This document shows, piece after piece, positions 1 to 64,000 of a stretch of 64,000 nt of DNA (position 1 is its first letter; every line of letters starts with the position of its first letter). Both the position numbers and the translations under genes were made by a program. Source of the DNA: Pirellulales bacterium (GTDB lineage Bacteria > Planctomycetota > Planctomycetia > Pirellulales > JAEUIK01); contig JBFXAH010000008.1 in NCBI GenBank assembly GCA_050184475.1, positions 100,533 through 164,532 of the forward strand. Direction: 5' to 3'. Below the pieces are notes generated by a model. The model searched no databases and was not told where the DNA came from. It saw nothing but the letters and a program-made list of their open reading frames with translations.

Positions 1-540
1 CAGGCCGATGGCCGCGCCCCCCCAACTCAGCGGCTGCTGACGTTCGACCAGGTCGTGCGGCTGCGGCGCTTCGGTCGCCTGCGCCGACTCTCCGATGGCA
101 TGGGGCGACTCGCTGGCGTGGGCGGCGTGCCCCACCGTCGCGGCGCGATCGTGTCCCAAATGATGATCGTGGGCATGCCCTTGGCCATGGGCGTGACCAT
201 GATCATGCCCGTGAGTGTGTTCGTGCGCATGGACGTGGCCGTGCGCGGGCGCGTCGTCGGGGACGTCGTGATGATGAAAGGCAAAGAACCGCTCGATGAA
301 GAACATGGCGATAAAGCCGGCCAGGGCCCAAAGCATCACGCGATCGATCGAGCCGAGCTCGACCAGCGCGTGGGGCACCATGTGCAGTAGCCCCACGCCG
401 AGCATCGCGCCGGCGACGAAGCTGATCGCCAACTGCATTCGCTGATGGGTCAACCGCACGACCAGCGGAATCCACCCACCGGCCAGCGAAGCCAGCAGCA
501 CGAGCAGCGAATAGCAGGCCAACAGAACGTATGAAGACAT
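1..540 (-). CDS. ZIP-family divalent metal (Zn) transporter, runs off the window edge
   Basis: Manual translation from ATG at 540 gives MSSYVLLACYSLLVLLASLAGGWIPL...FVAGAMLGVGLLHMVPHA...FFIERFFAFHHHD, then a long His-rich loop. This is typical ZIP architecture. Not in the ORF track. Confidence 0.8.
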   Translation of the reverse strand, partial: MSSYVLLACYSLLVLLASLAGGWIPLVVRLTHQRMQLAISFVAGAMLGVGLLHMVPHALVELGSIDRVMLWALAGFIAMFFIERFFAFHHHDVPDDAPAHGHVHAHEHTHGHDHGHAHGQGHAHDHHLGHDRAATVGHAAHASESPHAIGESAQATEAPQPHDLVERQQPLSWGGAAIGL

Positions 541-749
541 GGTGGGCGGTCTCGGGCGATGCGGTCGAACGCGTGCACGCGCGGCCGACACAAAAGCGGC
601 TACGGACCGACCTCAAAGACGGCTCTCTTGTACGCTGGCGAGCCGGCAAGTGTCAACGGGCGGAACCTGGTCCCGCCCAGCGGTTATCATGCTGACCGCG
701 AACTACTTGTCCGCATCCATGAACAGTCTTCGGCGAGAATCCTGACCCG

Positions 750-1202
750 ATGCGAGCCTGCCTTCAACGTGTTGCCTCCGCGCGTGTCGACGTCGACGGC
801 CGCCGCGTGGGAGAAATCGGCCACGGACTGGTCGTATTATTGGGGGTCGCCGCCGGCGATACGCCGTCCGAAGTCGAGTCGCTCGCCCGCAAGATCGTCG
901 AGCTGCGAATCTTCGACGACGACGCGGGGCGGATGAATCGCAGCGTGCAAGATGTCGCCGGCGGGCTGCTGGTGATCAGCCAGTTCACGCTGTTGGCCGA
1001 CTGTCGTCGCGGACGTCGCCCGAGCTACACCGACGCGGCCGAGCCGAGCGTGGCCGAAGCGCTCTACGAGCAGTTTGTCGAGCGTAGCCGCCAGAGCGTG
1101 CCACACGTGGCCACCGGCGTGTTCCGCGCGCACATGCAAGTTGCGCTCGTCAACGATGGGCCGGTGACGATCGTGCTCGATACCCGAGAACTGGGTGGCT
1201 AA
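750..1202 (+). CDS. dtd: D-aminoacyl-tRNA deacylase
   Basis: MRACLQRV start, ISQFTL and NDGPVT motifs, 150 aa. Confidence 0.95.
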
Positions 1203-1213
1203 GCGCCGCCGGC

Positions 1214-1984
1214 TCAGCGCTGCGGTTGGCCAAACTGATCGAACGATTCGTCGCGACCGGCGACGTGCTCCAGCGGTCGTGCTGCTGGATCGTCGGGCGA
1301 TTCGGGCGCGGCGATCTGATGATCGTGATTGAACAGTTGTTGTTGCCAGCCCGTGCCGTTGGGGTTCTCGACGACCATGTAACCCAGAAGCCCGACCAGG
1401 CTGTAGGTAAACAAATTCGGCCCCCAGCTATCTCCCCAGAATTTGAGAGCCGTGCCGAACGAGCTCTTGAGCCGCGGCAGACCGTGCCGGAGATCAACGC
1501 TCCAAATCTCGTCGAGCACCAGGTGCGACATGAAGCCCGCCATCACGGCGCCGGCCTTGAACAGCCGCATCGACACCGACTCCGACTCGCAAAGCAGGTA
1601 AGTGATTTCTCCGGCGACCAAACAGGCCGGCAAGCTGTGGAACATCCCGCGGTGCACGGTCAGCATCTTGAGAAGCGGCGTCATGCCGAAGCGAATCGCC
1701 GCATAAACCGTGATGCCCGCCAGCGCGATGCTATCGTGCGACCAGCCTTGCATGACCAAGTGATGGATCAACAGCATCGGCACGACGCTGGCAGTGAAGC
1801 CGATCGTTTCGCGCAATGGCCGGCCCGAGTCGCTGTCGAGATCGGGCAACATGCCCGACACACCGCACAGCGCGGCGCTTAAACACGAAACGCCGATCGG
1901 CACCTGGTACTGCAAATGGGCCACTGCGCCGTAGCCGATACCGACCAGGCTGCTGGTGGTGACGTGCGTTTTGAAGCCGGCCAT
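1214..1984 (-). CDS. Membrane-bound metal-dependent hydrolase (YdjM/DUF457-like)
   Basis: MAGFKTH, LPDLD, HRGMFHS and SHLVLD motifs with TM segments. Confidence 0.8.
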   Translation of the reverse strand: MAGFKTHVTTSSLVGIGYGAVAHLQYQVPIGVSCLSAALCGVSGMLPDLDSDSGRPLRETIGFTASVVPMLLIHHLVMQGWSHDSIALAGITVYAAIRFGMTPLLKMLTVHRGMFHSLPACLVAGEITYLLCESESVSMRLFKAGAVMAGFMSHLVLDEIWSVDLRHGLPRLKSSFGTALKFWGDSWGPNLFTYSLVGLLGYMVVENPNGTGWQQQLFNHDHQIAAPESPDDPAARPLEHVAGRDESFDQFGQPQR

Positions 1985-2277
1985 GGGAGGTCCATCTCCT
2001 TGGGAAAGCGCGCTGATGTCGCGGCTCTTGGGCGCGCGGGGGCCGCGGAGTCGGGGAAATCTAATTGAGGGGGCGGCGACGCTCCAAGACCATTACGCCG
2101 GGTGTGCTCGATTGACCATCGCCCGGTCGCGGCCCCATAACCGCTGCCAGGCGGCCGGTCTACCCTGCCCTTCGTCGGTTGTCGGGGCGAAGCTATACTT
2201 CCGCACCCCCTTCCCACGGCCAAACGGGGGTGCTGGCAGCGGGGTGGATTTGGCCTGAAACCGCGTGCGGTGATTCG

Positions 2278-2844
2278 ATGCAGGTTTACGACATCATCAT
2301 GCTGGCAGTGCTAGCAGTCACGACCCTCTATGGCTTTTACCGCGGCATGGCCTGGCAGATCGCCTCGCTGGCCTCGCTGGTCGCCAGCTACTTTGTGTCG
2401 CTGCATTTCAGCCCGCAGTTGGCCCCGCTGTTCGGCCGCCAGGCGCCGCTGAACCGGTTCGCCGCCATGTTGGCGATTTATCTGGGGACTTCGCTGGCGA
2501 TTTGGCTGGTGTTTCGGCTGGTCCGGCAACTGATCGACCGCGTCCGGCTCACCGAATTCGACCGCCAGGCGGGGGCCTTATTCGGCGCAGCCAAGGGGGT
2601 GTTGCTCTGTCTGGCGGTGACGTTTTTTGCCCTCTCGCTATCGGCCAAAGCGCGCGAGTCGATCTTGAGCTCGCACTCGGGCTACTACATCGCGCGGCTG
2701 CTCGATCAGGCCGAGGCGATCATGCCCCCGGAACTGCACCAGGTGCTCAATCCATACCTGCGACGGTTCGACGACCTGGACGAGGCCAAGCCCGGTGCCC
2801 CGCGCGCCGCGCGTAGGCCGCTGCCGGGCCGCGCCAGATCTTAA
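2278..2844 (+). CDS. CvpA (colicin V production) family membrane protein
   Basis: MQVYDIIMLAV...GFYRG and DRQAGALFGAAKG motifs; start taken at ATG 2278. Confidence 0.85.
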   Translation: MQVYDIIMLAVLAVTTLYGFYRGMAWQIASLASLVASYFVSLHFSPQLAPLFGRQAPLNRFAAMLAIYLGTSLAIWLVFRLVRQLIDRVRLTEFDRQAGALFGAAKGVLLCLAVTFFALSLSAKARESILSSHSGYYIARLLDQAEAIMPPELHQVLNPYLRRFDDLDEAKPGAPRAARRPLPGRARS

Positions 2845-3282
2845 TGATCGTGTCGCGCCGGCGGCACGGCGATCGACCCGTTGCCGCCGATCGGCCGACC
2901 CCCCTACAAACGGCACAGAGCAACCACGGTGGGGAAGGGACGCGACTGGCTTTGCACGGGTCCGGCCGTCGCCCCACGGCTTGCTGCTCTCGTCGGAGAC
3001 CCTCGCGCGACGTCGCGACCGACGCTTCATCGGCAGCCTCGAACGGCCGTTCGACAGAGCCGTCGCCCTTGACGGCAGTGCTCCGCGTGAGGATTCTGGA
3101 ACGCTCGCGCGGGCCGTCGCAGGGGCGTGTTTCGACGCGCCGCCGTGCAGGCGACTGAACGATGCCAGTCGCGGTCTGGCCGCCGAGAGCGGGGGGCAGC
3201 GCCGCGCGCGAGCAGCGACTATGTCACGGCGTTTTTTCTCGCCAAACCGAACATAAGAAACATTATCGGACGTTGCTCAGCG

Positions 3283-4068
3283 ATGTTTGCAGGCAAGAAA
3301 GTCGTCGTCGTGATGCCGGCCTACAACGCCGCGCAGACCCTCAAGCAGACCTACGAAGAGGTCATGGCCCAGGGCGTTGTCGATCGTGTGATCGTCGTCG
3401 ACGACGCCAGCCGCGATGAAACCGTGGCCATCGCCCAGGCCCTCCCCGACGTGCGCGTTCATCGCCATCCGCAGAATCGGGGGTACGGCGGCAATCAGAA
3501 AAGTTGCTACCGGCTGGCGCTCGAGGAGGGCGCCGACATCGTGATCATGGTTCATCCCGACTATCAGTACACGCCCAAGCTCATCCCGGCGATGGTGTCG
3601 CTGATCGGCAACGATTTGTATCCGTGCGTGCTCGGCTCGCGGATTCTGGGGGGGCACGCGCTGGCCGGCGGCATGCCGATTTGGAAGTACGTCGCCAACC
3701 GCTTTCTGACCGCCGCCGAAAACCTGCTCCTGGGAGCCAAGCTGTCCGAGTACCACACCGGCTATCGGGCCTTCCACCGCAGGTTGCTCGAGGAGCTGCC
3801 GCTAGACCAGAATTCCGACGATTTTGTCTTCGACAACCAGATGCTGGCCCAGATCTTCTGGTACGGCCACCAGATCGCCGAGGTCAGTTGCCCGACCAAG
3901 TACTTTCCCGAGGCCTCGTCGATCAACTTCCGCCGCAGCACGACCTACGGGCTGGGGTGCCTGGCGACGGCCGCGAAGTTCCGGCTGGCCAAGTGGGGGC
4001 TGATCCGCCCCAAGCTGTTCCCCCGGCGCCCCAATCGCGTCGAGCCGGCCATGACGGCCGCGAAGTAA
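3283..4068 (+). CDS. Glycosyltransferase family 2 (DPM1-like)
   Basis: VVMPAYN, VDDAS.D, NRGYGG, HPDYQY and GYRAF motifs; start at ATG 3283. Confidence 0.9.
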   Translation: MFAGKKVVVVMPAYNAAQTLKQTYEEVMAQGVVDRVIVVDDASRDETVAIAQALPDVRVHRHPQNRGYGGNQKSCYRLALEEGADIVIMVHPDYQYTPKLIPAMVSLIGNDLYPCVLGSRILGGHALAGGMPIWKYVANRFLTAAENLLLGAKLSEYHTGYRAFHRRLLEELPLDQNSDDFVFDNQMLAQIFWYGHQIAEVSCPTKYFPEASSINFRRSTTYGLGCLATAAKFRLAKWGLIRPKLFPRRPNRVEPAMTAAK

Positions 4069-4110
4069 CCGCCGCTGCGCAAGGCCAGCCAGCGGCGCGA
4101 TGCCGGAACC

Positions 4111-5139
4111 TTACCGCGTGATGGTCGCCGGTGCCTCGACGGGTGGCGCCGCGTCGGCTGGTTCGAGCGCCGCATCCCGGCCTTCGAGAAAGACCCCCAT
4201 GCGGCGGAACTTGTCGTAGCGCCGCTCGAGCAGTTGGTCAATCGGCTGGCCGACGAGCTCGCGTAGCGCGCCGACCAGGTACATCTTCAAGCGGTTGGCC
4301 ATCTGATGGTGATCGCGGTGCGCGGCTCCCAGCGGTTCGGCGATGACGTCGTCGACCACGCCTAGCGAGAGCAGATCTTTCGACGTGAACCGCAACGCGC
4401 GGGCCGCTTGCTCGGCATAGGCGCCGCTCTTCCACAAGATGCCCGAGCAGCCTTCGGGGCTGATGACCGAGTAATAGGCGAACTCGAGCATGGCGACCTT
4501 GTCGCCGATGCCGATGGCCAAAGCGCCCCCCGAGCCCCCTTCGCCGATGACCACGCAGATCACAGGCGTCTGCAGTCGCGACATCTCGAACATGCTCTCG
4601 GCGATTACGCGGGCCTGGCCGCGTTCTTCGGCGCCGATGCCTGGATACGCGCCACCCGTGTCGATGAACGCGATGACCGGCATGCCGAACTTGGCGGCCA
4701 GGTGCATCTTCGACATCGCCTTGCGATAGCCTTCGGGATGGGCGCAACCGTAGTTGCAGGCGGTGCGCTCCTTGAGGTTTTTGCCTTTCTCGTGACCGAT
4801 GAACAGCACTTTGTATTCGTCGAGCTTGGCGAATCCGGTGCGGAGCGCCCGGTCGTCGCCGAACGCCTTGTCGCCGTGCAACTCGACGAACTCATCGAAC
4901 ATCAGGTGCAGGTAGTCGGTGGTCTTCGGCCGGTCCTGGTGCCGCGCGACTTGCACCACCTGCCATGGCAGCAGCTCGCTGTAGACTTTTCGCGTCAGCT
5001 CGGCCGTCTCGCGGCGCAGCCGGCGGATTTCTTCGCGAACTTCGGGAGATTGTTCCGCCGTGGCTTCGAGCTTGGTCAAGCGCTCTTCGAGTTCGGCGAT
5101 CGGTCGCTCGAAGGCCAGGCCGAGTTTGGATGGGGCCAT
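4111..5139 (-). CDS. accA: Acetyl-CoA carboxylase carboxyltransferase alpha subunit
   Basis: ELHGD, PEGYRKA, GAYPGIGAEERGQ, GEGGSGGA and YSVISPEG motifs. Confidence 0.97.
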   Translation of the reverse strand: MAPSKLGLAFERPIAELEERLTKLEATAEQSPEVREEIRRLRRETAELTRKVYSELLPWQVVQVARHQDRPKTTDYLHLMFDEFVELHGDKAFGDDRALRTGFAKLDEYKVLFIGHEKGKNLKERTACNYGCAHPEGYRKAMSKMHLAAKFGMPVIAFIDTGGAYPGIGAEERGQARVIAESMFEMSRLQTPVICVVIGEGGSGGALAIGIGDKVAMLEFAYYSVISPEGCSGILWKSGAYAEQAARALRFTSKDLLSLGVVDDVIAEPLGAAHRDHHQMANRLKMYLVGALRELVGQPIDQLLERRYDKFRRMGVFLEGRDAALEPADAAPPVEAPATITR

Positions 5140-5649
5140 AGTGGTGTTGATCCGCTATCGGTTGACGTCGCCAAGCTCGCATCGCTGCTGCGGCGGGCAC
5201 GTCGGGTTGGTGTTTTCGGTTTGACTTTGTTCGGCGGGCGCCGTGATCGAATCGTGTACCGCCTCCAAAGACTTCGTCGCCTGCGGGGGCGAAGCGGTCA
5301 CATGGCCGCTGGTCGCGCGGGCTTTGGTCGCATGGCTTGGCGGCCGGGGGCTATCGCTCTGCGGCGTGAAAACGCGTTATCTGTTACTACTTAAGCAAAT
5401 AGGTGGGAGTTTCGGCGAGATCAATTTGGCGGGCGGGAAGTTCATTGGAACTGGTTGCGCCACCAGCCGGGCGCAGCGGGCGATTTGCTCCGCAGCCCTT
5501 TACTATAGTACGGGCCGGCAGTCGAGTCTCCAGACCGATCCTCAGACAGTGTGGCTATCCAATAGCATCGGTCGAACGGGGCCAGTGATCTGCAAATTCC
5601 CCGGCGACTCCGCCGGGCCAGTTGCTAGCATCCATTTGCTAGCAACGCT

Positions 5650-6516
5650 TTAGGCGCTGGCCGCCTGCGGCGGGCGGGGTGTCTGCTTAAAGACCCGCAG
5701 CGAACGGAATTCCTGCAAAAACTGCTCCATCGAGTCGGGTCGCTTGTCGGGCTGCTTGGCCAGCATCCGGGTGATCAGGGCCGCGAATTCGGGCGTTACG
5801 TTACGGTTGGCTGCATCGGCCGACGGCGGGGGCGCGGCGAGGTGCTTGTTCAACAGCTCGTTGGAGCTGCCACCAGTGAACGGAGGTTTACCTGCTAGCA
5901 GTTCGAAAATCGTGCAGCCGAAGCTGTAGACGTCGGCCCGCTGATCGAGCGGTTTGGCCCGAATCTGCTCGGGCGACATGTAGCTGCGCGTCCCCTGGAC
6001 TTTCGATCTTCCGGCAAACAGCTTTGCCAGACCGCTCTTGCGCTTCTCGGCCAGGGCAAAGTCGATCAGCCGCACGTCTCCCTTGGACGTGACGAGAAAA
6101 TTCTCGGGCTTCACATCGCGGTGAATCCAGCCGCAATCGTTGAAGTAGGCGAGTCCCTCGGCCGCCTGCTCGACAATCTTGGGAACCAGCCAGGCCCAAC
6201 TGTCGCCGCCACGGCGGATCAGCGTTTTCATGTTCGGGTGCGGAAAGAACTCCATAATCAGAAACGGAATTCCGCGGAAGTTATTGTACTCGTCGATGCG
6301 AATCACGCGCGGATGCCGCAAGCTGGCGCCGACCGCAGCCTCGTGCTTCATATAGCCGATATGCTCGCGGTCCTGCCGCTGATCGGGCAACAGCATCTTC
6401 AGCGCGCAACGCTCTTGCTTGGCGTCGTGCATGACTTCCCACACCTGGCTCGACTGACCGGTCATGACCAGGTTCAGCAGCCGGTAGGGCCCGATCTTGT
6501 CTTGTACCGTTGACAC
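5650..6516 (-). CDS. Hanks-type Ser/Thr protein kinase, single domain, cytoplasmic
   Basis: ALK, HRDVKPEN, DFA, GTRSYMSPEQ and DVYSFG motifs; start uncertain (GTG 6516 assumed). Confidence 0.9.
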   Translation of the reverse strand: MSTVQDKIGPYRLLNLVMTGQSSQVWEVMHDAKQERCALKMLLPDQRQDREHIGYMKHEAAVGASLRHPRVIRIDEYNNFRGIPFLIMEFFPHPNMKTLIRRGGDSWAWLVPKIVEQAAEGLAYFNDCGWIHRDVKPENFLVTSKGDVRLIDFALAEKRKSGLAKLFAGRSKVQGTRSYMSPEQIRAKPLDQRADVYSFGCTIFELLAGKPPFTGGSSNELLNKHLAAPPPSADAANRNVTPEFAALITRMLAKQPDKRPDSMEQFLQEFRSLRVFKQTPRPPQAASA

Positions 6517-6861
6517 AACAAAAGCCGCGCTGGGAAGGGAATGCTTGCGGTGAACGGCTCGTAGGCGGGTGGGTGGTGCGAGCCGTCGAACTAAGGAGAT
6601 TCTGAGCCGAGACGTTATTTTATTCACCTGCGCGATGGCCAACAACGATTTCGCCCCCCCGGCCCGGGAGTGTCTCGCCGTGGCGGGAGTGCTGAGCGGG
6701 AGCTCTCGATTCGCCCTGGGCCCGGTCATCGGTCACTTCGAGCCCCCCCTGCCCTGCCCCGGTCCATTGCCCGCGGTTTCGGCGTCGACTACAACGACGC
6801 GAACTTTGGCCTATCCCCTGCCGTGCTGGCCAGGAACCGACCCGCGAGTGAGAAGCCACGC

Positions 6862-7881
6862 ATGCCCGAGCGTATGAAAGCCGCGCACATCGTCTCCCCG
6901 CGGCGGCTGGAAATTGTCGACGTGCCGGTTCCCAACCTGGACGAAATCCCTGGCGAACCGATCCTGGTGAAGCTGCACGCCGGCGTGCTCTGTGCATCGG
7001 ACTTTCCGCGCTGGCAAGGGGGCGCGTTCAACGTCACCTTTCCGCGGCCGGTGGGCGATAGCCTGCACGAATGCGTCGGCGAAGTGGTCGCCAGCCGCTC
7101 TCCCAAGTTTCGCCCCGGCGATCTCACGCTGGCGATCCCGCCCGATCAGCGCGGGCTGAGCGAATTGTTCGTGGCCGACGGCTCGATGGCGGTGCCGCTT
7201 CCGGTGGTCCCCGGCTTTCCGCGCGAGCGGCTGATCTTGGGGCAACCGCTGGGAACGATCCTCTGGGCGGCGCGCAAGCTCCCCAATTTGCTGGGCCTCG
7301 ACGTGGCGGTCGTCGGCCAGGGGCCGATCGGACTGATGTTCGATCACTTGCTGGCCAACATGGGCGCGCGGCGCGTCATCGCGCTCGACAGGATCGAACA
7401 CCGCCTACAGGTGGCGCGCAGGATGAAAGCCACGCACTCGGTGAACGTCGGCGACGGCGATCCGGTCGCGGCCGTGCGCGAAATCACCGACGGTCTCGGC
7501 GCCGACGTGGTGGTCGAAGCGGTCGGCCATCAGGTCGAATCGGTCCACCTGGCGATCTCGCTGGTCCGCAAGCACGGCACCGTGTTGGCGTTCGGCGTCC
7601 CCGACGAGCAGTTCTACCCGCTCCCGGTGTGGGACCTAATGCTGCAGAACATTCGCTTCATCTCTTCGATCCACCCGCAAGTGGAGCGCGACTTACCGCT
7701 GGCGTTGGCGATGATCTTGGAAGGTCGCATGGACGTCGCGCCGCTGGTCACGCATCAATTCGCCTTCGAGCAATCGCAGGCGGCCTTTGAGCTGGCGGTC
7801 GAGCGGCGCGACAATCCGATCAAGGTGTTGCTGACGAGCGACACTTCGAGCTGGGAGAAGCAGCCGGAGCTAAATCCTTAG
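6862..7881 (+). CDS. Zn-dependent medium-chain dehydrogenase/reductase
   Basis: GVLCASD, LHECVGEV, GQGPIG Rossmann motif, GADVVVEAVG. Confidence 0.85.
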   Translation: MPERMKAAHIVSPRRLEIVDVPVPNLDEIPGEPILVKLHAGVLCASDFPRWQGGAFNVTFPRPVGDSLHECVGEVVASRSPKFRPGDLTLAIPPDQRGLSELFVADGSMAVPLPVVPGFPRERLILGQPLGTILWAARKLPNLLGLDVAVVGQGPIGLMFDHLLANMGARRVIALDRIEHRLQVARRMKATHSVNVGDGDPVAAVREITDGLGADVVVEAVGHQVESVHLAISLVRKHGTVLAFGVPDEQFYPLPVWDLMLQNIRFISSIHPQVERDLPLALAMILEGRMDVAPLVTHQFAFEQSQAAFELAVERRDNPIKVLLTSDTSSWEKQPELNP

Positions 7882-9075
7882 CTCACGCGCGCGGTCTTCG
7901 CCACTTCGCCCCCCCCTGCCCTGCCCCAGCACGCGCTCGTATACCCGGCGAATTTCCCGCGTCATGTGCAAGTGATCGAAGCGCTGTCGGCAGCGCTCGC
8001 GCCCCGCGCTGCCCAAACGCTCGCGCAGCGCCGGGTCGGCCGCCAGATCGACGATCGCCCCGGCCAGCGGTTCGACCGACTGCGGCGGCAACAAGTAGCC
8101 GGTCTCGCCAGGCAACACCACTTCGCGCGCGCCGTCGATGTCGTAGCTCACCACCGGTTTGCCGGCCAGCAGCGCTTGAGGCAACGTGCGCGCGAGCCCT
8201 TCGCGCAAACTCGTATGGACAAGCAGGTCCATGGCCCCCAGGTAAGCGGGTATCTCCGTCGGCGGCACCAGGCCGGCGAAGCAGAACTTGTCGGCCAGCC
8301 CGCGGCGGGCGATTTCGGCCGTGAGCTGATCGCGCAAGATGCCGTCGCCGACCAGCAGAAACCGCACGCGCGGATCGCGCGCGACCACTTGCTCGGCAGC
8401 CGCGATCAGGTACTCGTGCCCTTTGAGATGAAACAGGCGGGCGATCTTGCCCACCACGACATGCTCGGGGGCGTAGCCGAGTCGCGCCCGCATGGCGGCG
8501 CGATGATCGTCGGCTGCCAGGAAGGGCTCGATCTCCATGCCACTGTAGATCGTCGTAAAGCGGTCGCGCGGCGCCACGTCGGCGGCGACCATCAAGTCGG
8601 TCATGGCGTCTGCCACCGAGATGAAGGCGTCGGTGCGCCCCGCCGCCCACCGTTCGCAAGCTTGATAGAAGCGGCGCGACGCCGCGCCCTGATAGGCGTG
8701 CCACGGCGCGCCATGCACCGTGTGCACGATCGCCGGCACGCCGAGCGCGCGGGCTGCCGCGCGCCCCAGAATTCCACCTTTGGCACTGTGCGTGTGGACG
8801 ACTTGCGGGCGGAACTTGTCCAGAGCCTTCTTCAGGTGGCGATACGCCGTGGCGTCGCGCAGCGGATGAATTGCGCGGCGCAGCTCGGGAATAATCTCTG
8901 TCGGCACCTGCCGGGCCGCGGCGCGCTCGAGCAAACTCCCTTCGGGCCCGAGCGGAGGGCCGGTCACCAGTAGCACGTCGTCGCCATGCTCTCGCAGCAG
9001 ATCTTCGCAGTTGAGCAGCGTATTTTCCTGCGCTCCGCCGAGAATCAATCGCGTGATGACGTGAGCGATCCGCAT
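7870..9075 (-). CDS. Glycosyltransferase family 4
   Basis: HVITRLILGGAQ, HTHSAKGG, KGHE and EGL...QAL..GKPVV motifs. Confidence 0.9.
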   Translation of the reverse strand: MRIAHVITRLILGGAQENTLLNCEDLLREHGDDVLLVTGPPLGPEGSLLERAAARQVPTEIIPELRRAIHPLRDATAYRHLKKALDKFRPQVVHTHSAKGGILGRAAARALGVPAIVHTVHGAPWHAYQGAASRRFYQACERWAAGRTDAFISVADAMTDLMVAADVAPRDRFTTIYSGMEIEPFLAADDHRAAMRARLGYAPEHVVVGKIARLFHLKGHEYLIAAAEQVVARDPRVRFLLVGDGILRDQLTAEIARRGLADKFCFAGLVPPTEIPAYLGAMDLLVHTSLREGLARTLPQALLAGKPVVSYDIDGAREVVLPGETGYLLPPQSVEPLAGAIVDLAADPALRERLGSAGRERCRQRFDHLHMTREIRRVYERVLGQGRGGRSGEDRARELRI

Positions 9076-9079
9076 GGTG

Positions 9080-10012
9080 TTATTTTAGTTCCCCCTCACC
9101 CCCAACCCCTCTCCCACCAGGGGAGAGGGGAGAATCCGTGATGTCTGGAACGTCTGCACCCCCCTGCCCTGCCCCGTCGCCAGTCGGCTGTTCGTAGTCG
9201 ACGCGCAGCAGGAATAGTCCCTGGGGGGGCGCCGTGGGTCCGGCCGCGCGGCGATCGAGCGCGGCCAGCGCCTCGGCCGGCCAGTCGATCGGCCGTGCGC
9301 CGCGCCCGACTTCGACCAGTGTGCCGACGATCGCGCGGACCATGTTGTAGAGAAAACCGTCGGCCTCGATCTCGATCGTGATCAGCCGCCCTTCATCGCC
9401 GGTGGCCAGTTTCAAGGGCAACACGTCGCGGGCCGTGACCTCATGGGCGGCACGGGAGCGACCCCCCTGCCCTGCCCCGCCGCGCTCGACCGACAATGCG
9501 AAGACCGTGCGGACACTGGTTTGCTTGTTCGGCCAGTGCGATTCGAAACTGCGAAAGTCATGTCGGCCGATGAGCGGTTGTGCCGCCGCGCGCATGGCGT
9601 GGACGTTCAATTGGCCGAAGACGTGCCAGGCGTAGTGTCGCGCGAAGATGTCGCGCACCGGCCCGTCGTAAAGCAGATAGCGATAGCGCTTGCGGACCGC
9701 GTCGCGAATCGCGTGAAAGCCGGACGGGGCATCTTCGACGTCGCGCACCACGATATCGGCCGGTAGCCGCGCGTTCAGGGCCGAGCGAACGGCGTCGACG
9801 CCGAGTTGCGAATTCGTCTCGACGCTGACGACTTGCCCCAGTGCGTGCACTCCAGCGTCGGTCCGGCCGCTGGCAGCGGTGCGCACGGTCTCGCCGGTGA
9901 CCTGCTGCCAGGCGGTTTCGAGCGCGGCTTGCACGGTCGGCTGGTCCGGTTGCACTTGCCAGCCGGCGTAGGCCGTGCCGTCGTAGGCCAGCACTAGCTT
10001 GAGCGTGCGCAT
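9080..10012 (-). CDS. truA: tRNA pseudouridine(38-40) synthase
   Basis: YDGTAYAGWQ, GRTDAGVHA, FLYNMVR and TAPPQGL motifs; start at ATG 10012. Confidence 0.96.
   Translation of the reverse strand: MRTLKLVLAYDGTAYAGWQVQPDQPTVQAALETAWQQVTGETVRTAASGRTDAGVHALGQVVSVETNSQLGVDAVRSALNARLPADIVVRDVEDAPSGFHAIRDAVRKRYRYLLYDGPVRDIFARHYAWHVFGQLNVHAMRAAAQPLIGRHDFRSFESHWPNKQTSVRTVFALSVERGGAGQGGRSRAAHEVTARDVLPLKLATGDEGRLITIEIEADGFLYNMVRAIVGTLVEVGRGARPIDWPAEALAALDRRAAGPTAPPQGLFLLRVDYEQPTGDGAGQGGADVPDITDSPLSPGGRGVGGEGELK
9091..9131. repeat. Palindromic REP-like element inside the 3' end of truA
   Basis: Perfect 10-bp stem CCCCTCTCCC-accag-GGGAGAGGGG (9106-9130), preceded by CCCTCACCCCCAAC; translated as SPLSPGGRGVGGEG. 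Confidence 0.7.
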
Positions 10013-10055
10013 AGTGAGAAGTTCGACGGACGTCGGCAGCGCTATCGGCGGTGGG

Positions 10056-11081
10056 CTACCGCGCGGCGGCGGTCTGGCGGGCACGGCTCAGCAACAGTTC
10101 GGCGATCTGCACGGCGTTGGTCGCTGCCCCCTTGCGGAGGTTGTCGCTCACGCACCAGAAGGCCAATCCGTTGGGGCTCGACAGGTCTTCGCGAATTCGC
10201 CCGATGAATGTCTCGTTGCGGCCATCGCAGGTGCTAGGCATCGGGTACTGCTTCGCCTCGAGATCGTCGACCACCACCAGCCCCGGCGTGGCGGCGAATA
10301 ACTCGCGGGCCGCGGCGACCGACAGCTTGCGCTCGGTCTCGACCAGGATGCTCTCGCTATGGCAGTTGGCGACCGGCACGCGCACGCAAGTCGGGCAGAC
10401 TTGGATCGATTCGTCGCCGAGGATCTTCCGCGTCTCGCGGACCATCTTGATCTCTTCCGACGTATAGCCCTGCTGCTTCGACGAACCGATTTGCGGAATC
10501 AGATTGAAGGCGATCGGATAGGCGAAGGTCTCGTATTGGTATTGGTCGCCCGCCAGGTGGGCGCGGCTCCCTTCTTCCAGTTCGCGCGCGCCCGACAAGC
10601 CGGCCCCGCTCGTGGCCTGATAGGTGCTGACGATCACGCGCCGCACCCGGGCCGCGTCGTGCAACGGTTTGAGCGCCTGCACCATTTGCGTGGTCGAACA
10701 GTTGGGGCTGGCGATGATGCCGCGATGATTGTCGACCGCCTCGGGATTGACCTCGGGAATCACCAGCGGCACCTGCGGGTCCATTCGCCAGTAGCCGCTC
10801 TCGTCGATGACCACGGTGCCGTGCTGGACGGCCGCCGGCGCGAAATCGCGGGCGACTTCATCGGGCGTGCTACCGATCGCCAGGTCGATGTCGGCGAAGG
10901 CGTCGGGCGTCAACTCTTCGATCGTGTGCTGCCGGCCGCGAAAGCTGATCTGGCCCCCGGCCGAACGCCGCGAAGCCAGAAACTTGACTCGCTCGATGGG
11001 GAACGCGCGCTCTTCCAACAGAGCCAGGATGATCCGACCGACGGCGCCGGTGGCCCCGACGATGGCCAAAGATTCGTACAC
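10056..11081 (-). CDS. asd: Aspartate-semialdehyde dehydrogenase
   Basis: GATGAVG, PNCST, TYQATSGAG and DNLRKGAA motifs; GTG 11081 preceded by a purine-rich RBS. Confidence 0.96.
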   Translation of the reverse strand: MYESLAIVGATGAVGRIILALLEERAFPIERVKFLASRRSAGGQISFRGRQHTIEELTPDAFADIDLAIGSTPDEVARDFAPAAVQHGTVVIDESGYWRMDPQVPLVIPEVNPEAVDNHRGIIASPNCSTTQMVQALKPLHDAARVRRVIVSTYQATSGAGLSGARELEEGSRAHLAGDQYQYETFAYPIAFNLIPQIGSSKQQGYTSEEIKMVRETRKILGDESIQVCPTCVRVPVANCHSESILVETERKLSVAAARELFAATPGLVVVDDLEAKQYPMPSTCDGRNETFIGRIREDLSSPNGLAFWCVSDNLRKGAATNAVQIAELLLSRARQTAAAR

Positions 11082-11198
11082 GCTTCCTTCTCCCGTTTGA
11101 GCGTAATTGACCGGCCTGGCGCCCGCGAGGTTCGCGACGAGCGCCGAATAAACCAATATACGTCGCGAGCCGCCGGGCCGTAAGGAGCGGTCGGGGCT

Positions 11199-11525
11199 TC
11201 ACCCGGAGTGAGTGCCGCGGTCCTGGTCGCCGAAGCGCGCAAACCGCCGTCGAACTTGGTTAAGGGTGATCGTAAGCAGCAGCGCGCAACCGGGCGCAAA
11301 CAACCACCAGTTCAACTGTCGCTCGCCGATCTGACACCAGCCGTCCAGACCCTTGATCCAGACAACCTTCTCGGGACCACAGACCGTGAAGTCTCCCGCA
11401 AAGAATGGCTCGGAATAGCGCCAGACATGAGTTGGTTGGGCTGCAGTCAAAGCCACAACCGCAATGATGCCGAAGGCATGTCGCAGAGTGAATTGACGCC
11501 AGTAGCGAACAGCCCGACCATCCAT
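11199..11525 (-). CDS. Small hypothetical membrane protein
   Basis: N-terminal WRQFTLR plus hydrophobic stretch and a second TM segment; fills the gap between the HTTM gene and asd. Confidence 0.5.
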   Translation of the reverse strand: MDGRAVRYWRQFTLRHAFGIIAVVALTAAQPTHVWRYSEPFFAGDFTVCGPEKVVWIKGLDGWCQIGERQLNWWLFAPGCALLLTITLNQVRRRFARFGDQDRGTHSG

Positions 11526-11581
11526 GCCGGCAGTGTACTGATGGTACTTGCGGCAGGATACGCCAGTTCCCTCGCGCGGCG

Positions 11582-12682
11582 CTACCCGACTTTCGACGTC
11601 GGATTGCCGCGAGGGCGGCGCGTGCGGACCGTCGGTGGCGTGGACGAGGCCGCCGATGCGCCGGTGGCCGTCGGGGTCTGCGCTTTACCGCGATTGGCCG
11701 CAGGCGATCTCTCCTCCGCGGAGATACCCCCCTGCCCTACCCCTTCGATGACGCGGCGCACCACCCACGGCGAGATGAACGCCGCGTTGCCGATCAGCAT
11801 CACCAGCCCGAAGGTGATCATGCCCAGCCCAAAAGCGATCCCCAGGTGAAGCGGAATGGCCAGAGCCAACACGATTGGGCGGGTGAGGCGCGGCCAGACC
11901 AACGCGCAGTACGAAACTTCCCAGGCGATGGTCACGTGCGTCATCACGGCCACGGTCAGCGGCCACGTGGCCAGCCAGGTGAGTTCGATCGATTGATACT
12001 CGAGATTGGCCACCGCCCCCCACAGGGCGCTGCCGTTCCACCAGGCCGGACCTTGCAGTTTCGAGATGCCGGCGAAGAAGTAGATCACGCACATGTGCAA
12101 CTGCATGAGCCGCGTGGCGACGTTCGCACCCACGCTCGGAGGTACCGGCAAGTCGGCCGCGTCTCGGTGCCGCGTCGCCAACCAGCGATCGACCGAGTAG
12201 CGCGCCCCGCAAGGGCCAAACATCAAGTACATCGCCAGCAGGCCATTGATCTGGTCGAGGCCGAACAAGCTTCCCGGCAGGCGATTCACGTACGAGACGG
12301 TGATCAGCCAGGCAAGCACCGACACGATCCGGCTATGCCAGCCGATTGTCAGCATGGCGAACACCACCAGGGCGGCGATGTGCACGGCCCAGAGCATTTC
12401 CTCGGAGTTGATCAGCCAGAAGTAGCTCCAGGCGAACGAGGTCTCGCCCGACATCGAGTTGAGATACGTCTGCACGGCCTCGGCCTGCAGCCAACTGTTG
12501 GGCCCGAGAAAGTCGTCGAGCCCGCGCGTCCACACCAGGTGGGTGTAGAACAGCATGGCGCCGGCGAGGATGCGAATCAGCGACAAGGTCGCCGGGTCGA
12601 CAGCCGAGAACCAGAAACGGTCCCAACCGGCCACGGCGCCGCGCGCCAATTCGCGACAGTAGTCCGTCAGCAGGCGAATCAT
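11582..12682 (-). CDS. HTTM-domain membrane protein (SdpB/LinG/vitamin-K carboxylase-like)
   Basis: WDRFWF...LSLIRI, YSVDRW, RLMQLHMCVIYFFAGISKL.G..WWNG and HLGI motifs. Confidence 0.85.
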   Translation of the reverse strand: MIRLLTDYCRELARGAVAGWDRFWFSAVDPATLSLIRILAGAMLFYTHLVWTRGLDDFLGPNSWLQAEAVQTYLNSMSGETSFAWSYFWLINSEEMLWAVHIAALVVFAMLTIGWHSRIVSVLAWLITVSYVNRLPGSLFGLDQINGLLAMYLMFGPCGARYSVDRWLATRHRDAADLPVPPSVGANVATRLMQLHMCVIYFFAGISKLQGPAWWNGSALWGAVANLEYQSIELTWLATWPLTVAVMTHVTIAWEVSYCALVWPRLTRPIVLALAIPLHLGIAFGLGMITFGLVMLIGNAAFISPWVVRRVIEGVGQGGISAEERSPAANRGKAQTPTATGASAASSTPPTVRTRRPRGNPTSKVG

Positions 12683-13416
12683 AGGTCTTCCGCCGTGTAG
12701 CTCTTCGAAAACAGTTCGACGTATAACGACGCGTCGGAGAGCGTCTTCACGCGCTGCTGGGCGATCTCCTGCGGGAACGGCAGGTTATGCCGCACCAGCC
12801 GCAGGGTGACTCGCTGGGCATTGTGCTTGCGCAGCAGGTGCGTGGCATACGAGCGGCAATAAGCATCGAACAATGCTTGCTGCGCGGCGAGGAATTGCTG
12901 CGCGCTTTCCGACGGCGGTAGTGCCTCGCGGCCAGGCACCGCTTCGATTCCGGCCAGTGCGTCGCGACGCTGCGCGGCTGCGGTCGTCGCGGTGTCTCCC
13001 CCGGCCGGCGGCGACGCCATGGGGGCGTCGCCATTCACGTTGCCATACAGCATGTTCAGGAATTCGGTGAGCATGAAGTGGCGGTGGTACAACAACCGCG
13101 GCTGCTCTTCCTTCAAGTTCGGGATTTCGCCCGCGAATGTATCGCCGTTGGGCAATTCGACTTCGTAGCGCACCAGGTGGCTGGGCCCTGGTTCGGGCGC
13201 GAAGAAGTGATAGCCGTGATTCAGAAACGTCGCTTCGACGTAGGGGCGGAAAACTCGCCACATCCCCTGAGCCAGCGGCGAACCTTCGATCGACCAGGGG
13301 CAAACGACCAGCGCCGTGACGTGCAGCGCCAACAGCACGCTGAGCACGATCTTCAGCGGAGGGCTGATCCGCGTCGTCGGCCCAGCGGCCGCCGGGGAGT
13401 GTCGGGAGTCGGCCAT
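12679..13416 (-). CDS. HTTM partner protein (DUF5819/SdpA-like), single N-terminal TM
   Basis: TM segment LLALH followed by PY...LNHGYHFFAPEP; stop overlaps the HTTM start (ATGA). Confidence 0.7.
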   Translation of the reverse strand: MADSRHSPAAAGPTTRISPPLKIVLSVLLALHVTALVVCPWSIEGSPLAQGMWRVFRPYVEATFLNHGYHFFAPEPGPSHLVRYEVELPNGDTFAGEIPNLKEEQPRLLYHRHFMLTEFLNMLYGNVNGDAPMASPPAGGDTATTAAAQRRDALAGIEAVPGREALPPSESAQQFLAAQQALFDAYCRSYATHLLRKHNAQRVTLRLVRHNLPFPQEIAQQRVKTLSDASLYVELFSKSYTAEDL

Positions 13417-13580
13417 CGTGCGCGATCCTTCGTCAAGCGGCTAGTGGCGAGCCAGGCGTCGGTCGTCGTTGCGGCGACCCACGGCCACGGCCGGTACGAT
13501 GCGCCTTATCGCGGGCAAAGGCAATCCCCGCTCGCCTGTCGCACTTATCGACCGACCGCGGGTGTCGATCGATTTGCAGA

Positions 13581-13623
13581 AAACAAGAAAACCCTCGCAC
13601 GGGTTGGGTCCCGTGCGAGGGTT
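13581..13623 (-). terminator. Intrinsic terminator downstream of the TIGR03000-type gene
   Basis: 14-bp perfect stem AACCCTCGCACGGG/CCCGTGCGAGGGTT (13590-13623) followed by a T-rich tract on the minus strand. Confidence 0.8.
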
Positions 13624-13737
13624 ATGACTTTCGTGCGTTCGGTCCCGGTCGCAGCGAAAGCTTGCCCGTGGGGCGAGCTTTCAGTGCGGCGGAGCCGCGT
13701 TCTCACAAGCGGGGCTGCTAATTAGCCCGGCTTGTAA

Positions 13738-14778
13738 CTAGCGAGCCGAAGCCACGCTGTCGGCGTCGAACTCGATCGCCAGGTCGCGATCTTCTCCACC
13801 GATCAGCGAGATCGTCGATTCCTTGGTGAGCGTCTGGCCGTTGCGGGTCAGCTCGACACGCACGGTGTAATCGTTCCAGCTCTCACCGTTGGTCAACCGC
13901 GTGGTGGTGAACTCACGCGACTCGCCGGTGCTTTGGGTTTCCTTGCCGGCCAGGAAGACCTTGGCGTCGGCCGGAACCTGCAGCCGCAAGGTGGTCGAAA
14001 CCGGCTTGGCAGCGACGCGATCGTCGCCCACCTGCTGATCAAAAGCGAACTCGAGGCTCGCCCGCTGGCCGCTGGTCAGCACGATTTGCTTCGTGTCGAC
14101 GACCTTCTTGCCTTCGCGGACAACTTCGGCACGCACTTCATAAGCGTAGTTGGCACCACGGCGCAGACCGCGCGAAACGAACCGTCGCTCGCTTCCCTGG
14201 CTGCTCGTGACGGCGCCGTTGACATAAACCTTGGCGTCGGTCGGCACCCAGACGTTCAGCAGCACCGCATCGGCGCCCAGGCCAGCCGACGGCGTAACGC
14301 CACCTTCAGCAGGCATGGTGTCGTCCGCGGGGACCGTGCCGTCGGCCGGGGGCATGCCGCTCTCTTGCGGGACGGCGCCATCGGGCACGACGTGATAGCC
14401 GTGGCTACCGCCGCTCGAGCCGCCGCTGGAACCCCACGAACCCGACGAACCGCCCGAGCTACCGCCGCTCGAGCCGTAGTAATAGACGTATCCGCCGCTC
14501 GAGCCATGCGAGCCCGAGCTGCCGCCACTGGAACCCCACGAGCCGGACGATCCGCCGCTCGAGTGGTGCCAACGACGATGGTGTCCGCCCGACGAGCCCC
14601 ACGAACCGGAGCTGCCGCCGCTGGAACCCCATGAGCCCGAGCTACCGCCCGAGCTTCCCCAAGACCCCGACGAACCATGTCGGCGCCAGAACGCCTTAGC
14701 TTCGGTGGCATCGGCAGCGAAAATCGCCAGCCCAACGCCTGCGAGGGTCAGCAGTCGTGTGAACGTCATGCCAGCCAT
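13738..14778 (-). CDS. Secreted protein with N-terminal Ser/Gly/Trp repeats and two Planctomycete TIGR03000-type domains
   Basis: Signal peptide ending AKA; GSSGSWGSSGG repeats; two VP.DAKV....G..T...G..R.F domains; GGAG RBS before ATG 14778. Confidence 0.85.
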   Translation of the reverse strand: MAGMTFTRLLTLAGVGLAIFAADATEAKAFWRRHGSSGSWGSSGGSSGSWGSSGGSSGSWGSSGGHHRRWHHSSGGSSGSWGSSGGSSGSHGSSGGYVYYYGSSGGSSGGSSGSWGSSGGSSGGSHGYHVVPDGAVPQESGMPPADGTVPADDTMPAEGGVTPSAGLGADAVLLNVWVPTDAKVYVNGAVTSSQGSERRFVSRGLRRGANYAYEVRAEVVREGKKVVDTKQIVLTSGQRASLEFAFDQQVGDDRVAAKPVSTTLRLQVPADAKVFLAGKETQSTGESREFTTTRLTNGESWNDYTVRVELTRNGQTLTKESTISLIGGEDRDLAIEFDADSVASAR

Positions 14779-14897
14779 CTGTTTGTTGCTCCCCAAAAAG
14801 GCTTCGAAGATTGACTTTGGTGTGCGTTCTTACCGTCAGAACATAGCAACCGTAGCTTGCAATTCAAGAAACTGCGTAGTTTTTTTTGATCGCGGGA

Positions 14898-14914
14898 TGT
14901 GCGAATTTCGCACA
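14898..14914. promoter_or_regulatory. Palindromic operator-like site in a divergent promoter region
   Basis: TGTGCGAA-T-TTCGCACA perfect inverted repeat in AT-rich intergenic DNA; TTGACA at 14932-14937. Confidence 0.5.
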
Positions 14915-15120
14915 AGATATAACGGTTGCTATTGACAAAATCGGACCTATTTGAGCTATGCAAAGCACCGTTTTGCTTGCCCAGTCAGCCTAATCGCTAT
15001 AACCGGCAACTGGCGTTGGGCCGGCCCGTGCGGCTCGCTAGACTCGTCCACCCGCCGCGCGCGACCCCCCCCTGCCCTACCCTGTTGTGCCCACCCCCAA
15101 GGTCTTGGAGCCAGGCGACG

Positions 15121-16323
15121 TTGCTAGCAGCACGACCATCGCACCACGAGTCTCGGGGAGCCGCGCCCCTGCCCCGCCAGGCGGCACGACCCGGTCGCGC
15201 ATCCCCCTTGCGCCGCTGGCCATGGCAGTTGTTGGCGAGCGCCGGCCTGCTGGGTGCGATCGGACTGGCCGCCATCGCCCGCAGCCAGTCGCTGGCCGAC
15301 GGCGCGACGAACTTCTGGTCGATGCAGCTTGTGTGGTGGTGCGTGGCGATCGCCGTCGGCGGGGCTCTCACCACGGTGAGCAGTCAGCTCGTGTGGCGCT
15401 GGAGCTACGTGGCCTTCGCCGGCACGCTCGTGCTGCTGGCGTTGGTTTTCTTGTTCCCCGCCCGCTATGGCGCCCATCGCTGGGTCCGCTTTGGAGCGGT
15501 GGGTGTGCAGCCTTCGGAACTAGCCAAGATTGCCTACGTCCTAGCGCTGGCCCGCTACCTGATGTACCGCGACAACTACCGCCGGCTGCGCGGGCTGCTT
15601 TGGCCACTAGTGCTGACGCTCGTCCCGCTGGTGCTCGTGCTGCGCGAGCCCGACCTGGGGACGGCGCTGGTGTTCGTGCCGCTGTTGTTCGCGATGCTGT
15701 GGGCGGCCGGCGCGCGATTGCGCGACCTGGCGGTCGTGGCGCTCGTGGGGCTATTGACCGTGCCGGTGTTGGCCTCGCAGATGAGTCGCGAACAGCGCTC
15801 GCGCATCACGGCGCTGGCCGAACAGACGGGGCCCGGCGAGCGGCCCAGCGACGACGGCTACCATCTGCATCAATCCAAGCAGGTGATTGCCCTGGGGGGC
15901 ATCTGGGGGAGCGCCGCGACCGGACAATGGGTCGACGATGCTGGCGCCTATCGCCTGCCGGTCGCGCACAGCGATTTCATTTTCTCGATCGTGGCCGAAC
16001 GCTTCGGACTGGTGGGGGCCGGCGTGGTGCTGCTGTTGTACTGGTTGCTGGTGACTGCCTGCGTGCGAATCGCGGCCGGCACGAACGATCCTTTCGCGCG
16101 GCTGGTGGCCGCCGGCATTGCCACGCTGCTGGCGGTCGAAGTAGCGATCAACACGGCGATGACGGTCGGACTGGCGCCGGTGACCGGCTTGTCGTTGCCG
16201 CTGATGAGCCACGGCGGCAGCGGGCTGGTGGCGCACGTCGCGGCGCTGGGGCTATTGGTTCGCGTGGCGCTGCGCGATGAGTTGGACGTGTCGCCGGCGC
16301 CATTCCGCTGGTCGCCGGGATAA
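15121..16323 (+). CDS. rodA: SEDS family peptidoglycan glycosyltransferase (RodA/FtsW)
   Basis: RW...VQPSELAK, EPDLGTA, HSDFIF and LPLMSHGGS motifs; start codon uncertain; RodA versus FtsW not resolved. Confidence 0.8.
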   Translation: MLAARPSHHESRGAAPLPRQAARPGRASPLRRWPWQLLASAGLLGAIGLAAIARSQSLADGATNFWSMQLVWWCVAIAVGGALTTVSSQLVWRWSYVAFAGTLVLLALVFLFPARYGAHRWVRFGAVGVQPSELAKIAYVLALARYLMYRDNYRRLRGLLWPLVLTLVPLVLVLREPDLGTALVFVPLLFAMLWAAGARLRDLAVVALVGLLTVPVLASQMSREQRSRITALAEQTGPGERPSDDGYHLHQSKQVIALGGIWGSAATGQWVDDAGAYRLPVAHSDFIFSIVAERFGLVGAGVVLLLYWLLVTACVRIAAGTNDPFARLVAAGIATLLAVEVAINTAMTVGLAPVTGLSLPLMSHGGSGLVAHVAALGLLVRVALRDELDVSPAPFRWSPG

Positions 16324-16843
16324 CGGCTGCGCGATAAAGCGACTTGCCCAGCCTGGCGAACATTGGATCGTCGCGTCCGTAGACATAGCTTTTCGGAAAC
16401 AAGGTTGGATAGACCTCGCGAGTCCACTCCTCAACCTCAAGGCGTTCGTCTTCGGGATTCATGAGTATCGGATAATAGAGGAAGTCGCGCACGCGCTGTT
16501 GCACGGCGGGCGACTCCTTGGCGATCACGTCGGCATATGCGTCGATGCCAAATTGCTCGCCGAGGTTGAGCAGGCTGCTCCAAATAACCTGCCCGTAGCA
16601 GCGGGCGTTGTCGTCAAACTCTTTGAACTTCGTCGAAAAGGCGAAGAAGCGACCCAGCGCGCTGGCGTCGCCTTCGTAAGCGCGCTCCATTTCAGGGAGC
16701 AAGTCCAAGCCTTCGGCCTTGGCAAACCTGGCCAAGTGCTCGACGTCGGCATTTTCGACGCGCCCGAAGGGATGGCCATCCGACGTGTCGAGCGGATCGA
16801 CGCCACAGATCGTCGAAAGGACCAGTAGCGCGCTCGGTAACAT
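16148..16843 (-). CDS. Hypothetical protein, possibly exported
   Basis: AAGGAGG RBS, short hydrophobic N-terminus, protein-like composition; 3' end overlaps rodA antisense. Confidence 0.6.
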   Translation of the reverse strand: MLPSALLVLSTICGVDPLDTSDGHPFGRVENADVEHLARFAKAEGLDLLPEMERAYEGDASALGRFFAFSTKFKEFDDNARCYGQVIWSSLLNLGEQFGIDAYADVIAKESPAVQQRVRDFLYYPILMNPEDERLEVEEWTREVYPTLFPKSYVYGRDDPMFARLGKSLYRAAVIPATSGMAPATRPTHRAAPREPIAPAPRRAPPARCRRGSSAATTSRSPAPVRPSSPC

Positions 16844-17003
16844 TGCGACACCCTCCTTGAACGACAGATTGCTATGCCTCGTGTTGCCGGGGGATTCGAT
16901 GTCAAGGTTCGATTGAGAAGTTTTCCGCGCGCAGTGCGCGGCGCCACGCGCGGCCAGCCAACTGCACAGGCGAAGGCTGGCACCATGCGACGTCCTGCAC
17001 CGC

Positions 17004-18551
17004 TTACGATTCCTGGGCCCTTTCGGCGTAGAACGCGCGATAGAGATCGGGGCGACGATCGTTCCAGTTCATCGTCGTGCCGGTCCGGCGATGCCGTCGC
17101 AACAGCTCCACGTCAACATCGTGAATCAGAATGGTCTCGATGTTGGGCGTCCCCTCGGCGGCCACGCCATCGCGCGAGAACGAAAAGTCGATCGGCGTGA
17201 AGATGCCCGACTGCGCGTAGTGGATGTCGACATTCTCGACGAACGGCAGATTGCCGACGCAGCCGGCAATGGCCACGAACTGGTGATTCTCCACGCAGCG
17301 GGCCTGCGCGCAGGTGCGCACGCGCAAGTAGCCCTGCCGGGTATCGGTGTTGAACGGGACGAAGATGATGCTCGCCCCCTGGTCGGCGGCCAGTCGGCCC
17401 AGTTCGGGGAACTCGATGTCGTAGCAGACGCAAATCGCCACCTTGCCGCAGTCGGTGTCGAACACTTCGAGCCGATCGCCGGGCTGCACTCCCCACCAGC
17501 GCCGCTCGCTGGGCGTGATGTGGAGCTTGTATTGCTTGCCGATCGTGCCGTCGCGGCCGAACAGATAGGCGACGTTGAACAGCTTGTCGTCTTCGACGAC
17601 GAAGTGCGTGCCGGGGATCACGTTCAGGTCGTACTTGACCGCCAGCCGGTTGAACAGCTCGAGATAGTCCTCGGTGTATTCGGCGATCTGCCGCGCCGCC
17701 ATGCCGGGGCGCATCTCGTCGAGCAGGCACATCAGTTGCGTGGTGATCATCTCGGGAAACAGCACGAAGTCGCACTTATAGTCGCTGGCGACGTCGATGA
17801 AATACTCGCACTGCCGCGCGAACTCGTCGAAGCTGTGTATGGTGCGCATCTGATATTGCACCACGCTCAGCCGCACCGATTCGACCGCGTGGAACTTGCG
17901 CTTGGCGCCGGGACGATAGTCGAGATTCACCCATTCGAGAAACGCCGCCCAACCGCGTGAGTCGGAATCGGACGGAAAATAGTTCGGGATCAGGCCTCGC
18001 AGCACGAAGCCGTTGGCGGTCTGCGTCGTCATCACCGGGTCGACGAGGTTCTTGTTCATCACCGCTTCGGCATATTCGCGGGCCGACATCTTGTCGGCGT
18101 GCTGTCCGTAGCCGGGCAACCGGCCGGCGATGATGATGCGCGCCAGGTTGCGCTCGCGGCACAGTTCCTTGCGGGCGTCGTAGAGTCGCCGCGCCAGTTT
18201 CAGCCCGCGGAACTCGGGGTCGACCATGATCTCGATGCCGTAGAGCGTGTCGCCCGAGGGATCGTGATTGCGGATGTAGCCGCCGTCGGCGATGACCTTC
18301 CAATCGTGCCACTTCGAATACTGACTGAAGTCGACGATCAAGCTGCTCGACGAGGCCACGAGCCGACCATCGATCTCGATCCCCAGTTGTCCCTCGGGAA
18401 AGACGTGCAACTGGCTGGCGATCTGATCGCGCGACCAGGTTTGCATGCCCGGAAAGCACTTGGCCTGCATCGCCACCAGGGCGTCGAAGTCGTCCAGGGT
18501 CAACTGACGCAGGCGTACGCGCGTTTCGAATTCTTTCAGGTCGATTTCCAT
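17004..18551 (-). CDS. Bifunctional GNAT acetyltransferase / carbon-nitrogen hydrolase
   Basis: N-terminal [15 protein letters not shown] motif; C-terminal nitrilase triad FPE / YKLH / CYD; start at ATG 18551. Confidence 0.9.
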
Positions 18552-18615
18552 TCCGGTTCCTGTTCGCTGAACGGAGAGGCCCGCAGTCGTCGCGCGACGT
18601 TCCCCGCGCCCCGGT

Positions 18616-19812
18616 TCATGCCCCTTCGCGCGGCCTGCGACCGAGCCAGGGGACAATCGCCAGGCCCAGCACCGACGGCACTACCATCATTATAAACGTC
18701 GGCCCAAAGCCAAATCGCACGGCCAATTGGCTCGCCAGGTAGGTTGAGCCCGCCTCGCAAGCGTTGGTGGCCCCCGTCATGGTGCTAAAGAGCGTAGCTT
18801 TCCAGCGGGCCGCCGCCAGATCCATGAACAACGCGTACGACGAAGCGGTGAACGTGCCGACCGCCGCATACTGCAGCGTGATGATGCACCAACGCCACGC
18901 CATCGGCCCCGATCCGGCAAAGGTCTGGACCAGGCCAAGCGTCACGCCCAGCGCGATCAGGGCCGCCAACGCACACCAGGTGACGCGCACGTGCCCGAAG
19001 CGATCAGAGATTCGCCCGCCGGCCAAGGCGCCGATGGCCAAGGCCAGCGGCGCGGGGACCAACTTAAAGAATCCCACCGACTCGAGCGTCACCCCCACGT
19101 CGATCAGGTAGGGGCCGAGCAAGGCCCCCACCCCCTCGTAGGCGGCGCCGCCGATCAGCGCGAACGCCAGCGCCAACCAGGTGCGGTAGTCGCGGACGAT
19201 TGCCAGCCAGTCCGAAGCTCGCGTGGGGCTGCCGGCGTCGCTGGCCGGCACATCGGACTCTGAGGTCGGGCGACCTTCGGCTCGCGGCCGCCAAAGTGCC
19301 AATAGGGCCGCGGCCGACCAGAGCACCGCGACCAACATGGCGATCGTCGTCGCCAGCGAGACGCGCGCGAGAACGTACAGCGCGCCTCCGCCGAACAGCG
19401 CTCGCCCCAGCAGCATGCCGGCCTGCATCCAGCCGTTGACGCTCCCGCGCGATTGCGGCTCGATCGTCGAGATGCACAGCGCGTCGATCGACACGTCTTG
19501 CGTGGCGGCGGCCAGCGCATGCACCAGCAGCACCGCGATCATCCAGGGAAAGTGACGCTCGGGATCGAGAAGCGCAAACAGCGCGAGCGTCCCCCCCATC
19601 ACCGCCTGGGCCGAGATGACCCAGCGACGATACGACCACCACGGCGACGACCAGTCGACCAGCGGCGCCCACAGCCATTTCAACGTCCAGGGCACCAGCA
19701 GCAGGGCCGTGATCGAGCCGATCCGATCGACCGCCATCCCCTCGCTTTTCCAGTACGCAGGCAAGGCTCCCCAGAGCAAACCGATTGGCGCCCCCTCGCA
19801 GAAGTAGAGCAA
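18616..19812 (-). CDS. MFS transporter, AmpG/acetyl-CoA transporter-like
   Basis: [23 protein letters not shown] and ATQDVSIDA motifs; about 12 TM segments; start codon unclear. Confidence 0.85.
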
Positions 19813-19921
19813 GGCAAAGAACCACTTGCGTCGATCGGCCAGCGGTGTCAGCCAGGCTTGCGTTGCGATCGTTGCTCAACTCCCAAGAAGGAATCGGCCT
19901 GGAGAGGGACGCAGCATACGA

Positions 19922-21466
19922 CTATTTGTACCCGGCCATGTCCTCGAGCCGTAGCAGAATGATCGAATTGATGCCGATGACGCGCAGCGCCGGCGTGCTG
20001 CTCCGTTGCTGCGGCGAGGCACCGCGGCCCACGAATTTCAGCGTGTGTTGGCCGGCGTCGAGCTTATGCAGATCGAAGCTGATCCAGGTCCAGTCGCTCC
20101 CGGTGTTGCAGAAATCGATCTCCGGGCCAATCTCCTGTCCGTCGAGCTGCGGCTGGTAGCGGGCGCCGAACACCGAGTACATCACGACGGCCGAAAGTTG
20201 GTAGCGCCCCTTCTCGGCGACGTCGAAATCGAATTCCAGCTCGCCGCTGGCTTTCCCAGGCGCGTAGACCACGCCGGTGTCCGACGTGTTTAACAGCAGT
20301 TGCGGCTTGGCCCGCATTTTGAGGTCCTTGGCGGCCAGCACCCGGTACGGGGCCACGCGCTCGTTGGCCGGCGGCAACGGCTCTTCGCAGACGACCGCCG
20401 GCGTCTGGTACCAGAAGGCCACGGAGCTGAGCCAATCGGGCCGCTCCTCGAACGAAGCCACTTGCACGCCGGCGTCGGAGAAGATGCTCCCGCGGTGCTC
20501 GATGGCCACCTTCAGCGACTTGCGAAAGCGAACCGGATCGGTGAGGTGCCAGCGATAGGCGGTCACGCGGTCGCCGGGGAAAACCCCTTCCCAGAGCGAC
20601 ACGCCGTAGAACGGAGTCGCGAACTGCCGGAACCCCCAGGCGTCGTTGAAGTAGTCTTCGGTGCCGGTGCCGCGCAGCGAAGGGGTTTGCTCGCCGTCGA
20701 TGTAGAAGCGATCGTCCCCTTCGCCGAACCAACCGGTCTTCACCTGGTGCGCCGAATAAACCGTGCCGACGTAATTCCCGGCGCCTTCCGTTTCCAGCAG
20801 GGTGTAGTCTCCCGGTTTTGCCGGCATCGCCTGCCGATAGCGCGCGTGGAAGTAGAGCACGTCGTCGGCAAGTTCCGGCAGCTTCTCCCAGTCGAGATAG
20901 TAGTAGAACGTTGCTTTGCCATGGTCCGTGGCTTCGTTAGTCAGCGTGACCTTAGCGCTTTTGCGAAACGGCATTCGCCAGAAGCAAGCCCTCGATCTTC
21001 CGTAAGACGATACCGAGACCGGCAGCGACTGAAACGAAGCGTTCGCCCCGTGGCCGACGCCAAAGAAATCTCCCAGGGGGGCTTCAACGCTCGGCTTGCC
21101 CGCTCCATCCCAATAGATGCGCAAGACCAGCGAGCGGCCCGAAAAGGGATCGGTCGAGGCCACGGTGTTCCAGAAGTGCGTGATCGCTCCCGGGCCTTCG
21201 AGTTCGGCCAGCACCAGCGTCTCGCCGGCGCCGACGGTGTGAGCGTCGCCGTTCTTCGCCAAATCGGGGTTGGCGCTCGACACCCGGCGCGACTCCGCGT
21301 CGCTGGCTACAGTCAACGCCTCGAGCAACTGGCTGCCAGGCACGCTTGGCAGGCGGGCCGGGGCGTCGTCCGATTGGCCCATCGCGCTGGCGCAGCAGCT
21401 CGCGGCGACGGCGGCCGCGATCGCCGAGCGGAAAGCTGCTCGCGTGACGGTTGCAATTGTCCGCAT
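19922..21466 (-). CDS. Secreted DUF2961 / glycoside hydrolase family 172-like protein
   Basis: Signal peptide; GPGAITHFW, PLGDFFG, WFGEGD and GTGTEDYF motifs. Confidence 0.85.
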   Translation of the reverse strand: MRTIATVTRAAFRSAIAAAVAASCCASAMGQSDDAPARLPSVPGSQLLEALTVASDAESRRVSSANPDLAKNGDAHTVGAGETLVLAELEGPGAITHFWNTVASTDPFSGRSLVLRIYWDGAGKPSVEAPLGDFFGVGHGANASFQSLPVSVSSYGRSRACFWRMPFRKSAKVTLTNEATDHGKATFYYYLDWEKLPELADDVLYFHARYRQAMPAKPGDYTLLETEGAGNYVGTVYSAHQVKTGWFGEGDDRFYIDGEQTPSLRGTGTEDYFNDAWGFRQFATPFYGVSLWEGVFPGDRVTAYRWHLTDPVRFRKSLKVAIEHRGSIFSDAGVQVASFEERPDWLSSVAFWYQTPAVVCEEPLPPANERVAPYRVLAAKDLKMRAKPQLLLNTSDTGVVYAPGKASGELEFDFDVAEKGRYQLSAVVMYSVFGARYQPQLDGQEIGPEIDFCNTGSDWTWISFDLHKLDAGQHTLKFVGRGASPQQRSSTPALRVIGINSIILLRLEDMAGYK

Positions 21467-21527
21467 CGTTGTCGTTGCTCCTGGAAAAGGGCCGCGCGTG
21501 CGTTCCACGGCAAAGCGCGGTCGTTTA

Positions 21528-21661
21528 CTAGAAGCAGTTTCAAAACCCGGCGGGGTGCCACTGCTGGCTTGCCCAGCAGTGAACAGCTCGACACAGCACT
21601 GCTAGACGAGCTAGCAGTGGCACCCGACTTCGGTTCAATGCAGGTTTGAAACTGCTTCTAG
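21528..21661. mobile_element. 134-bp MITE-like element with nested REP doublet
   Basis: Perfect 17-bp terminal inverted repeats CTAGAAGCAGTTTCAAA (21528-21544) and TTTGAAACTGCTTCTAG (21645-21661); inverted hairpin pair at 21553-21581 and 21597-21625. Confidence 0.75.
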
Positions 21662-21967
21662 CCACTCGATTGAGCCGCCGTACAGTGACGGGCGCTCAAT
21701 AGCTGCGATGAGCTGCCAGGATAAGCAGCCAGGCAAGGCAGGCCAAGTAAGGGTGAGACCGATCTGCAAGTGCATCGCCCGCTGAGCGCTAGCGCCGCAA
21801 CCACTTCGGCAGCGCCAGCGAATCGCTCAGGTCGCGCCAAAAAACTCGCTGGCGACGCGCGCCTCGTGTATCGTTGACAGTTCGAACGCGGCGACGGCGC
21901 GTGAACCTGCGCCTGTCGCGAACCTCCCACGTCCGACTGGCTACTCGATCGCTCGGAGATATCGCCC

Positions 21968-23512
21968 GTGCCAGTACCTTCGAACACGACAACTGCCAGC
22001 CGCGGGCCAATAGCCACTCGTCAAACCAGCGCTCGGTGCCTGCTGCGTCGCCGCTGGGCGGTGCTTGCCGCGATGGCGGTCGCCGCGGCGCTGGCGCGGA
22101 AATCCGCGGCGGCGCGCCCGGCCCAACTCCCCAATATCGTCGTCATCTTCTGTGACGACTTGGGCTACGGCGACTTGGGGGTCTACGGAGCCCAAGGCTA
22201 CACAACGCCGCACCTCGACCAGATGGCCGCCGAAGGGATTCGCTTCACGCGGTTCTATGTCGCGCAAGCAGTCTGTTCGGCGTCGCGGGCCGCCTTGCTC
22301 ACCGGTTGCTATCCGAACCGCGTCGGCATTCAAGGCGCGCTGGGGCCGCGCTCGATGGTCGGCATCCACGACGACGAAATGACGCTGGCCGAACTGGTCA
22401 AGCAACGCGACTACGCGACCGCTATCTTCGGTAAATGGCACCTGGGGCACCTGCCGCAGTTTCTCCCCACTCGCCACGGCTTCGACGAGTACTTCGGGTT
22501 GCCCTACTCGAACGATATGTGGCCCTTGCATCCTGGCTATCTGCATTTGCCCCCCGAACAGCGCAAGCGGCGCGGGTTTCCCGACCTGCCGCTGCTGGAA
22601 GACGAGTCGGTGGCGATCACCCCCGTGGCGCCGGCCGAGCAGAACATGCTCACCACCTGGTACACCGAGCACGCGGTGCGGTTCATCGAGCGTCATCGCG
22701 AGCAGCCGTTCTTTCTCTACGTGGCCCACAGCATGCCGCACGTGCCGTTGCACGTCAGCGAGAAGTACCGCGACAAGACCGAGCGCGGTCTGTTCGGCGA
22801 CGTCATCGAGGAGATCGACTGGTCGGTGGGCGAGATCTTGAAGACGCTGCAAACCACCGGCTTGGACGACCGCACGTTGGTGATCTTCACCTCCGACAAC
22901 GGGCCGTGGCTCAACTACGGCAATCATGCCGGCTCGGCGGGCCCGCTGCGCGAAGGGAAAGGGACGAGTTGGGAAGGCGGGATTCGCGAGCCGTTCATCG
23001 CTCGCTGGCCTGGCGTTATTCCGGCCGGCAAGGTCAGCGACGAGCCGGCGATGACGATCGACCTGTTGCCAACGATCGCCCGGCTGATCGACGCCAAACC
23101 GCCTGAGCACCAGATCGACGGCCTCGATATCTGGCCACTGTTGATCGGCACCGAGGGGGCGAAGAACCCGCACGAGGCCTACTTCATCTACTACGCCAAC
23201 AACCAACTGCAAGCGGTGATCGATGGGGCGTGGAAACTCTATTTGCCGCACACCTATCGCACGCTGGCCGGCCGGCCCGGCGGCCGCGACGGCCAACCGG
23301 TCGACTACGAACAGCGCACCCTCGAGCAGCCGGAGCTGTACAACCTGGTCGATGATATTGGCGAGCAGACCGACGTCGCCGCGATGCACCCGGAAGTCGT
23401 CGCGCACTTGCTGAAGCTGGCCGAGCAATCGCGCGAAGATCTGGGCGATTCACTCACGCACCGCCAGGCCAGCGGAGCCCGCCCACCCGGCCGCGTGGCG
23501 GAACCGCAGTGA
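21968..23512 (+). CDS. Arylsulfatase (S1, Cys-type)
   Basis: PNIVVIFCDDLGYGD, CSASRAALLTG, GKWHLG and FTSDNG motifs; start could be 22073. Confidence 0.95.
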   Translation: MPVPSNTTTASRGPIATRQTSARCLLRRRWAVLAAMAVAAALARKSAAARPAQLPNIVVIFCDDLGYGDLGVYGAQGYTTPHLDQMAAEGIRFTRFYVAQAVCSASRAALLTGCYPNRVGIQGALGPRSMVGIHDDEMTLAELVKQRDYATAIFGKWHLGHLPQFLPTRHGFDEYFGLPYSNDMWPLHPGYLHLPPEQRKRRGFPDLPLLEDESVAITPVAPAEQNMLTTWYTEHAVRFIERHREQPFFLYVAHSMPHVPLHVSEKYRDKTERGLFGDVIEEIDWSVGEILKTLQTTGLDDRTLVIFTSDNGPWLNYGNHAGSAGPLREGKGTSWEGGIREPFIARWPGVIPAGKVSDEPAMTIDLLPTIARLIDAKPPEHQIDGLDIWPLLIGTEGAKNPHEAYFIYYANNQLQAVIDGAWKLYLPHTYRTLAGRPGGRDGQPVDYEQRTLEQPELYNLVDDIGEQTDVAAMHPEVVAHLLKLAEQSREDLGDSLTHRQASGARPPGRVAEPQ

Positions 23513-23550
23513 TCGCCAGGTAACTTTGAATAGACACGCGCGAAGGCGCC

Positions 23551-23865
23551 TTACCGCCACCAGCACCAACTGCGAGGGCGTGACGCTTCGATGGCGTAAC
23601 CACGGGCGACGAGCGCCGTGAGCAAGGCCTCAAAGCTGAGCGGCCAGAAGACAAACGGCCGTTTGTCGGGCCACTTGGGATGTTCGAACTCGAGCCCGCT
23701 GCCGAACAGCCCGCGGCGAAGGAAGAGCTTCAATTGCTCGTCGCGCGGGTAGACGCGATGGAAGACACGCAGAAAGTCGTCATGCACTTCGATCGACGCG
23801 AAGGGCCAGGTCAGCCAGGCATTGTGCACCAAGACACCGCCGCGGGTTTTGAACGGCTCGGCCAT
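23551..23865 (-). CDS. Small hypothetical protein
   Basis: MAEPFKTRGG...NAWLTWPFA; protein-like composition; fills an intergenic gap. Confidence 0.5.
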   Translation of the reverse strand: MAEPFKTRGGVLVHNAWLTWPFASIEVHDDFLRVFHRVYPRDEQLKLFLRRGLFGSGLEFEHPKWPDKRPFVFWPLSFEALLTALVARGYAIEASRPRSWCWWR

Positions 23866-23962
23866 GGGGTTATTCGCAGTGAACGAGCGAATTTGCGGCG
23901 TCGAACTCGATAAGCACTCTATTCTACGCGAGCCCCCATGGCAGCCGGCGCGGCAGGCCAAG

Positions 23963-24037
23963 GGGGACAGTCCCATATTTTCGGGTGGCGCTGGTTGATT
24001 GTCGCGCTGTCGAACACCGAAAAATGGGACAGTCCCC
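23963..24037. repeat. REP-like inverted element with GGGACAGTCCC palindromic ends
   Basis: GGGGACAGTCCCATATTTTCGGGTG ... CACCGAAAAATGGGACAGTCCCC imperfect inverted repeat just downstream of pcm. Confidence 0.75.
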
Positions 24038-24054
24038 GGCGCGTTGCTGCGAGA

Positions 24055-25299
24055 TTACTTCGCGTCCTTCGCCCGCTTTGCCACCACGATCCGCAGCCCG
24101 TCGACGTCCAACTCGCCCGTCGCTCCTAACAGCCCCACCCGGCAGATCGCCTCGCGGGCGTTGGGGGGGACCGCGAACCGCTTGCTCTGCTCTTTCCACT
24201 CGAACGAGCCGACCCAGGGGCCCATCTCCACTTCGGCGATCGGATTGCGGACTTCGTCGTAGAAGACCAGCGCTAGTCCGGCCGCCGCGCGCTGCGGGCC
24301 GTTGCGCACGTTGTTGGCCCGCACCCAAGCCAGCACGTTGATTTCGTGCACCTCGCGGCCGTCGACGCCCATCCCCTGCAGCGCGGCACTGTTGCGACCC
24401 GGGACGGAATTCGCAAAGCGGATGAACTGCTTGCCGTCGGGGGCCGACTTGTCGGCGATCAGCTCGCTCTGCCGTTGATAGTGCCAGCCTACCGCCCCCA
24501 GCGGCTCGCCGACCGATTCTTCGAAGCTGCCGTTGGCGAACGTGGGATTGGCCGGATCGGGGAGCACCTGGCGCTGCTCCTCGGCCGCGCCGGTCATCGG
24601 CACGAACAACGTCGGCAAGAGCGCCTCTTGTTCGAGCTTGCCATCCTTCTTGGTGAACAGGTAGAGCGTTTGCTTGTAGCGTTCGCCGAGCGGCACCAAC
24701 AGCCGGCCCCCTTCGCGGAGTTGATCGACCAGCGGCTGCGGCACGTTCTCGGGCGAGCAGGTGACGATGATCTTGTCGAACGGCGCGGCCTCGGGCCAGC
24801 CTTTGTAGCCGTCGCCGATCCGCGTGTGGACGTTCTTGTATTTCAGCCGCTTCAGCGTGCGGGCCGCCCGCCGGCCGAGCGGCTCCTGAATCTCGATCGT
24901 ATAAACGTCTTTGACCAGCGGGCTGAGCATGGCCGCCTGATAGCCGCTGCCAGTGCCGATCTCCAGCACCACGTCGGTTGGCTGGGGTTCGAGCTGTTCG
25001 GTCATGTAGGCGACGATAAACGGCGGCGATATCGTCTGCCCTTCGCCGATCGGCAGCGCCATGTCGAAGTAGGCCATCTCGCGCTGGCCGGGCGCCACGA
25101 ACTCGTGCCGCTCGGTGGCGCGGGCGGCGGAGATCACGCGCGGGTCTTTGACCCCCGCCTTGACGATATCTTCGTCGACCATGCGGTTGCGAAGCTGTTC
25201 GTAGCTCAAACGGCCGAAGGGCGTGTTCTGGGCCGTGGCGGGCGCCGCAACGACGGTGAAAAGCACCAGCGCTGCGAGCAGCCGGGTGGCACGCCGCAT
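24055..25299 (-). CDS. pcm: Protein-L-isoaspartate O-methyltransferase with signal peptide and C-terminal beta-sandwich (CBM-like) domain
   Basis: GQTIS.P, VLEIGTGSGYQAA and GDGYKGWPEAAPFD motifs; NGSFEE marks the start of the extra domain; start at ATG 25299. Confidence 0.9.
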   Translation of the reverse strand: MRRATRLLAALVLFTVVAAPATAQNTPFGRLSYEQLRNRMVDEDIVKAGVKDPRVISAARATERHEFVAPGQREMAYFDMALPIGEGQTISPPFIVAYMTEQLEPQPTDVVLEIGTGSGYQAAMLSPLVKDVYTIEIQEPLGRRAARTLKRLKYKNVHTRIGDGYKGWPEAAPFDKIIVTCSPENVPQPLVDQLREGGRLLVPLGERYKQTLYLFTKKDGKLEQEALLPTLFVPMTGAAEEQRQVLPDPANPTFANGSFEESVGEPLGAVGWHYQRQSELIADKSAPDGKQFIRFANSVPGRNSAALQGMGVDGREVHEINVLAWVRANNVRNGPQRAAAGLALVFYDEVRNPIAEVEMGPWVGSFEWKEQSKRFAVPPNAREAICRVGLLGATGELDVDGLRIVVAKRAKDAK

Positions 25300-25608
25300 G
25301 CACGACGAAACAATGCAATGCATCTCGAAAAACCTCGCTCGGCGCTGGGTATTCGACTGGGGTGACATCTTCAAATGTGTCATAATCTGAGGGGTTTGGC
25401 GAGAAAGGAATTGCGGCAACGAACACGAACTGGGTGGCCCGGCTGCTCGCAGCCGGGTGGCGTAGCCACAAGAATCTAATCATGCCGCGTGGCCGAGTTC
25501 CGCCGCGTCGATCTAAGAGGGTTTCTCGTCGCTGTCGCGACCCAGCCGCGAGCGGCTGGGCCACCCCGACGACGACCGTTGGCTCAGGAATCTGAAAGAA
25601 CTCCTACG

Positions 25609-27444
25609 ATGAACCCCGCGCATCTCAAGCAGTATCTCGTCGAGCGCGTGCTGGCCAAGGTGCAGACGCCCGCCCAGTACCTCGGCGGCGAATGGAACAT
25701 CGTGCGCAAAGAGCCCGGCAGCACGCGCGGCCGGCTGGTGCTGGCCTTCCCCGATACTTACGGCATCGGCATGAGCCATCACGGTCTGCAGGTGCTCTAC
25801 ACATTGATGAACACGCGGTCCGACTGGGCCTGCGAGCGGGTCTTCTGTCCCTGGACCGATATGGAGGCGCAACTCCGCGAGCACGGGCTGCCGCTCTATA
25901 CGCTCGAAACGTTTACGCCGGTTGCCGACTGCGATGTGATCGGGTTCAGCCTGCAGTACGAAATGTCGTACGCCAACGTGCTGACGATGCTCGACCTGGC
26001 CGGCTTGCCGCTACACGCCGACGAGCGCACCGCCCGGCAGCCGCTGGTGATCGCGGGCGGGCCGTGCACGCAGAACCCCGAGCCGCTGGCGCCGTTTATC
26101 GATTTGTTCGTCACCGGCGACGGCGAGCCAAGCTTGCCGGCGATCTGCGATGCCTGGCTCGAAGCGCGCGACGAGTTAACTGCCCACGAAGGGTTGGCCG
26201 AGGGGGAGCGGGGCCGGCAGCAGCGCGAAGAGTTGCTAGCCCGGTTGGCCGCGCAATTGCCGTTTGCCTACGTGCCGCGCTTCTACGAGCCGGAGTATTT
26301 GCCCGACGGGCGTCTGGTGGCCCTCAATCGCACGCGGACCGACGTGCCCGAAACGATCGAGCCCTCGGTGATCGACGACCTCGACGGCATCCCGCTGCCG
26401 GTGCGGCCGGTGGTGCCGTATGTCGAATGCGTGCACGATCGCATCGCCATCGAGATCATGCGCGGCTGCCCCTGGCAGTGCCGGTTCTGCCAGAGCACGG
26501 TCATTAAGCGGCCGCTAAGGATTCGCGAAGTCGAGACGATCGTCGCAGGCGCGCTTGAGAGCTACCACAACACCGGCTTCAACGAGATTTCGCTGTTGAG
26601 CCTGTCCACCAGCGACTATCCGCACTTCGAGCAATTGATTACGCGGATGAAAGAGGTGTTCGTGCCGCTGGGCGTTTCGGTCGCCGTGCCGAGCCTGCGA
26701 GTGAACGAGCAACTCAAGAGCGTGGCGGCGCTGTTGTCGACCGATCGGCACTCGGGGCTGACCCTCGCGCCCGAGGTCGCCCGCGACGACATGCGCGAGC
26801 AGATCCGCAAGAAGATCAAGAATCAGGATCTGTACGATGGTTGCCGGGTGGCCTTTGGCAACGGCTTCCGCCGCGTGAAGCTGTACTTCTTGTGCGGACT
26901 GCCGGGGGAACGGCCGGTCGATCTCGATGGCATCGTCGAGATGGCCGAGACGATTTCGCAGATCGGCCGCGAAGTGATGGGCCGCCCGGCCGAAGTGACC
27001 GCCAGCGTGTCGAACTTTGTGCCCAAGGCGCACACGCCCTACCAATGGAACGGCATGCAGACGCGCGACTACTTCCGCTGGGCGCACGACTATCTGCACA
27101 GGCAGAAGCGCAGCCGGAGCGTGAAGATCAAGTGCCATCATGTCGAGACGAGTTTGCTCGAAGGGGTGATGAGCCGCGGCGATCGGCGCATTGCTCAGGT
27201 GATCGAGTTGGCGTGGCGCGCGGGGGCGCGGTTCGACGGCTGGACCGAGTGTGCCCAGCCCGCGCTTTGGTGGCAGGCGTTGAGCGACGCCGGCATCGAT
27301 ATCGAAGCGGCGCTGCACCGGCCCTACGCCCTGACCGACAAACTCCCCTGGGATCACTTGAATGTGAAGAAGGGGCGCGCGTATCTCGAGAAGGAACAGA
27401 ATCGCGCCGTCGTGCAACTGGCGGCGATGGCCGACGCGCAGTAG
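25609..27444 (+). CDS. TIGR03960-type B12-binding radical SAM protein
   Basis: PAQYLGGE, AFPDTYGIGMSHHG, RGCPWQCRFC and LPWDH motifs. Confidence 0.88.
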   Translation: MNPAHLKQYLVERVLAKVQTPAQYLGGEWNIVRKEPGSTRGRLVLAFPDTYGIGMSHHGLQVLYTLMNTRSDWACERVFCPWTDMEAQLREHGLPLYTLETFTPVADCDVIGFSLQYEMSYANVLTMLDLAGLPLHADERTARQPLVIAGGPCTQNPEPLAPFIDLFVTGDGEPSLPAICDAWLEARDELTAHEGLAEGERGRQQREELLARLAAQLPFAYVPRFYEPEYLPDGRLVALNRTRTDVPETIEPSVIDDLDGIPLPVRPVVPYVECVHDRIAIEIMRGCPWQCRFCQSTVIKRPLRIREVETIVAGALESYHNTGFNEISLLSLSTSDYPHFEQLITRMKEVFVPLGVSVAVPSLRVNEQLKSVAALLSTDRHSGLTLAPEVARDDMREQIRKKIKNQDLYDGCRVAFGNGFRRVKLYFLCGLPGERPVDLDGIVEMAETISQIGREVMGRPAEVTASVSNFVPKAHTPYQWNGMQTRDYFRWAHDYLHRQKRSRSVKIKCHHVETSLLEGVMSRGDRRIAQVIELAWRAGARFDGWTECAQPALWWQALSDAGIDIEAALHRPYALTDKLPWDHLNVKKGRAYLEKEQNRAVVQLAAMADAQ

Positions 27445-27563
27445 GGCGGGCTTCAATCTTCACGCACTCCGCGGCTCCGCGTGAGCAGTCTTGGCAGCGC
27501 GCGGAGACGCGCAATGCCCGGAATCTGACAAGCCGCTTGCTCTGCCGGCCCCCGAAAGATTTG

Positions 27564-27606
27564 TTGACAAGCCCTCGACGAATCACTACTATGCACCACG
27601 TAGTAG
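27564..27606 (+). promoter_or_regulatory. Sigma70-like promoter with overlapping PadR-type operator
   Basis: TTGACA (27564) N17 TACTAT (27587); imperfect palindrome CTACTATG-cacca-CGTAGTAG (27586-27606) directly before the ATG. Confidence 0.75.
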
Positions 27607-27954
27607 ATGGAGGCGAGCTGCTTGGACGCCTGGATTACACAACTGCGTCGCGGTCTGATCGAGCTCTGCGTGCTGGCAGCGCTCGGCGACAAAGAGGCCT
27701 ACGGCTATCAGATCGTCGAACAGCTCAATGCCATCGAGGGGCTGCAAGTCACCGAGAGCACGATCTACCCGCTGCTGGCGCGCTTGGCCCGCGATCGCTG
27801 CCTGCTGACGCGCACCGCGTCTTCGCCGCACGGGCCGGCGCGTCGTTACTACCGGCTTTCGGACGCCGGGCGGCGGCGACTCGACGGCATGACCACGCAC
27901 TGGCGAGCGATGCAGAAATCGGTCAATCAACTGCTGTCAGGAGACTCCCGATGA
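27607..27954 (+). CDS. PadR family transcriptional regulator
   Basis: QLRRG..E..VL, YGY.I, TIYPLL.RL and RRYY.L motifs. Confidence 0.93.
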   Translation: MEASCLDAWITQLRRGLIELCVLAALGDKEAYGYQIVEQLNAIEGLQVTESTIYPLLARLARDRCLLTRTASSPHGPARRYYRLSDAGRRRLDGMTTHWRAMQKSVNQLLSGDSR

Positions 27955-28643
27955 ACTCGTCGATGGTCGACCTCAATCCCGAACTGCAAGCACTGGTCGA
28001 TGAACGTCTGGATGCGATCGAACGAGTTTTGCTGTCGACCGGCGTGTCGCGTGGCGAGCGCGGCGGCATCGTCGGCGAGGTGGAAACACAGATCTTCGAA
28101 CTGCTGGCCAGACGGACCAGTGGCGAACCGACTCGCGACGACGTGCTGGCCGTGTTGTCGCAACTCGACCCCCCCGAGTCGTACGCGCCCGAGGGATTCA
28201 CGATGCGATCAGGCGCCGCCGCGCCCGCGCCACGGCAGCCGCGCACTTCGGCGCTGGCCGTTGGTAGCGCGGCGACAGGTACTTTCTTCGCCTTGGCGGG
28301 CATGTTCAATCTGCTGGCCTCGCAAGACGAAGCGCTGCTCCTATTCGAGGCGTTCGTCATTCTGGCCAGTTCGATCGGTGGCGCGATTAGCCTGAGGCGG
28401 ATTCAGCGTTCGCGGGGTTGGCTCTACGGTCGAACCACGGCCCTGTGTGCCACGACGCTGTTTCCGCTCTTTCTGGCCAACGCGATCGCGGCGGCGATTC
28501 TGCTGTCTTGGGACGAGTTGCTGCTGCTGATCGGGTTCGCGATCACGTTCTTGGGGCTCAACGCCGGACTGATCTACGGCGCCTGGCGGCTGGGCAACGC
28601 CTGGTTCCCGCAGCGCGACGAACCGCTGGCGGCCGTTCGCTGA
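27951..28643 (+). CDS. PadR-associated membrane protein (HAAS-like N-terminus plus TM region)
   Basis: ATGA overlap with padR; ER..IV.EVE..I...L....LDPPE.Y N-terminal domain; several TM segments. Confidence 0.75.
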   Translation: MNSSMVDLNPELQALVDERLDAIERVLLSTGVSRGERGGIVGEVETQIFELLARRTSGEPTRDDVLAVLSQLDPPESYAPEGFTMRSGAAAPAPRQPRTSALAVGSAATGTFFALAGMFNLLASQDEALLLFEAFVILASSIGGAISLRRIQRSRGWLYGRTTALCATTLFPLFLANAIAAAILLSWDELLLLIGFAITFLGLNAGLIYGAWRLGNAWFPQRDEPLAAVR

Positions 28644-28712
28644 CGTGGACCACCCGGCATCGCGAACTTTGCACCTTGGCGGGAGACCTCGCTGGGATAG
28701 CCTTGGTCATGC

Positions 28713-28759
28713 TCGTCCGAACAATTGTCTAGACAAGTGTTGTCTGGACGGGTTACAAT
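28713..28759 (+). promoter_or_regulatory. Tandem palindromic operators and probable leaderless promoter of marR
   Basis: Perfect TTGTCTAGACAA (28725-28736) flanked by degenerate copies; TAGACA N18 TACAAT, with the ATG 6 nt after the -10. Confidence 0.7.
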
Positions 28760-28765
28760 CCGGGG

Positions 28766-29344
28766 ATGAGCACCGCCACGAAGCGCCCCCCTGCCCTGCC
28801 CCGTCGCCGCCGCGCCGCAGCCGCCCGCCGCGGGTCGACCGCTACGAACGGCGCCAGCAAGAGTGTTGTCGCTGCGCCGCGCCCCCGCCGCTTCGACTCT
28901 CCGCAGCAGCAGGCTTATCTCAATCTGTGGCGCACCTACGACCGCTTGCGAGCGCACGAAGACGCCCTCTTCGGCCGCGTTGACCTCACGGCCCAGCAAT
29001 ACAACGCCCTGCGGCTGTTGCGGGCTGCCCATCCGGCCCCCGTGGCCACGCTCACGTTGGCCGCGCGGTTGATCTCTCGGGCGCCCGACATCACCCGCCT
29101 GGTCGACAAGCTGGCGGACCGCGGGCTGGTCGCGCGCGATCGCCGGCCAGAGAATCGCCGCGTCGTCGAAGTTTCGATCACGCCAGCCGGCTTGGCCCTG
29201 CTTGATCAACTCGCCGCCGAAGTGCGTCAATGCCACCAGCGGCAACTCGGGCATCTCTCGGCCCGCGAACTGAAGCAACTCGTTGCCTTGCTGGAAAAAG
29301 CGCGGCAGCCACACGAAGAACAAGACAGCATCTGGAACACATAA
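28766..29344 (+). CDS. MarR family transcriptional regulator
   Basis: LT.QQYN.LR.L, DITRLVDKL..RGLV.R and NRRVV.V.IT..G motifs. Confidence 0.92.
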   Translation: MSTATKRPPALPRRRRAAAARRGSTATNGASKSVVAAPRPRRFDSPQQQAYLNLWRTYDRLRAHEDALFGRVDLTAQQYNALRLLRAAHPAPVATLTLAARLISRAPDITRLVDKLADRGLVARDRRPENRRVVEVSITPAGLALLDQLAAEVRQCHQRQLGHLSARELKQLVALLEKARQPHEEQDSIWNT

Positions 29345-29367
29345 CTCGCGAGCAAGAAACAACCGCC

Positions 29368-30624
29368 ATGATTTCCAGCGATCAGCAGCAGCCCCAGGTG
29401 ATCGTTATCGGCGGCGGGCCGGCCGGCGCCACCGCGTCGACCCTCATCGCCCAGCAAGGTCACCGCGTCACGCTCTTCGAGCGCGAGAAGTTCCCCCGGT
29501 TTCACATCGGCGAATCGCTGATCCCCGAAACCTATTGGGTGCTCCAGCGGCTCAAGATGCTCGACAAATTGCGCGCTAGCGCCTTCGTCAAAAAGTACAG
29601 CGTGCAGTTCGTCGGCTCGAGCGGGCGATTGTCCGAGCCGTTCTATTTCATGCAGCATCGCCCGCACGAATGTTCGCAGACGTGGCAGGTGCTGCGGAGC
29701 GAGTTCGACGAAATGATGCTGAATAACGCGCGCGAGCATGGCGTCGACGTCCACGAAGGAGTCCGCGTGCTCGACGTGCTGTTCGAGGGGCAGCGCGCCG
29801 TCGGCGTGCGCGTGCAGGACGAACACGACCAGGTCCGCGAAGTGCGGGCCGACGTGGTCGTCGATGCCAGCGGCCAAAGCCACTTGATCGCCAGCCGCTT
29901 CAATCTGCTGGTCAAGGACCCTGAGCTCAAGAAGGGCGCGCTGTGGACCTACTTTCAAGGTGCCTATCGCGACGCCGGCCAAGACGAAGGGGCCACGCTG
30001 GTGCTGCAGACCAAGAACCGCCAGGGCTGGTTCTGGTACATCCCGCTACACAACGACATCGTCAGCGTCGGCGTCGTGTCGTCTTTCGAATACCTGTTCG
30101 ACAAGCGCCGCGGCGATCACGCCACGATCTACGAGCAGGAGCTCGATAACTGCCCGGCCTGCAAAGACCGCGTCTCGATCGGTAGGCAAGCCTCGGGCTT
30201 TTACGCCACGAAGGACTACTCGTATCGCGCCAAGGATTGCGCTGGCGACGGTTGGGTGTTGATCGGCGACGCGTTCGGATTCTTGGATCCCCTTTATTCG
30301 TCGGGCGTGTTGTTGGCTTTGAAGTCGGGCCAACTGGCGGCCGACGCCATCAGCGAAGGGCTCGCCAAGGGAGACACGTCGAAGGCGCAGCTCGGCAAAT
30401 GGGGCCCCGAGTTCACGCGTGGCATGGACCGCATGCGGCGGCTGGTGTGCGAGTACTACGATGGCTTCAGCTTCGGTCGGTTCGTCAAGAAGCACCCGCA
30501 CCTCAAGGGGCATCTGACCGATCTGCTGATCGGCAACTTGTTCACCGACGAGGTCGACGACGTGGTCGAGCCGATGGACGAGATGCGCCGCGAGCTGGGC
30601 ATGACGCCGTCGGCCGCCGAGTGA
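29368..30624 (+). CDS. Flavin-dependent halogenase-like oxidoreductase
   Basis: GGGPAG, FPRFHIGES, FVKK, WFWYIP and GDAFGFLDPLYSSGV motifs. Confidence 0.85.
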   Translation: MISSDQQQPQVIVIGGGPAGATASTLIAQQGHRVTLFEREKFPRFHIGESLIPETYWVLQRLKMLDKLRASAFVKKYSVQFVGSSGRLSEPFYFMQHRPHECSQTWQVLRSEFDEMMLNNAREHGVDVHEGVRVLDVLFEGQRAVGVRVQDEHDQVREVRADVVVDASGQSHLIASRFNLLVKDPELKKGALWTYFQGAYRDAGQDEGATLVLQTKNRQGWFWYIPLHNDIVSVGVVSSFEYLFDKRRGDHATIYEQELDNCPACKDRVSIGRQASGFYATKDYSYRAKDCAGDGWVLIGDAFGFLDPLYSSGVLLALKSGQLAADAISEGLAKGDTSKAQLGKWGPEFTRGMDRMRRLVCEYYDGFSFGRFVKKHPHLKGHLTDLLIGNLFTDEVDDVVEPMDEMRRELGMTPSAAE

Positions 30625-30982
30625 CAACTGCATCCTGGACACACCGCTGGGGCCATGAAGCGACGCTTCGCAATCCGCTGCACGGGCTGTGCGGCTGAAC
30701 CCAGCGCAGGTTGACGCGTAATGCGAGGTGTGCCGGTTGTGCCGGGCAGCGCCCCGGCTGAAGCGTGTTTGCACCGGGCCAGTTTGCCGCACTTGGCACG
30801 TCGAATCACTGGCTGACGCGCGCGCCCGCGCACTGCGGTTGCCCGCCGCGCCGGATTAAGCCATATTTCTCGCAGTTAGAGCCCAATTGTCGCACTGCGC
30901 GCCGGCGGCCGCGCGCAGGGCACTATCCGGCGCGGCCGGCACTTTTTCCTCTCGAGATGTTGCATTGCCAAGGCGGCCAATC

Positions 30983-33514
30983 ATGGGCGAAGATCCCCGT
31001 CTTGGCGATCTCCTCTTGCGCTGGGAACGCAACCGCCGCAAAGGGGAGGAAGTCGCGCCCGAGGAGTTGTGCCGCGACTGCCCGGAACTGCTCGCTGCCT
31101 TTCGCGAACGCCTGGCCGCGCTCGACGAGGTTTCCACCCTGGGCGAAACCGTCGATCAAAGCGGCAGCTCGAGCGTCGGCGACGGGCCATCTCGTCGCGA
31201 AGGAGATCAGCCCCCGGGCAGCTTCGGTGGTCTCCCCGCGCTTCCCGGCTATGAGATTCTCGGCGAATTGGGGCGCGGCGGCATGGGGGTCGTCTACCGG
31301 GCCCGCCAGATCGGCTTGAATCGGCTGGTGGCGATCAAGATGGTCCTCTCGGGCGTGCACGCCACGCCAACCGCGCTGTCGCGCTTTCGCATCGAGGCCG
31401 AAGCGGTCGCGCAACTGCATCATCCGAACATCGTCCACATCTACGACATTGGCAATAAGGATGGCTGCCCGTACTTCACCCTGGAGTTTGTCGAAGGGGG
31501 GAGCATCGACCGGCTGCTCATCGACGGGCCGCTCGAAATCCGCGAAACAATGTTGCTGGCCGAAGGAATCGCGCGCGGGCTGCATCATGCTCACGAACGT
31601 GGCATCGTGCATCGCGATCTCAAGCCGGCCAACGTTTTGTTGTCGGGGCCCGACGCACCGCTCGAGGATGGCAGCGATCTGGGCATTCCCAAGCTCACCG
31701 ACTTCGGACTGGCCAAGCGACTCGAAGGAGACGCCCAGCTAACCCGCACCGGTTCGGTCATGGGTACTCCCTCGTACATGGCCCCCGAGCAGGCGGTCGG
31801 AGAGATCGAGAACATCGGGCCCGAGACCGACGTCTACGGGCTGGGAGTGATTATCTACGAGATGCTCACGGGCGAGCCGCCGTTCGTCGGCCGCAACGAC
31901 GTCGAGACGGTGCAGATGGTGGTATCGAACGAGCCCGATTCGATCCGCTACCATCGCCCCGATTGTCCGGCCGCGCTCGAGCAAATCGTGATGAAGTGCC
32001 TGGCCAAGGAGCCGGCCGACCGCTATCCGACGGCCAAGGGAGTCGCCGACGACTTGCACCGCGTGTCCAGCGGCCAGTCGCCGCTGTTCGGCGCCGTCAG
32101 CGGCGACAAGACGACCGCGCTGCGGCGCGGCCGCACCTGGGCAGGCTCGCGCGCCAAGACGGCGCCGGGGTCGCGACGGAGCGTGCGACCAGCGCGCTTG
32201 AATGCACCGCAATTAGCTCGCCGCCGCTCGCGACGCCTGCTGTTCGGTGCGATCGGACTGGGGCTCGTGCTTTGCCTGGCAGCCGCTGTCGGCGTGCAAC
32301 GCTGGCAGCCTGCTGCGCCGGTCGTCGCGGCCGACTTGCCGCCGATCAAGGTGGGCGTGCTGCACTCGCTGAGCGGCACGCTGTCGATAAGCTCGGCGCC
32401 GGTCGTCGACGCCACGCTCATGGCCATCGACGAGCTGAACAATTCAGGCGGGCTCCTGGGCCGACGCGTCGAGGCAGTCGTTCGCGACGGCAAGTCCGAC
32501 TGGGATGCTTTTGCCCGCGAAGCCGAACGCTTGATCACGGTCGACGATGTCGCGGTGATTTTCGGTTGCTGGGCCTCGGCCGCGCGCAAAAGCGTCAAGC
32601 CGGTCGTAGAAGCCAACAATCACCTGCTCGTCTATCCACTGCAATACGAGGGGCTCGAAGAGTCGCCGAACATTCTTTATGTAGGGGCAGCGCCCAATCA
32701 GCAGCTCATTCCCGCCGTCAAATGGGCGTACGCGTTCTTGGATAAGCGCCGCTACTTTCTGATCGGTTCCGATTACATCTTTCCCCGCGCCGCTCATGCG
32801 ATCATCAAAGACCAATTGCAGTCCATGGGCAAAGCCGAGCTGGTGGGCGAGGCCTACTTGCCGCTGGGCGCGACCGAAGTGGAAGCCGTGGTGCAACAGA
32901 TCGTCGCGGCCAAACCCGACATCATCCTCAACACGGTCAACGGCGATTCGAACGTGGCGCTGTTCCGAACTTTGCGGGCCGCCGGCGTCCGACCCGACCA
33001 GGTGCCGGTGATGTCGTTCAGCCTGACTTCCAACGAGCTGAACAGCCTGAATGCCGGGGACATGAGCGGCGACTACTCGGCCTGGAGCTACTTTCCGGCG
33101 ATCGATCGGCCGGCCAACAAGGCGTTTCTCGAGGCGCTCAACTACAACTTCAACGGGCAGCGCAAAGCCTCGGACCCGATGGTGGCGGCCTACGTCGGCG
33201 TGAAGCTGTGGGCTCAGGCCGTCGTCGAGGCTGGCACCGACGACGTCGTGGCCGTGCGCGAAGCGCTCAAAACCCAACGCATCGATGGCCCCGCCGGGCT
33301 CGAGTGGGTCGATCCCCAGACGATGCACGTCGCGCAGACCGCGCGGATTGGCCGTCTGCAGCCCGACGGCGAATTCGAAGTCATCTGGAGCTCGGTAACG
33401 CCGGTGTCGCCAATTCCATTTCCCGACACGCGCACCCGCGCCGAGTGGGATGCTCTGCTCGACTCGCTCTATCGCGGCTGGGGCGATCGCTGGGCGCCGG
33501 CAGAATCCAAATAG
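30983..33514 (+). CDS. Transmembrane Ser/Thr kinase fused to a UrtA/AmiC-like (urea/amide) solute-binding domain
   Basis: GRGGMG, HRDLKPAN, DFG and MAPEQ motifs; TM helix; IKVGVLHSLSGT, YPLQYEGLE, GAAPNQQ and GSDYIFPR motifs. Confidence 0.92.
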   Translation: MGEDPRLGDLLLRWERNRRKGEEVAPEELCRDCPELLAAFRERLAALDEVSTLGETVDQSGSSSVGDGPSRREGDQPPGSFGGLPALPGYEILGELGRGGMGVVYRARQIGLNRLVAIKMVLSGVHATPTALSRFRIEAEAVAQLHHPNIVHIYDIGNKDGCPYFTLEFVEGGSIDRLLIDGPLEIRETMLLAEGIARGLHHAHERGIVHRDLKPANVLLSGPDAPLEDGSDLGIPKLTDFGLAKRLEGDAQLTRTGSVMGTPSYMAPEQAVGEIENIGPETDVYGLGVIIYEMLTGEPPFVGRNDVETVQMVVSNEPDSIRYHRPDCPAALEQIVMKCLAKEPADRYPTAKGVADDLHRVSSGQSPLFGAVSGDKTTALRRGRTWAGSRAKTAPGSRRSVRPARLNAPQLARRRSRRLLFGAIGLGLVLCLAAAVGVQRWQPAAPVVAADLPPIKVGVLHSLSGTLSISSAPVVDATLMAIDELNNSGGLLGRRVEAVVRDGKSDWDAFAREAERLITVDDVAVIFGCWASAARKSVKPVVEANNHLLVYPLQYEGLEESPNILYVGAAPNQQLIPAVKWAYAFLDKRRYFLIGSDYIFPRAAHAIIKDQLQSMGKAELVGEAYLPLGATEVEAVVQQIVAAKPDIILNTVNGDSNVALFRTLRAAGVRPDQVPVMSFSLTSNELNSLNAGDMSGDYSAWSYFPAIDRPANKAFLEALNYNFNGQRKASDPMVAAYVGVKLWAQAVVEAGTDDVVAVREALKTQRIDGPAGLEWVDPQTMHVAQTARIGRLQPDGEFEVIWSSVTPVSPIPFPDTRTRAEWDALLDSLYRGWGDRWAPAESK

Positions 33515-33763
33515 CCGCAGCGCGGGCAGCCATCGATCTGGAAGCTTAGGTAGTCTGGTCGGCAACCGGCGGCCGGTTTACTGAACGGCCGGCCAAAACC
33601 CTCTTCGAACGCCCCGATTTTTCTTGACAACTCCCGTCGCCGTGGAGACAAGATACGGTCGTCGGGCGGTCCATCACTCCGCCCGCGCGGACAGATAAGC
33701 GGCACGGATTGATGCCACAGCGGATGCGCTTCCGCTTGGTCCCTGTTCTCGAGGGAGCCGCTA

Positions 33764-34279
33764 ATGAAATCGTTCCGCCTGCTCTCGTTGACCATTCTCT
33801 TGCCGGTCTGCGCTCTGTGGACCGCCATGCCCGCCTCGGGCGCGATCATCTACCTAGAGGCCTACCTTGACGGCCTGCAGGAAGTTCCGCCGAACGCCTC
33901 ACCTGGCACCGGCTACGGCACGATGAACTACGACACGGTCAGCAAACTATTGAGCTGGTCAATCGACTATTCGGGACTGCTCACCGGCTCGATCGATGCT
34001 CACTTTCACAAAGGCGCAGTTGGCGTTGGCGGTGGGGTTGAAGTTCCCATCCCCGGAAGCGTCGGAGCTACCTCGGGCACGTACGTGGGGTCCAAAGTCC
34101 TGTCCGCATCCCAGGAAACCGATCTTCTCGCGCACCTGTGGTATGTGAATATCCACACCCCCACGTTTCCTGGCGGTGAGATTCGCGGGCAAGTTATCCC
34201 CGAGCCGAGCACGCTGACAATGCTGTGCCTGGGTGGCCTGGGGCTTGGTTGGTGCGCCTGGCGCCGCCGCCGGCGCTAG
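33764..34279 (+). CDS. CHRD-domain protein with PEP-CTERM sorting signal
   Basis: Signal peptide; QEVPP, AHFH and YVNIHT...GEIRGQ motifs; IPEPST-TM-RRRRR tail. Confidence 0.92.
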   Translation: MKSFRLLSLTILLPVCALWTAMPASGAIIYLEAYLDGLQEVPPNASPGTGYGTMNYDTVSKLLSWSIDYSGLLTGSIDAHFHKGAVGVGGGVEVPIPGSVGATSGTYVGSKVLSASQETDLLAHLWYVNIHTPTFPGGEIRGQVIPEPSTLTMLCLGGLGLGWCAWRRRRR

Positions 34280-34346
34280 GTCTCGTTCGGCCGAATAGTC
34301 GGCAGTTTGCCGACAGCGGCACCCGGCAATCGAAACGTCGATAAGG

Positions 34347-34383
34347 GCCGCCGGATCGCTGAGCGATCTTGGCGGCTTTTTTT
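34347..34383 (+). terminator. Intrinsic terminator
   Basis: GCCGCCGGATCGC/GCGATCTTGGCGGC stem followed by T7. Confidence 0.75.
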
Positions 34384-34542
34384 CGGCATTCGTGGTGCAA
34401 GCTGCTGTTTGACCATCGCGATGATTCCGCGAAGCACTCGCAGCGCGGCGCGCGACAAGTTATCTTGCAAATTCGGCCGCGATTCCGGGCCGCCCACGCT
34501 GCAAATCCGCCCCGTGATTTCCCGAATCCGCCAGAGAGTGTC

Positions 34543-37044
34543 ATGTTCCGCCGCGTCGTGCGCATTACCGTCGGTGTCGTCGTGGGCCTGGCCCTGCTCG
34601 TGGGAGGAGCTGGGTTCTGGGGTTACCGGCAGCTCACAGGGAGCTTGCCCCAGCTCGATGGCCAACTCGCGCTCGCCGGGTTGCGAGCGCCGGTCCGCAT
34701 CGAACGCGATCACCTCGGCGTGCCGACCATCACCGCGCGCAACCGCGTCGACCTGGCCTTCGCCACGGGGTTCTGTCATGGGCAGGAACGGTTCTTTCAA
34801 TTGGATCTCTTGCGCCGCACCGCCGCCGGCGAACTGGCCGAATTGGTCGGCGGCGCCGTGGCCGACGTCGATCGCCAGCACCGCATCCATCGCTTTCGCT
34901 GGCGCGCGCAGCAAGTCGCCGAGGCCCCGCACACCCGCGCCGATCGCGAGTTGCTCGAAGCCTACGCCCAGGGCGTCAACGCCGGCCTGCAATCGCTCCG
35001 CACTGTCCCCTTCGAATACTACGTGCTCCGCGCCGATCCCGAGCCTTGGCGGGTCGAAGACAGCGTGCTCGCGCTGTACGCGATGTATCTCGACTTGCAA
35101 GGGCGCGACCACATAGACGAACAACTGCTCGGGCTATTGCACGACCGGCTGCCGGCCCCGCTTTACGAGTTCTTGACTCCGATGGGCACCGAGTGGGACG
35201 CGCCGCTTGAAGGGGCCGCTCTGGAAGTCGCGGCCATCCCCACGGCCGACGTGCTCGACCTGCGCCCGCAAGCGAACGAGACGGTGCCGGCCGACGATCC
35301 CGCCGCGCCCGCGGCCGAGCCCGCCGACGAACCGGCCGCGGCTGCCACCTCGAGCGCATCGTGGGCGGATCGATTCGCGGCGGCGCTGCTCCACGTCGAT
35401 GCCGACGAAGAATGTCGGCCCGGCAGCAACAACTGGGCCGTGGCCGGCACCCACACCAAGCATGGCGGCGCCATCGTCGCCAACGATATGCATTTGGGGA
35501 TTCGCGTGCCCCACATCTGGTATCGCGCGCGGTTCGCCTGGACCGACGATGCCGGCACGCAGCGGCAAATCACGGGAGTCACCCTCCCCGGCACGCCCGC
35601 CATGGTCGTCGGCAGCAATGGGCAGATCGCCTGGGGCTTTACCAATAGCGAGGGGGATTGGTCCGACCTGGTCGTGGTCGAAGTCTCCGAGGACAACCCC
35701 GACGAGTACCTCACGCCCGACGGTCCGCGTCGCTTCGAGCGCGTGATCGAACAGATCAAGATCAAAGGCGCCGCCGAGCAACCGCTGGAGATCGTGTCGA
35801 CCATCTGGGGCCCGATCGTAGGGCACGACGCGCAGAAGCGCCCGCTGGCCCAGCGCTGGGTGGCGCACGACGTCGAAGGAGTCAATCTCGGACTGCTGCG
35901 CATGGAAAATGTCGAGAGTCTCGACGCGGCGCTGGCGCTGGCAACCCTTTGCGGCTCGCCCCATCAGAACTTCGTCGTCGGCGACCGCAGTGGGCGGATC
36001 GGCTGGACGATTATCGGGCGGATGCCGCGCCGCGTGGGGTTCGATGGTCGGCTCCCCACGTCGTGGGCCGACGGCAGCAGATACTGGGACGGTTGGCTGC
36101 CGGCCGAAGAGTATCCTCGCTTCGTCGATCCTCCCGACGGGCGCATCTGGACCGCCAACGCGCGGGTCGTCGCCGGCGAGAACCTGGCCCGCCTGGGAGA
36201 CGGCGGCTACGACCTGGGGGCTCGCGCCCAACAAATCCGTGACGACCTGGCGGCGATCGACAAGGCTGACGAAGCGGACATGCTCAAGGTGCAGCTCGAC
36301 GATCGCGCGGTGTTTCTCGAGCGCTGGCAGAAGCTGCTGCTGGAAACGATCACCGGCGATGCAATCGCCGAGCGGCCGGCCCGCCGCGAGTTTCGCGAGC
36401 TGGTCGAGAAATGGGGAGGTCGCGCGTCGACTGACTCGGTCGGCTACCTCTTGGTGCGCGACTGGCGGCGCGACGTGCTGCGCCGCGCAATTGATCCGCT
36501 CGTCGCCCAGGCGAAAGAACCCGACAAGCCCGACCAGGACTTGAACATGCGGCGCCTGGAGCGCGTCGAGGGGCCGCTGTGGCGATTGGTGACCAACCGC
36601 CCCCCGCATCTGCTCGATCCCAAGTACGATAGTTGGCAGGCACTGTTGCTCACCGCCGTCGATACCGTGCTTTATGAGCAGACCGTTGGCGGCGAGCCGC
36701 TCTCGGCCCAGACCTGGGGAAAGCGCAACACCACGCGGATTCAGCATCCGCTTAGCCTGGGCGTGCCGCGGCTGGGGCACTGGCTCGACATGCCGAGCGA
36801 GCAACTGCCTGGGGACGGCGCCGACATGCCACGCATCCAAACGCCTACCTCGGGCGCGTCGGAACGGATGGCGGTCTCGCCGGGGCACGAGGACAAAGCT
36901 TATTTGCACATGCCGTGCGGCCAGAGCGGGCATCCGCTTTCGCCCCATTACGACGACGCGCAGCGCGCCTGGTGCGAAGGCACGCCGACGCCGTTTTTGC
37001 CGGGGCCCACGCTGCATACGTTGGAACTCGTACCGGCAGGTTGA
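34543..37044 (+). CDS. Penicillin acylase family (S45 Ntn-hydrolase)
   Basis: N-terminal anchor; GVPTI, GSNNWAV nucleophile, ANDMHL, WTAN and GQSGHP motifs. Confidence 0.93.
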   Translation: MFRRVVRITVGVVVGLALLVGGAGFWGYRQLTGSLPQLDGQLALAGLRAPVRIERDHLGVPTITARNRVDLAFATGFCHGQERFFQLDLLRRTAAGELAELVGGAVADVDRQHRIHRFRWRAQQVAEAPHTRADRELLEAYAQGVNAGLQSLRTVPFEYYVLRADPEPWRVEDSVLALYAMYLDLQGRDHIDEQLLGLLHDRLPAPLYEFLTPMGTEWDAPLEGAALEVAAIPTADVLDLRPQANETVPADDPAAPAAEPADEPAAAATSSASWADRFAAALLHVDADEECRPGSNNWAVAGTHTKHGGAIVANDMHLGIRVPHIWYRARFAWTDDAGTQRQITGVTLPGTPAMVVGSNGQIAWGFTNSEGDWSDLVVVEVSEDNPDEYLTPDGPRRFERVIEQIKIKGAAEQPLEIVSTIWGPIVGHDAQKRPLAQRWVAHDVEGVNLGLLRMENVESLDAALALATLCGSPHQNFVVGDRSGRIGWTIIGRMPRRVGFDGRLPTSWADGSRYWDGWLPAEEYPRFVDPPDGRIWTANARVVAGENLARLGDGGYDLGARAQQIRDDLAAIDKADEADMLKVQLDDRAVFLERWQKLLLETITGDAIAERPARREFRELVEKWGGRASTDSVGYLLVRDWRRDVLRRAIDPLVAQAKEPDKPDQDLNMRRLERVEGPLWRLVTNRPPHLLDPKYDSWQALLLTAVDTVLYEQTVGGEPLSAQTWGKRNTTRIQHPLSLGVPRLGHWLDMPSEQLPGDGADMPRIQTPTSGASERMAVSPGHEDKAYLHMPCGQSGHPLSPHYDDAQRAWCEGTPTPFLPGPTLHTLELVPAG

Positions 37045-37049
37045 TTGAC

Positions 37050-38174
37050 ATGAGTCGAACGCTAAATCCTGATCCGCGCCGGCCGCGTTGGCCCTGGGTG
37101 GTCGTCGTTGCCTTCGTGGTTTTCTCGGCCGGAGCATTGGCCTGGGATTGGAATGCCCGCAAGGCCGTGGAACCGCCGGCTGACGCCCCGCCCCAAATGG
37201 TGTGGATTCCGCCAGGCGAGTTCACGATGGGGAGCGACGATCCCGAAGCGCGCGATGGCGAAGGTCCTCCGCACCAGGTGCGCGTCGATGGCTTCTGGAT
37301 CGACGAAACCGAAGTCACCAATGCCCAGTTCGCCGAATTCGTGAAAGCCACGAACTACGTGACGACCGCCGAGCGCAAGCCCGACTGGGAGGAGCTCAAA
37401 AAGCAGGTTCCCCCCGGCACGCCCAAGCCCGCCGACGAGTTGCTCGTGGCCTCGTCGCTGGTGTTTCGCCCGCCGCCGGGTCCGGTGCCGTTGGACGACG
37501 TCGCGCAATGGTGGGAGTGGACCGCCGGGGCCGACTGGCGCCATCCCGAGGGGCCCAAAAGTTCCCTCGACGGGCGCGAGAATCATCCGGTCGTGCATGT
37601 CTCGTGGGACGACGCCATGGCCTACGCCAAGTGGGCCGGCAAGCGGTTGCCCACCGAAGCCGAGTGGGAGCGCGCCGCCCGCGGCGGGCTCGAGGGTAAG
37701 CCGTACGTCTGGGGAGACGACCCGGTCTCCGACATGCGACCGCAGGCCAACATCTGGCAAGGCAACTTCCCCAACGAAAACACCGAGCGCGACGGCTTCT
37801 TCCGCACGGCTCCGGTCAAGTCGTATCCCGCGAACGGTTTCGGCCTGTACGACATGCCGGGCAATGTCTGGGAGTGGTGCAGCGATTGGTACCGGCCCGA
37901 CACCTACGATCGTCAGTTAGCCGAGACCGGCGGGGGCGTCGTCGACAACCCCACGGGGCCCGATTCGAGCTACGATCCGCGCGAGCCGTATGCCCCCAAG
38001 CGCGTGCATCGCGGCGGTTCGTATTTGTGCAATGCGTCGTACTGCAGCAGCTATCGCCCCGGCGCGCGGCGCGGCACGACCCCCGACTCGAGCATGGGGC
38101 ATCTGGGCTTCCGCTGCGTGACGACTCCCGAGCTGTGGAAAGCGCACCAAGCGGGGCAGCCGGGCGGCAAGTAG
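37050..38174 (+). CDS. Formylglycine-generating enzyme (SUMF1 family)
   Basis: EVTNAQF, RLPTEAEWE, GNVWEW and RGGSYLCNASYC..YR (catalytic Cys pair) motifs. Confidence 0.9.
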   Translation: MSRTLNPDPRRPRWPWVVVVAFVVFSAGALAWDWNARKAVEPPADAPPQMVWIPPGEFTMGSDDPEARDGEGPPHQVRVDGFWIDETEVTNAQFAEFVKATNYVTTAERKPDWEELKKQVPPGTPKPADELLVASSLVFRPPPGPVPLDDVAQWWEWTAGADWRHPEGPKSSLDGRENHPVVHVSWDDAMAYAKWAGKRLPTEAEWERAARGGLEGKPYVWGDDPVSDMRPQANIWQGNFPNENTERDGFFRTAPVKSYPANGFGLYDMPGNVWEWCSDWYRPDTYDRQLAETGGGVVDNPTGPDSSYDPREPYAPKRVHRGGSYLCNASYCSSYRPGARRGTTPDSSMGHLGFRCVTTPELWKAHQAGQPGGK

Positions 38175-38183
38175 CGACGCGGT

Positions 38184-39356
38184 TCAGATTCCCGCCCCGG
38201 CCGTGAATTCGAGCTCCACGTCCAACGGGCGGCGGCTGTTCTCTTCGGCGAACCACGCCATGTCGTACATCAGCGTCTGTTCGTCGGCACTGGTCGCCAG
38301 CACGCGCTGCGTGGCCGCCACGCGCACCGCGCACGGCCGGCTGTGGTGGATCAGGTAGCCGCCGTTGAGCGCGTCGTGCTCCAGCGGCTGCACCGCTCCG
38401 CGGGCCGAAATCGCGCGGGCCAGTATCGTGTGCGGCCCTGACTCGCCGGTTTCCCACAGGTACTCCCACAACGTCCACGAGTAGCGCGCCGTGGGGCCGA
38501 CCAACTCGGCCGACGTCCAGGAGTTGCCGCCATCGGTGCTGATCTCGACGCGCGCCACGGCATCGTCGCCAGCCCAGGCCACGCCAAACACGCGGTTGGT
38601 CCCCACGCCCAGCACGTCGCCAGGTCGGGGGCGAATGATCTCCGATTTGACCGCCATCGGGCCGACGATCTGGCGCTCGAGCCCCGCGCCGGTCTGCCGC
38701 TCGATCGTGTATTTCTTCGTTTGAAAGTACCCGCCGAAGGGGCGATCGATGGCCGCGATGCGCGACAGCCATTTCACGCTGGCCACGCCATACCACCCGG
38801 GAACCAACAGCCGGGCCGGCGCGCCGTGGTTCGGTTCGAGCAACTCGCCGTTCATACGCGTGGCGACCAGCGTGTCGCGGTCGAGCGCCTTGGCCAGCGG
38901 CAAGCTGCGCGCAAAGGGCATCTCTTCCGGATGATCGGCTTCGCTGCCGCGATCGGCCCCCTCGCAGACGATCTCGCTGGCCGTCGCCGACAGACCGGCT
39001 TCTTCCAGAATCAATCGCAGCGGCACCCCCGTCCATTCGGCATGCCCCACGGCCCCGGCGCCCCACTGCACGCCATGCGCGTGCGGGCTGAGAAACGAGC
39101 GCCCGTTGCCGGCGCATTCCATCGTGGCGAAGACGGTCCGCTCGGGCATGGCGGCCAGTTGGTCCCAATTGATTTCCAACGGCCGGCTGACCTGCCCGGC
39201 GATCGACAGCCGCCAGGCGTCGCGGTCGATCGTCGGCACGCCGAAGTGATTGCGGACGAAGAACAGCCGATTCGAGGTCACCCAACTGCGCAGCGACTCG
39301 AGCGGCATCTCGCTGTTTTCGGGCTCGGCCGTGACAACGTGTCGCTGTTCGTTCAT
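38184..39356 (-). CDS. Sulfite oxidase family molybdoenzyme
   Basis: FFVRNH, ECAGNGR, HGAPARLLVPGWYG..SVKWL motifs and dimerisation domain; no signal peptide. Confidence 0.92.
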   Translation of the reverse strand: MNEQRHVVTAEPENSEMPLESLRSWVTSNRLFFVRNHFGVPTIDRDAWRLSIAGQVSRPLEINWDQLAAMPERTVFATMECAGNGRSFLSPHAHGVQWGAGAVGHAEWTGVPLRLILEEAGLSATASEIVCEGADRGSEADHPEEMPFARSLPLAKALDRDTLVATRMNGELLEPNHGAPARLLVPGWYGVASVKWLSRIAAIDRPFGGYFQTKKYTIERQTGAGLERQIVGPMAVKSEIIRPRPGDVLGVGTNRVFGVAWAGDDAVARVEISTDGGNSWTSAELVGPTARYSWTLWEYLWETGESGPHTILARAISARGAVQPLEHDALNGGYLIHHSRPCAVRVAATQRVLATSADEQTLMYDMAWFAEENSRRPLDVELEFTAGAGI

Positions 39357-39401
39357 CGCGAAGACCTCGCCGAGGATCAGAACTGGAACCGAAGCCTGTG
39401 C

Positions 39402-39935
39402 TTAAATACCCGCCGCGTCGCTGAACTCCAGCAGCATGGCCTCCTGGCCGCGGACGTTGTCGGTCAACGAATACGTCCCCATGTACCGCAGCGGCGGCGT
39501 GTAGACGTGCAAAGTCACCAGGTCGGCCGTGCCGGCTTGCAAGTTCGAGACCTGGTGCAGGTCGTGATCCTCGCTGCCGATGACCGTCCCCACGGGGCAC
39601 TCTCTCGATCCGGTGGCCAAGACCAGCCCGTTGGCCGAGAACTCGAACTGCGTTTCGGTCATCGTCCCCCGCAGCACGCGGACTCCACAGCTCGAGCCCA
39701 GATGATCGTGGATGGGCGAGCGCTGCCCGTTGAGCCAGCAAAGCACCAGCAGGTTATACCACCGTCCGGAAGCGACGAGGTTGCGCGCGTAGTGCAACGG
39801 CGTGAACTGCACCCACTCGTGCAACTCGTCGCAATCGACCGCCAGGTCGCTGAGCCGGGTCGTCAGTTCTGCCAACGGAGCGCGATCGTCGAGGCGATCG
39901 AGGTACTCGATCAGGGGCGCAAGACAAGTGACCAT
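39402..39935 (-). CDS. Cysteine dioxygenase type I family
   Basis: YARN, SPIHDH, LH.V.N and LHVY.PP motifs; start at ATG 39935. Confidence 0.9.
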   Translation of the reverse strand: MVTCLAPLIEYLDRLDDRAPLAELTTRLSDLAVDCDELHEWVQFTPLHYARNLVASGRWYNLLVLCWLNGQRSPIHDHLGSSCGVRVLRGTMTETQFEFSANGLVLATGSRECPVGTVIGSEDHDLHQVSNLQAGTADLVTLHVYTPPLRYMGTYSLTDNVRGQEAMLLEFSDAAGI

Positions 39936-40124
39936 CGACGCAGTCCTCGCTGCCAGGCGTTCGCGGTAATCTGATCCTAACCCTGTCGGCGACGAACTCA
40001 AGCAATGCGCAAGTATAGTTGATCGAGGGGGCCGGCCCGTACAATAACAACGCCCCGGGTCTGCGGCACCGGCGCTTCCGGCGAGCTGGCAAAGGGGCAA
40101 GTTCTTTAGCGACGGCGGTATTTC

Positions 40125-40676
40125 GTGAAGTTAATGCTCTCGGCCGACGAACTGCGCGAGGGGGTCTCGCGCATGGCTGGCCACATCAACCGCCGCTACG
40201 AACGCCGCCCTCTGACGATTGTCGGAGTGTTGACCGGCAGCATCGTCTTGGTGGCCGACCTGATTCGCCAGCTCGAGATGCCGCTGCGGATCGTGCTCGT
40301 GCAAGCCCGCAGCTATCGCGGCCGCTCGACCGCTCCCGGTTCGCTCTATGTCGATGCCGGCGCGCTCGTCGACTTGCGCGGCCAAGACGTGTTGATCGTC
40401 GACGACATTTACGACACCGGGCGAACTCTTGAAGAATTGATCTCGCTGATCGACGCCACGAATCCTGCCTCGGTGCGCGTCGCCGTGCTGTTGCGCAAGC
40501 TGGGGCGTCAGCAGATTGTGATGGAGCCCGACTGGATCGGTTTCGATATCCCCGACGAGTTCGTCGTCGGCTACGGCTTGGACTACGACGACCTGTATCG
40601 CAATCTGCCCTATCTGGCAGCGCTCGAACCCGCGGATCTTCACAACCCCGCCGCCGACGGGGAGTCCCCCGCGTGA
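40125..40676 (+). CDS. hpt: Hypoxanthine phosphoribosyltransferase
   Basis: VLIVDDIYDTG.TL and FVVGYGLDY...YRNLP motifs. Confidence 0.93.
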   Translation: MKLMLSADELREGVSRMAGHINRRYERRPLTIVGVLTGSIVLVADLIRQLEMPLRIVLVQARSYRGRSTAPGSLYVDAGALVDLRGQDVLIVDDIYDTGRTLEELISLIDATNPASVRVAVLLRKLGRQQIVMEPDWIGFDIPDEFVVGYGLDYDDLYRNLPYLAALEPADLHNPAADGESPA

Positions 40677-41857
40677 GCAAGTTGCGCGTGGTGCTCGTGA
40701 CGCGCCGCTTCTGGCCGTTGGTGGGCGGGGCCGAGCGCGTGATGGCCAATCTGGCGACGTCGCTGGCCGAATCCGGCGTGGCGATCACGTTGCTCACCGC
40801 GCGCTGGGAGCGTGCCTGGCCTGCCGAAGTGATCCATCGCGGCGTCCGCGTGGTGCGGCTCGATCAGCCGGCCGTGCGTGGCTGGGGAACGCTCCGCTAC
40901 ATGCAGCGTCTGGCGCGCTGGCTCACGGAGCATCGCGCGAACTTCGATCTCGTCTATCTCTCGATGCTCAAGCACGACGCCTACGCCGCGCTGGGGGCCA
41001 GCCGAAAGGCAGGTTTCCCTGTGGTGCTGCGGGCCGAAGGGGCCGGCGCCACCGGCGACGTCGCCTGGCAGCGGAGCGGCCGTTTTGGCCGGCGCATCGC
41101 GGCGCGATGCCATCAGGCCAGCGCCTTGGTGGCGCCGAGTCGCGCGATTCAAGCCGAGCTGTTGGCCGCTGGATACGCGCGGGAGCGGATCAAGCTGATT
41201 CCCAACGCCGTGCCGATCGTGCCGCCGCGCGAAAGCGATGCCCGCGCCGAAGCGCGTGCCGCCTTGGCCGAAGCGCATCCGTTGCTCAACGTCCCTCGCG
41301 GTGCGCCGCTGGTCGTGTACACTGGCCGCCTGCACGCGGCCAAGGGCTTGTCCGATTTGATCGCGGCCTGGCGAACGATCGCCGAGCGCTGGCCGGCCGC
41401 CCGACTGTGGCTCGTCGGCGACGGACCGCACCGCCGCGCGTTGGCCGACGAGATCGAAGCCAGCCAGCTCGATGGCCGCGTGGTGCTCTGCGGAGCGTAC
41501 GACTCGGTTGACGATTTTCTGGCGGCGGCCGACTGCTTCGTGCTCCCGTCGCACGAAGAGGGGATGTCGTTGGCACTGCTAGAGGCCATGGCCGCCGGAC
41601 TGCCGGTCGTGGCCACTGATATTGCGGGGAATCAACAATTGGTTTGCTCCCAGCGCGACGGATTGCTCGTGCCCGTCGGCGACCCGGCCGCGCTGGGGGC
41701 CGCCATCGCGCGGGTGTTGTCCAATGCCGACCTGGCCGCCACGCTGGGCGCGGCCGCCCGACGTCGCGTCGTCGAGGAGTTCGCATTGGCGCCCTGGACG
41801 GCCCGGCACATCGCGTTGTTCGAGCGCGTGCTTGCCGCGCACCCCCTTGGTGGATGA
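40673..41857 (+). CDS. Glycosyltransferase family 4
   Basis: GGAE, GRL...KG and EGMSLALLEAMA motifs; overlaps the hpt stop. Confidence 0.9.
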   Translation: MSKLRVVLVTRRFWPLVGGAERVMANLATSLAESGVAITLLTARWERAWPAEVIHRGVRVVRLDQPAVRGWGTLRYMQRLARWLTEHRANFDLVYLSMLKHDAYAALGASRKAGFPVVLRAEGAGATGDVAWQRSGRFGRRIAARCHQASALVAPSRAIQAELLAAGYARERIKLIPNAVPIVPPRESDARAEARAALAEAHPLLNVPRGAPLVVYTGRLHAAKGLSDLIAAWRTIAERWPAARLWLVGDGPHRRALADEIEASQLDGRVVLCGAYDSVDDFLAAADCFVLPSHEEGMSLALLEAMAAGLPVVATDIAGNQQLVCSQRDGLLVPVGDPAALGAAIARVLSNADLAATLGAAARRRVVEEFALAPWTARHIALFERVLAAHPLGG

Positions 41858-41899
41858 CGATGTGATGGGTGATTTCGAGTTCGACAAAGCAACCGCGAC

Positions 41900-42997
41900 G
41901 TGAAACGCATCCTGCACATCATCCCCACGCTCGAACGTGGAGGCGCCGAAAAACAACTGGCGCTGCTCGCCCGCGGGCTGCCGCGCGACGAGTTCGACGT
42001 GCACGTTTGCGCGCTGACTCGTTCGGGGCCGTTATACGACGAACTCCGCGCCGCCGGCATCCCGGTAACCGTGATCGGCAAGCGCTGGAAATTCGATCCG
42101 CGCGCCTACCAGCAACTCGAAGCCCATGTCCGCCGACTGCGGCCCGGCCTGGTGCAGACGTGGCTGTTTGCCGCCAACAGCTATGGGCGGCTGGCCGCGC
42201 GGCGGGCCGGCGTGCCGTGCATCGTCGCCAGCGAGCGCTGCGTCGATCGTTGGAAAGTCTGGCATGAGCTGGCCATCGACCGCTGGCTGGCTCGCGACAC
42301 CGCGCGACTGGTCGTCAACTCGTCCGGCGTCAGCGAGTTCTACACTAAGCATGGGCTGCCGACCGAGAAGTTCGTCGTCATCCCCAATGGAGTCGAAACG
42401 GCACCGGCCAGCAACACCACCCGCGAGGAACTGTTGGCCGAACTGGGGCTTCCTGCAGGTTCGCGGTTGATCGGCGCCGTGGGTCGACTCTGGCCGCAAA
42501 AGCGCGTGAAGGATCTGATCTGGGCCGCCGACCTGTTGAAGGTCATTCGCCAGGACGTGCACGTCCTCGTCATCGGCGACGGTCCGCAGCGCGCACGGCT
42601 CGAGCGCTACCGCGAGGTGGTCCGCATCGCCGATCACGTGCACTTCCTCGGCGCTCGCGACGACGTGCCCCGATTGATGCCGCACTTCGATCTGTTGTGG
42701 CTGGCCAGCAGCTACGAGGGGTTGCCCAATTCGATTCTCGAAGCGATGGCCGCCGGCGTGCCGGTCGTGGCTTCCGACATTCCGGGCAATCGCGACCTGG
42801 TGGTGCCGGGCGAGACTGGCTTTCTGGTCCCCGTCGGCGACCGCGCGGCGCTGGCCACGCGGGCCAACGAGCTGTTGGACAATCCCCAGCGGGCGCGAAC
42901 CATGGGCGAAGCGGGCCGCCTCCGCGCGCTCGAGGAGTTCAGCGTGCCGCGAATGATCGAGCGGTTCGTCGCGCTCTATCGCGAGTTGCTTTGCTAG
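41900..42997 (+). CDS. Glycosyltransferase family 4
   Basis: GGAEKQL, GRLWPQKR and EGLPNSILEAMA motifs. Confidence 0.9.
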   Translation: MKRILHIIPTLERGGAEKQLALLARGLPRDEFDVHVCALTRSGPLYDELRAAGIPVTVIGKRWKFDPRAYQQLEAHVRRLRPGLVQTWLFAANSYGRLAARRAGVPCIVASERCVDRWKVWHELAIDRWLARDTARLVVNSSGVSEFYTKHGLPTEKFVVIPNGVETAPASNTTREELLAELGLPAGSRLIGAVGRLWPQKRVKDLIWAADLLKVIRQDVHVLVIGDGPQRARLERYREVVRIADHVHFLGARDDVPRLMPHFDLLWLASSYEGLPNSILEAMAAGVPVVASDIPGNRDLVVPGETGFLVPVGDRAALATRANELLDNPQRARTMGEAGRLRALEEFSVPRMIERFVALYRELLC

Positions 42998-43135
42998 GCT
43001 AGCAGCGATTTGCCACATTCCCGCGGGTGGCTTAGCATCATCGGTAGCCGTGGCGCGGATGTTGATCGCAGCGAGTCACCGCGATCGTCCGTTGCTCGCG
43101 GCAGGGCACTACGCTCACCGGGGAGGTCGTTGACG

Positions 43136-45670
43136 ATGCACTCCTTTATATCTGGGTTGTGGTCGCGCAGGCACGACTCGCGATATCTCTTGCCGGCGCT
43201 CCTCGCGATGACGCTCGCGGCGCTGGCCGGTTGCGGCGGCTCGAGCGAAACCGAGGCGCCACCGGCCGAACAGGCCGCGGCCCCCGCCCCGCCACCTCCG
43301 CCTCCACCGGTTGCCGTGCAGCCGGCGCCTCCTCCGCCCGAGCCGGCGTACACTCCGCCGCCGCCACCTCCGCCGAAGATCGAGCGCCCCACCGATGTCG
43401 CGCAGTGGAAGCCCGAAGACTTCCGCACAGCGAAGGAAGAAGACGACTATCGACTGCTCGACGCGGTGACGAAGCTGGCCGAAGCCAAGGTCGGCGATGA
43501 AGAGACAGCCCGGCTGTTCATCGAGCTGATTCGCTACGAGCCGGCGCCGCCACCCTCGACCGAGCCAGAGCCGGCGCCTGCAACAAGCGAACCGTCGCCC
43601 GCAACCGACCCGGCGGCGAGTCCCGCGGCCGATCCGAGCGCTCCGGCGACCGATGCTGCCGGTCCCCCGGCGGCAACGAATCCGGCGCCCAACAATCCGG
43701 GCGACGCGGCGGCTGCTGCTCCGGCCGCGACCGACCCAGCGACCGCGGCCACTCCACCGGCCCCCGCTGCCGTGCCAGCTCCACCTCCGCCGCCGCCGAA
43801 GCCGCCCAATCAGTCGCTCGTGACCACGCTCATCACGGCGCTGGCCGTTAACAAAAGCGGTGTAGCCGACGAAGCTCTGGCCGAACTGTTGCAGGAGAAA
43901 ATTCCCACCGGCATCAGCCCGCGAATTCTCTGCGAATCGATCGTGCGCGCGGTCGCCGCGGCCCCCTCGCCGGCGCACGGCGCACTGTTGCTCAAGGCCG
44001 TGATCGCGCCCGAGTCGCTACGTCCCGCGGCGGGCGAAGAGCCTAAGCCGACCACGAGCATCCCCGGCGTGCCGGTCGATTCGTATGGTGCCGACCAGTT
44101 GCGCGAAGCGGCGTTTCGCGAGGTGCGCGGCGTCTCGTCGCCGGCACTGCGCGTCAAGCTGGCCGAGCACTACGTGGCGGCTGCCGGCGATGCCAAATAT
44201 CGCGAAATGGTGCGCCCCTTGCTGATCGAGCAAAAGCCCGAGAATCTCGGTGGGCAGGTGATCCTGTTCACCGACGGGAATCTCGAGCCCGACGTCCGCA
44301 AGCAACTGCTGGTTTACTTCGCCGGCCAGGCAACGTTGGCCGTCGATCGCCTGCTGGGGATTCCGGCTGACTTCAAGCCCAAGCATCGCCCCGGGGGCGC
44401 CGTGGGCGGGTTGCCGCCAGGCTTGATGAACATCGGCATGCCGGGCACGTCGAACCTGACCGACGAAACGGCCGCCACCATCGCTCGTCACCTTTGGCAG
44501 CCCAAGCTGATCGATACGCTGAAGCGCGAGGCGCTCGATCGCCTGTTGGCCGGCAAGGCGGTCGATCCGACCGAGGCCGCCCCACTGTTGTTCTTCGCCT
44601 CGGCCATGCCGCTGGCCAGCGTGCGCTCGCAGCTCAACGGCTTCTTGCGCACCTTGGCCGACGAAGGGACCAAACAGATCGCGCTGGGCGGAAGCGTCGG
44701 CGAGCACGTGCACGACCCCGGTATGTTGATCGTCGTCAAGCAGATGCCGCGCAAGGAGGATCCCGCCAAGGTTCAGGAGCGCTCGGGCAAGACCGATCCC
44801 CGGCGACCGGGTCGTCCCGCCACACCTCCGAATCCCGCGGCCGTGCCCGACAAAGTACGGGCGTCGTATGAATGGATGCAAGCCAGCGAGGATTTCGTTG
44901 CCATCCTGATGGAGCGGTTCCACGCGGCGGCCACCAATCGCGAGCGCAAGACGGCGCACCTCGGAGTGCCGCGCGCCGAGCGCGATCGAGAAGTTGGTGT
45001 CGATCTCTTCGCCCGTTTGCAGCCGGCCGACGAACCGATTGTTGACGGACTGTTGGCCCGGAGCCTCCCGAGCGAATTCGCCTTCTGCGCCGCCGACGAC
45101 GAAGAGCCGGCCGACACGCCCGCCGACGATGCATTCGGCACTGCCGCCGCCGCAGCCAAGGAAGAGGCGGCCGCCGGCAATCCCGATTTGCAACTGACGT
45201 TTCATACCGAAGACGAGCCGACCGCGCGCTATCACTTGAATTGGCCGGCCGGCCTCGATCCCAAGCTGCAGGCGATGAAGCCGGGACCGCTGGTGATTCA
45301 CTACGTGCGGTTCGAGGAGAACAACCGACCGATCACGGTCGCCACGCACTACCTGCGGCAGCTCAAGGGGGCCAAGGCCCGGCTTTTGGACGACGGCCGC
45401 TGGGTCGACTATCTCGGGCCCGGATCGGCACCGCGACGTCTGCGCTCGGTCGACGTGACGGTCACGTTGCAACAATCGACGCCCGGCGCGCCGGTCGCGC
45501 CGCCGGCGGCCGGCCAAGCCACCAAGGCGAAAAATGCTCCGGAAGACATCGTCGTCGAGATTCTCTCGATCGAAATCCCGAATCCGGTTGCCGAGTCGAA
45601 GAAGCCGAAGACGCCGACGGGCGCGGCCGCGGATGACGATACCAAGCCCAAGGCCGACGTCTCGCCCTAG
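43136..45670 (+). CDS. Large Pro/Ala-rich hypothetical lipoprotein
   Basis: Hydrophobic stretch ending in a LAGC lipobox; poly-Pro linkers; long ORF; no recognised domain. Confidence 0.75.
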   Translation: MHSFISGLWSRRHDSRYLLPALLAMTLAALAGCGGSSETEAPPAEQAAAPAPPPPPPPVAVQPAPPPPEPAYTPPPPPPPKIERPTDVAQWKPEDFRTAKEEDDYRLLDAVTKLAEAKVGDEETARLFIELIRYEPAPPPSTEPEPAPATSEPSPATDPAASPAADPSAPATDAAGPPAATNPAPNNPGDAAAAAPAATDPATAATPPAPAAVPAPPPPPPKPPNQSLVTTLITALAVNKSGVADEALAELLQEKIPTGISPRILCESIVRAVAAAPSPAHGALLLKAVIAPESLRPAAGEEPKPTTSIPGVPVDSYGADQLREAAFREVRGVSSPALRVKLAEHYVAAAGDAKYREMVRPLLIEQKPENLGGQVILFTDGNLEPDVRKQLLVYFAGQATLAVDRLLGIPADFKPKHRPGGAVGGLPPGLMNIGMPGTSNLTDETAATIARHLWQPKLIDTLKREALDRLLAGKAVDPTEAAPLLFFASAMPLASVRSQLNGFLRTLADEGTKQIALGGSVGEHVHDPGMLIVVKQMPRKEDPAKVQERSGKTDPRRPGRPATPPNPAAVPDKVRASYEWMQASEDFVAILMERFHAAATNRERKTAHLGVPRAERDREVGVDLFARLQPADEPIVDGLLARSLPSEFAFCAADDEEPADTPADDAFGTAAAAAKEEAAAGNPDLQLTFHTEDEPTARYHLNWPAGLDPKLQAMKPGPLVIHYVRFEENNRPITVATHYLRQLKGAKARLLDDGRWVDYLGPGSAPRRLRSVDVTVTLQQSTPGAPVAPPAAGQATKAKNAPEDIVVEILSIEIPNPVAESKKPKTPTGAAADDDTKPKADVSP

Positions 45671-45718
45671 AGCGCGGCTATAAATCGCGATGATGCGTGG
45701 CGCCCGCCGGCGCTCTGA

Positions 45719-46729
45719 TTACCGCCGCGCCTGCATCGCTTCGGCGGCGTAGCGATTCGGGTCAGCCTTGAAAGCGTCGCGCGATTGTGCGCTGGAGAAA
45801 AGGAATACGCGCCCCTCGTAGAACATGCCGAACTCGCGGCGGCCGGGGACCGCTTGCCCCTGGTGCATGGCTACCACCGGATCGTCGCCGCCGGCGACCG
45901 GCGCATAACGATCGGGGTTCGCGAGAAAGTGATCGCGGGCCACGGCGGACGAGAACAAGTAGACCCGTCCGCGATGGATGGCGCCGAATTCCTGTTTGCC
46001 GCGCGTCCACAAATGCCGCTCGCAGAGGTCAACCGGGCAATAGCCCTCGAGCCCTGGCGCGGGTTGACCTGGCGGACCAGCTTGTGGCGCTGCGCCCGCC
46101 GGCGCTGCGGCGGCAGCCGCTTGGAAGGCGGCGCCCTGAACCGGCGCGCCCGGCTGCTGTGCCGGCGCCGGAGCGCTGTTCCAAGGAGCGACCATTCCGG
46201 TATCGTTCGCCGCTGGCGGCTGTGGGCCGGCGGCGGCCATTGGTTGTGGCGCGGCAACGGGTTGACCAGCCATGCCAGGCCCTGCTGCCGGATTCACTCT
46301 GCGCGCGGCCTGAGTCAAACGCGCCATGTGCGATTGCGGATCGTGAATGCCCTGCACGCGGTCGACGATTTGACCCGTGGGCGTGATGATCACTTCGGTC
46401 GGCAGCGCCGTCACGCCGTACTGCTGCAGAAGCTCGGGGTTGGCGTCGGAATTAATCTTCACCGGCACGTACATGCCGGAGAGTGCCTGGTGATAGCCGG
46501 GCTGCGCGTAGACTTCGTTTTCCATCTTCGTGCAGGCCGAGCACCAGGGAGCCCAGAAATGCACGAGCACCAGACGCCGCGACGAGTGGGCCGTTTGCTT
46601 GGCGGTTTCCAAGTCGGTCAGCCAAGGGCTCGTCGGTTCATCGGCGATGGCCGGCGCTGAGAGCATGACCACGGCCAGGCCGAAAACCGTTGCCAGAACC
46701 GTACGCGGGTGGGTGCCATGGATGGTCAT
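45719..46729 (-). CDS. Exported thioredoxin-family protein with C-terminal tandem YHS-like domains
   Basis: Signal peptide; WAPWCSAC; GYCPV...YLFSS...F.ANPDRY repeated twice. Confidence 0.85.
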   Translation of the reverse strand: MTIHGTHPRTVLATVFGLAVVMLSAPAIADEPTSPWLTDLETAKQTAHSSRRLVLVHFWAPWCSACTKMENEVYAQPGYHQALSGMYVPVKINSDANPELLQQYGVTALPTEVIITPTGQIVDRVQGIHDPQSHMARLTQAARRVNPAAGPGMAGQPVAAPQPMAAAGPQPPAANDTGMVAPWNSAPAPAQQPGAPVQGAAFQAAAAAAPAGAAPQAGPPGQPAPGLEGYCPVDLCERHLWTRGKQEFGAIHRGRVYLFSSAVARDHFLANPDRYAPVAGGDDPVVAMHQGQAVPGRREFGMFYEGRVFLFSSAQSRDAFKADPNRYAAEAMQARR

Positions 46730-46978
46730 CGTTCGACCCTCGACTGAATCAGATTGCTAGCGGTGGAATTCGGGCCGCGCGCGAACCCGGGTGGGGCGCT
46801 GGGGGCCACTCTTCTATCGGAAGTTGCGGGTCACTTAGGCTAGGAAAACTTTGCAGGTCGCAGCGATGGCAGCGGTCCCGCAACCGGGCGAGAAAAAACG
46901 AGCTAGCAATGGCCAGAGGGCCGATTTAGAATGTCGGCTAGGCCCGTGTGAGCGGGGGGATTTCTCCGCAACGACAGC

Positions 46979-47006
46979 TTGACACGGTGTGTGGGCAGGT
47001 TAAGAT
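46979..47006 (+). promoter_or_regulatory. Candidate sigma70-like promoter far upstream of rho
   Basis: TTGACA (46979) N16 TAAGAT (47001). Confidence 0.4.
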
Positions 47007-47791
47007 TCGCGTAGTTACCAACTTCCGCCCGGGCTCAAATTTGACCGTTTTGCCTGGTGCGGTGCTTGCATAGGCCCCTGGGTGAACCATTGGGCCGACG
47101 AACTCTCGATTGGTAGCACCGGCGGCCGCGATTTGATTGCGGTTCCAGAGCAGGGAACGCCGGGCATTCCAGCGGCTGACGAGTTGTCGGCGACCTCCTG
47201 TTAAGCGGACGCTTGAATCCGCCAGCAGCGAGGCAGGTTGCTGTGGGCCGCTCCGGGCGGTGTCAATCGCCGGGGGCAAAATCGCTTTCTACGGCCGGAA
47301 CCCGTTTCCGGCGTGCCGAATTTCGGATCCCGGCGCTGGATATGACTTTTTCGTCTCCTGGCTGCCTGTGGAGCGTCGCCGAATTCACTTCGGAGGCGCG
47401 ATACGCTCGCCGAGCACGCCCGTGGCTCGGCGCAAACAATATCTGGTGCTTTGCCCACGGCAACACTCAAGAATTCAGGCGACACCCAAGAATTCGGCTG
47501 TGACAAGGTACTAGTAGTCCGCGCCTGGCGCGCTCGCGAACTGAGATCGGCGGGCCCAGGCAGACCGCGTGCAGGTTGATGTGCTCTGCTGCTTGGCTTG
47601 AGGCAACCTCGCGCAATCGACGATTTTCGTGGTGATGCGAAACTCGTGGTCAGGCGGCCCATCGTGTGCGGCCGACTGCTCTGAGTAACGAACAAACCTG
47701 CCCCTGCACTTCGCATGGGCCACTGCCTGCGCAGGGCTTGGCGCTCGTCTGCGCCACGGTCGTGTCGGCGGTCATCTCTCCAGGTATCGGT

Positions 47792-49111
47792 ATGGGTAAG
47801 AAGAGAATGCGGCCCCGCCCTTATGGACGTCCCGGCGGGGGCCAAGGTGGCGGTCACGGTGGTCATGGTGGGGGCGGACGCGGACCGGCACGCGGCCGCG
47901 GTCGTCCGCGACCCAACTGGGAGAAGCAGGGGGACATTGGCGCCCCGGTCAGCGATACCGAGCCGGTGAGCGAGAACGGCGAGCCGGCTCCGCTCGAGGC
48001 CGCCAGCGGCGTGCTCGAACTGCACCCCAACGGCTACGGCTTCCTCCGCGACCCCAAGAACAACTACTCCCGCGAACGCACCGATCCGTTCGTTCCCGGC
48101 GCGATGATCGACAAGTTCCGCCTCCGCGAGGGACTGTTGATCAACGGCATGGTCCAGCACCATCGCAAGCAACAGGGGCCTCGGCTGCGCGAAATTCTCG
48201 ACATCGACGGTTGCGCGCCGGAGAACTATCCCAATATCAAGTCGTTCGACTCGCTCACGCCGATCAATCCCGAGAGCTGGCTGAAGCTCGAGACCGGCCA
48301 GAACCCGCTCAGCACGCGCGTGATGGATCTGCTCACCCCGCTGGGCAAAGGTCAGCGCGCGTTGATCGTCGCCCCCCCCCGCACCGGCAAGACGATCCTG
48401 CTGCAGCAGATCAGCCAGGCGATCTCGGAGAACTATCCGGGCGTCAAGCTGATCGTGCTGTTGATCGACGAGCGCCCCGAGGAGGTGACCGACTTCCGTC
48501 GCTCGACCACCGGCGAGGTCGTGGCCAGCAGCCTCGATCGCGACGTCGAAAGCCACGTGCGGCTCAGCCAGTTGATCATCGAACGCTGCAAGCGGCTGGT
48601 CGAATTGGGCAAAGACGTCTTCCTGTTGATGGATTCGATCACCCGCATGGCCCGCGCGTTCAACAAGTGGGTCGGCAATACGGGCCGCACCATGACCGGC
48701 GGTGTCGACGTCAAGGCGCTCGACATCCCCAAGAAGCTGTTCGCCACGGCCCGCGTCTTCGAAGAAGGGGGCTCGATCACCATCGTCGCCACGGCTCTGG
48801 TCGACACCGGCAGTCGCATGGACGAGCTGATCTTTCAAGAATTCAAGGGGACCGGCAACATGGAGCTGGTGCTCGACCGCAAGCTGGCCGACCGTCGCGT
48901 CTGGCCGGCGATCGACATCAGCCAGTCGGGCACGCGTCGCGAAGAGAAGTTGCTCGATGCCGACACGCTGCACGCCGTGACCATGTTACGACGCACGCTC
49001 AGCTCGATGCATCACGTCGACGCCATGGAGCAATTGACGTCGAAGCTCGGCAAGTTCAAATCGAACCGCGAGTTCGTCAAGCTCATCAGCGGCGCAGGCG
49101 CCCAAGAATGA
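47792..49111 (+). CDS. rho: Transcription termination factor Rho
   Basis: [43 protein letters not shown] and SGTRREE motifs; start at ATG 47792. Confidence 0.97.
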
Positions 49112-49221
49112 GCGATCGCAGGGCGTCGCTCAGCGGTCGTTTGATCTGTTGAGTGGATTCGCCGAGCGGCGCGAGATAAGCTGATCGTACGACCACCCGT
49201 GTGCGATCGCGAGAGTTCTCG

Positions 49222-52200
49222 ATGTCCGCTGCAGCACCGCGCGCCCGCCATTTGTATCGCCGCGCGGCCGTCAATGAGGCACTGTGCTGCCTGCTGTTCG
49301 CGCTCTCATGGCTCTGTTTCGACGTCCGCTCCGCGTTGGCAGACGAACCCGCCGCGCTCGCGGGACCATCCCTGGCTGCCGACGATCCCGCCGCCGAGGA
49401 ATTGCCCCGACTCGCCGCCGGCTTGATCGCCGAATACGTCAGCCAGCCGGCCGCCGGCGCCACGAACGCTTTGCGGTCGGCCGAACCGGTGCGCCGCGTC
49501 GATCCGGCCGTTGCCTTCGACTGGCGAAATGACGCCCCCGATGTGCGGTTGCCCCCCGGAGCATTTCGCGCGCATTGGAGCGGGCGACTCGCCGTGCCAG
49601 CCTTCGGCGGCTATCGCTTGCACGCGTACGCCGCCGGTCGCGTGGTGATTCGCCTGGCTGGCCAGACGTTGCTCGATGCCCGGTCCAACGAGCCCGCCTG
49701 GTTGACCGGCACGGCGATCGAACTCGACTACGGCTACCAGCCGTTGGAAGTCGAGTATCGGCCCGCTGGCGACCAGCCGCGGATCGCCCTGTTTTGGGCG
49801 GGGCCGGGTTTCGCGCTCGAGCCGCTCGGTCCGCAACACTTGTTTCACGATCCGGCGGCGACCCCTTCCGGCCGCTTCGAGCGCGGCCGCGACCTGGTGC
49901 AGGCGCTCGGCTGCGCCGCATGTCACGAGCTGCCCGAGGAGATCGATCCGCTTTCCGCGCCATCGCTCGATCGCGTGGCGGGCAACTTCGCGCCGGGCTG
50001 GATCGAACATTGGTTGACCGATCCGCGCGACGCGGCGCCCGAATCGCGGATGCCCGATTTGGGACTGAGCGCCGCCGACGCCCGCGCGATCGCCCGCTGG
50101 CTCGCGACCGAATCGAAAGCAGCCCAGACTTCGGCCGGCGCGGCGTCGCCGGATCGCCCCGCGACTACCGAGGCTGCGGCCCACGAACGAAAACCGCCAA
50201 CCAAGCCGAAGTCAAAAAACCGGCAAGACGAACCGCCGCCGACCACGCCAGTAGAACGTGGGCTGGCCCTGGTCCACACGCTCGGATGCCTGGCCTGCCA
50301 TCGCGTGGGGGTGCTTGGCACGCAGAGTCTTTACGACGGTGGTGATCTCACGGCGATCGCCGACAAGCGGCCGGCCGATTTCTTCGCCCGCTGGCTGGCC
50401 AATCCGGCGGCCATCAACGTCGGCCATCGCATGCCGGTGTTTCGGCTCAGCAATGCCGAGCGCGACGATCTTGCCGAGTACCTGGCGACGCTGCACGGCG
50501 CGCCGCGCGAACCGGCCGATCACACCGCGGCCCGCGACAGCGACGCCGGGGCAACGACCGACGCGAGACAATTGATTGAGCGGCATCACTGCGCGGCCTG
50601 CCATCAGATGCCCGACGCCATTGCGAAGCGGGCTGCGGTGGCTTCGCGGATCGCCGATGGCGCGAACTGGGAGGCAAGTTGCCTGGGCGATCCGCGGCCC
50701 CAGCGCGGGCAGCCGGGCTACCGCTTAGCTTCCGACGATGTCGCCGCGATTCGCGAGTATCTCACCCAGACAATGCGCGGCGCTCGGCCGAGCAGTTTCG
50801 ATCGCGGCCAGGCACTGATCGCGCGAAACAACTGCCTGGGCTGCCACGCCCGCGGCGGCGCTGCCGGCTTGAGCGCGCAAGCTGCGGCGATCGCCGAGTT
50901 GCTGCCGCAACTGGGGACGGCGCTGGGCGGATTGACACCTCCGCCACTCGACTCGGTAGGCGACAAACTGCACGAGCCGGCGCTGGCAGCGGCGATCAAG
51001 ACCAGTCGCGATCCACTGCGCCCGTGGTTGTCGGTGCGAATGCCGAGGTTCGACCTGGCCGACCTAGAAGTCGCGCTATTGGTCGAGCAGTTCGTGGCGA
51101 TTGATCGCATCCCCAGCGGCGCGCCGATCGAAGGTGCCGACTCCGCGCCGCCAGCGTCACTGACCGAGTTGGCCGGCGAATCGCTCCTCGCGCCCGGCGC
51201 CCGGCTGGTGACCAGCGACGGCTTTGGCTGCGCGAGCTGTCACCAGATCGGCAACGTCGAACCGCAGCGCAGCGAGCCTGGCACGCGCGGCGTCGAGTTG
51301 TCGCTCGTCGGCCAGCGCGTCCGCGCCAGTTGGTTCGATCGCTGGGTGCGCAACCCGGCCAGGATTGTCCCTCGAATCGAGATGCCCTCGGTGCAGCAGC
51401 CGGTGCGTGGCGTGTGCGACGAGCGGCTCGATTTGCAATTGGCCGCCGTCTGGACGGTCTTGAATCGCCCCGGCTTCAATCCACCCGAGCCGAACCCGGT
51501 GCGCGTGCTACGGCGGCGCAACCTACCCGACGAAGATGAGTTGCCGGTGTTCGTCCAAGACGTGTTCCAGATCGGCAATCGCAAGTTCGTCGACCCGCTG
51601 GTGATCGGTTTGCCGAATCGCCACAACCTGCTGTTCGATCTCGAGATGAGCCGGCTGGCCGGCTGGTGGATCGGCGACACGGCCCGGCAGCGCACCAAGG
51701 GCAAAAGCTGGCATTGGGAGCCTGGCGGGACGCTGGTGGCGCCGCTGCCCGACCAGGAGAACGCCGACGACGCCCCGGCGACCAGCGAGATGCTCTTGCT
51801 GCGCGGTGATGAAATCATCGCGCCGCAACGCGTCGGCCAGTCGCTGGCGCGTCTCGATCGGTATTCGCTCGATGGCCTGCTCAGCTACACCTTGCAGTAT
51901 GCGTTGCCGAGCAGCGAGTCATGCTCGCTGAATGTCACGGAGACCTTGCGTGACAATGCCGGCGGCGACTCGGACAATTCCAGCGGTTTTACGCGTCATT
52001 TCGAGGTCGTGGGAATCCCGCCGGGCTGGCAAGCGGTGCTGCGCCCTTGGAGCGGCGCGCAGTCTCGGCCACCGACGGTCGAAGACCATGGGCACGTGAT
52101 CCGCCTGGCCGGCGCGCTCGGCGACGCGCGTGTCACGGTGCGCCAAGGACAATTTGAATCTCTTCGCGGAAGCGAGTCCGACTTTGTCGTTCGCCCAGCG

Positions 52201-53736
52201 CCCGATCGCGATGGCAGCGTGAGGTTCGAACTCGAGTATCAAACCGACGCGGCGGTCGATCGCTACGTCGCGCCAGCCCCCATCGCCGACGGCCCGGTCG
52301 CGGTGAAGCTCGACGTCGTCCCCGGCTTCGCGGCAACGCAACTACCGCTCCCCCCCGAGATCATGCCGACGAGCATGGCCTGGCGCAACGACGGCGCGTT
52401 GGTGTTCACCTCGCTCAAGGGGCAAGTCTACGTCGCTCGCGACGACAACCACGACGAGCTCGAAGATCGGCTCGAGCTCTTCGCCGATGGGCTGGCCGCG
52501 CCGTATGGCATCGCCGCGTCTGGGGACGGGCAAGCTGGGTCCGTTGAAGTCATTCATAAACCCGCGCTCGTGAGGCTCTTGGATCTCGATCGCGACGGCG
52601 CCGCCGACTCGCTGGAAGTGCTCGCCTCCGGTTGGGGGCACACCGACGACTATCACGATTGGGCCGTCGGCCTGCCGCGCGCTGGCGAAGGAGGGTATTA
52701 CGCCGCCCTCCCCTGCCAGCAAGACGATCGCTCGCCGGCGGCGGCCTTGCTGCGCGGCCAGATCGTGCGCCTCGCGCCACCAACAGGGGACGCCCCGCAC
52801 GAAAACCGCCGCTGGTCGATCGAACCGCTGGCGGCCGGGTTGCGCTTTCCGATGGGGCTGGCCGTCGATCGCCGTGGCGAACTGTTCGCCAGCGACAATC
52901 AGGGAAACTACAACCCCTTCAACGAATTGAATCACATCGAAGCGGGCCAGCGCTACGGCTTTATCAACAAGCTCGAAGGCCGGCAACTCGCCGCGCGGCG
53001 AGAGAAGCCGCCGGCGTTTCGCGCCGCGGCGATCGAGATCCCCCATCCCTGGACGCGCAGCGTCAACGGCATCGTGTTCTTGGACACCCCCCCTGCCCTG
53101 CTGAAAAAATCTGGCCGTGAAACTTTTGGCCCATTCGAGGGACATTTAGTCGGCTGCGAGTACGACACGCGGCGCTTGATCCGCATGTCGCTCGAACGGA
53201 TCGATGGCGTCTATCAGGGAGCCGCCTACCCGTTCAGCGTGCCGCCGGCGACCGCCGACTCGCCGACGTTCGAGGGACCGGTCGCTTGCGCCGTTTCGCC
53301 CGCCGGCGATCTGTATGTCGGCAACCTGCGCGATAGCGGCTGGGGCGCCGGCGCCAACACCGGCTCGATGGTGCGGCTGCGTCCTACTGGCGACTGGCCA
53401 TTGGGGATCGCCGCCGTGTCGATCGCGCCACGCGGCTTTATCGTGCGCTTCACCGGCGCGGTCGACGCCGACCGCGGAGCCAGCGCCGAGAATTACGCCA
53501 TCGAATCGTATCGGCGGATTTCCACACCGGAATATGGCGGGCCCGACGTCGACCGTCGCCGCGAAGCAATTCGCTCCGTAACGCTCGCCGATGATCATCG
53601 CGAAGTGCGGCTCGAACTGGGCGACCTGCGTACCGACTCCGTGTACGAGATTCGCGTGCGTGGGCTTGGCCCAGGCGGTGCCGCCCTGGTGCCCGACGAG
53701 GCGCATTACACGGTGCGCCGCATGCCTCGCGAGTAA
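49222..53736 (+). CDS. Large exported multi-heme c protein (PA14-like domain, 5 CxxCH, C-terminal beta-propeller dehydrogenase-like domain)
   Basis: F.AHWSG PA14-like motif; CAACH, CLACH, CAACH, CLGCH and CASCH each with downstream Met motifs or linkers; GLRFPMG..DNQG propeller motif. Confidence 0.85.
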   Translation: MSAAAPRARHLYRRAAVNEALCCLLFALSWLCFDVRSALADEPAALAGPSLAADDPAAEELPRLAAGLIAEYVSQPAAGATNALRSAEPVRRVDPAVAFDWRNDAPDVRLPPGAFRAHWSGRLAVPAFGGYRLHAYAAGRVVIRLAGQTLLDARSNEPAWLTGTAIELDYGYQPLEVEYRPAGDQPRIALFWAGPGFALEPLGPQHLFHDPAATPSGRFERGRDLVQALGCAACHELPEEIDPLSAPSLDRVAGNFAPGWIEHWLTDPRDAAPESRMPDLGLSAADARAIARWLATESKAAQTSAGAASPDRPATTEAAAHERKPPTKPKSKNRQDEPPPTTPVERGLALVHTLGCLACHRVGVLGTQSLYDGGDLTAIADKRPADFFARWLANPAAINVGHRMPVFRLSNAERDDLAEYLATLHGAPREPADHTAARDSDAGATTDARQLIERHHCAACHQMPDAIAKRAAVASRIADGANWEASCLGDPRPQRGQPGYRLASDDVAAIREYLTQTMRGARPSSFDRGQALIARNNCLGCHARGGAAGLSAQAAAIAELLPQLGTALGGLTPPPLDSVGDKLHEPALAAAIKTSRDPLRPWLSVRMPRFDLADLEVALLVEQFVAIDRIPSGAPIEGADSAPPASLTELAGESLLAPGARLVTSDGFGCASCHQIGNVEPQRSEPGTRGVELSLVGQRVRASWFDRWVRNPARIVPRIEMPSVQQPVRGVCDERLDLQLAAVWTVLNRPGFNPPEPNPVRVLRRRNLPDEDELPVFVQDVFQIGNRKFVDPLVIGLPNRHNLLFDLEMSRLAGWWIGDTARQRTKGKSWHWEPGGTLVAPLPDQENADDAPATSEMLLLRGDEIIAPQRVGQSLARLDRYSLDGLLSYTLQYALPSSESCSLNVTETLRDNAGGDSDNSSGFTRHFEVVGIPPGWQAVLRPWSGAQSRPPTVEDHGHVIRLAGALGDARVTVRQGQFESLRGSESDFVVRPAPDRDGSVRFELEYQTDAAVDRYVAPAPIADGPVAVKLDVVPGFAATQLPLPPEIMPTSMAWRNDGALVFTSLKGQVYVARDDNHDELEDRLELFADGLAAPYGIAASGDGQAGSVEVIHKPALVRLLDLDRDGAADSLEVLASGWGHTDDYHDWAVGLPRAGEGGYYAALPCQQDDRSPAAALLRGQIVRLAPPTGDAPHENRRWSIEPLAAGLRFPMGLAVDRRGELFASDNQGNYNPFNELNHIEAGQRYGFINKLEGRQLAARREKPPAFRAAAIEIPHPWTRSVNGIVFLDTPPALLKKSGRETFGPFEGHLVGCEYDTRRLIRMSLERIDGVYQGAAYPFSVPPATADSPTFEGPVACAVSPAGDLYVGNLRDSGWGAGANTGSMVRLRPTGDWPLGIAAVSIAPRGFIVRFTGAVDADRGASAENYAIESYRRISTPEYGGPDVDRRREAIRSVTLADDHREVRLELGDLRTDSVYEIRVRGLGPGGAALVPDEAHYTVRRMPRE

Positions 53737-53770
53737 GCTGTCGCGGGGTTCGGTAACGACTGTAAGCCGG

Positions 53771-53865
53771 GTCACGAAGAGCTGTAGCCGTCACGAAGAG
53801 CTATAGCCGTCACGAAGAGCTGTAGCCGTCACGAAGAGCTGTAGCCGTCACGAAGAGCTGTAGCC
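53771..53865. repeat. 19-bp tandem repeat, 5 copies
   Basis: GTCACGAAGAGCTGTAGCC at 53771, 53790 (one mismatch), 53809, 53828 and 53847. Confidence 0.95.
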
Positions 53866-53922
53866 GGGGTCTGTGACCCCGGAAGTGCAGACGAATGCCC
53901 GGCCTCGCTGAAGCCGGCTACA
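53859..53922. repeat. GTAG-type REP doublet (REPIN)
   Basis: TGTAGCCGGGGTCTGTGACCCCGG and inverted partner CCGGCCTCGCTGAAGCCGGCTACA. Confidence 0.8.
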
Positions 53923-54054
53923 GCATGCGCGCGTTCGCGGGATGGCAATTCGACCGCGCGTCGTCGCTGGCTTGACGTCGCGCGGCGATTCGCCGAAGCT
54001 TCGTGCTGGGGAGCCTGATCGTTCGTTCCAGAGCAACTCACACGGCAGCGCGGC

Positions 54055-55437
54055 ATGTACGATTTCGCCATCGTCGGCTCGGGCGTCTCGGGGGGGCGCA
54101 TCGCCTTTGAGCTCACGGCCGCCGGCGCGAAATGCCTGCTCGTCGAAGCCGGCCGGGCTTTCGACCGCCACAGCTATCCCCCTGGCGAGATGGGCTACTC
54201 GACGCAGATGTTCTGGAACGGCGGGCTCGAAATCAGCCGCGATGCCCGGCTCGGCTTCTTGCGTGGAAAATGCCTGGGTGGGACGTCGGTCGTCAACCAG
54301 GCCGATCTCAACCGCTTCGACGACCGCGCCTGGGACGATTGGCGCAGCCGCTCGGGCATCGGGTTCTTTCAACGCTCGGCCATGGACCCGTTGTACGACG
54401 ACCTGAAACGCCAGGTCACCGCCAGCGAGATTCCGCCCGAGCACTACAACCGCAACGCGCGGCTGTTCGTCGAGGCGTTCGAGCGGCGCGGCTATCACTG
54501 GTCGCCGATCTTGCGCTCGCAAAGCGACTGCCGGCTCGATCGCGGCACCGATTGCATCGTTTGCCTCGGGGGCTGCCCGCGCGATGCCAAGCAGAGCACG
54601 CTCGTGGCCCTGTTGCCGCAGGCGCGGGCGGCTGGGCTGGAAATCGAGACCGAATTGGCGATCGATCACATCGACGACGCCAGCGATCACGTCCGCCTGG
54701 CCGGTCGGCAGCGCGGCACCGAACGCACGTTGCACGCGCGCCGCGTGGTGCTGGCCGGTGGAGCGCTCGGCAACTGCGAGATCCTGCTGCGCTCGCGCGA
54801 GATCGCTGCCGGGCTGCCGGCGCTGGGGACCGCGTTCTGCTGCCATCCGCAGTTCATGACCTACGGGGTGCATCGCGAACCGGTTGACGCCCACCGCGGC
54901 GCGCTGCAGTCGGTCGAATCGCACGACGAGCGCTTCCGCGAAGCGGGCATCAAGCTCGAAAACGTCTTTGCCCCGCCGATCGCCACGGCCATGCTGTTGC
55001 CCGGCGTGGGAACCGCGCATCACCAGCAGATGCGCAAGTACCGGCATATCGCCTGCGTCGAAGTGGCGATCCGCGACGAGCCGGTCGGCCGCGTGCGCCT
55101 CGATCGTCGCGGCAAGCTCGTGGTCGACAAGCCGCTCACGGCGCACGACCGGCAGAAGATCCGACAGGGGCTCGAAATCGCCTACGGTTTGCACGCGGCG
55201 GCCGCCGCGGTCGAGACGATCCGCTGCGAGCAAGGATTCGGCCTGCACCTCATGGGGGGCTGCCCGATCGGCACCGATCCCCGCACGTCGGTCGTCGGCC
55301 CCGACTTTCACGTGCACGGCCGGCCCAACCTGCTGGTCGCCGATTCAAGCGTCTTTCCGGCCGCGCCCGGCATCAATCCGTCGTTTACGATCATGGCGCT
55401 GGGCCTGCGGGCCAGCCGCCAATGGCTAACGCATTAA
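54055..55437 (+). CDS. GMC family flavin oxidoreductase
   Basis: IVGSGVSGG, LGGTSVVN, C..CLGGCP..AK, HLMGG and DSSVFP...GINP motifs. Confidence 0.9.
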   Translation: MYDFAIVGSGVSGGRIAFELTAAGAKCLLVEAGRAFDRHSYPPGEMGYSTQMFWNGGLEISRDARLGFLRGKCLGGTSVVNQADLNRFDDRAWDDWRSRSGIGFFQRSAMDPLYDDLKRQVTASEIPPEHYNRNARLFVEAFERRGYHWSPILRSQSDCRLDRGTDCIVCLGGCPRDAKQSTLVALLPQARAAGLEIETELAIDHIDDASDHVRLAGRQRGTERTLHARRVVLAGGALGNCEILLRSREIAAGLPALGTAFCCHPQFMTYGVHREPVDAHRGALQSVESHDERFREAGIKLENVFAPPIATAMLLPGVGTAHHQQMRKYRHIACVEVAIRDEPVGRVRLDRRGKLVVDKPLTAHDRQKIRQGLEIAYGLHAAAAAVETIRCEQGFGLHLMGGCPIGTDPRTSVVGPDFHVHGRPNLLVADSSVFPAAPGINPSFTIMALGLRASRQWLTH

Positions 55438-55459
55438 CTCGTCGAGGCGAATAACCGCA

Positions 55460-55909
55460 GTGCCGCTCGAATCGCGCTATTTGAACGCCCGCCAACGGCA
55501 GGGGCTCGACCGACTGGGCGACGCTCTGCTGCCCGGCGACGACGAGTTCCCCTCGTTCTCGCGGCTGGGCTGCGGCGAGCACGTCGATAAGCTGCTGGCC
55601 GAAATGCCCGAGCGCGACCGGGGCGACGTGCTGACCTTACTGGCCGTGACCGGCACGCTCCCCAGTCCGCTGGTGCGGCTGCTGGTCTACACGCTGGAAA
55701 GCAGCGACCGGCTGCCGACCGCGCTGGGGGCCGCGCTGCGATTTGCCAAGATGGGAGTGCGCGGCCTGGTGCTGACGCTCTACTACTCGGGCCACAAGGG
55801 ATCGCAATACGCGGGCCGCACGCCGCTGGAAATCTTGGGGTACGAGGTGAGCGTCTACACCGAAGATGTCGATGCGGCCACGACGAGCAGCCGCGCGGGG
55901 GCAGGGTAG
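55460..55909 (+). CDS. Small GMC partner protein (gluconate 2-dehydrogenase subunit 3-like)
   Basis: L..LGD.LLP...P and L.YYS...LGY pattern; directly downstream of the GMC gene. Confidence 0.6.
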   Translation: MPLESRYLNARQRQGLDRLGDALLPGDDEFPSFSRLGCGEHVDKLLAEMPERDRGDVLTLLAVTGTLPSPLVRLLVYTLESSDRLPTALGAALRFAKMGVRGLVLTLYYSGHKGSQYAGRTPLEILGYEVSVYTEDVDAATTSSRAGAG

Positions 55910-56016
55910 CTTCGCGCCGCATATCGTAGTCGATCGCCATAGGCCGCAGGCGAGGTCGTCAGAGAATTGGGATTGGACTGCCGCATCGTCCTCTCGCGAA
56001 GCAGGGTGCCGCCATC

Positions 56017-56586
56017 GTGTCGCGCCTCCCTCAGGTCGTACTGGTTGCCGCGACACTCGTCGCCTGCTGGCTCGGCATGCAAGCGGTGCACGAAGCCGGT
56101 CACGTGCTCGGGGCTTGGCTCACCGGCGGTCGTGTTTCCTCCGTCGTGCTGCACCCATTAACGATTTCGCGCACCGACCTCGTTGAAAACCCACACCCCC
56201 TGCTGGTGGTGTGGGCTGGACCGGTTTTCGGAGTCCTGGCCCCGCTGCTGTTGTGGGCCGTCGTCGCGGTTGGTCGCTTGCCAGCCGCTTTTCTTGCGCG
56301 CTTCTTTGCCGGATTCTGTTTGATCGCCAACGGCGCGTACATCGGTTGTGGAGAGTTCGGGCGGATCGGCGATTGCGGTGTAATGCTAAGCTGGGGCTCG
56401 AGTCCGTGGCAGTTGTGGCTTTTCGGCGCGATGACCATCCCGCTGGGGCTCTGGCTCTGGCATCGTCAGGCGCCGCACTTTGGATTCGGTGTGGCCGGCA
56501 CGCAGGTTTCCAAGTCGGCCGTGTGGGTCGCCGTCGTCGTCTCGCTGGGACTCGTCGCGCTGGGCCTGTTGATCGACGGCCGCTGA
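56017..56586 (+). CDS. M50B-like membrane metallopeptidase family protein
   Basis: VHEAGH in a TM segment; WAGP and GD motifs. Confidence 0.7.
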   Translation: MSRLPQVVLVAATLVACWLGMQAVHEAGHVLGAWLTGGRVSSVVLHPLTISRTDLVENPHPLLVVWAGPVFGVLAPLLLWAVVAVGRLPAAFLARFFAGFCLIANGAYIGCGEFGRIGDCGVMLSWGSSPWQLWLFGAMTIPLGLWLWHRQAPHFGFGVAGTQVSKSAVWVAVVVSLGLVALGLLIDGR

Positions 56587-56603
56587 CAGTCGGCGCGCTC
56601 GTC

Positions 56604-57881
56604 TTACAAGAACGCCTGGCCCAATCCCCGATACGTCGGCGTGCGAGTGACCTGTCCCGCGGCGTCGACGAGCAGATAGTCGTTGAAGTGCTCTGCCAGC
56701 TCGCCCGCCTTGGCATGGCGAAACAACACCGGATCGCCGGGCTCGAGCGCGACGTCAGCGGGCACGACCAGCGGTGTCTGCACTTCGCCACACGCTTCAG
56801 TCGAAACGAGCTTCAGGTCGGCCGGCAGCCAGGGACGCGGCACTTTGTCCCCACCCGGCTCGCCCGAGGCTACGTATCCGCCCCCCTGGCAGGTCACATA
56901 GCCGGCATCGCTACTGCGCGTGACTTGCAGGGCGAAAAAGCAGGCCGGCTCGGGCGCGACGTTCGAGTAGTAGTCGAACAAGTGCGAGCAGAGAAACCCC
57001 GAGCCGACCGTGACTTCGGTCAGCCACGGTTCGGCGACAGTGAAATCAACCGAGCCGGTTCCGCCACCGTTGAACAGTTCGAGTTCGACCCCCTCGTCCG
57101 TCAGCGCCCTGGCCAACTCCTCGCGCAAGCTGGCGACCGCGCGAATCGAGCGGCGGCGGATCAGGCCGGCGATCGGGTTGATCAGCCGCTTGAACGGATT
57201 GCGGTCTCCCAGTCCAGCGACTTGGGCTTCGTAACCCATCAAGCCGACGATGCGGATGCCGGGGAGCTTGCGGGCCGCGCGACACAGCGCGACAACATCG
57301 GCGACCGAGCGCAGCGGGCTGCGGCGCACCCCCAAGTGCAATCGCCCGCCGAGCGGCCGCCACGACATATCGACGTCGAGCACGACCTCAAAGGGGCGAC
57401 CGGCCGAACCGACGGCCGCCGACAATCGTTCCAACTGCGCGCGGCTGTCGGCGATCAGGCGGATTCGCTTGCCGGCTGCGTGCAATTCGGCCAGCGCCGC
57501 CAGGTCGCTCGATTGCACGGTGGGGTACGCGACCAGCAGGTCGTCAAAACCTTGATTGGCGAGAAACGCCCCCTCTTCGGCCGCATAGCACATCAACCCT
57601 TGATATGGCAAGCCAAACTCCAGCACGCGCCGGATGAGCGCCGGCACGCGGATCGACTTGGTCGCCACGCGCAGCGCGTGCCGATGGCCGGCGCGCTGCA
57701 CCAGGTCGGCAAACAACGCCACGTTGCGATCGAAGGCCGGCAGATCGACCACCACCGCCGGCAACCGGCAGCCGCGCAGCACGTCGCGCCATTGGTCGTA
57801 CGTTCGGGGTTGGGCGCCGGCGCGAAGCATGCGAGCGTGAGTATACCGCGCGGCACCGCGCGATCGAGCCGCCGCTGACAT
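56604..57881 (-). CDS. PLP-dependent alanine-racemase-fold (DSD1-like) amino acid deaminase/aldolase
   Basis: RVATKSIR, LMGYEAQ, NGGGTGS, GEVQTP and RHAKAGE motifs; alternative start at 57830. Confidence 0.88.
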   Translation of the reverse strand: MSAAARSRGAARYTHARMLRAGAQPRTYDQWRDVLRGCRLPAVVVDLPAFDRNVALFADLVQRAGHRHALRVATKSIRVPALIRRVLEFGLPYQGLMCYAAEEGAFLANQGFDDLLVAYPTVQSSDLAALAELHAAGKRIRLIADSRAQLERLSAAVGSAGRPFEVVLDVDMSWRPLGGRLHLGVRRSPLRSVADVVALCRAARKLPGIRIVGLMGYEAQVAGLGDRNPFKRLINPIAGLIRRRSIRAVASLREELARALTDEGVELELFNGGGTGSVDFTVAEPWLTEVTVGSGFLCSHLFDYYSNVAPEPACFFALQVTRSSDAGYVTCQGGGYVASGEPGGDKVPRPWLPADLKLVSTEACGEVQTPLVVPADVALEPGDPVLFRHAKAGELAEHFNDYLLVDAAGQVTRTPTYRGLGQAFL

Positions 57882-57914
57882 GCACGGTCAGAGCGCTCGA
57901 CAAACCTTACGCCC

Positions 57915-59174
57915 TCACTCGACCAGCGGCGCGGGCCAATGGTCGAAGCTCTCGAGGCGCTCGATCGTGGCGCCGCGAAACCGCAGACCGGGATCGGCCT
58001 GCTCGTTGACGACGCGCCAGAACAACTGCACGTGCTCTGGATGCGAAAGGCCGAGCACCCAGTGGCGATACGATCGCGACAGAAAGTGTGCGTTGGCATG
58101 ATAGCGCACCAGCGGCTGCCCGTCGACCTCGACGCCGCACATCACTTCGCTCTCCTGGCTGTCGCTTTCGACCAGCAGCTCGATGGCGTACCGCCCGGGC
58201 TCGAGCGGCAGCGCCGGTTCGAGCAGGCGCGTGCCCAGGCTGCGCACGCTGAACTGCTCGGGCGCGAGCCGCGCCACTTCGCGACGCGTGCCGCACTGGC
58301 CATAGGGCGTGGGGCCGATGCGATCGTTCGGCAGGTAGAGGACGTTGGCGACGTCGACCTGGGGAGGAAAATCGGCTGTCGACGCGACCGGCCGTAGCGT
58401 CGCCAGATCAATGGCTTGATAACCGTGCTGCCGCAACAGCTCGACGCACCGCAGATCGCGCGGGCTTTGTTCGAGGATCAGGTAGGGCCGCAAGGCCGCC
58501 AGCGTGTGCGACATCCCCTGCAAGGCGTCGAACTCCGCCCCTTCGATGTCCATCTTGATCAGTTTGGGAACCAGGCCGCTGTAGGCGATGAAATCGTCGA
58601 TATTCACCGAGGGGACGAGGTGCGATTCGTCGCTGTCGGACCATTGCACGATCGAATCGTTCAGGTGCGGGCCGGCGAAAACGCGGACGAGCTGTCGCGA
58701 CTCGCGGCACACCGCGCGATGGTACAGCGTCACATTCGAGCAGCCGTTGGCCGCCAGGTTGTACTGGCACTTGTCGATGATGCGCGGGCTGGCCTCGAAC
58801 GCGCAGACGATGCCGCGCGGACCGACCAATCTTGACATCAGCACCGACAGCGAGCCGGCGTTGGCCCCCACGTCGAACACCACGTCGCCCGGGCGGCAAA
58901 GATCGCGCAGGGCCAGCGAAACCGTCGGCTCGCAATGGTTCCATTGGTACCAGAACGGAATCTGGAAGCCTTGCCGTGGATCGACCACCGGCACGCCGAC
59001 GGGCGCCGGCGGCGCGGGCTTGCGGCCAAAGGCTTGTCGCGCCACGTCACGCAGTTGTTGGGGAATGCTGCGGCGTAATTGGGCGATCATGGCGTTGCGA
59101 ATCTCCTGCCGATTGCCGCCGTGGTGAGGATCTCTGCCGAATATGACTAACCGTCGCATCGCCGCGGCGGGCAA
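57915..59174 (-). CDS. FkbM family methyltransferase with C-terminal extension
   Basis: FDVGANAG, AFEASP and IKMDIEGAE motifs; start uncertain. Confidence 0.88.
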   Translation of the reverse strand: MPAAAMRRLVIFGRDPHHGGNRQEIRNAMIAQLRRSIPQQLRDVARQAFGRKPAPPAPVGVPVVDPRQGFQIPFWYQWNHCEPTVSLALRDLCRPGDVVFDVGANAGSLSVLMSRLVGPRGIVCAFEASPRIIDKCQYNLAANGCSNVTLYHRAVCRESRQLVRVFAGPHLNDSIVQWSDSDESHLVPSVNIDDFIAYSGLVPKLIKMDIEGAEFDALQGMSHTLAALRPYLILEQSPRDLRCVELLRQHGYQAIDLATLRPVASTADFPPQVDVANVLYLPNDRIGPTPYGQCGTRREVARLAPEQFSVRSLGTRLLEPALPLEPGRYAIELLVESDSQESEVMCGVEVDGQPLVRYHANAHFLSRSYRHWVLGLSHPEHVQLFWRVVNEQADPGLRFRGATIERLESFDHWPAPLVE

Positions 59175-59177
59175 GCG

Positions 59178-60197
59178 CTACGTCAATTGCCAGAGGGCCA
59201 TCTTGAACGTGTCGCCAAGGCGCTTGTTCACGCCGAGCACGGCCGCCGGCTCGAAGCCGCAATGGACCATGCAGCTCTCGCAGCGCGGATCGTTGCCGCG
59301 GCCGAGCTTGTCCCAGTCGGTCAGTTGCACTAGCTCCTGATGCGTCTTGTAGTGCTTGTCGGTGATCAGGTAGCAGGGGCCCTTCCAGCCGCGAATGTTC
59401 CGCGTGGGATTGGCCCAGGCCGCGCACTTCAAGTCGCGCTCGCCGCGCAAAAATTCCAGGTAGACCGGCGACGTGTTGAGCTTGAAACCTCGCAGCAGAT
59501 CGCGGGCCTGCTTGAACTTGGCGTGCACGTCTTCGCGCGACATGAAGATCTGCTCGGCCCCGGTGGGATTGGTTTCCTGCACCGCGCTGTAGCCGTAGGC
59601 GGGCGAAAGCATGAAACCGTCGACCCCCAACTCGGTCAGGTACCCCAACAGCACGGCGATCTCGTGCATGTCGGTCTCTTTGTAGATCGTGGTGTTCGTG
59701 CAGACGATAAAGCCCGCGGCCTTGGCGGCCTTGATTCCTTCGACCGCCTCGGCAAACACCCCTTTGCGTTCGACGGCCAGGTCGTGCGAGTCTTCCATGC
59801 CGTCGAGGTGCACGTTGAAGAAGAAGCGGTTGCTCGCCTGGAAGCCGGCCAGCTTCTTGCGGATGAACATGCCGTTCGTGCACAGATACACGAACTTTTT
59901 GCGCTCGATGATCTTGGCCACGAGCTCTTCGATCTGCGGATAGATCATCGGCTCGCCGCCGCAGATGCTCACGACCGGCGCGCCGCACTCGTCGACCGAG
60001 GCCAGGCACTCGTCGACCGTCAGCTTGTCTTTGATCGTGCTGACGTATTCGCGGATCCGCCCGCAGCCGGTGCAGGTCAGATTGCAGGCGTGCAGCGGTT
60101 CGAGCATCAGCACGAGCGGAAAGCGCCGCTCGCCCGAGAGCTTCTTCTTGAGCAAATACGTCGTCATCGTGCTGGTGAGCGAGAGCGGGAATCGCAT
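59178..60197 (-). CDS. hpnH: Adenosyl-hopene transferase (radical SAM)
   Basis: FPLVLMLEPLHACNLTCTGCG, GGEP and CMVHCGFE motifs; adjacent to shc. Confidence 0.92.
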   Translation of the reverse strand: MRFPLSLTSTMTTYLLKKKLSGERRFPLVLMLEPLHACNLTCTGCGRIREYVSTIKDKLTVDECLASVDECGAPVVSICGGEPMIYPQIEELVAKIIERKKFVYLCTNGMFIRKKLAGFQASNRFFFNVHLDGMEDSHDLAVERKGVFAEAVEGIKAAKAAGFIVCTNTTIYKETDMHEIAVLLGYLTELGVDGFMLSPAYGYSAVQETNPTGAEQIFMSREDVHAKFKQARDLLRGFKLNTSPVYLEFLRGERDLKCAAWANPTRNIRGWKGPCYLITDKHYKTHQELVQLTDWDKLGRGNDPRCESCMVHCGFEPAAVLGVNKRLGDTFKMALWQLT

Positions 60198-60401
60198 GAC
60201 CGGCACAGCCTCCCTGCTGCGGTTCTTCCGCGGACGGATCACTTTAATTGCGCCCCGCGCGGGCCACTTCCAGCGGGGGAAGTGTTGCTCGTGCGAGGCG
60301 ATCGTGGCCGCGGTCGAAACTGGATTTCGGTTGGTGGGTCGAGAACTACGCGGTGTGGTGCGCCGCAGGCGATCGCTCGCCGGCGGCGCGGCATGCTCGG
60401 G

Positions 60402-62561
60402 CTAGGCGCTCACGGCCGCGGCCGCCACGGGGGGCGCGGTCACGCGCAAGCGCTCGGGGGTGTCGTCGCGACGGGCCTCGGCGACCGCTGCCCAGCGCGA
60501 CAAGGCCATCAACGGGAAGTAAATGCGATACAAGTGGTAACGCAGATAAAACACCCGCGGAAAGCCCGTCCCGGTGAACTCCGGTTCGTCCCAACTGCCG
60601 TCGGGCAACTGGCGGCTGATCAAGAACCGCACGCCGCGCGTCACGGCCGGATGATCGGCGTGTCCGCTGGCGATCAAGCCCAGCAGCGCCCAAGCCGTCT
60701 GCGAAGCCGTGGGATTCCCCTGGCCGCGCAAGCTCGGGTTGTCGTAGCTGTCGGGCGATTCGCCCCAGCCGCCGCACGATTGCTGATAGCTCAAGAACCA
60801 GTTGGCGCCGGAGACGATCATCGGATCGGCGCGATCGACGCCGACTTCGATCAAGCCCGACAGCGCCAACCAGGTGCCGTAGGTGTAGTTCACTCCCCAG
60901 CGGCCGAACCAACTGCCGTCGGCTTCCTGCGTGGCCCGCAGGTAGGCGACCGCCCGGTCGACGGCGGGCTCGCCCACGCGCCGGCCCAGCCGGCCGAGCG
61001 ATTCGAGCACGCGCCCCGTGATGTCGGGCGAGCTGGGATCGATCATCGCGTTGTGATCGGCAAACGGAACGTAGCAGAGAAACTCGTGATCGTTGTCGCG
61101 ATCGAAGGCGCCCCAGCCGCCGTCGCGATTTTGCATGGCCAGGATCCAGCGCTGCCCGCGGTCGAGCGCGCCGACGACTTCGTCCCAGCGGCTAACCTGC
61201 TGGTGGGCCGACTTGCGATCGCTGGCGACGTGCTCGCCGATCAACTGCAAGCCAGGGGGCAAGCCGGCGCTGGCCGGCACGTCGCGCTCGAACTGCTGAC
61301 GCAGCACGCTCATGACCATGGCCGTATCGTCGAGGTCGGGATAGAAGTTGTTCTCGTGCTCGAAGCACCAGCCCCCCGGCTCGGCCTTGGTCGTCTGCGA
61401 CCAGTCGCCCGGCTGGCGAATCTGGCGATCGAGCAGCCAGCGCGTGCCCCGTTCGATGGCCGCATGCTCGGGGCCCAGCCCACTGTCGGCCAACGCCCGC
61501 AACGTGATCGCGGTGTCCCACACCGGCGACTTGCACGGTTGCAGCCAGGCCGTTTCTTCGGCGGCGTTCTCGCAAATCAATCCGTCGAGATGTTCGCGGC
61601 AGTAGGTCAGCTCGGGTCCGTCCTCGGCATAGCCCATCGCCTTCAGCGCGACCGTGCTCCAGACCATGGGGGGGAAGATCGCCCCCAGCCCGTCGCTGGC
61701 GCCAAAACGTTCGAGCGTCCAATCGCAGGCGGCCGCGATGGCGCGGGCTCGCAGCGGCGTGCAGCCGCGCCGCTCGCACCACTTCAACACGCGGTCGGCC
61801 AGGCGGAAGAAGCGATCCCAACTCAACAGCCCCGTGCTCCCCGGCAAGCCGGGGCAGCGCGGCAGCGGCCAGGTGTCGGGCGGATCGATGAACAGCTCGC
61901 GAATCCCTTGATCGGGTCCGATCGACCGCACCGGCTTCAGCGCCGAGACGATCGACAGCGGCACGATGATCGTGCGCGACCACGCGCTGACGCGATACAG
62001 ATTGATCGGGCTCCACGTCGGCAGCAGCATCAGCTCGGGCGGAACCGAGGGGCACTGCTCGTACGAAATCTGTCCCAGCAGCGCCAGATAAAAACGCGTA
62101 AAGCTGTTGACCGCGTCGGCGCCGCCGTGCCGCAGAATTGCCGCGCGGGCCCGCTGCATGTATTCGGCGCACGGATCGTGCCCCGTGAGCTTCAGCGCGA
62201 AGTAGTTCTTGACGGTTCCCGAAACTTCGGTGCCGCCGCCGGGATACATCGACCAACCGCCGTCGGCGTTCTGCTTTTCGAGCAAGTGCCGCGCGATGCG
62301 ACGAGCCGTGTCCGACTCGTGCTCTCCCAGAAAGGCCAAGAGCAGGATGTACTCGCTCTCGAGGATCGTGTCTCCCTCGAGCTCGCCGCACCAGTAACCG
62401 TCGGCGTGCTGTTCCTGGAGCAGCCAGTGCCGCGTCCGCAGCACCGTCTGCTTGACGGCCGTGCTCAAGCGCGGCTCGGTCGTCTCGCGATCGGGAGCGG
62501 CGACCGTAGGGGCGAAGTCGGGGTCGAAATGCGCGATCCGAACATGCTGCCTGGATTCCAT
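60402..62561 (-). CDS. shc: Squalene-hopene cyclase
   Basis: QxxDGxW repeats, DLDDTA, GRWGVNY and GTGFP..FYL.Y motifs; start at ATG 62561 assumed. Confidence 0.96.
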   Translation of the reverse strand: MESRQHVRIAHFDPDFAPTVAAPDRETTEPRLSTAVKQTVLRTRHWLLQEQHADGYWCGELEGDTILESEYILLLAFLGEHESDTARRIARHLLEKQNADGGWSMYPGGGTEVSGTVKNYFALKLTGHDPCAEYMQRARAAILRHGGADAVNSFTRFYLALLGQISYEQCPSVPPELMLLPTWSPINLYRVSAWSRTIIVPLSIVSALKPVRSIGPDQGIRELFIDPPDTWPLPRCPGLPGSTGLLSWDRFFRLADRVLKWCERRGCTPLRARAIAAACDWTLERFGASDGLGAIFPPMVWSTVALKAMGYAEDGPELTYCREHLDGLICENAAEETAWLQPCKSPVWDTAITLRALADSGLGPEHAAIERGTRWLLDRQIRQPGDWSQTTKAEPGGWCFEHENNFYPDLDDTAMVMSVLRQQFERDVPASAGLPPGLQLIGEHVASDRKSAHQQVSRWDEVVGALDRGQRWILAMQNRDGGWGAFDRDNDHEFLCYVPFADHNAMIDPSSPDITGRVLESLGRLGRRVGEPAVDRAVAYLRATQEADGSWFGRWGVNYTYGTWLALSGLIEVGVDRADPMIVSGANWFLSYQQSCGGWGESPDSYDNPSLRGQGNPTASQTAWALLGLIASGHADHPAVTRGVRFLISRQLPDGSWDEPEFTGTGFPRVFYLRYHLYRIYFPLMALSRWAAVAEARRDDTPERLRVTAPPVAAAAVSA

Positions 62562-62841
62562 TCCATCGGCTCTCAACGAAGTGCGGGCGGGTCGTCCTTG
62601 ACCGTTCCCTGCGACCTGGATCGATCGCGGGGAGCGGAAGCTTAGACTAGCCAACTGCGATCGACAAGAGCAGTGACTGGCCGGCTGCTGGCGGTCCGCG
62701 GTGCTGGCACCCGGCGCCGCGAAATCTCTCGCCGTGCACGACCGAAGCGTGGTTGTCCAAATCGGGCGATTGCCCGTAAACTAGGGGCGCGGACGAGGCC
62801 ACTGACCCTAAGGCGGGCGCACGGAACCGGGAGATGCTGTC

Positions 62842-63795
62842 ATGAGCCGCAGTTCAGGAACCCATCGCCGTCGGAACGTGCTTCGGTGCTTCGCCGCACT
62901 CGGCGCCCTGGCCCTGGCGGTGCCGCGCGACGCTGCCGCCGAGCAACGCGCGCCGCGCTTCGACACCGAGCCGCGGGCTCTCGATCGCATTCCCGCGGGC
63001 ACCGTCGTCGGCGACTCCGCCCCCCGCGATTGGGACGCGCTGATTATCAAGAGCAAGCCGCGCGTGACCCAGGGCGACGTCAACCAGGTGATGCAAGTCG
63101 TCAAGCAAAACGCCAGTCTGCTGACGACGATCATCCTGGCTGCGCGTCGCCAGAACGGGCCGGGCGCCGCGCATCCTTATTCGCTCGATCGCGTGGCGGT
63201 CGGGCTGGGCGTCACGGTGCAAGGGGGGCAGCAGATCGTCAACAGCGAAAAACCCGGCAACCTCGGCCTCATCGAGCGGCAGGTGCTCAACGGCGCCGAG
63301 CGCAACATGGATAGCGCGCTGCTCATCGCCCAGTCCAGCGGCATGGCGATCGTCGATTTCCGCGCGATCGTGCGACGCGGCGTCGAGCACGTCGATTCGA
63401 TCTTGCGCTACGCCGTGATGGTCGATAACCGCAACGGGCAGTTCTTCACGCTGGCCTGGCAGGTCGAGCTCGACACAGCCGGCAACTATGCCCAGGCTCC
63501 CGCCGAAGTGCAGTGGCTGCCCCGCAACATGGTCGAAGACAATCCGCTGTTCGTCGACGCCAGCAAGTTCACGCTCGGCATCCCGAATACGCGGGCGTTC
63601 GCGGTCGCCAAGCTGCCGACTGGTCGTCCTGTAGCATTGACGCCGCGAATTCGCGCCCTGGCCGCCTTGCCGCGGTTCACCGAGCAATCGTTGTACGAGC
63701 TGGAAGTCGGGCTCTGGCAGGCGATCTATGCCCCGGTGTCGACGGCCCCCGCCGCGGCGCGCTACGAGCGCCCGGCGACGCTCGAGGCCAATTAG
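62842..63795 (+). CDS. Hypothetical exported protein with Tat-like signal
   Basis: RRRNVL followed by a hydrophobic stretch and AAA cleavage site; protein-like ORF with no recognised domain. Confidence 0.7.
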   Translation: MSRSSGTHRRRNVLRCFAALGALALAVPRDAAAEQRAPRFDTEPRALDRIPAGTVVGDSAPRDWDALIIKSKPRVTQGDVNQVMQVVKQNASLLTTIILAARRQNGPGAAHPYSLDRVAVGLGVTVQGGQQIVNSEKPGNLGLIERQVLNGAERNMDSALLIAQSSGMAIVDFRAIVRRGVEHVDSILRYAVMVDNRNGQFFTLAWQVELDTAGNYAQAPAEVQWLPRNMVEDNPLFVDASKFTLGIPNTRAFAVAKLPTGRPVALTPRIRALAALPRFTEQSLYELEVGLWQAIYAPVSTAPAAARYERPATLEAN

Positions 63796-64000
63796 CTCCG
63801 TTTGATCCGCGAACGGTTCGTCCATTGCCGGGGAGTTTTCTGGCCGCCGCGCCCATTCTCGCACCCGCGCCGGCAATTTGCTGGCGGACTTCTCGCCGAT
63901 GCCCGATACTGCTCGGGTTGCTCGCGCACGAGCGCCGCCCCCCTTGGGGGGTGGCGACACCTTCGGCTGGCGCCGAGAGTACTATCACCAGCGGGCATGC

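Follow-up and report, generated by a model that had tools for sequence, protein, structure and literature searches.

The window, that is, the whole 64,000-nucleotide stretch of Pirellulales DNA analyzed here (positions 100,533 to 164,532 of contig C8), carries a candidate dif site close to its left end and, distributed over several genes, eight exact copies of the 12-mer CCCCCCTGCCCT, all of which (8/8) are located on the plus strand. Only 0.01 copies were expected in the shuffled window, and none of 100 shuffles reached eight. The coordinates, orientations and gene contexts of the copies, each of which has its 12-mer starting at the first position of its row, are collected in Table 1. The eight same-strand copies claimed by the sequence-only reading were thus recovered by an exact-match count, as were the shorter CCCTGCCC at 2163 and 15167 on the plus strand and its opposite-strand copy at 55899 (minus strand), whereas the placement of the first copy in the GT4 gene required correction, the copy at 6744 lying in the plus-strand Zn-dehydrogenase frame and the GT4 gene holding the copy at 7911.

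Table 1. Motif copies and candidate dif site in the window; the strand is that of the reading named in the first column.
Feature	Position	Strand	Orientation relative to dif	Context
Wrong-way GGGCAGGG octamer	2163..2170	-	away from dif	1.1 kb off, XerD-arm side
Candidate dif (XerC arm, 6-bp centre, XerD arm)	3246..3273	-		minus strand = ACGTCCGATAA-TGTTTC-TTATGTTCGGT
Composite copy GGGGCAGGGCAGGGGGG (minus-strand reading)	6744..6760	-	toward dif, 3.5 kb away	N-terminal part, plus-strand Zn-dehydrogenase frame
Composite copy	7911..7927	-	toward dif	C-terminal end of minus-strand GT4 glycosyltransferase gene
Composite copy	9159..9175	-	toward dif	inside minus-strand truA-type pseudouridine synthase gene
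Composite copy	9462..9478	-	toward dif	second copy within the truA-type gene that holds the 9159 copy
Composite copy, GGGTAGGG overlapping GGGCAGGG	11727..11743	-	toward dif	minus-strand HTTM-domain gene
Composite copy, GGGTAGGG overlapping GGGCAGGG	15067..15083	-	toward dif	N-terminal part of, or upstream of, plus-strand FtsW/RodA-family frame
Plain GGGCAGGG octamer	15167..15174	-	toward dif	
Composite copy	28786..28802	-	toward dif, 25.5 kb away	start of plus-strand MarR-family frame
Single 12-mer	53088..53099	-	toward dif, 49.8 kb away	plus-strand 1518-aa cytochrome c protein frame
GGGCAGGG octamer	55899..55906	+	away from dif, 52.6 kb off	density there near genome background

The motif copies were observed in several reading frames and on both gene strands, with the C-rich strand being sense in seven copies, antisense in four, and intergenic or ambiguous in the remainder. 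The coding frames were taken from Pfam matches because the assignment by GC3 alone was ambiguous at several sites; the frame at C8 95,525-97,297 gave no Pfam match, and the motif site at C8 92,269 appears to be intergenic. The claim that the orientation is independent of gene direction therefore stands, and an explanation by gene direction was ruled out, since copies are sense, antisense and intergenic. That the copies are functionless, having arisen through mutation with a strand bias, as parts of a dispersed repeat or from a recurring peptide motif, is highly improbable, and the peptide form of this explanation is contradicted by the same differing frames, use of both gene strands and intergenic copies.

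The 12-mer is restricted to a single contig of the 6.79-Mb genome (G000), with 13 exact copies on C8 and none on the other 55 contigs (6.5 Mb). The five copies outside the window lie 2-9 kb to its left on the opposite strand, such that, on C8, the minus strand has five copies (91,252-98,447) and the plus strand has eight (107,276-153,620), and two further copies with one mismatch were detected near dif (C8 90,810 and 99,348), both pointing inward. Read as AGGGCAGGGGGG, the 13 exact and the two one-mismatch copies are all directed toward dif (15/15, sign test p = 6e-5), with the 12-mer ranging from ~13 kb left to 50 kb right of it. Every one of these 15 sites contains GGGCAGGG, and AGGGCAGGGGGG usually sits within GGGYAGGGCAGGGGGG, which consists of two overlapping GGGNAGGG octamers plus extra Gs. 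The 13 copies have flanks that bear no relation to one another, so the copies are not a mobile repeat, and a dispersed repeat element was ruled out.

A single match to ATAA-N6-TTATGT was detected in 6.79 Mb, at C8 103,778-103,805, and this dif-type site falls within the 8.8-kb interval where the 12-mer switches strand, with a chance probability of 0.0013. The candidate dif is 28 bp long, with an 11-6-11 layout and an inner ATAA/TTAT half-palindrome, and the 28-mer is identical at 17/28, 18/28 and 17/28 positions to the dif sequences of E. coli, B. subtilis and F. alni, respectively, as printed in the available part of Kono 2011 (PMC3025954). In that 2011 survey, as far as its available text goes, dif prediction failed for Planctomycetota, with 0/1 genomes predicted (PMC3025954). 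The one-copy dif core is accompanied in the genome by genes for XerD and a second Xer paralogue, and the site is almost identical in five relatives and, among the matches listed, 64 public loci, yielding the conserved Planctomycetota dif AACGTCCGATAA-TGT[T/C]TC-TTATGT[T/C]CGG. Six copies fall in the first 16 kb of the window because dif, which had escaped the sequence-only reading, sits near its left end. The sequence-only reading had proposed a polar, KOPS-like architecture signal with a core octamer, often as two overlapping units, and had suggested a polarity flip at dif as its test; the copies indeed converge on dif from both sides, the core is exactly GGGCAGGG, and the strand change spans the dif site.

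The distribution around dif is steep. Between 3 and 15 kb from dif, the toward-dif octamer reaches 9.6 per 10 kb, a 27-fold enrichment, and it declines to a background of 0.36 per 10 kb by ~100 kb, and GGGCAGGG ranks first of 3,380 octamer pairs within ±50 kb of dif in this genome (25:2). The further claim of a replichore-wide signal did not hold here, as the 12-mer occurs near dif only and the strand counts of GGGNAGGG outside C8 displayed no contig-level polarisation (chi2 32.0, df 30, p = 0.37). A KOPS reading across the whole genome was consequently dropped, because these counts are homogeneous among the other contigs, and the genome-wide over-representation combined with a share of more than 75% on the leading strand over whole replichores, given for KOPS in the available text of PMC3384302, was not reached in G000.

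Wider conservation was observed among relatives. The 12-mer was present in 30 of the 31 genomes searched (29/30 relatives and G000), with a reversed control giving 0-2 copies per genome, and the dif core lies inside the 12-mer strand-change interval in 5/5 relatives tested (G001, G007, G008, G010 and G019). In G006, the 12-mer is scattered over many contigs. In 36 sampled 20-kb pieces of the 6.75-Mb contig of G007, GGGNAGGG counts were 33+/12- on the left side of dif and 7+/27- on the right side, a left-right contrast (Fisher p = 3.9e-6) for which six control motifs were flat; in these 36 pieces the leading-strand share of more than 75% described for KOPS (available text of PMC3384302) is roughly reached, with the leading strand there being assumed.

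A scan of public genomes for the dif core returned at least 120 stretches, of which 80 listed with DNA served as loci, 64 of these having a Planctomycetota-type arm; the species behind the 64 loci are related, and the pooled counts therefore overstate independence. Among the matches listed, GGGNAGGG is directed toward dif in 417 cases and away in 43 (91% toward), the 12-mer in 53 and 0, and the control GGGANGGG in 96 and 58 (62% toward), while the 60 listed loci with any GGGNAGGG copy comprise 54 mostly toward, 3 mostly away and 3 tied. An unbiased ranking over the 64 loci placed GGGCAGGG first of 27,710 octamer pairs (295:17 among the matches listed), and an overlap with another octamer was observed for 139/295 of the dif-directed GGGCAGGG copies vs 0/216 background copies, again among the matches listed. 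Within the same listed matches, the unit selected across the 64 loci is GGGCAGGG or (CAGGG)n, with no fixed long site. In other genomes, single octamers carrying no more than two G-tracts account for many of the dif-directed copies. The 16/80 listed loci left out of the pooled counts are those without the ACGTC arm, labelled Acidimicrobiia, Bacteroidota, Firmicutes and others, including one each of Omnitrophota, Phycisphaerales and Anaerolineales, and they gave 32 GGGNAGGG toward and 14 away among the matches listed. An explanation without function would draw on the mild general excess of G-rich words toward dif that the control GGGANGGG exhibits in these matches; however, GGGNAGGG far exceeds this control in its bias, and the convergence is kept in genomes where blastn aligns no more than half of the 20 kb of dif flanks used for comparison. 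The flat controls in G007 and the control at the 64 loci leave the no-function explanation close to refuted.

Candidate machinery for a KOPS-type system was detected in the genome. FtsK is encoded by one 1208-aa frame matching the Pfam profiles PF13491, PF17854, PF01580 and PF09397, with 4TM, α, motor and γ winged-helix domains; XerD scored 348.8 bits, above the curated cut-off, and the second Xer paralogue 320.1 bits, scored against the XerD model. FtsZ was not found in this genome, which is 98.3% complete, in agreement with the expectation that FtsK is kept while FtsZ is lacking. The γ recognition helix, aligned to 2VE8 and 2J5P, reads IGYGRAARLIDYMA vs IGYNRAARxIExME, with R1300 kept, E1303 aligned with D, E1306 with A, and the N of IGYNRAAR with G; R1300, E1303 and E1306 are the γ residues mutated in KOPS-blind E. 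coli FtsK, according to the available text of PMC2680272. Since this helix is unlike those of known GGGCAGGG readers, some other terminus-organising factor, or a DNA structure such as a G-quadruplex on the G-rich strand, might act instead of FtsK, and the G-rich tracts would suit the latter, 3/15 sites fitting the canonical four-tract pattern (four runs of at least three G, loops of 1-7 nt). Such an alternative is nevertheless quite improbable, with 12/15 sites lacking the pattern and many dif-directed copies elsewhere having two G-tracts, and the G-quadruplex was ruled out as a general explanation. Moreover, an invariant C-A separates the G-tracts and an invariant A precedes the first of them, which points to base-specific reading by a protein, and we know of no candidate protein for another factor.

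A replication fork trap, made up of polar Ter-like sites and an as yet unrecognised terminator protein, through which forks would enter and not leave the dif region, was also considered. Two opposed groups of a long (12-17 nt), nearly invariant site within tens of kb of dif would be in keeping with it, and a long invariant site suits a dedicated sequence-specific protein better than a loosely read 8-mer KOPS. The fork traps of E. coli and B. subtilis (Tus-Ter and RTP-Ter) are likewise two opposed groups of polar sites, with comparable geometry around the terminus and dif; opposed groups do not discriminate a trap from KOPS, however, because they are common to both. No homologue of Tus (PF05472) or RTP (PF02334) was found in the 98.3% complete genome, with matches being obtained in the control genomes of E. 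coli and B. subtilis. In addition, the core coincides exactly with the KOPS octamer; the octamer of G007 is polarised over megabases and the 12-mer of G006 occurs on many contigs, both unexpected for a local trap; and the unit selected at the 64 loci, among the matches listed, is GGGCAGGG or (CAGGG)n rather than a single long site. A fork trap is thus considered improbable.

The geometry was directly observed together with its statistics and its conservation, as were FtsK, XerD, the second Xer paralogue and the candidate dif in the genome, and the 12-mer is probably a KOPS-type, FtsK-orienting polar sequence, arranged in two opposed arrays that read 5' to 3' toward dif. FtsK would presumably be its reader. 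If the system works as in E. coli and P. aeruginosa, the motif would be recognised by γ winged-helix domains in a membrane-anchored FtsK hexamer, and the motor would load on one side of it and pump DNA, bringing dif to the division or bud site, where XerC and XerD would resolve chromosome dimers at dif. The arrays may act as a landing zone for FtsK, dense between ~3 and 15 kb to either side of dif (~1 octamer per kb) and at background by ~100 kb.

Whether this convergence point marks the end of replication was approached separately, and dif may mark the replication terminus. GC skew was dropped as an independent terminus marker either way because it is too weak on C8 and patchy in G007, where it is patchy over the 36 pieces with a 1.2-Mb stretch of wrong sign right of dif. 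The best dnaA matches in G007, at 3.148 and 1.774 Mb, are not opposite dif (3.918 Mb), the best one lying only 0.77 Mb from it, and dnaA was also dropped as a marker of the G007 origin. The octamer polarity in G007 flips only at dif and somewhere around the ends of the contig, approximately facing dif; it is unchanged at dnaA, and dnaA is therefore unlikely to adjoin the origin in this genome. Assuming that replication ends near dif, the earlier suggestion that the minus strand is leading could apply only right of position 3273 and fails to its left, with GC skew being too weak to settle the matter.

The array shares with the KOPS of E. coli, V. cholerae and P. aeruginosa the same core octamer GGGCAGGG (available text of PMC3384302), and likewise the orientation that inverts at dif, the independence of gene strand, and the accompanying FtsK with γ winged-helix, XerD, second Xer paralogue and dif (available text of PMC3384302 and PMC2680272). 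E. coli KOPS occur about once per 12.6 kb genome-wide with a skew of 0.91, and once per 11.6 kb in the dif region, as reported in the available text of PMC3384302, in contrast to the density peak near dif, the fall to background by ~100 kb and the unpolarised other contigs observed here. The present sites also differ from textbook KOPS in being mostly composites of 12-17 nt, and in that the γ positions of E1303 and E1306 align with other residues. Architecture imparting sequences (AIMS), which the available text of PMC3384302 describes after Hendrickson and Lawrence, are skewed octamers whose bias increases toward the terminus, and GGGCAGGG is reported there as an AIMS in most Proteobacteria in a survey of 40 genomes; the available part of that AIMS/KOPS survey of 40 genomes contained no statement on Planctomycetes. 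Skewed octamers with such a rising bias are shared with AIMS, although the present array has a far steeper increase on approaching dif. The B. subtilis SpoIIIE SRS (GAGAAGGG) and the L. lactis KOPS (GAAGAAG) are functionally equivalent polar guides of FtsK-family pumps, whose sequence varies between phyla (available text of PMC3384302); their motifs differ from the present one, and Planctomycetota keep the proteobacterial form instead of a motif of their own.

Among the papers listed in full-text literature searches, none dealt with KOPS or dif in Planctomycetes, and the phylum now gains a concrete, conserved candidate dif together with a likely FtsK-guiding motif. Planctomycetota divide without FtsZ, and the role of FtsK in them is therefore of real interest; a defined dif and a polar array make this role testable. 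In fragmented Planctomycetota assemblies, which have poor GC skew, the convergence point can also help to arrange contigs in order and orientation. Furthermore, the combination of the γ-Proteobacteria octamer with a divergent recognition helix and a dif-focused distribution is informative on the evolution of KOPS recognition and usage.

As a tentative and rather unlikely extension of the KOPS-type reading, genome-wide KOPS guidance may have been replaced in FtsZ-less, budding Planctomycetota like the present bacterium by a dedicated high-affinity FtsK landing pad, made of tandem, overlapping (CAGGG)n-G sites at 3-15 kb to either side of dif and sparser next to it, with a conserved wrong-way octamer ~1 kb out on the XerD-arm side making overshooting pumps collide or turn back, such that XerD would be approached from the productive side, and with GGGCAGGG being read by a γ helix without two of the three E. 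coli residues. If true, the reading of GGGCAGGG without these two residues would imply convergent evolution or a different reading mode.

A comparable wrong-way octamer was observed in G001, G007, G008 and G019, at 0.7-1.2 kb from dif on the XerD-arm side. A small number of wrong-way octamers occur within 2 kb of dif, which counts against the KOPS-type reading.

The 12-mer CCCCCCTGCCCT exhibits eight copies in the window, all eight on the plus strand, against a chance mean of 0.01 copies in dinucleotide-preserving shuffles of the window, where eight were reached in 0 of 100. These copies, together with the shorter CCCTGCCC copies listed in the table, had been described accurately in the sequence-only reading, except that one gene assignment required correction: the frame containing the copy at 6744 is that of a plus-strand Zn-dehydrogenase, and it is the 7911 copy that falls in the GT4 gene. 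Across the 6.79-Mb assembly of 56 contigs the exact 12-mer occurs 13 times, all 13 on contig C8, of which the window spans 100,533-164,532. The sites share the unit GGG[C/T]AGGGCAGGGGGG, in which two GGGNAGGG octamers overlap and additional Gs come after them; the sequences flanking the 12-mer copies are unrelated to one another.

When read on the G-rich strand, 15 of 15 copies (the 13 exact ones and the two with one mismatch) are oriented inward, toward an interval at C8 99.4-107.3 kb. The dif-type core ATAA-N6-TTATGT has a single match in 6.79 Mb, at C8 103,783, within a candidate dif (XerCD site) 28-mer, ACGTCCGATAA-TGTTTC-TTATGTTCGGT, which is identical to the dif sites of E. coli, B. subtilis and F. 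alni at 17, 18 and 17 of 28 positions, respectively, as these are given in the accessible part of Kono et al. 2011 (PMC3025954). The closest exact 12-mers lie 5.3 kb to its left and 3.5 kb to its right, and the chance of a unique site landing in this 8.8-kb flip interval is 0.0013. The check for a polarity flip at dif, proposed in the sequence-only reading, was thus borne out, as all 15 copies change strand around the candidate site.

With gene frames confirmed by Pfam, the C-rich strand of the motif is the sense strand in 7 of the 15 copies and antisense in 4 (GT4, truA twice and HTTM), while 3 are intergenic or not placed in a frame and 1 lies in an ambiguous frame. Gene direction was rejected as the cause, since sense and antisense placements both occur and yet the dif rule is obeyed by 15/15, in agreement with the earlier claim that orientation is independent of gene strand. 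A repeated peptide was rejected likewise, the placements being sense, antisense and intergenic under the same 15/15 rule, as was a G-quadruplex, whose canonical four-tract pattern fits only 3/15 sites. An FtsW/RodA/SpoVE-family (cell cycle protein) frame with a motif near its start was observed 12 kb from dif, and the final 5 kb left of dif harbor small membrane-protein frames, one of them His-rich on the minus strand.

Coordinates of the motif copies, candidate dif and associated features
Feature	Location	Strand	Remark
12-mer CCCCCCTGCCCT	window 6744, 7911, 9159, 9462, 11727, 15067, 28786, 53088	+	exact match
12-mer outside the window	C8 91,252, 92,269, 93,362, 96,202, 98,447	opposite to window copies	exact match; 2-9 kb left of window
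12-mer, one mismatch	C8 90,810 and 99,348	minus	
Shorter CCCTGCCC	window 2163, 15167; 55899		55899 on opposite strand
Candidate dif 28-mer	window 3246-3273	minus	
FtsW/RodA/SpoVE-family frame	window 14923-16320	+	
Small membrane-protein frames	L001 14587-15285 and 16011-17123 (C8 98.6-101.1 kb)		just left of window
FtsK frame	contig C17, L171:669-4292	minus	1208 aa
DnaA-family matches	G007:C1 3,148,391-3,148,846; 1,773,682-1,774,155		first match better
Away octamer on XerD side	window 2163-2170; L043/L044 (G001); L039 (G007); L047 (G008); L046 (G019)		
Anaerolineales, Kuenenia, Omnitrophota contigs	L093, L069, L065, L089, L107		

The octamer core was also concentrated around the candidate dif, with 21 GGGNAGGG octamers pointing toward it and 4 away in the window. 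Along C8, the toward:away counts are 2:2 at 0-3 kb from dif (3.3 toward copies per 10 kb), 23:1 at 3-15 kb (9.6); 5:1 at 15-30 kb (1.7); 6:0 at 30-50 kb (1.5); 8:3 at 50-100 kb (0.8); and 3:1 at 100-190 kb (0.34), the background off C8 being 0.36 per strand per 10 kb, and the 3-15 kb zone holds 11 of the 13 exact 12-mers. No heterogeneity of GGGNAGGG strand counts was detected among the contigs outside C8 (chi2 32.0, df 30, p = 0.37), and since these counts are homogeneous and the distance profile is steep, the signal in this genome is dif-focused and not replichore-wide, contrary to the replichore-polarised signal proposed from sequence alone.

Differential extents of the signal were observed among relatives. 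The 12-mer was found in 30 of 31 genomes searched, namely the genome under study (G000) and 29 of 30 relatives of the same order, where the reversed control word occurs 0-2 times per genome. In the five relatives whose contigs carry both orientations (G001, G007, G008, G010 and G019), a near-identical dif core lies within the interval of 12-mer strand change in 5/5, and 6/6 genomes compared share a composite site located on the XerC-arm side of dif, at a distance of 3.4-4.7 kb. The 12-mer is restricted to the dif region in G000 and G001, while the same-family relative G006 contains 23 copies (5 plus, 18 minus) dispersed over at least 12 contigs, with a single polarity on each contig. For G007, the sole near-complete relative sampled, 36 pieces of 20 kb (~11%) of its 6.75-Mb contig gave GGGNAGGG counts of 33+/12- left of dif and 7+/27- right of it (Fisher p = 3.9e-6), with no polarisation of six control words across these pieces; the strand counts flip across dif and therefore represent megabase-scale polarisation. 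The extent of the signal thus varies between lineages. GC skew is weak on C8 and patchy in the 36 pieces. The minus strand would be the leading strand, as proposed in the sequence-only reading, only to the right of window position 3273 and only if dif marks the replication terminus. Both DnaA-family matches of G007 lie on the same side of its dif (3,918,402), and the octamer polarity is unchanged at the better match, 0.77 Mb from dif, reversing in the 36 pieces only at dif and somewhere over the contig ends, roughly opposite dif, so dnaA probably lies away from the origin in this relative. A replication fork trap would present the same geometry as the array, but it seems improbable, as G000 encodes no Tus or RTP, the selected word is the KOPS (FtsK-orienting polar sequences) core, and this word is polarised over megabases in G007.

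A scan of public genomes for the dif core, with one genome per species, returned at least 120 stretches, with DNA for at least 80, and counts were pooled over the 64 loci with an ACGTC arm, whose labels include Pirellulaceae, Pirellulales, Thermoguttaceae, Planctomycetaceae, Gemmataceae, Kuenenia and Omnitrophota. Among the matches listed, GGGNAGGG points toward dif 417 times and away 43 times, the control GGGANGGG 96 and 58 times, and the 12-mer 53 and 0 times (in 23 of the 64 loci), while the 60 loci with any GGGNAGGG comprise 54 with a toward excess, 3 with an away excess and 3 tied; all of these counts overstate independence because the species are related and the arrangement is partly syntenic. 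In an unbiased ranking by convergent polarity among the loci listed, GGGCAGGG is first of 27,710 octamer pairs (295:17), as it is on G000's own ±50 kb (25:2). Also among the loci listed, an A precedes the octamer in 63% of dif-directed versus 9% of background copies, and a second octamer overlaps in 139/295 versus 0/216. The 16 loci without the ACGTC arm, which were set aside, gave 32:14 toward:away among the matches listed. Retention across genomes whose dif flanks are only partly alignable argues in favor of selection, and in view of the controls the pattern is very unlikely to have arisen as a neutral by-product. The same core with convergent GGGNAGGG was also observed in contigs labelled Anaerolineales (9:0), Kuenenia (8:0) and Omnitrophota (9:1 over 3 loci). 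The arrangement may not be limited to the class Planctomycetia; alternatively, some of the MAGs may be mislabelled.

Among known systems, KOPS comes closest. In the available sections of PMC2680272 and PMC3384302, the γ domain of E. coli FtsK is described as recognising GGGNAGGG, the hexamer as loading on one side of KOPS and translocating to dif, and XerCD as resolving dimers there. The present array resembles it in the core word, the inversion at dif, and a host encoding XerD (scoring over the curated cut-off), a second close Xer paralogue and an FtsK comprising 4TM, α, motor and γ domains; a search for FtsZ in the genome, which is 98.3% complete, gave no match. It differs from textbook KOPS in the lack of a genome-wide skew; from E. 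coli in a local density about 10x that of its dif region, for which Table 1 of PMC3384302 lists 1 per 11.6 kb; and from solved KOPS-binding γ domains in a recognition helix that reads IGYGRAARLIDYMA versus IGYNRAARxIExME, only the arginine being identical among the three residues that are changed in KOPS-blind E. coli FtsK according to the available text of PMC2680272, namely R1300, E1303 and E1306. Given these two misfits, density without genome-wide skew and the divergent helix, FtsK is put forward as the probable reader of the motif with good confidence; another reader, or a structural role, is improbable to about the same degree as a fork trap. The FtsK of G000 runs ~150 residues past its γ domain, which ends at residue 1057. 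In E. coli and P. aeruginosa FtsK, the γ domain is C-terminal.

The present array is probably a variant of the known KOPS signal; its novelty lies in the phylum that carries the core word, in the composite form of the sites and in their steep, dif-focused distribution. The accessible part of Kono et al. 2011 (PMC3025954) reports that dif prediction failed for Planctomycetes (0/1 genomes), and a full-text literature search retrieved no paper on KOPS or dif in Planctomycetota, although subscription papers could hold one. Regarding the octamers pointing away from dif, the copy at window 2163-2170 is intergenic, between two divergent ORFs, and in 5/6 genomes compared a single such copy is found on the TTATGT (XerD-arm) side of dif, at a distance of 0.7-1.2 kb; among the matches listed for the 64 public loci, away octamers within 2 kb of dif number 16 on the XerD-arm side versus 6 on the other (binomial p = 0.015).

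Follow-up and report, generated by a model that had tools for sequence, protein, structure and literature searches.

The window analysed here is a 64,000-nucleotide stretch of DNA from a Pirellulales bacterium. On its minus strand lie two adjacent genes predicted to encode a cysteine dioxygenase (CDO) and a molybdoenzyme of the sulfite oxidase family (SO). The features concerned are the following:

39402-39935, minus strand: CDO gene, 177 aa, stop codon at 39402-39404, product matching PF05995 (CDO_I)
39405-39437, minus strand: CDO C-terminal tail MLLEFSDAAGI, read from the sequence; 118/120 homologues end in GI
39357-39401, minus strand: spacer of 45 nt from the CDO stop codon to the SO start codon
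38184-39356, minus strand: SO gene, 390 aa, stop codon at 38184-38186, product matching PF00174 and PF03404
38187-38318, minus strand: SO C-terminal extension, residues 347-390, predicted by AlphaFold as a strand, then a helix (359-375), then the tail
38187-38219, minus strand: SO C-terminal tail VELEFTAGAGI, read from the sequence; 120/120 homologues end in GI

The CDO matched PF05995 over residues 31-156 (E 1.8e-19, 70.4 bits versus a cut-off of 23), and its homologues are 177 aa long, too. Residues Y49, R51, H76, H78, C83, H143, and Y145 were invariant in an alignment of 92 sequences and match the IHDH...C and LHLYSPP segments of mammalian CDO1 in a PDB profile alignment. Judged by these residues, the protein is an Arg-type, eukaryote-like CDO possessing the iron-binding His triad, the substrate-binding Arg residue, and the Cys/Tyr cross-link pair, whose roles we presume from rat CDO numbering. 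Mammalian CDO1 was the best PDB match (E 1.9e-24), the AlphaFold model (pLDDT 93.3) showed beta-barrel secondary structure, and the predicted cupin fold and the catalytic residues fit a cysteine dioxygenase type I (PF05995). The eukaryote-like bacterial CDOs form a large, unstudied clade.

In the SO, PF00174 was matched by residues 37-210 (E 9.1e-58, 195 bits) and PF03404 by residues 231-326 (E 3.9e-10, 40.3 bits). The best Foldseek match was SorA (2blf; E 5.5e-37, TM 0.76/0.80), and residues R35, H37, C81, R86, and Y216, all invariant in the SO alignment, pair with R55, H57, C104, R109, and Y236 of SorA. The protein thus fits the sulfite oxidase family, with a predicted Moco domain, an Ig-like dimerisation domain, the Mo-ligand Cys, and an Arg/His/Tyr sulfite pocket; a heme domain is absent. 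Cytoplasmic, heme-less sulfite oxidases likewise form a clade of their own. The catalytic cores of the two proteins match those of characterised enzymes, namely CDO1 (2b5h/6bgf), SorA 2blf, chicken SO 1sox, plant SO 1ogp, and SorT 4pw3. The solved proteins, however, neither cover nor possess the tail, and the present SO differs from them in lacking an export signal as well as a heme or cytochrome partner domain. The absence of export signals from both proteins, already claimed in an earlier note on this DNA, is consistent with inspection by eye, which revealed no evident signal peptide, and with alignment: SO residue 8 aligns with residue 27 of mature SorA, where the domain starts, and CDO residue 3 with residue 10 of mammalian CDO.

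According to the window translation, the CDO protein ends with ...RGQEAMLLEFSDAAGI and the SO protein with ...RRPLDVELEFTAGAGI, each followed by the stop codon. The earlier note had described two adjacent, co-oriented genes ending in a near-identical peptide that lies on an extension past the catalytic domain, and we came to the same result. The Pfam domains stop at residue 156 of 177 in the CDO and 326 of 390 in the SO, PDB homologues cover only residues 3-161 and 8-343/346, respectively, and the SO extension has no counterpart in any solved structure of the SO family. The codons differ as well, as the note had stated (CTG GAG TTC ... GGT ATT TAA versus CTC GAA TTC ... GGA ATC TGA), which rules out a recent DNA duplication. 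In the AlphaFold monomers, CDO residues 172-177 and SO residues 373-390 had pLDDT values below 50; this is a weak sign of disorder, because the conserved SO N-terminus (residues 1-32) fell under 50 in that SO model too and the alignment was shallow. The tails look exposed and placed outside both predicted folds.

The two tails follow a common grammar, h-x-h-[E]-[F/Y]-x-x-[G/A]-x-G-I-COOH, with h for a hydrophobic residue. In the CDO tail, positions -11, -9, and -7 are hydrophobic, followed in the scheme by E (-8), A (-4), G (-2), and I (-1); the SO tail fills these positions with V (-11), L (-9), E (-8), F (-7), G (-4), G (-2), and I (-1). Comparison of the CDO and SO alignments with hhalign gave no match at the tails; the best probability was 0.2 and concerned another region. 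The likeness of the tails is far beyond chance. Among 62,864 stop-to-stop ORFs of at least 60 aa in the 6.8-Mb genome from which the window comes, the motif [LIVM]E[FYW].{2,4}[AGS]G[ILV]$ occurred twice, in the CDO and the SO. Of the 32,648 ORFs of at least 100 aa, 49 end with GI, and EF just upstream is found in these two only.

The earlier note had tied its proposal to orthologues keeping the tail, and they do so. G176 and I177 of the CDO were invariant in the 92-sequence alignment, and in an alignment of 94 SO sequences the invariant extension residues were D365, A370, N373, L378, D379, G387, G389, and I390; a G at position -4 was present in 120/120 SO homologues. Conservation of the tail is on par with that of the catalytic residues. 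Tail-bearing proteins span at least four phyla.

The note had further suggested searching the proteome and related proteomes for other functions that share the tail. This search led to the CDO and the SO alone. A third tailed family was found neither in the own genome, nor in two related genomes, nor among 6,373 plus 5,632 neighbourhood ORFs, nor when SO residues 336-390 were run with phmmer against 1.84 billion representative proteins. The phmmer run gave 34 matches, 32 of them short (36-299 aa), and the eight of these that were read turned out to be chimeric ORFs or pieces of SO; two long proteins, P0267 (822 aa) and P0268 (4,330 aa), match internally with E values of about 1.5e-4 to 1.8e-4. 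In 401 Planctomycetota genomes, EFxxGxGI before a stop codon was matched 23 times versus 14 times for the reversed pattern, and only the match in the SO of the own genome was real. An unrelated 312-aa ORF without a Pfam family (locus L218) also matched EFxxGxGI before a stop codon, which is at the background rate. A proteome-wide tag is ruled out by this restriction of the motif to CDO and SO. No open-access literature on the tail or on the pairing of CDO with SO was found.

To see how far the tail depends on the partner enzyme, we compared the neighbourhoods of 80 CDO-seeded and 80 SO-seeded loci. In the simplest arrangement, the tail would serve only to dock CDO onto SO and thereby co-localise the two steps. 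Adjacency and co-orientation of the genes in the window are in keeping with this, as are 18 of the 80 CDO-seeded loci, which contain a separate CDO and an adjacent SO. Of the CDO loci without an adjacent SO, however, 46/49 still encode a protein ending with GI, and no CDO lies within 5 kb of 34/54 tailed SO loci. Two genomes with a tailed CDO, G403 (a complete 8.7-Mb chromosome) and G172 (100% complete), contain no PF00174 protein. Conversely, no PF05995 protein was detected in three genomes with a tailed SO (G409, G410, G412), which are MAGs without a completeness figure, while the positive controls, the own genome and G403, were matched. In two loci (L173, L084), a tailed CDO is paired with an SO-family enzyme that lacks the tail. 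Since the tail is kept where the partner enzyme is missing, holding CDO and SO together is not its sole function; docking in this exclusive sense is contradicted, and hetero-assembly, which the earlier note had considered, falls with it as the sole role. In both family trees, tail-bearing lineages without a partner lie outside the CDO-SO-linked subclades and at the base, and the tail therefore appears to be older than the pairing of the two enzymes.

No conserved neighbour gene was found across the 80 plus 80 loci, and the loci with SO only showed no conserved neighbours except shadow ORFs and a few TonB-like genes of Opitutaceae. That no receptor gene travels with the tail fits a reader encoded elsewhere, for example a housekeeping protein. 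A transporter of the PF03601 (YeiH-like) family adjoins CDO in 17/80 loci, with all three scanned members confirmed as PF03601. As a receptor it was rejected, as it is absent from all five tail-bearing genomes checked, including the own genome and the complete genome G403.

Natural CDO-SO fusions (540-580 aa) provide a further comparison. All 113 carry the terminal GI, and one has a GI-like remnant at the fusion junction. The junction reads RGE[DE]VW[VL]E[ES]RK[VM]VT, where 'VW[VL]E[ES]' stands in the place of the CDO tail and runs into the SO N-terminus. The fusions have thus lost the spacer, the CDO tail from about position -9, and the first SO residues, and virtually no linker separates CDO and SO. 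Since the internal copy was dropped and the terminal one kept, the motif seems to need a free C-terminus. For docking of CDO onto SO, the abundance of fusions and a CDO tail that is dispensable once the enzymes are covalently joined are favourable, but the SO tail is retained in 113/113 fusions, although docking is unnecessary there, and altogether we give docking as the only role hardly any credence. The earlier note had also supposed that sulfite would be produced beside the enzyme that removes it. The product of CDO is cysteine sulfinate, not sulfite, so that this idea skips a transaminase or desulfinase step. As a bold and doubtful corollary of the linker-less fusions, the Mo enzyme might oxidise the CDO product directly, from sulfinate to sulfonate, rather than free sulfite.

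Another possibility, the first example given in the earlier note, is that the tail is a cargo-loading peptide for an encapsulin, a bacterial microcompartment (BMC), or a shell of another kind, which would enclose cysteine and sulfite oxidation. Both enzymes deal with reactive species of sulfur or oxygen, and such systems typically serve one client family or a few per genome. The family 1 encapsulin targeting peptides quoted in PMC7925596 (NTGGDLGIRK, PLTVGSLRRGG, consensus DGSLGIGSLKG) resemble the tail in size (about 10-12 residues), in their position at the extreme C-terminus of unrelated enzymes, apart from the catalytic fold, in their glycines and hydrophobic anchors, and in the small number of client families per genome. 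In contrast to these peptides, the tail lacks a GSL or L-G-I core, carries no basic residues close to its end, is acidic, and stops exactly at Ile. The family 1 shell protein (PF04454) gave no match in the own genome, which is 98.3% complete, and it was absent from four of five other tail-bearing genomes and present in one; this search covered encapsulins of family 1. A PF04454 gene adjacent to a tailed gene did not occur in any of the 160 loci, nor did another shell-like conserved neighbour. Neither the peptide nor the distribution of the shell gene is that of a family 1 encapsulin system, and family 1 encapsulin was rejected as the compartment of the tail, its shell gene being absent from the own genome and four of the five others.

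BMC encapsulation peptides are amphipathic helices of about 18 residues on a linker, and the cargo gene lies in the shell locus. The tail does not correspond to this description: the last six residues of CDO and the last 18 of SO were non-helical or of low confidence in the AlphaFold models, and the BMC locus of the own genome lies on another contig (C4), away from the CDO-SO pair. The own genome and four of five other tail-bearing genomes do contain BMC-H genes, and the earlier note had suggested a check for co-occurrence with encapsulin or BMC shells. BMC-H, however, is common in the phylum anyway (68/201 genomes), occurs in 12/12 genomes of the class-level family of the window (f4), of which 20 sampled genomes yielded no true match to the tail, and is missing from a genome with a tailed SO (G411). 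Co-occurrence of BMC with the tail is uninformative, and we consider a cargo-loading role improbable.

The main rival explanation needs no third protein. The tail could be a self-assembly arm, its strand pairing with another tail or with a sheet edge of the mate in a homo-oligomer, such as the Ig-like dimerisation domain of SO, and a shared arm would let coexisting CDO and SO co-assemble. The alternating hydrophobic and acidic residues of D-V-E-L-E-F are typical of an amphipathic beta-strand, the SO extension leaves from the dimerisation domain, no conserved third gene was found in the loci, and more than 100 near-linkerless fusions show CDO and SO working as one physical unit. In addition, MI-APC coupled two tail positions with the Ig-like domain, -8 with SO residue 241 (z 6.2), a weak signal that hints at docking on SO itself, and -5 with residues 230-233 (z about 4.4). 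Phylogenetically independent contrasts, on the other hand, lent this covariation no support, with about 2.5 of 10 pairs changing in the same way, 0 in the opposite way, and 7.5 unchanged (p about 0.5). Such an arm would also require two unrelated folds to offer the same acceptor surface, or else tail-to-tail pairing, and the two invariant last residues and the exact end point favour a pocket that reads the carboxylate over strand pairing. Finally, with partner-less tailed lineages at the bases of the trees, transfer of such an arm through fusion is not the simplest history. On balance, we regard a self-assembly arm as unlikely.

A third protein would likewise be superfluous if the tail acted in cis as a lid or pseudosubstrate, with its carboxylate folding back onto the enzyme that carries it, into the Arg pocket of CDO or the Arg-rich sulfite pocket of SO, and gating activity. 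Both active sites bind small anions, R51 of CDO and R35, R86, and R340 of SO are invariant, and the tails are flexible in the models. This explanation would nevertheless require unrelated active sites to select the same 12-residue sequence and gives the upstream E-F strand no obvious role in a plug, and AlphaFold left the tail undocked in cis. We think it very improbable.

The data support the view of the tail as an autonomous short linear motif at the C-terminus, behaving like a tag rather than as part of a fold. The earlier note had proposed a shared tag for targeting, docking, or degradation. Its tag-like character stands, given the conservation, the low confidence in the models, and the loss of the motif when internal, but a general address label it is not. 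Among the options named in the note, recognition by a protease or in the manner of PDZ domains is in our view the foremost candidate. For its function, we give an even chance to a C-terminal recognition peptide that is read in trans by another protein. The tail consists of an amphipathic, beta-strand-like stretch with hydrophobic residues at -11, -9, and -7, usually with E-F at -8/-7, a small Gly/Ala turn, and the invariant Gly-Ile with its free carboxylate, and we infer that a pocket on the other protein recognises this peptide including the free C-terminus. Neither enzyme should itself be the reader, since CDO retains the tail in genomes without SO, and SO in genomes without CDO. One reader would handle both families of cysteine and sulfite catabolism, the two enzymes would be co-handled where both occur, and after fusion one tag would be enough.

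What might the reader be? Known C-terminal degrons and PDZ ligands follow a similar pattern, in which an aliphatic residue comes after small ones and the carboxylate is free. Compared with AAA+ degrons such as ssrA (...YALAA), the tail seems alike in the free C-terminus and the aliphatic last residue after small residues, its acidic/aromatic element about eight residues from the end may recall the adaptor-binding part of ssrA, and by the same analogy a dedicated receptor gene nearby would be unnecessary. The C-terminal degron of MuA, for its part, ends with ...RRKKAI. With its free C-terminus and its small and aliphatic residues, the tail could thus be read as a C-terminal degron. Unlike the ssrA degron, it has another sequence and is far more strongly conserved over 12 positions; the tag of the organism's own tmRNA, read by hand since the ARAGORN tag calls looked wrong, ends with YALAA and is unlike the tail. 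PDZ and TPR ligands resemble the tail in the invariant hydrophobic last residue, the free carboxylate, and the strand-like residues upstream, but an invariant Gly at -2 together with a variable -3 is foreign to every standard PDZ class we could name.

Tentatively, the reader could be a housekeeping machine that recognises C-termini, an AAA+ protease or an adaptor, in which case the tail would be a conditional degron tying together the lifetimes of CDO and SO. Against a degron read in trans it must be said that 12 conserved positions and the acidic-aromatic pair exceed what natural C-terminal degrons typically need, and that a constitutive degron would be costly on metabolic enzymes unless masked. 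A scaffold, a redox partner, or an unrecognised compartment encoded elsewhere seems rather unlikely as the reader, which leaves the conditional degron slightly ahead.

Plant peroxisomal sulfite oxidase carries a C-terminal address, the PTS1 tripeptide; bacteria, by contrast, have no peroxisome. As a more far-reaching and doubtful proposal, the tail might be the address label of an uncatalogued scaffold or shell, encoded away from its clients, which would gather the O2-dependent CDO and the heme-less, probably H2O2-producing SO in analogy to the peroxisomal targeting of plant SO. With the same doubt, such an organising system might be sought in Planctomycetota, Verrucomicrobiota, Acidobacteriota, and Myxococcota.

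It is unusual for a 12-residue C-terminal motif to be common to two unrelated enzymes that serve the same pathway (cysteine to sulfinate/sulfite to sulfate). Eukaryotic short linear motifs for addressing, docking, or destabilising proteins have been mapped well, bacterial ones poorly. If the tail is a degron, cysteine catabolism in these organisms would be under post-translational control, which would echo the control of mammalian CDO by degradation. If it directs the enzymes to a scaffold or compartment, the steps around a toxic intermediate would be organised in space. In both cases, the peptide could be put to use in engineering as a portable tag.

The CDO and SO genes are co-oriented with a gap of 45 nt and lie between a convergent and a divergent neighbor:

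36915-38174, plus strand: formylglycine-generating-enzyme homologue (PF03781), convergent flank
38184-39356, minus strand: SO gene, 390 aa (PF00174, residues 37-210; PF03404, residues 231-326)
39402-39935, minus strand: CDO gene, 177 aa (PF05995, E 1.8e-19, residues 31-156)
40125-40676, plus strand: phosphoribosyltransferase gene (PF00156), divergent flank

Neither flanking gene is conserved beside the pair in the other CDO-seeded loci compared. MAGs bearing the label Pirellulales are the nearest named relatives; the genome itself comprises 6.79 Mb on 56 contigs (98.3% complete).

The CDO belongs to the eukaryote-like, Arg-type group, with Y49, R51, H76, H78, C83, H143 and Y145 invariant in 92 homologues. 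Among solved proteins, mammalian CDO1 is the closest match (E 1.9e-24), whereas bacterial CDOs scored about 1e-11. Both the Cys and the Tyr of the mammalian cross-link are kept, and we take the conserved pair to be the residues forming it in the mammalian enzyme. According to the alignment, SO retains the catalytic residues of SorA (R35/H37/C81/R86/Y216, equivalent to SorA R55/H57/C104/R109/Y236); it has no heme domain, and its model superimposed on SorA and chicken SO with TM scores of 0.72-0.80. In line with the earlier note, neither protein appears to have an export signal: alignments to solved homologues, judged by eye, leave no room for a signal peptide.

The near-identity of the two C-terminal ends, MLLEFSDAAGI in CDO and VELEFTAGAGI in SO, was confirmed, as was their encoding by different codons. 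Among 62,864 ORFs of at least 60 aa in the genome only these two match the motif, and of 49 GI-ending ORFs among 32,648 of at least 100 aa only these two carry EF just upstream. In the best 120 homologues per protein (64-92% identity), GI terminates 118/120 CDOs, the exceptions being one protein with two extra residues and one shortened, and 120/120 SOs, which contradicts a lack of conservation in orthologues. The final Gly and Ile form invariant columns in both alignments. Counted back from the last residue, both families share hydrophobic residues at -11, -9 and -7, G/A at -4, G at -2 and I at -1; E occupies -8 in 115/118 CDOs and 94/120 SOs, and F occupies -7 in 111/118 and 107/120, respectively. 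A hint of covariation between tail position -8 and SO residue 241 (z 6.2) would favor a self-assembly arm, the main, though rather unlikely, rival to the reading proposed below; the hint was lost under independent contrasts.

The motif indeed lies on extensions past the catalytic domains: solved homologue structures reach only CDO residue 161 and SO residues 343-346, and the SO tail closes a 44-residue extension with a conserved helix (359-375). In AlphaFold monomer models pLDDT was below 50 for CDO 172-177 and SO 373-390, a weak sign of possible disorder because the conserved SO N-terminus also scored low in the SO model. That the tail serves as a lid in cis is improbable.

In kind, the tail resembles known C-terminal tags such as encapsulin targeting peptides, ssrA-type degrons and PDZ/PTS1 ligands, but in sequence it differs from all of these. 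The family 1 encapsulin peptides quoted in PMC7925596 (NTGGDLGIRK, PLTVGSLRRGG, DGSLGIGSLKG) are unlike the tail. ARAGORN located the tmRNA outside the window (C1:472011-472376) with an implausible printed tag; read by hand, the frame ends ...AEGSYALAA before the stop, so that the ssrA tag ends in YALAA whereas the tail ends in GI. Full-text searches of open-access literature yielded nothing on the tail, bacterial CDO-SO pairs or CDO-SO fusions. The tail is confirmed as a real, strongly conserved and unexplained C-terminal motif.

The earlier note suggested searching the proteome and related proteomes for the motif. No third tailed family was found in the motif scan of the genome's 62,864 ORFs, in two related genomes (the sole extra match was a spurious antisense ORF) or among 6,373 and 5,632 neighborhood ORFs. 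A genome-wide regex found no tail on the four further PF00174 paralogues (C5:163135-163629, C3:329486-329926, C9:68299-68610, C12:4919-5191). Scanning 401 genomes of the phylum gave 23 matches versus 14 control matches, only the SO studied here being real. SO residues 336-390 matched 34 of 1.84 billion representative proteins, two of them long with weak internal matches and 32 short; the eight short ones read were all SO fragments or chimeras. In P0244, P0246 and P0252 an unrelated N-terminal part is joined to the last ~35-65 residues of a tailed SO; these are probably assembly or ORF-calling chimeras.

The CDO profile retrieved 80 loci from Gemmataceae, Phycisphaerae, Isosphaeraceae, Pirellulales, Kofleriaceae and Verrucomicrobia. 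Thirteen encode fusions (L065, L067, L068, L070-L072, L074, L077, L083, L091, L094, L104, L110), 12 of which end in GI. Separate adjacent genes occur in 18, with GI ending 17/18 CDOs and 17/18 SOs; the exceptions look frameshifted. The remaining 49 show no SO within 8 kb, although at least one of these sequences (L061) ends 123 nt past CDO; their CDOs end in GI (46), GAGV (2) or differently (1). The SO profile likewise retrieved 80 loci. A G-x-G-I tail is present in 54, with CDO adjacent or fused in 20 and none within 5 kb in 34, the latter including Opitutaceae ('LDVELALTAGDGI') and Acidobacteria ('SEFTDGGGI'). Most of the 26 tail-less SOs are below 56% identical; they include Chthoniobacterales forms stopping at the Ig-like domain and a Bryobacterales clade ending in 'KKPLVFAI'. 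The latter forms (Bryobacterales/Terriglobia; L177-L182, L184, L185, L187-L189, L191, L195) lack the long extension; their end is possibly the same motif in shortened form, with basic residues replacing acidic ones.

In whole-genome checks, no PF00174 protein is present in two genomes with a tailed CDO, the complete 8.7-Mb chromosome of G403 and the 100% complete G172, whereas the control, our genome, gave five matches. No PF05995 protein was found in the MAGs G409, G410 and G412 as assembled, all with a tailed SO (our genome and G403 were positive), and a CDO-profile search run without a positive control found none in G408-G412. In G405 tailed SO and CDO lie on different contigs. CDO homologues of ≤47% identity in the 401-genome sample lack the tail. 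In a verrucomicrobial locus (L173) and in L084 (8806-9873) a tailed CDO adjoins an SO-family enzyme without extension or tail; partners' tails therefore need not match. Based on these locus surveys and genome checks, the tail is a property of a single clade in each of the two families, CDO and SO, and either clade retains it without the other. A role solely in CDO-SO docking is highly improbable, since each enzyme is tailed without the other.

Trees were calculated with IQ-TREE (quick setting, LG+G4, SH-aLRT support only) and rooted by outgroups; both contain basal polytomies, and the tail columns were left in the SO tree. Set against tail-less outgroups, the tailed SOs group together as the ingroup (71 rows, support 93), with the 'PLVFAI' clade nested inside it. 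Partner-less lineages of Pirellulales, Acidobacteria/Acidimicrobiia and Opitutaceae fall outside a mainly Gemmatales subclade rich in CDO adjacency and fusion. The CDO tail clade (85 rows, support 93) has basal Phycisphaerae-type groups without SO, and every SO-linked form is confined to one clade nested within it (50 rows, support 96), where most rows marked as tail-less are GI-ending variants missed by the strict regex. In the CDO tree the fusions come close to a single clade (14 rows, support 91), whereas they are dispersed across the SO tree. The simplest reading of these topologies would be that the tail predates the CDO-SO pairing in both families.

Of 149 longer forms, the best 120 included 113 single-chain CDO-SO fusions of 540-580 aa, mostly 556 aa (P0275-P0392, P0203, P0215, P0228). 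All 113 end in GI, and in just one does the junction show a GI-like motif. In place of the CDO tail the fusions have 'VW[VL]E[ES]', which continues, essentially without linker, straight into the SO N-terminus. Since only the terminal copy is kept, the motif appears to be useful only at a free C-terminus, one copy per polypeptide being sufficient. The interpretation in the earlier note is partly supported: the tail has the traits of a tag, but coupling CDO to SO is not supported as its sole role.

We favor a peptide whose free end would be read by a pocket, because the tails stop at a precise residue, the final Gly-Ile is invariant and a copy that becomes internal is lost. The data indicate that such a reader is neither CDO nor SO, as each carries the tail without the other present. 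It would have no dedicated gene nearby, and its clients would be just two families within a single pathway. Tentatively, a housekeeping machine recognizing C-termini, for example an AAA+ protease or its adaptor, could read the tail as a conditional degron; a somewhat less likely reader is a scaffold, a redox partner or a shell whose gene lies elsewhere.

No conserved partner gene was found across the 80 CDO- and 80 SO-seeded loci; the only recurrent real neighbors were a PF03601 transporter beside CDO (17/80 loci) and RecJ (7 loci). This YeiH-like membrane transporter directly adjoins tailed CDO mostly in Phycisphaerae (e.g., L035:8448-9623, L097:8630-9898, L103:8538-9713, L117:8537-9727), which suggests export of a sulfur product. 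Being absent from 5/5 other tail-bearing genomes, ours included, it was ruled out as tail partner. The possible co-occurrence with encapsulin raised in the earlier note was not borne out for family 1, which is absent from our genome and 4/5 others. BMC-H did co-occur, in our genome and 4/5 others, but is also present in 68/201 genomes of the phylum and in 12/12 genomes from the class-level family to which the window belongs, a family in which the genomes sampled gave no real tail match.

The fusions also lead us to infer, by the Rosetta-stone argument, that CDO and SO act as one physical unit. CDO yields cysteine sulfinate, not sulfite, yet is fused to SO; one may therefore ask of the fusions whether sulfinate itself serves as a substrate for the Mo domain.
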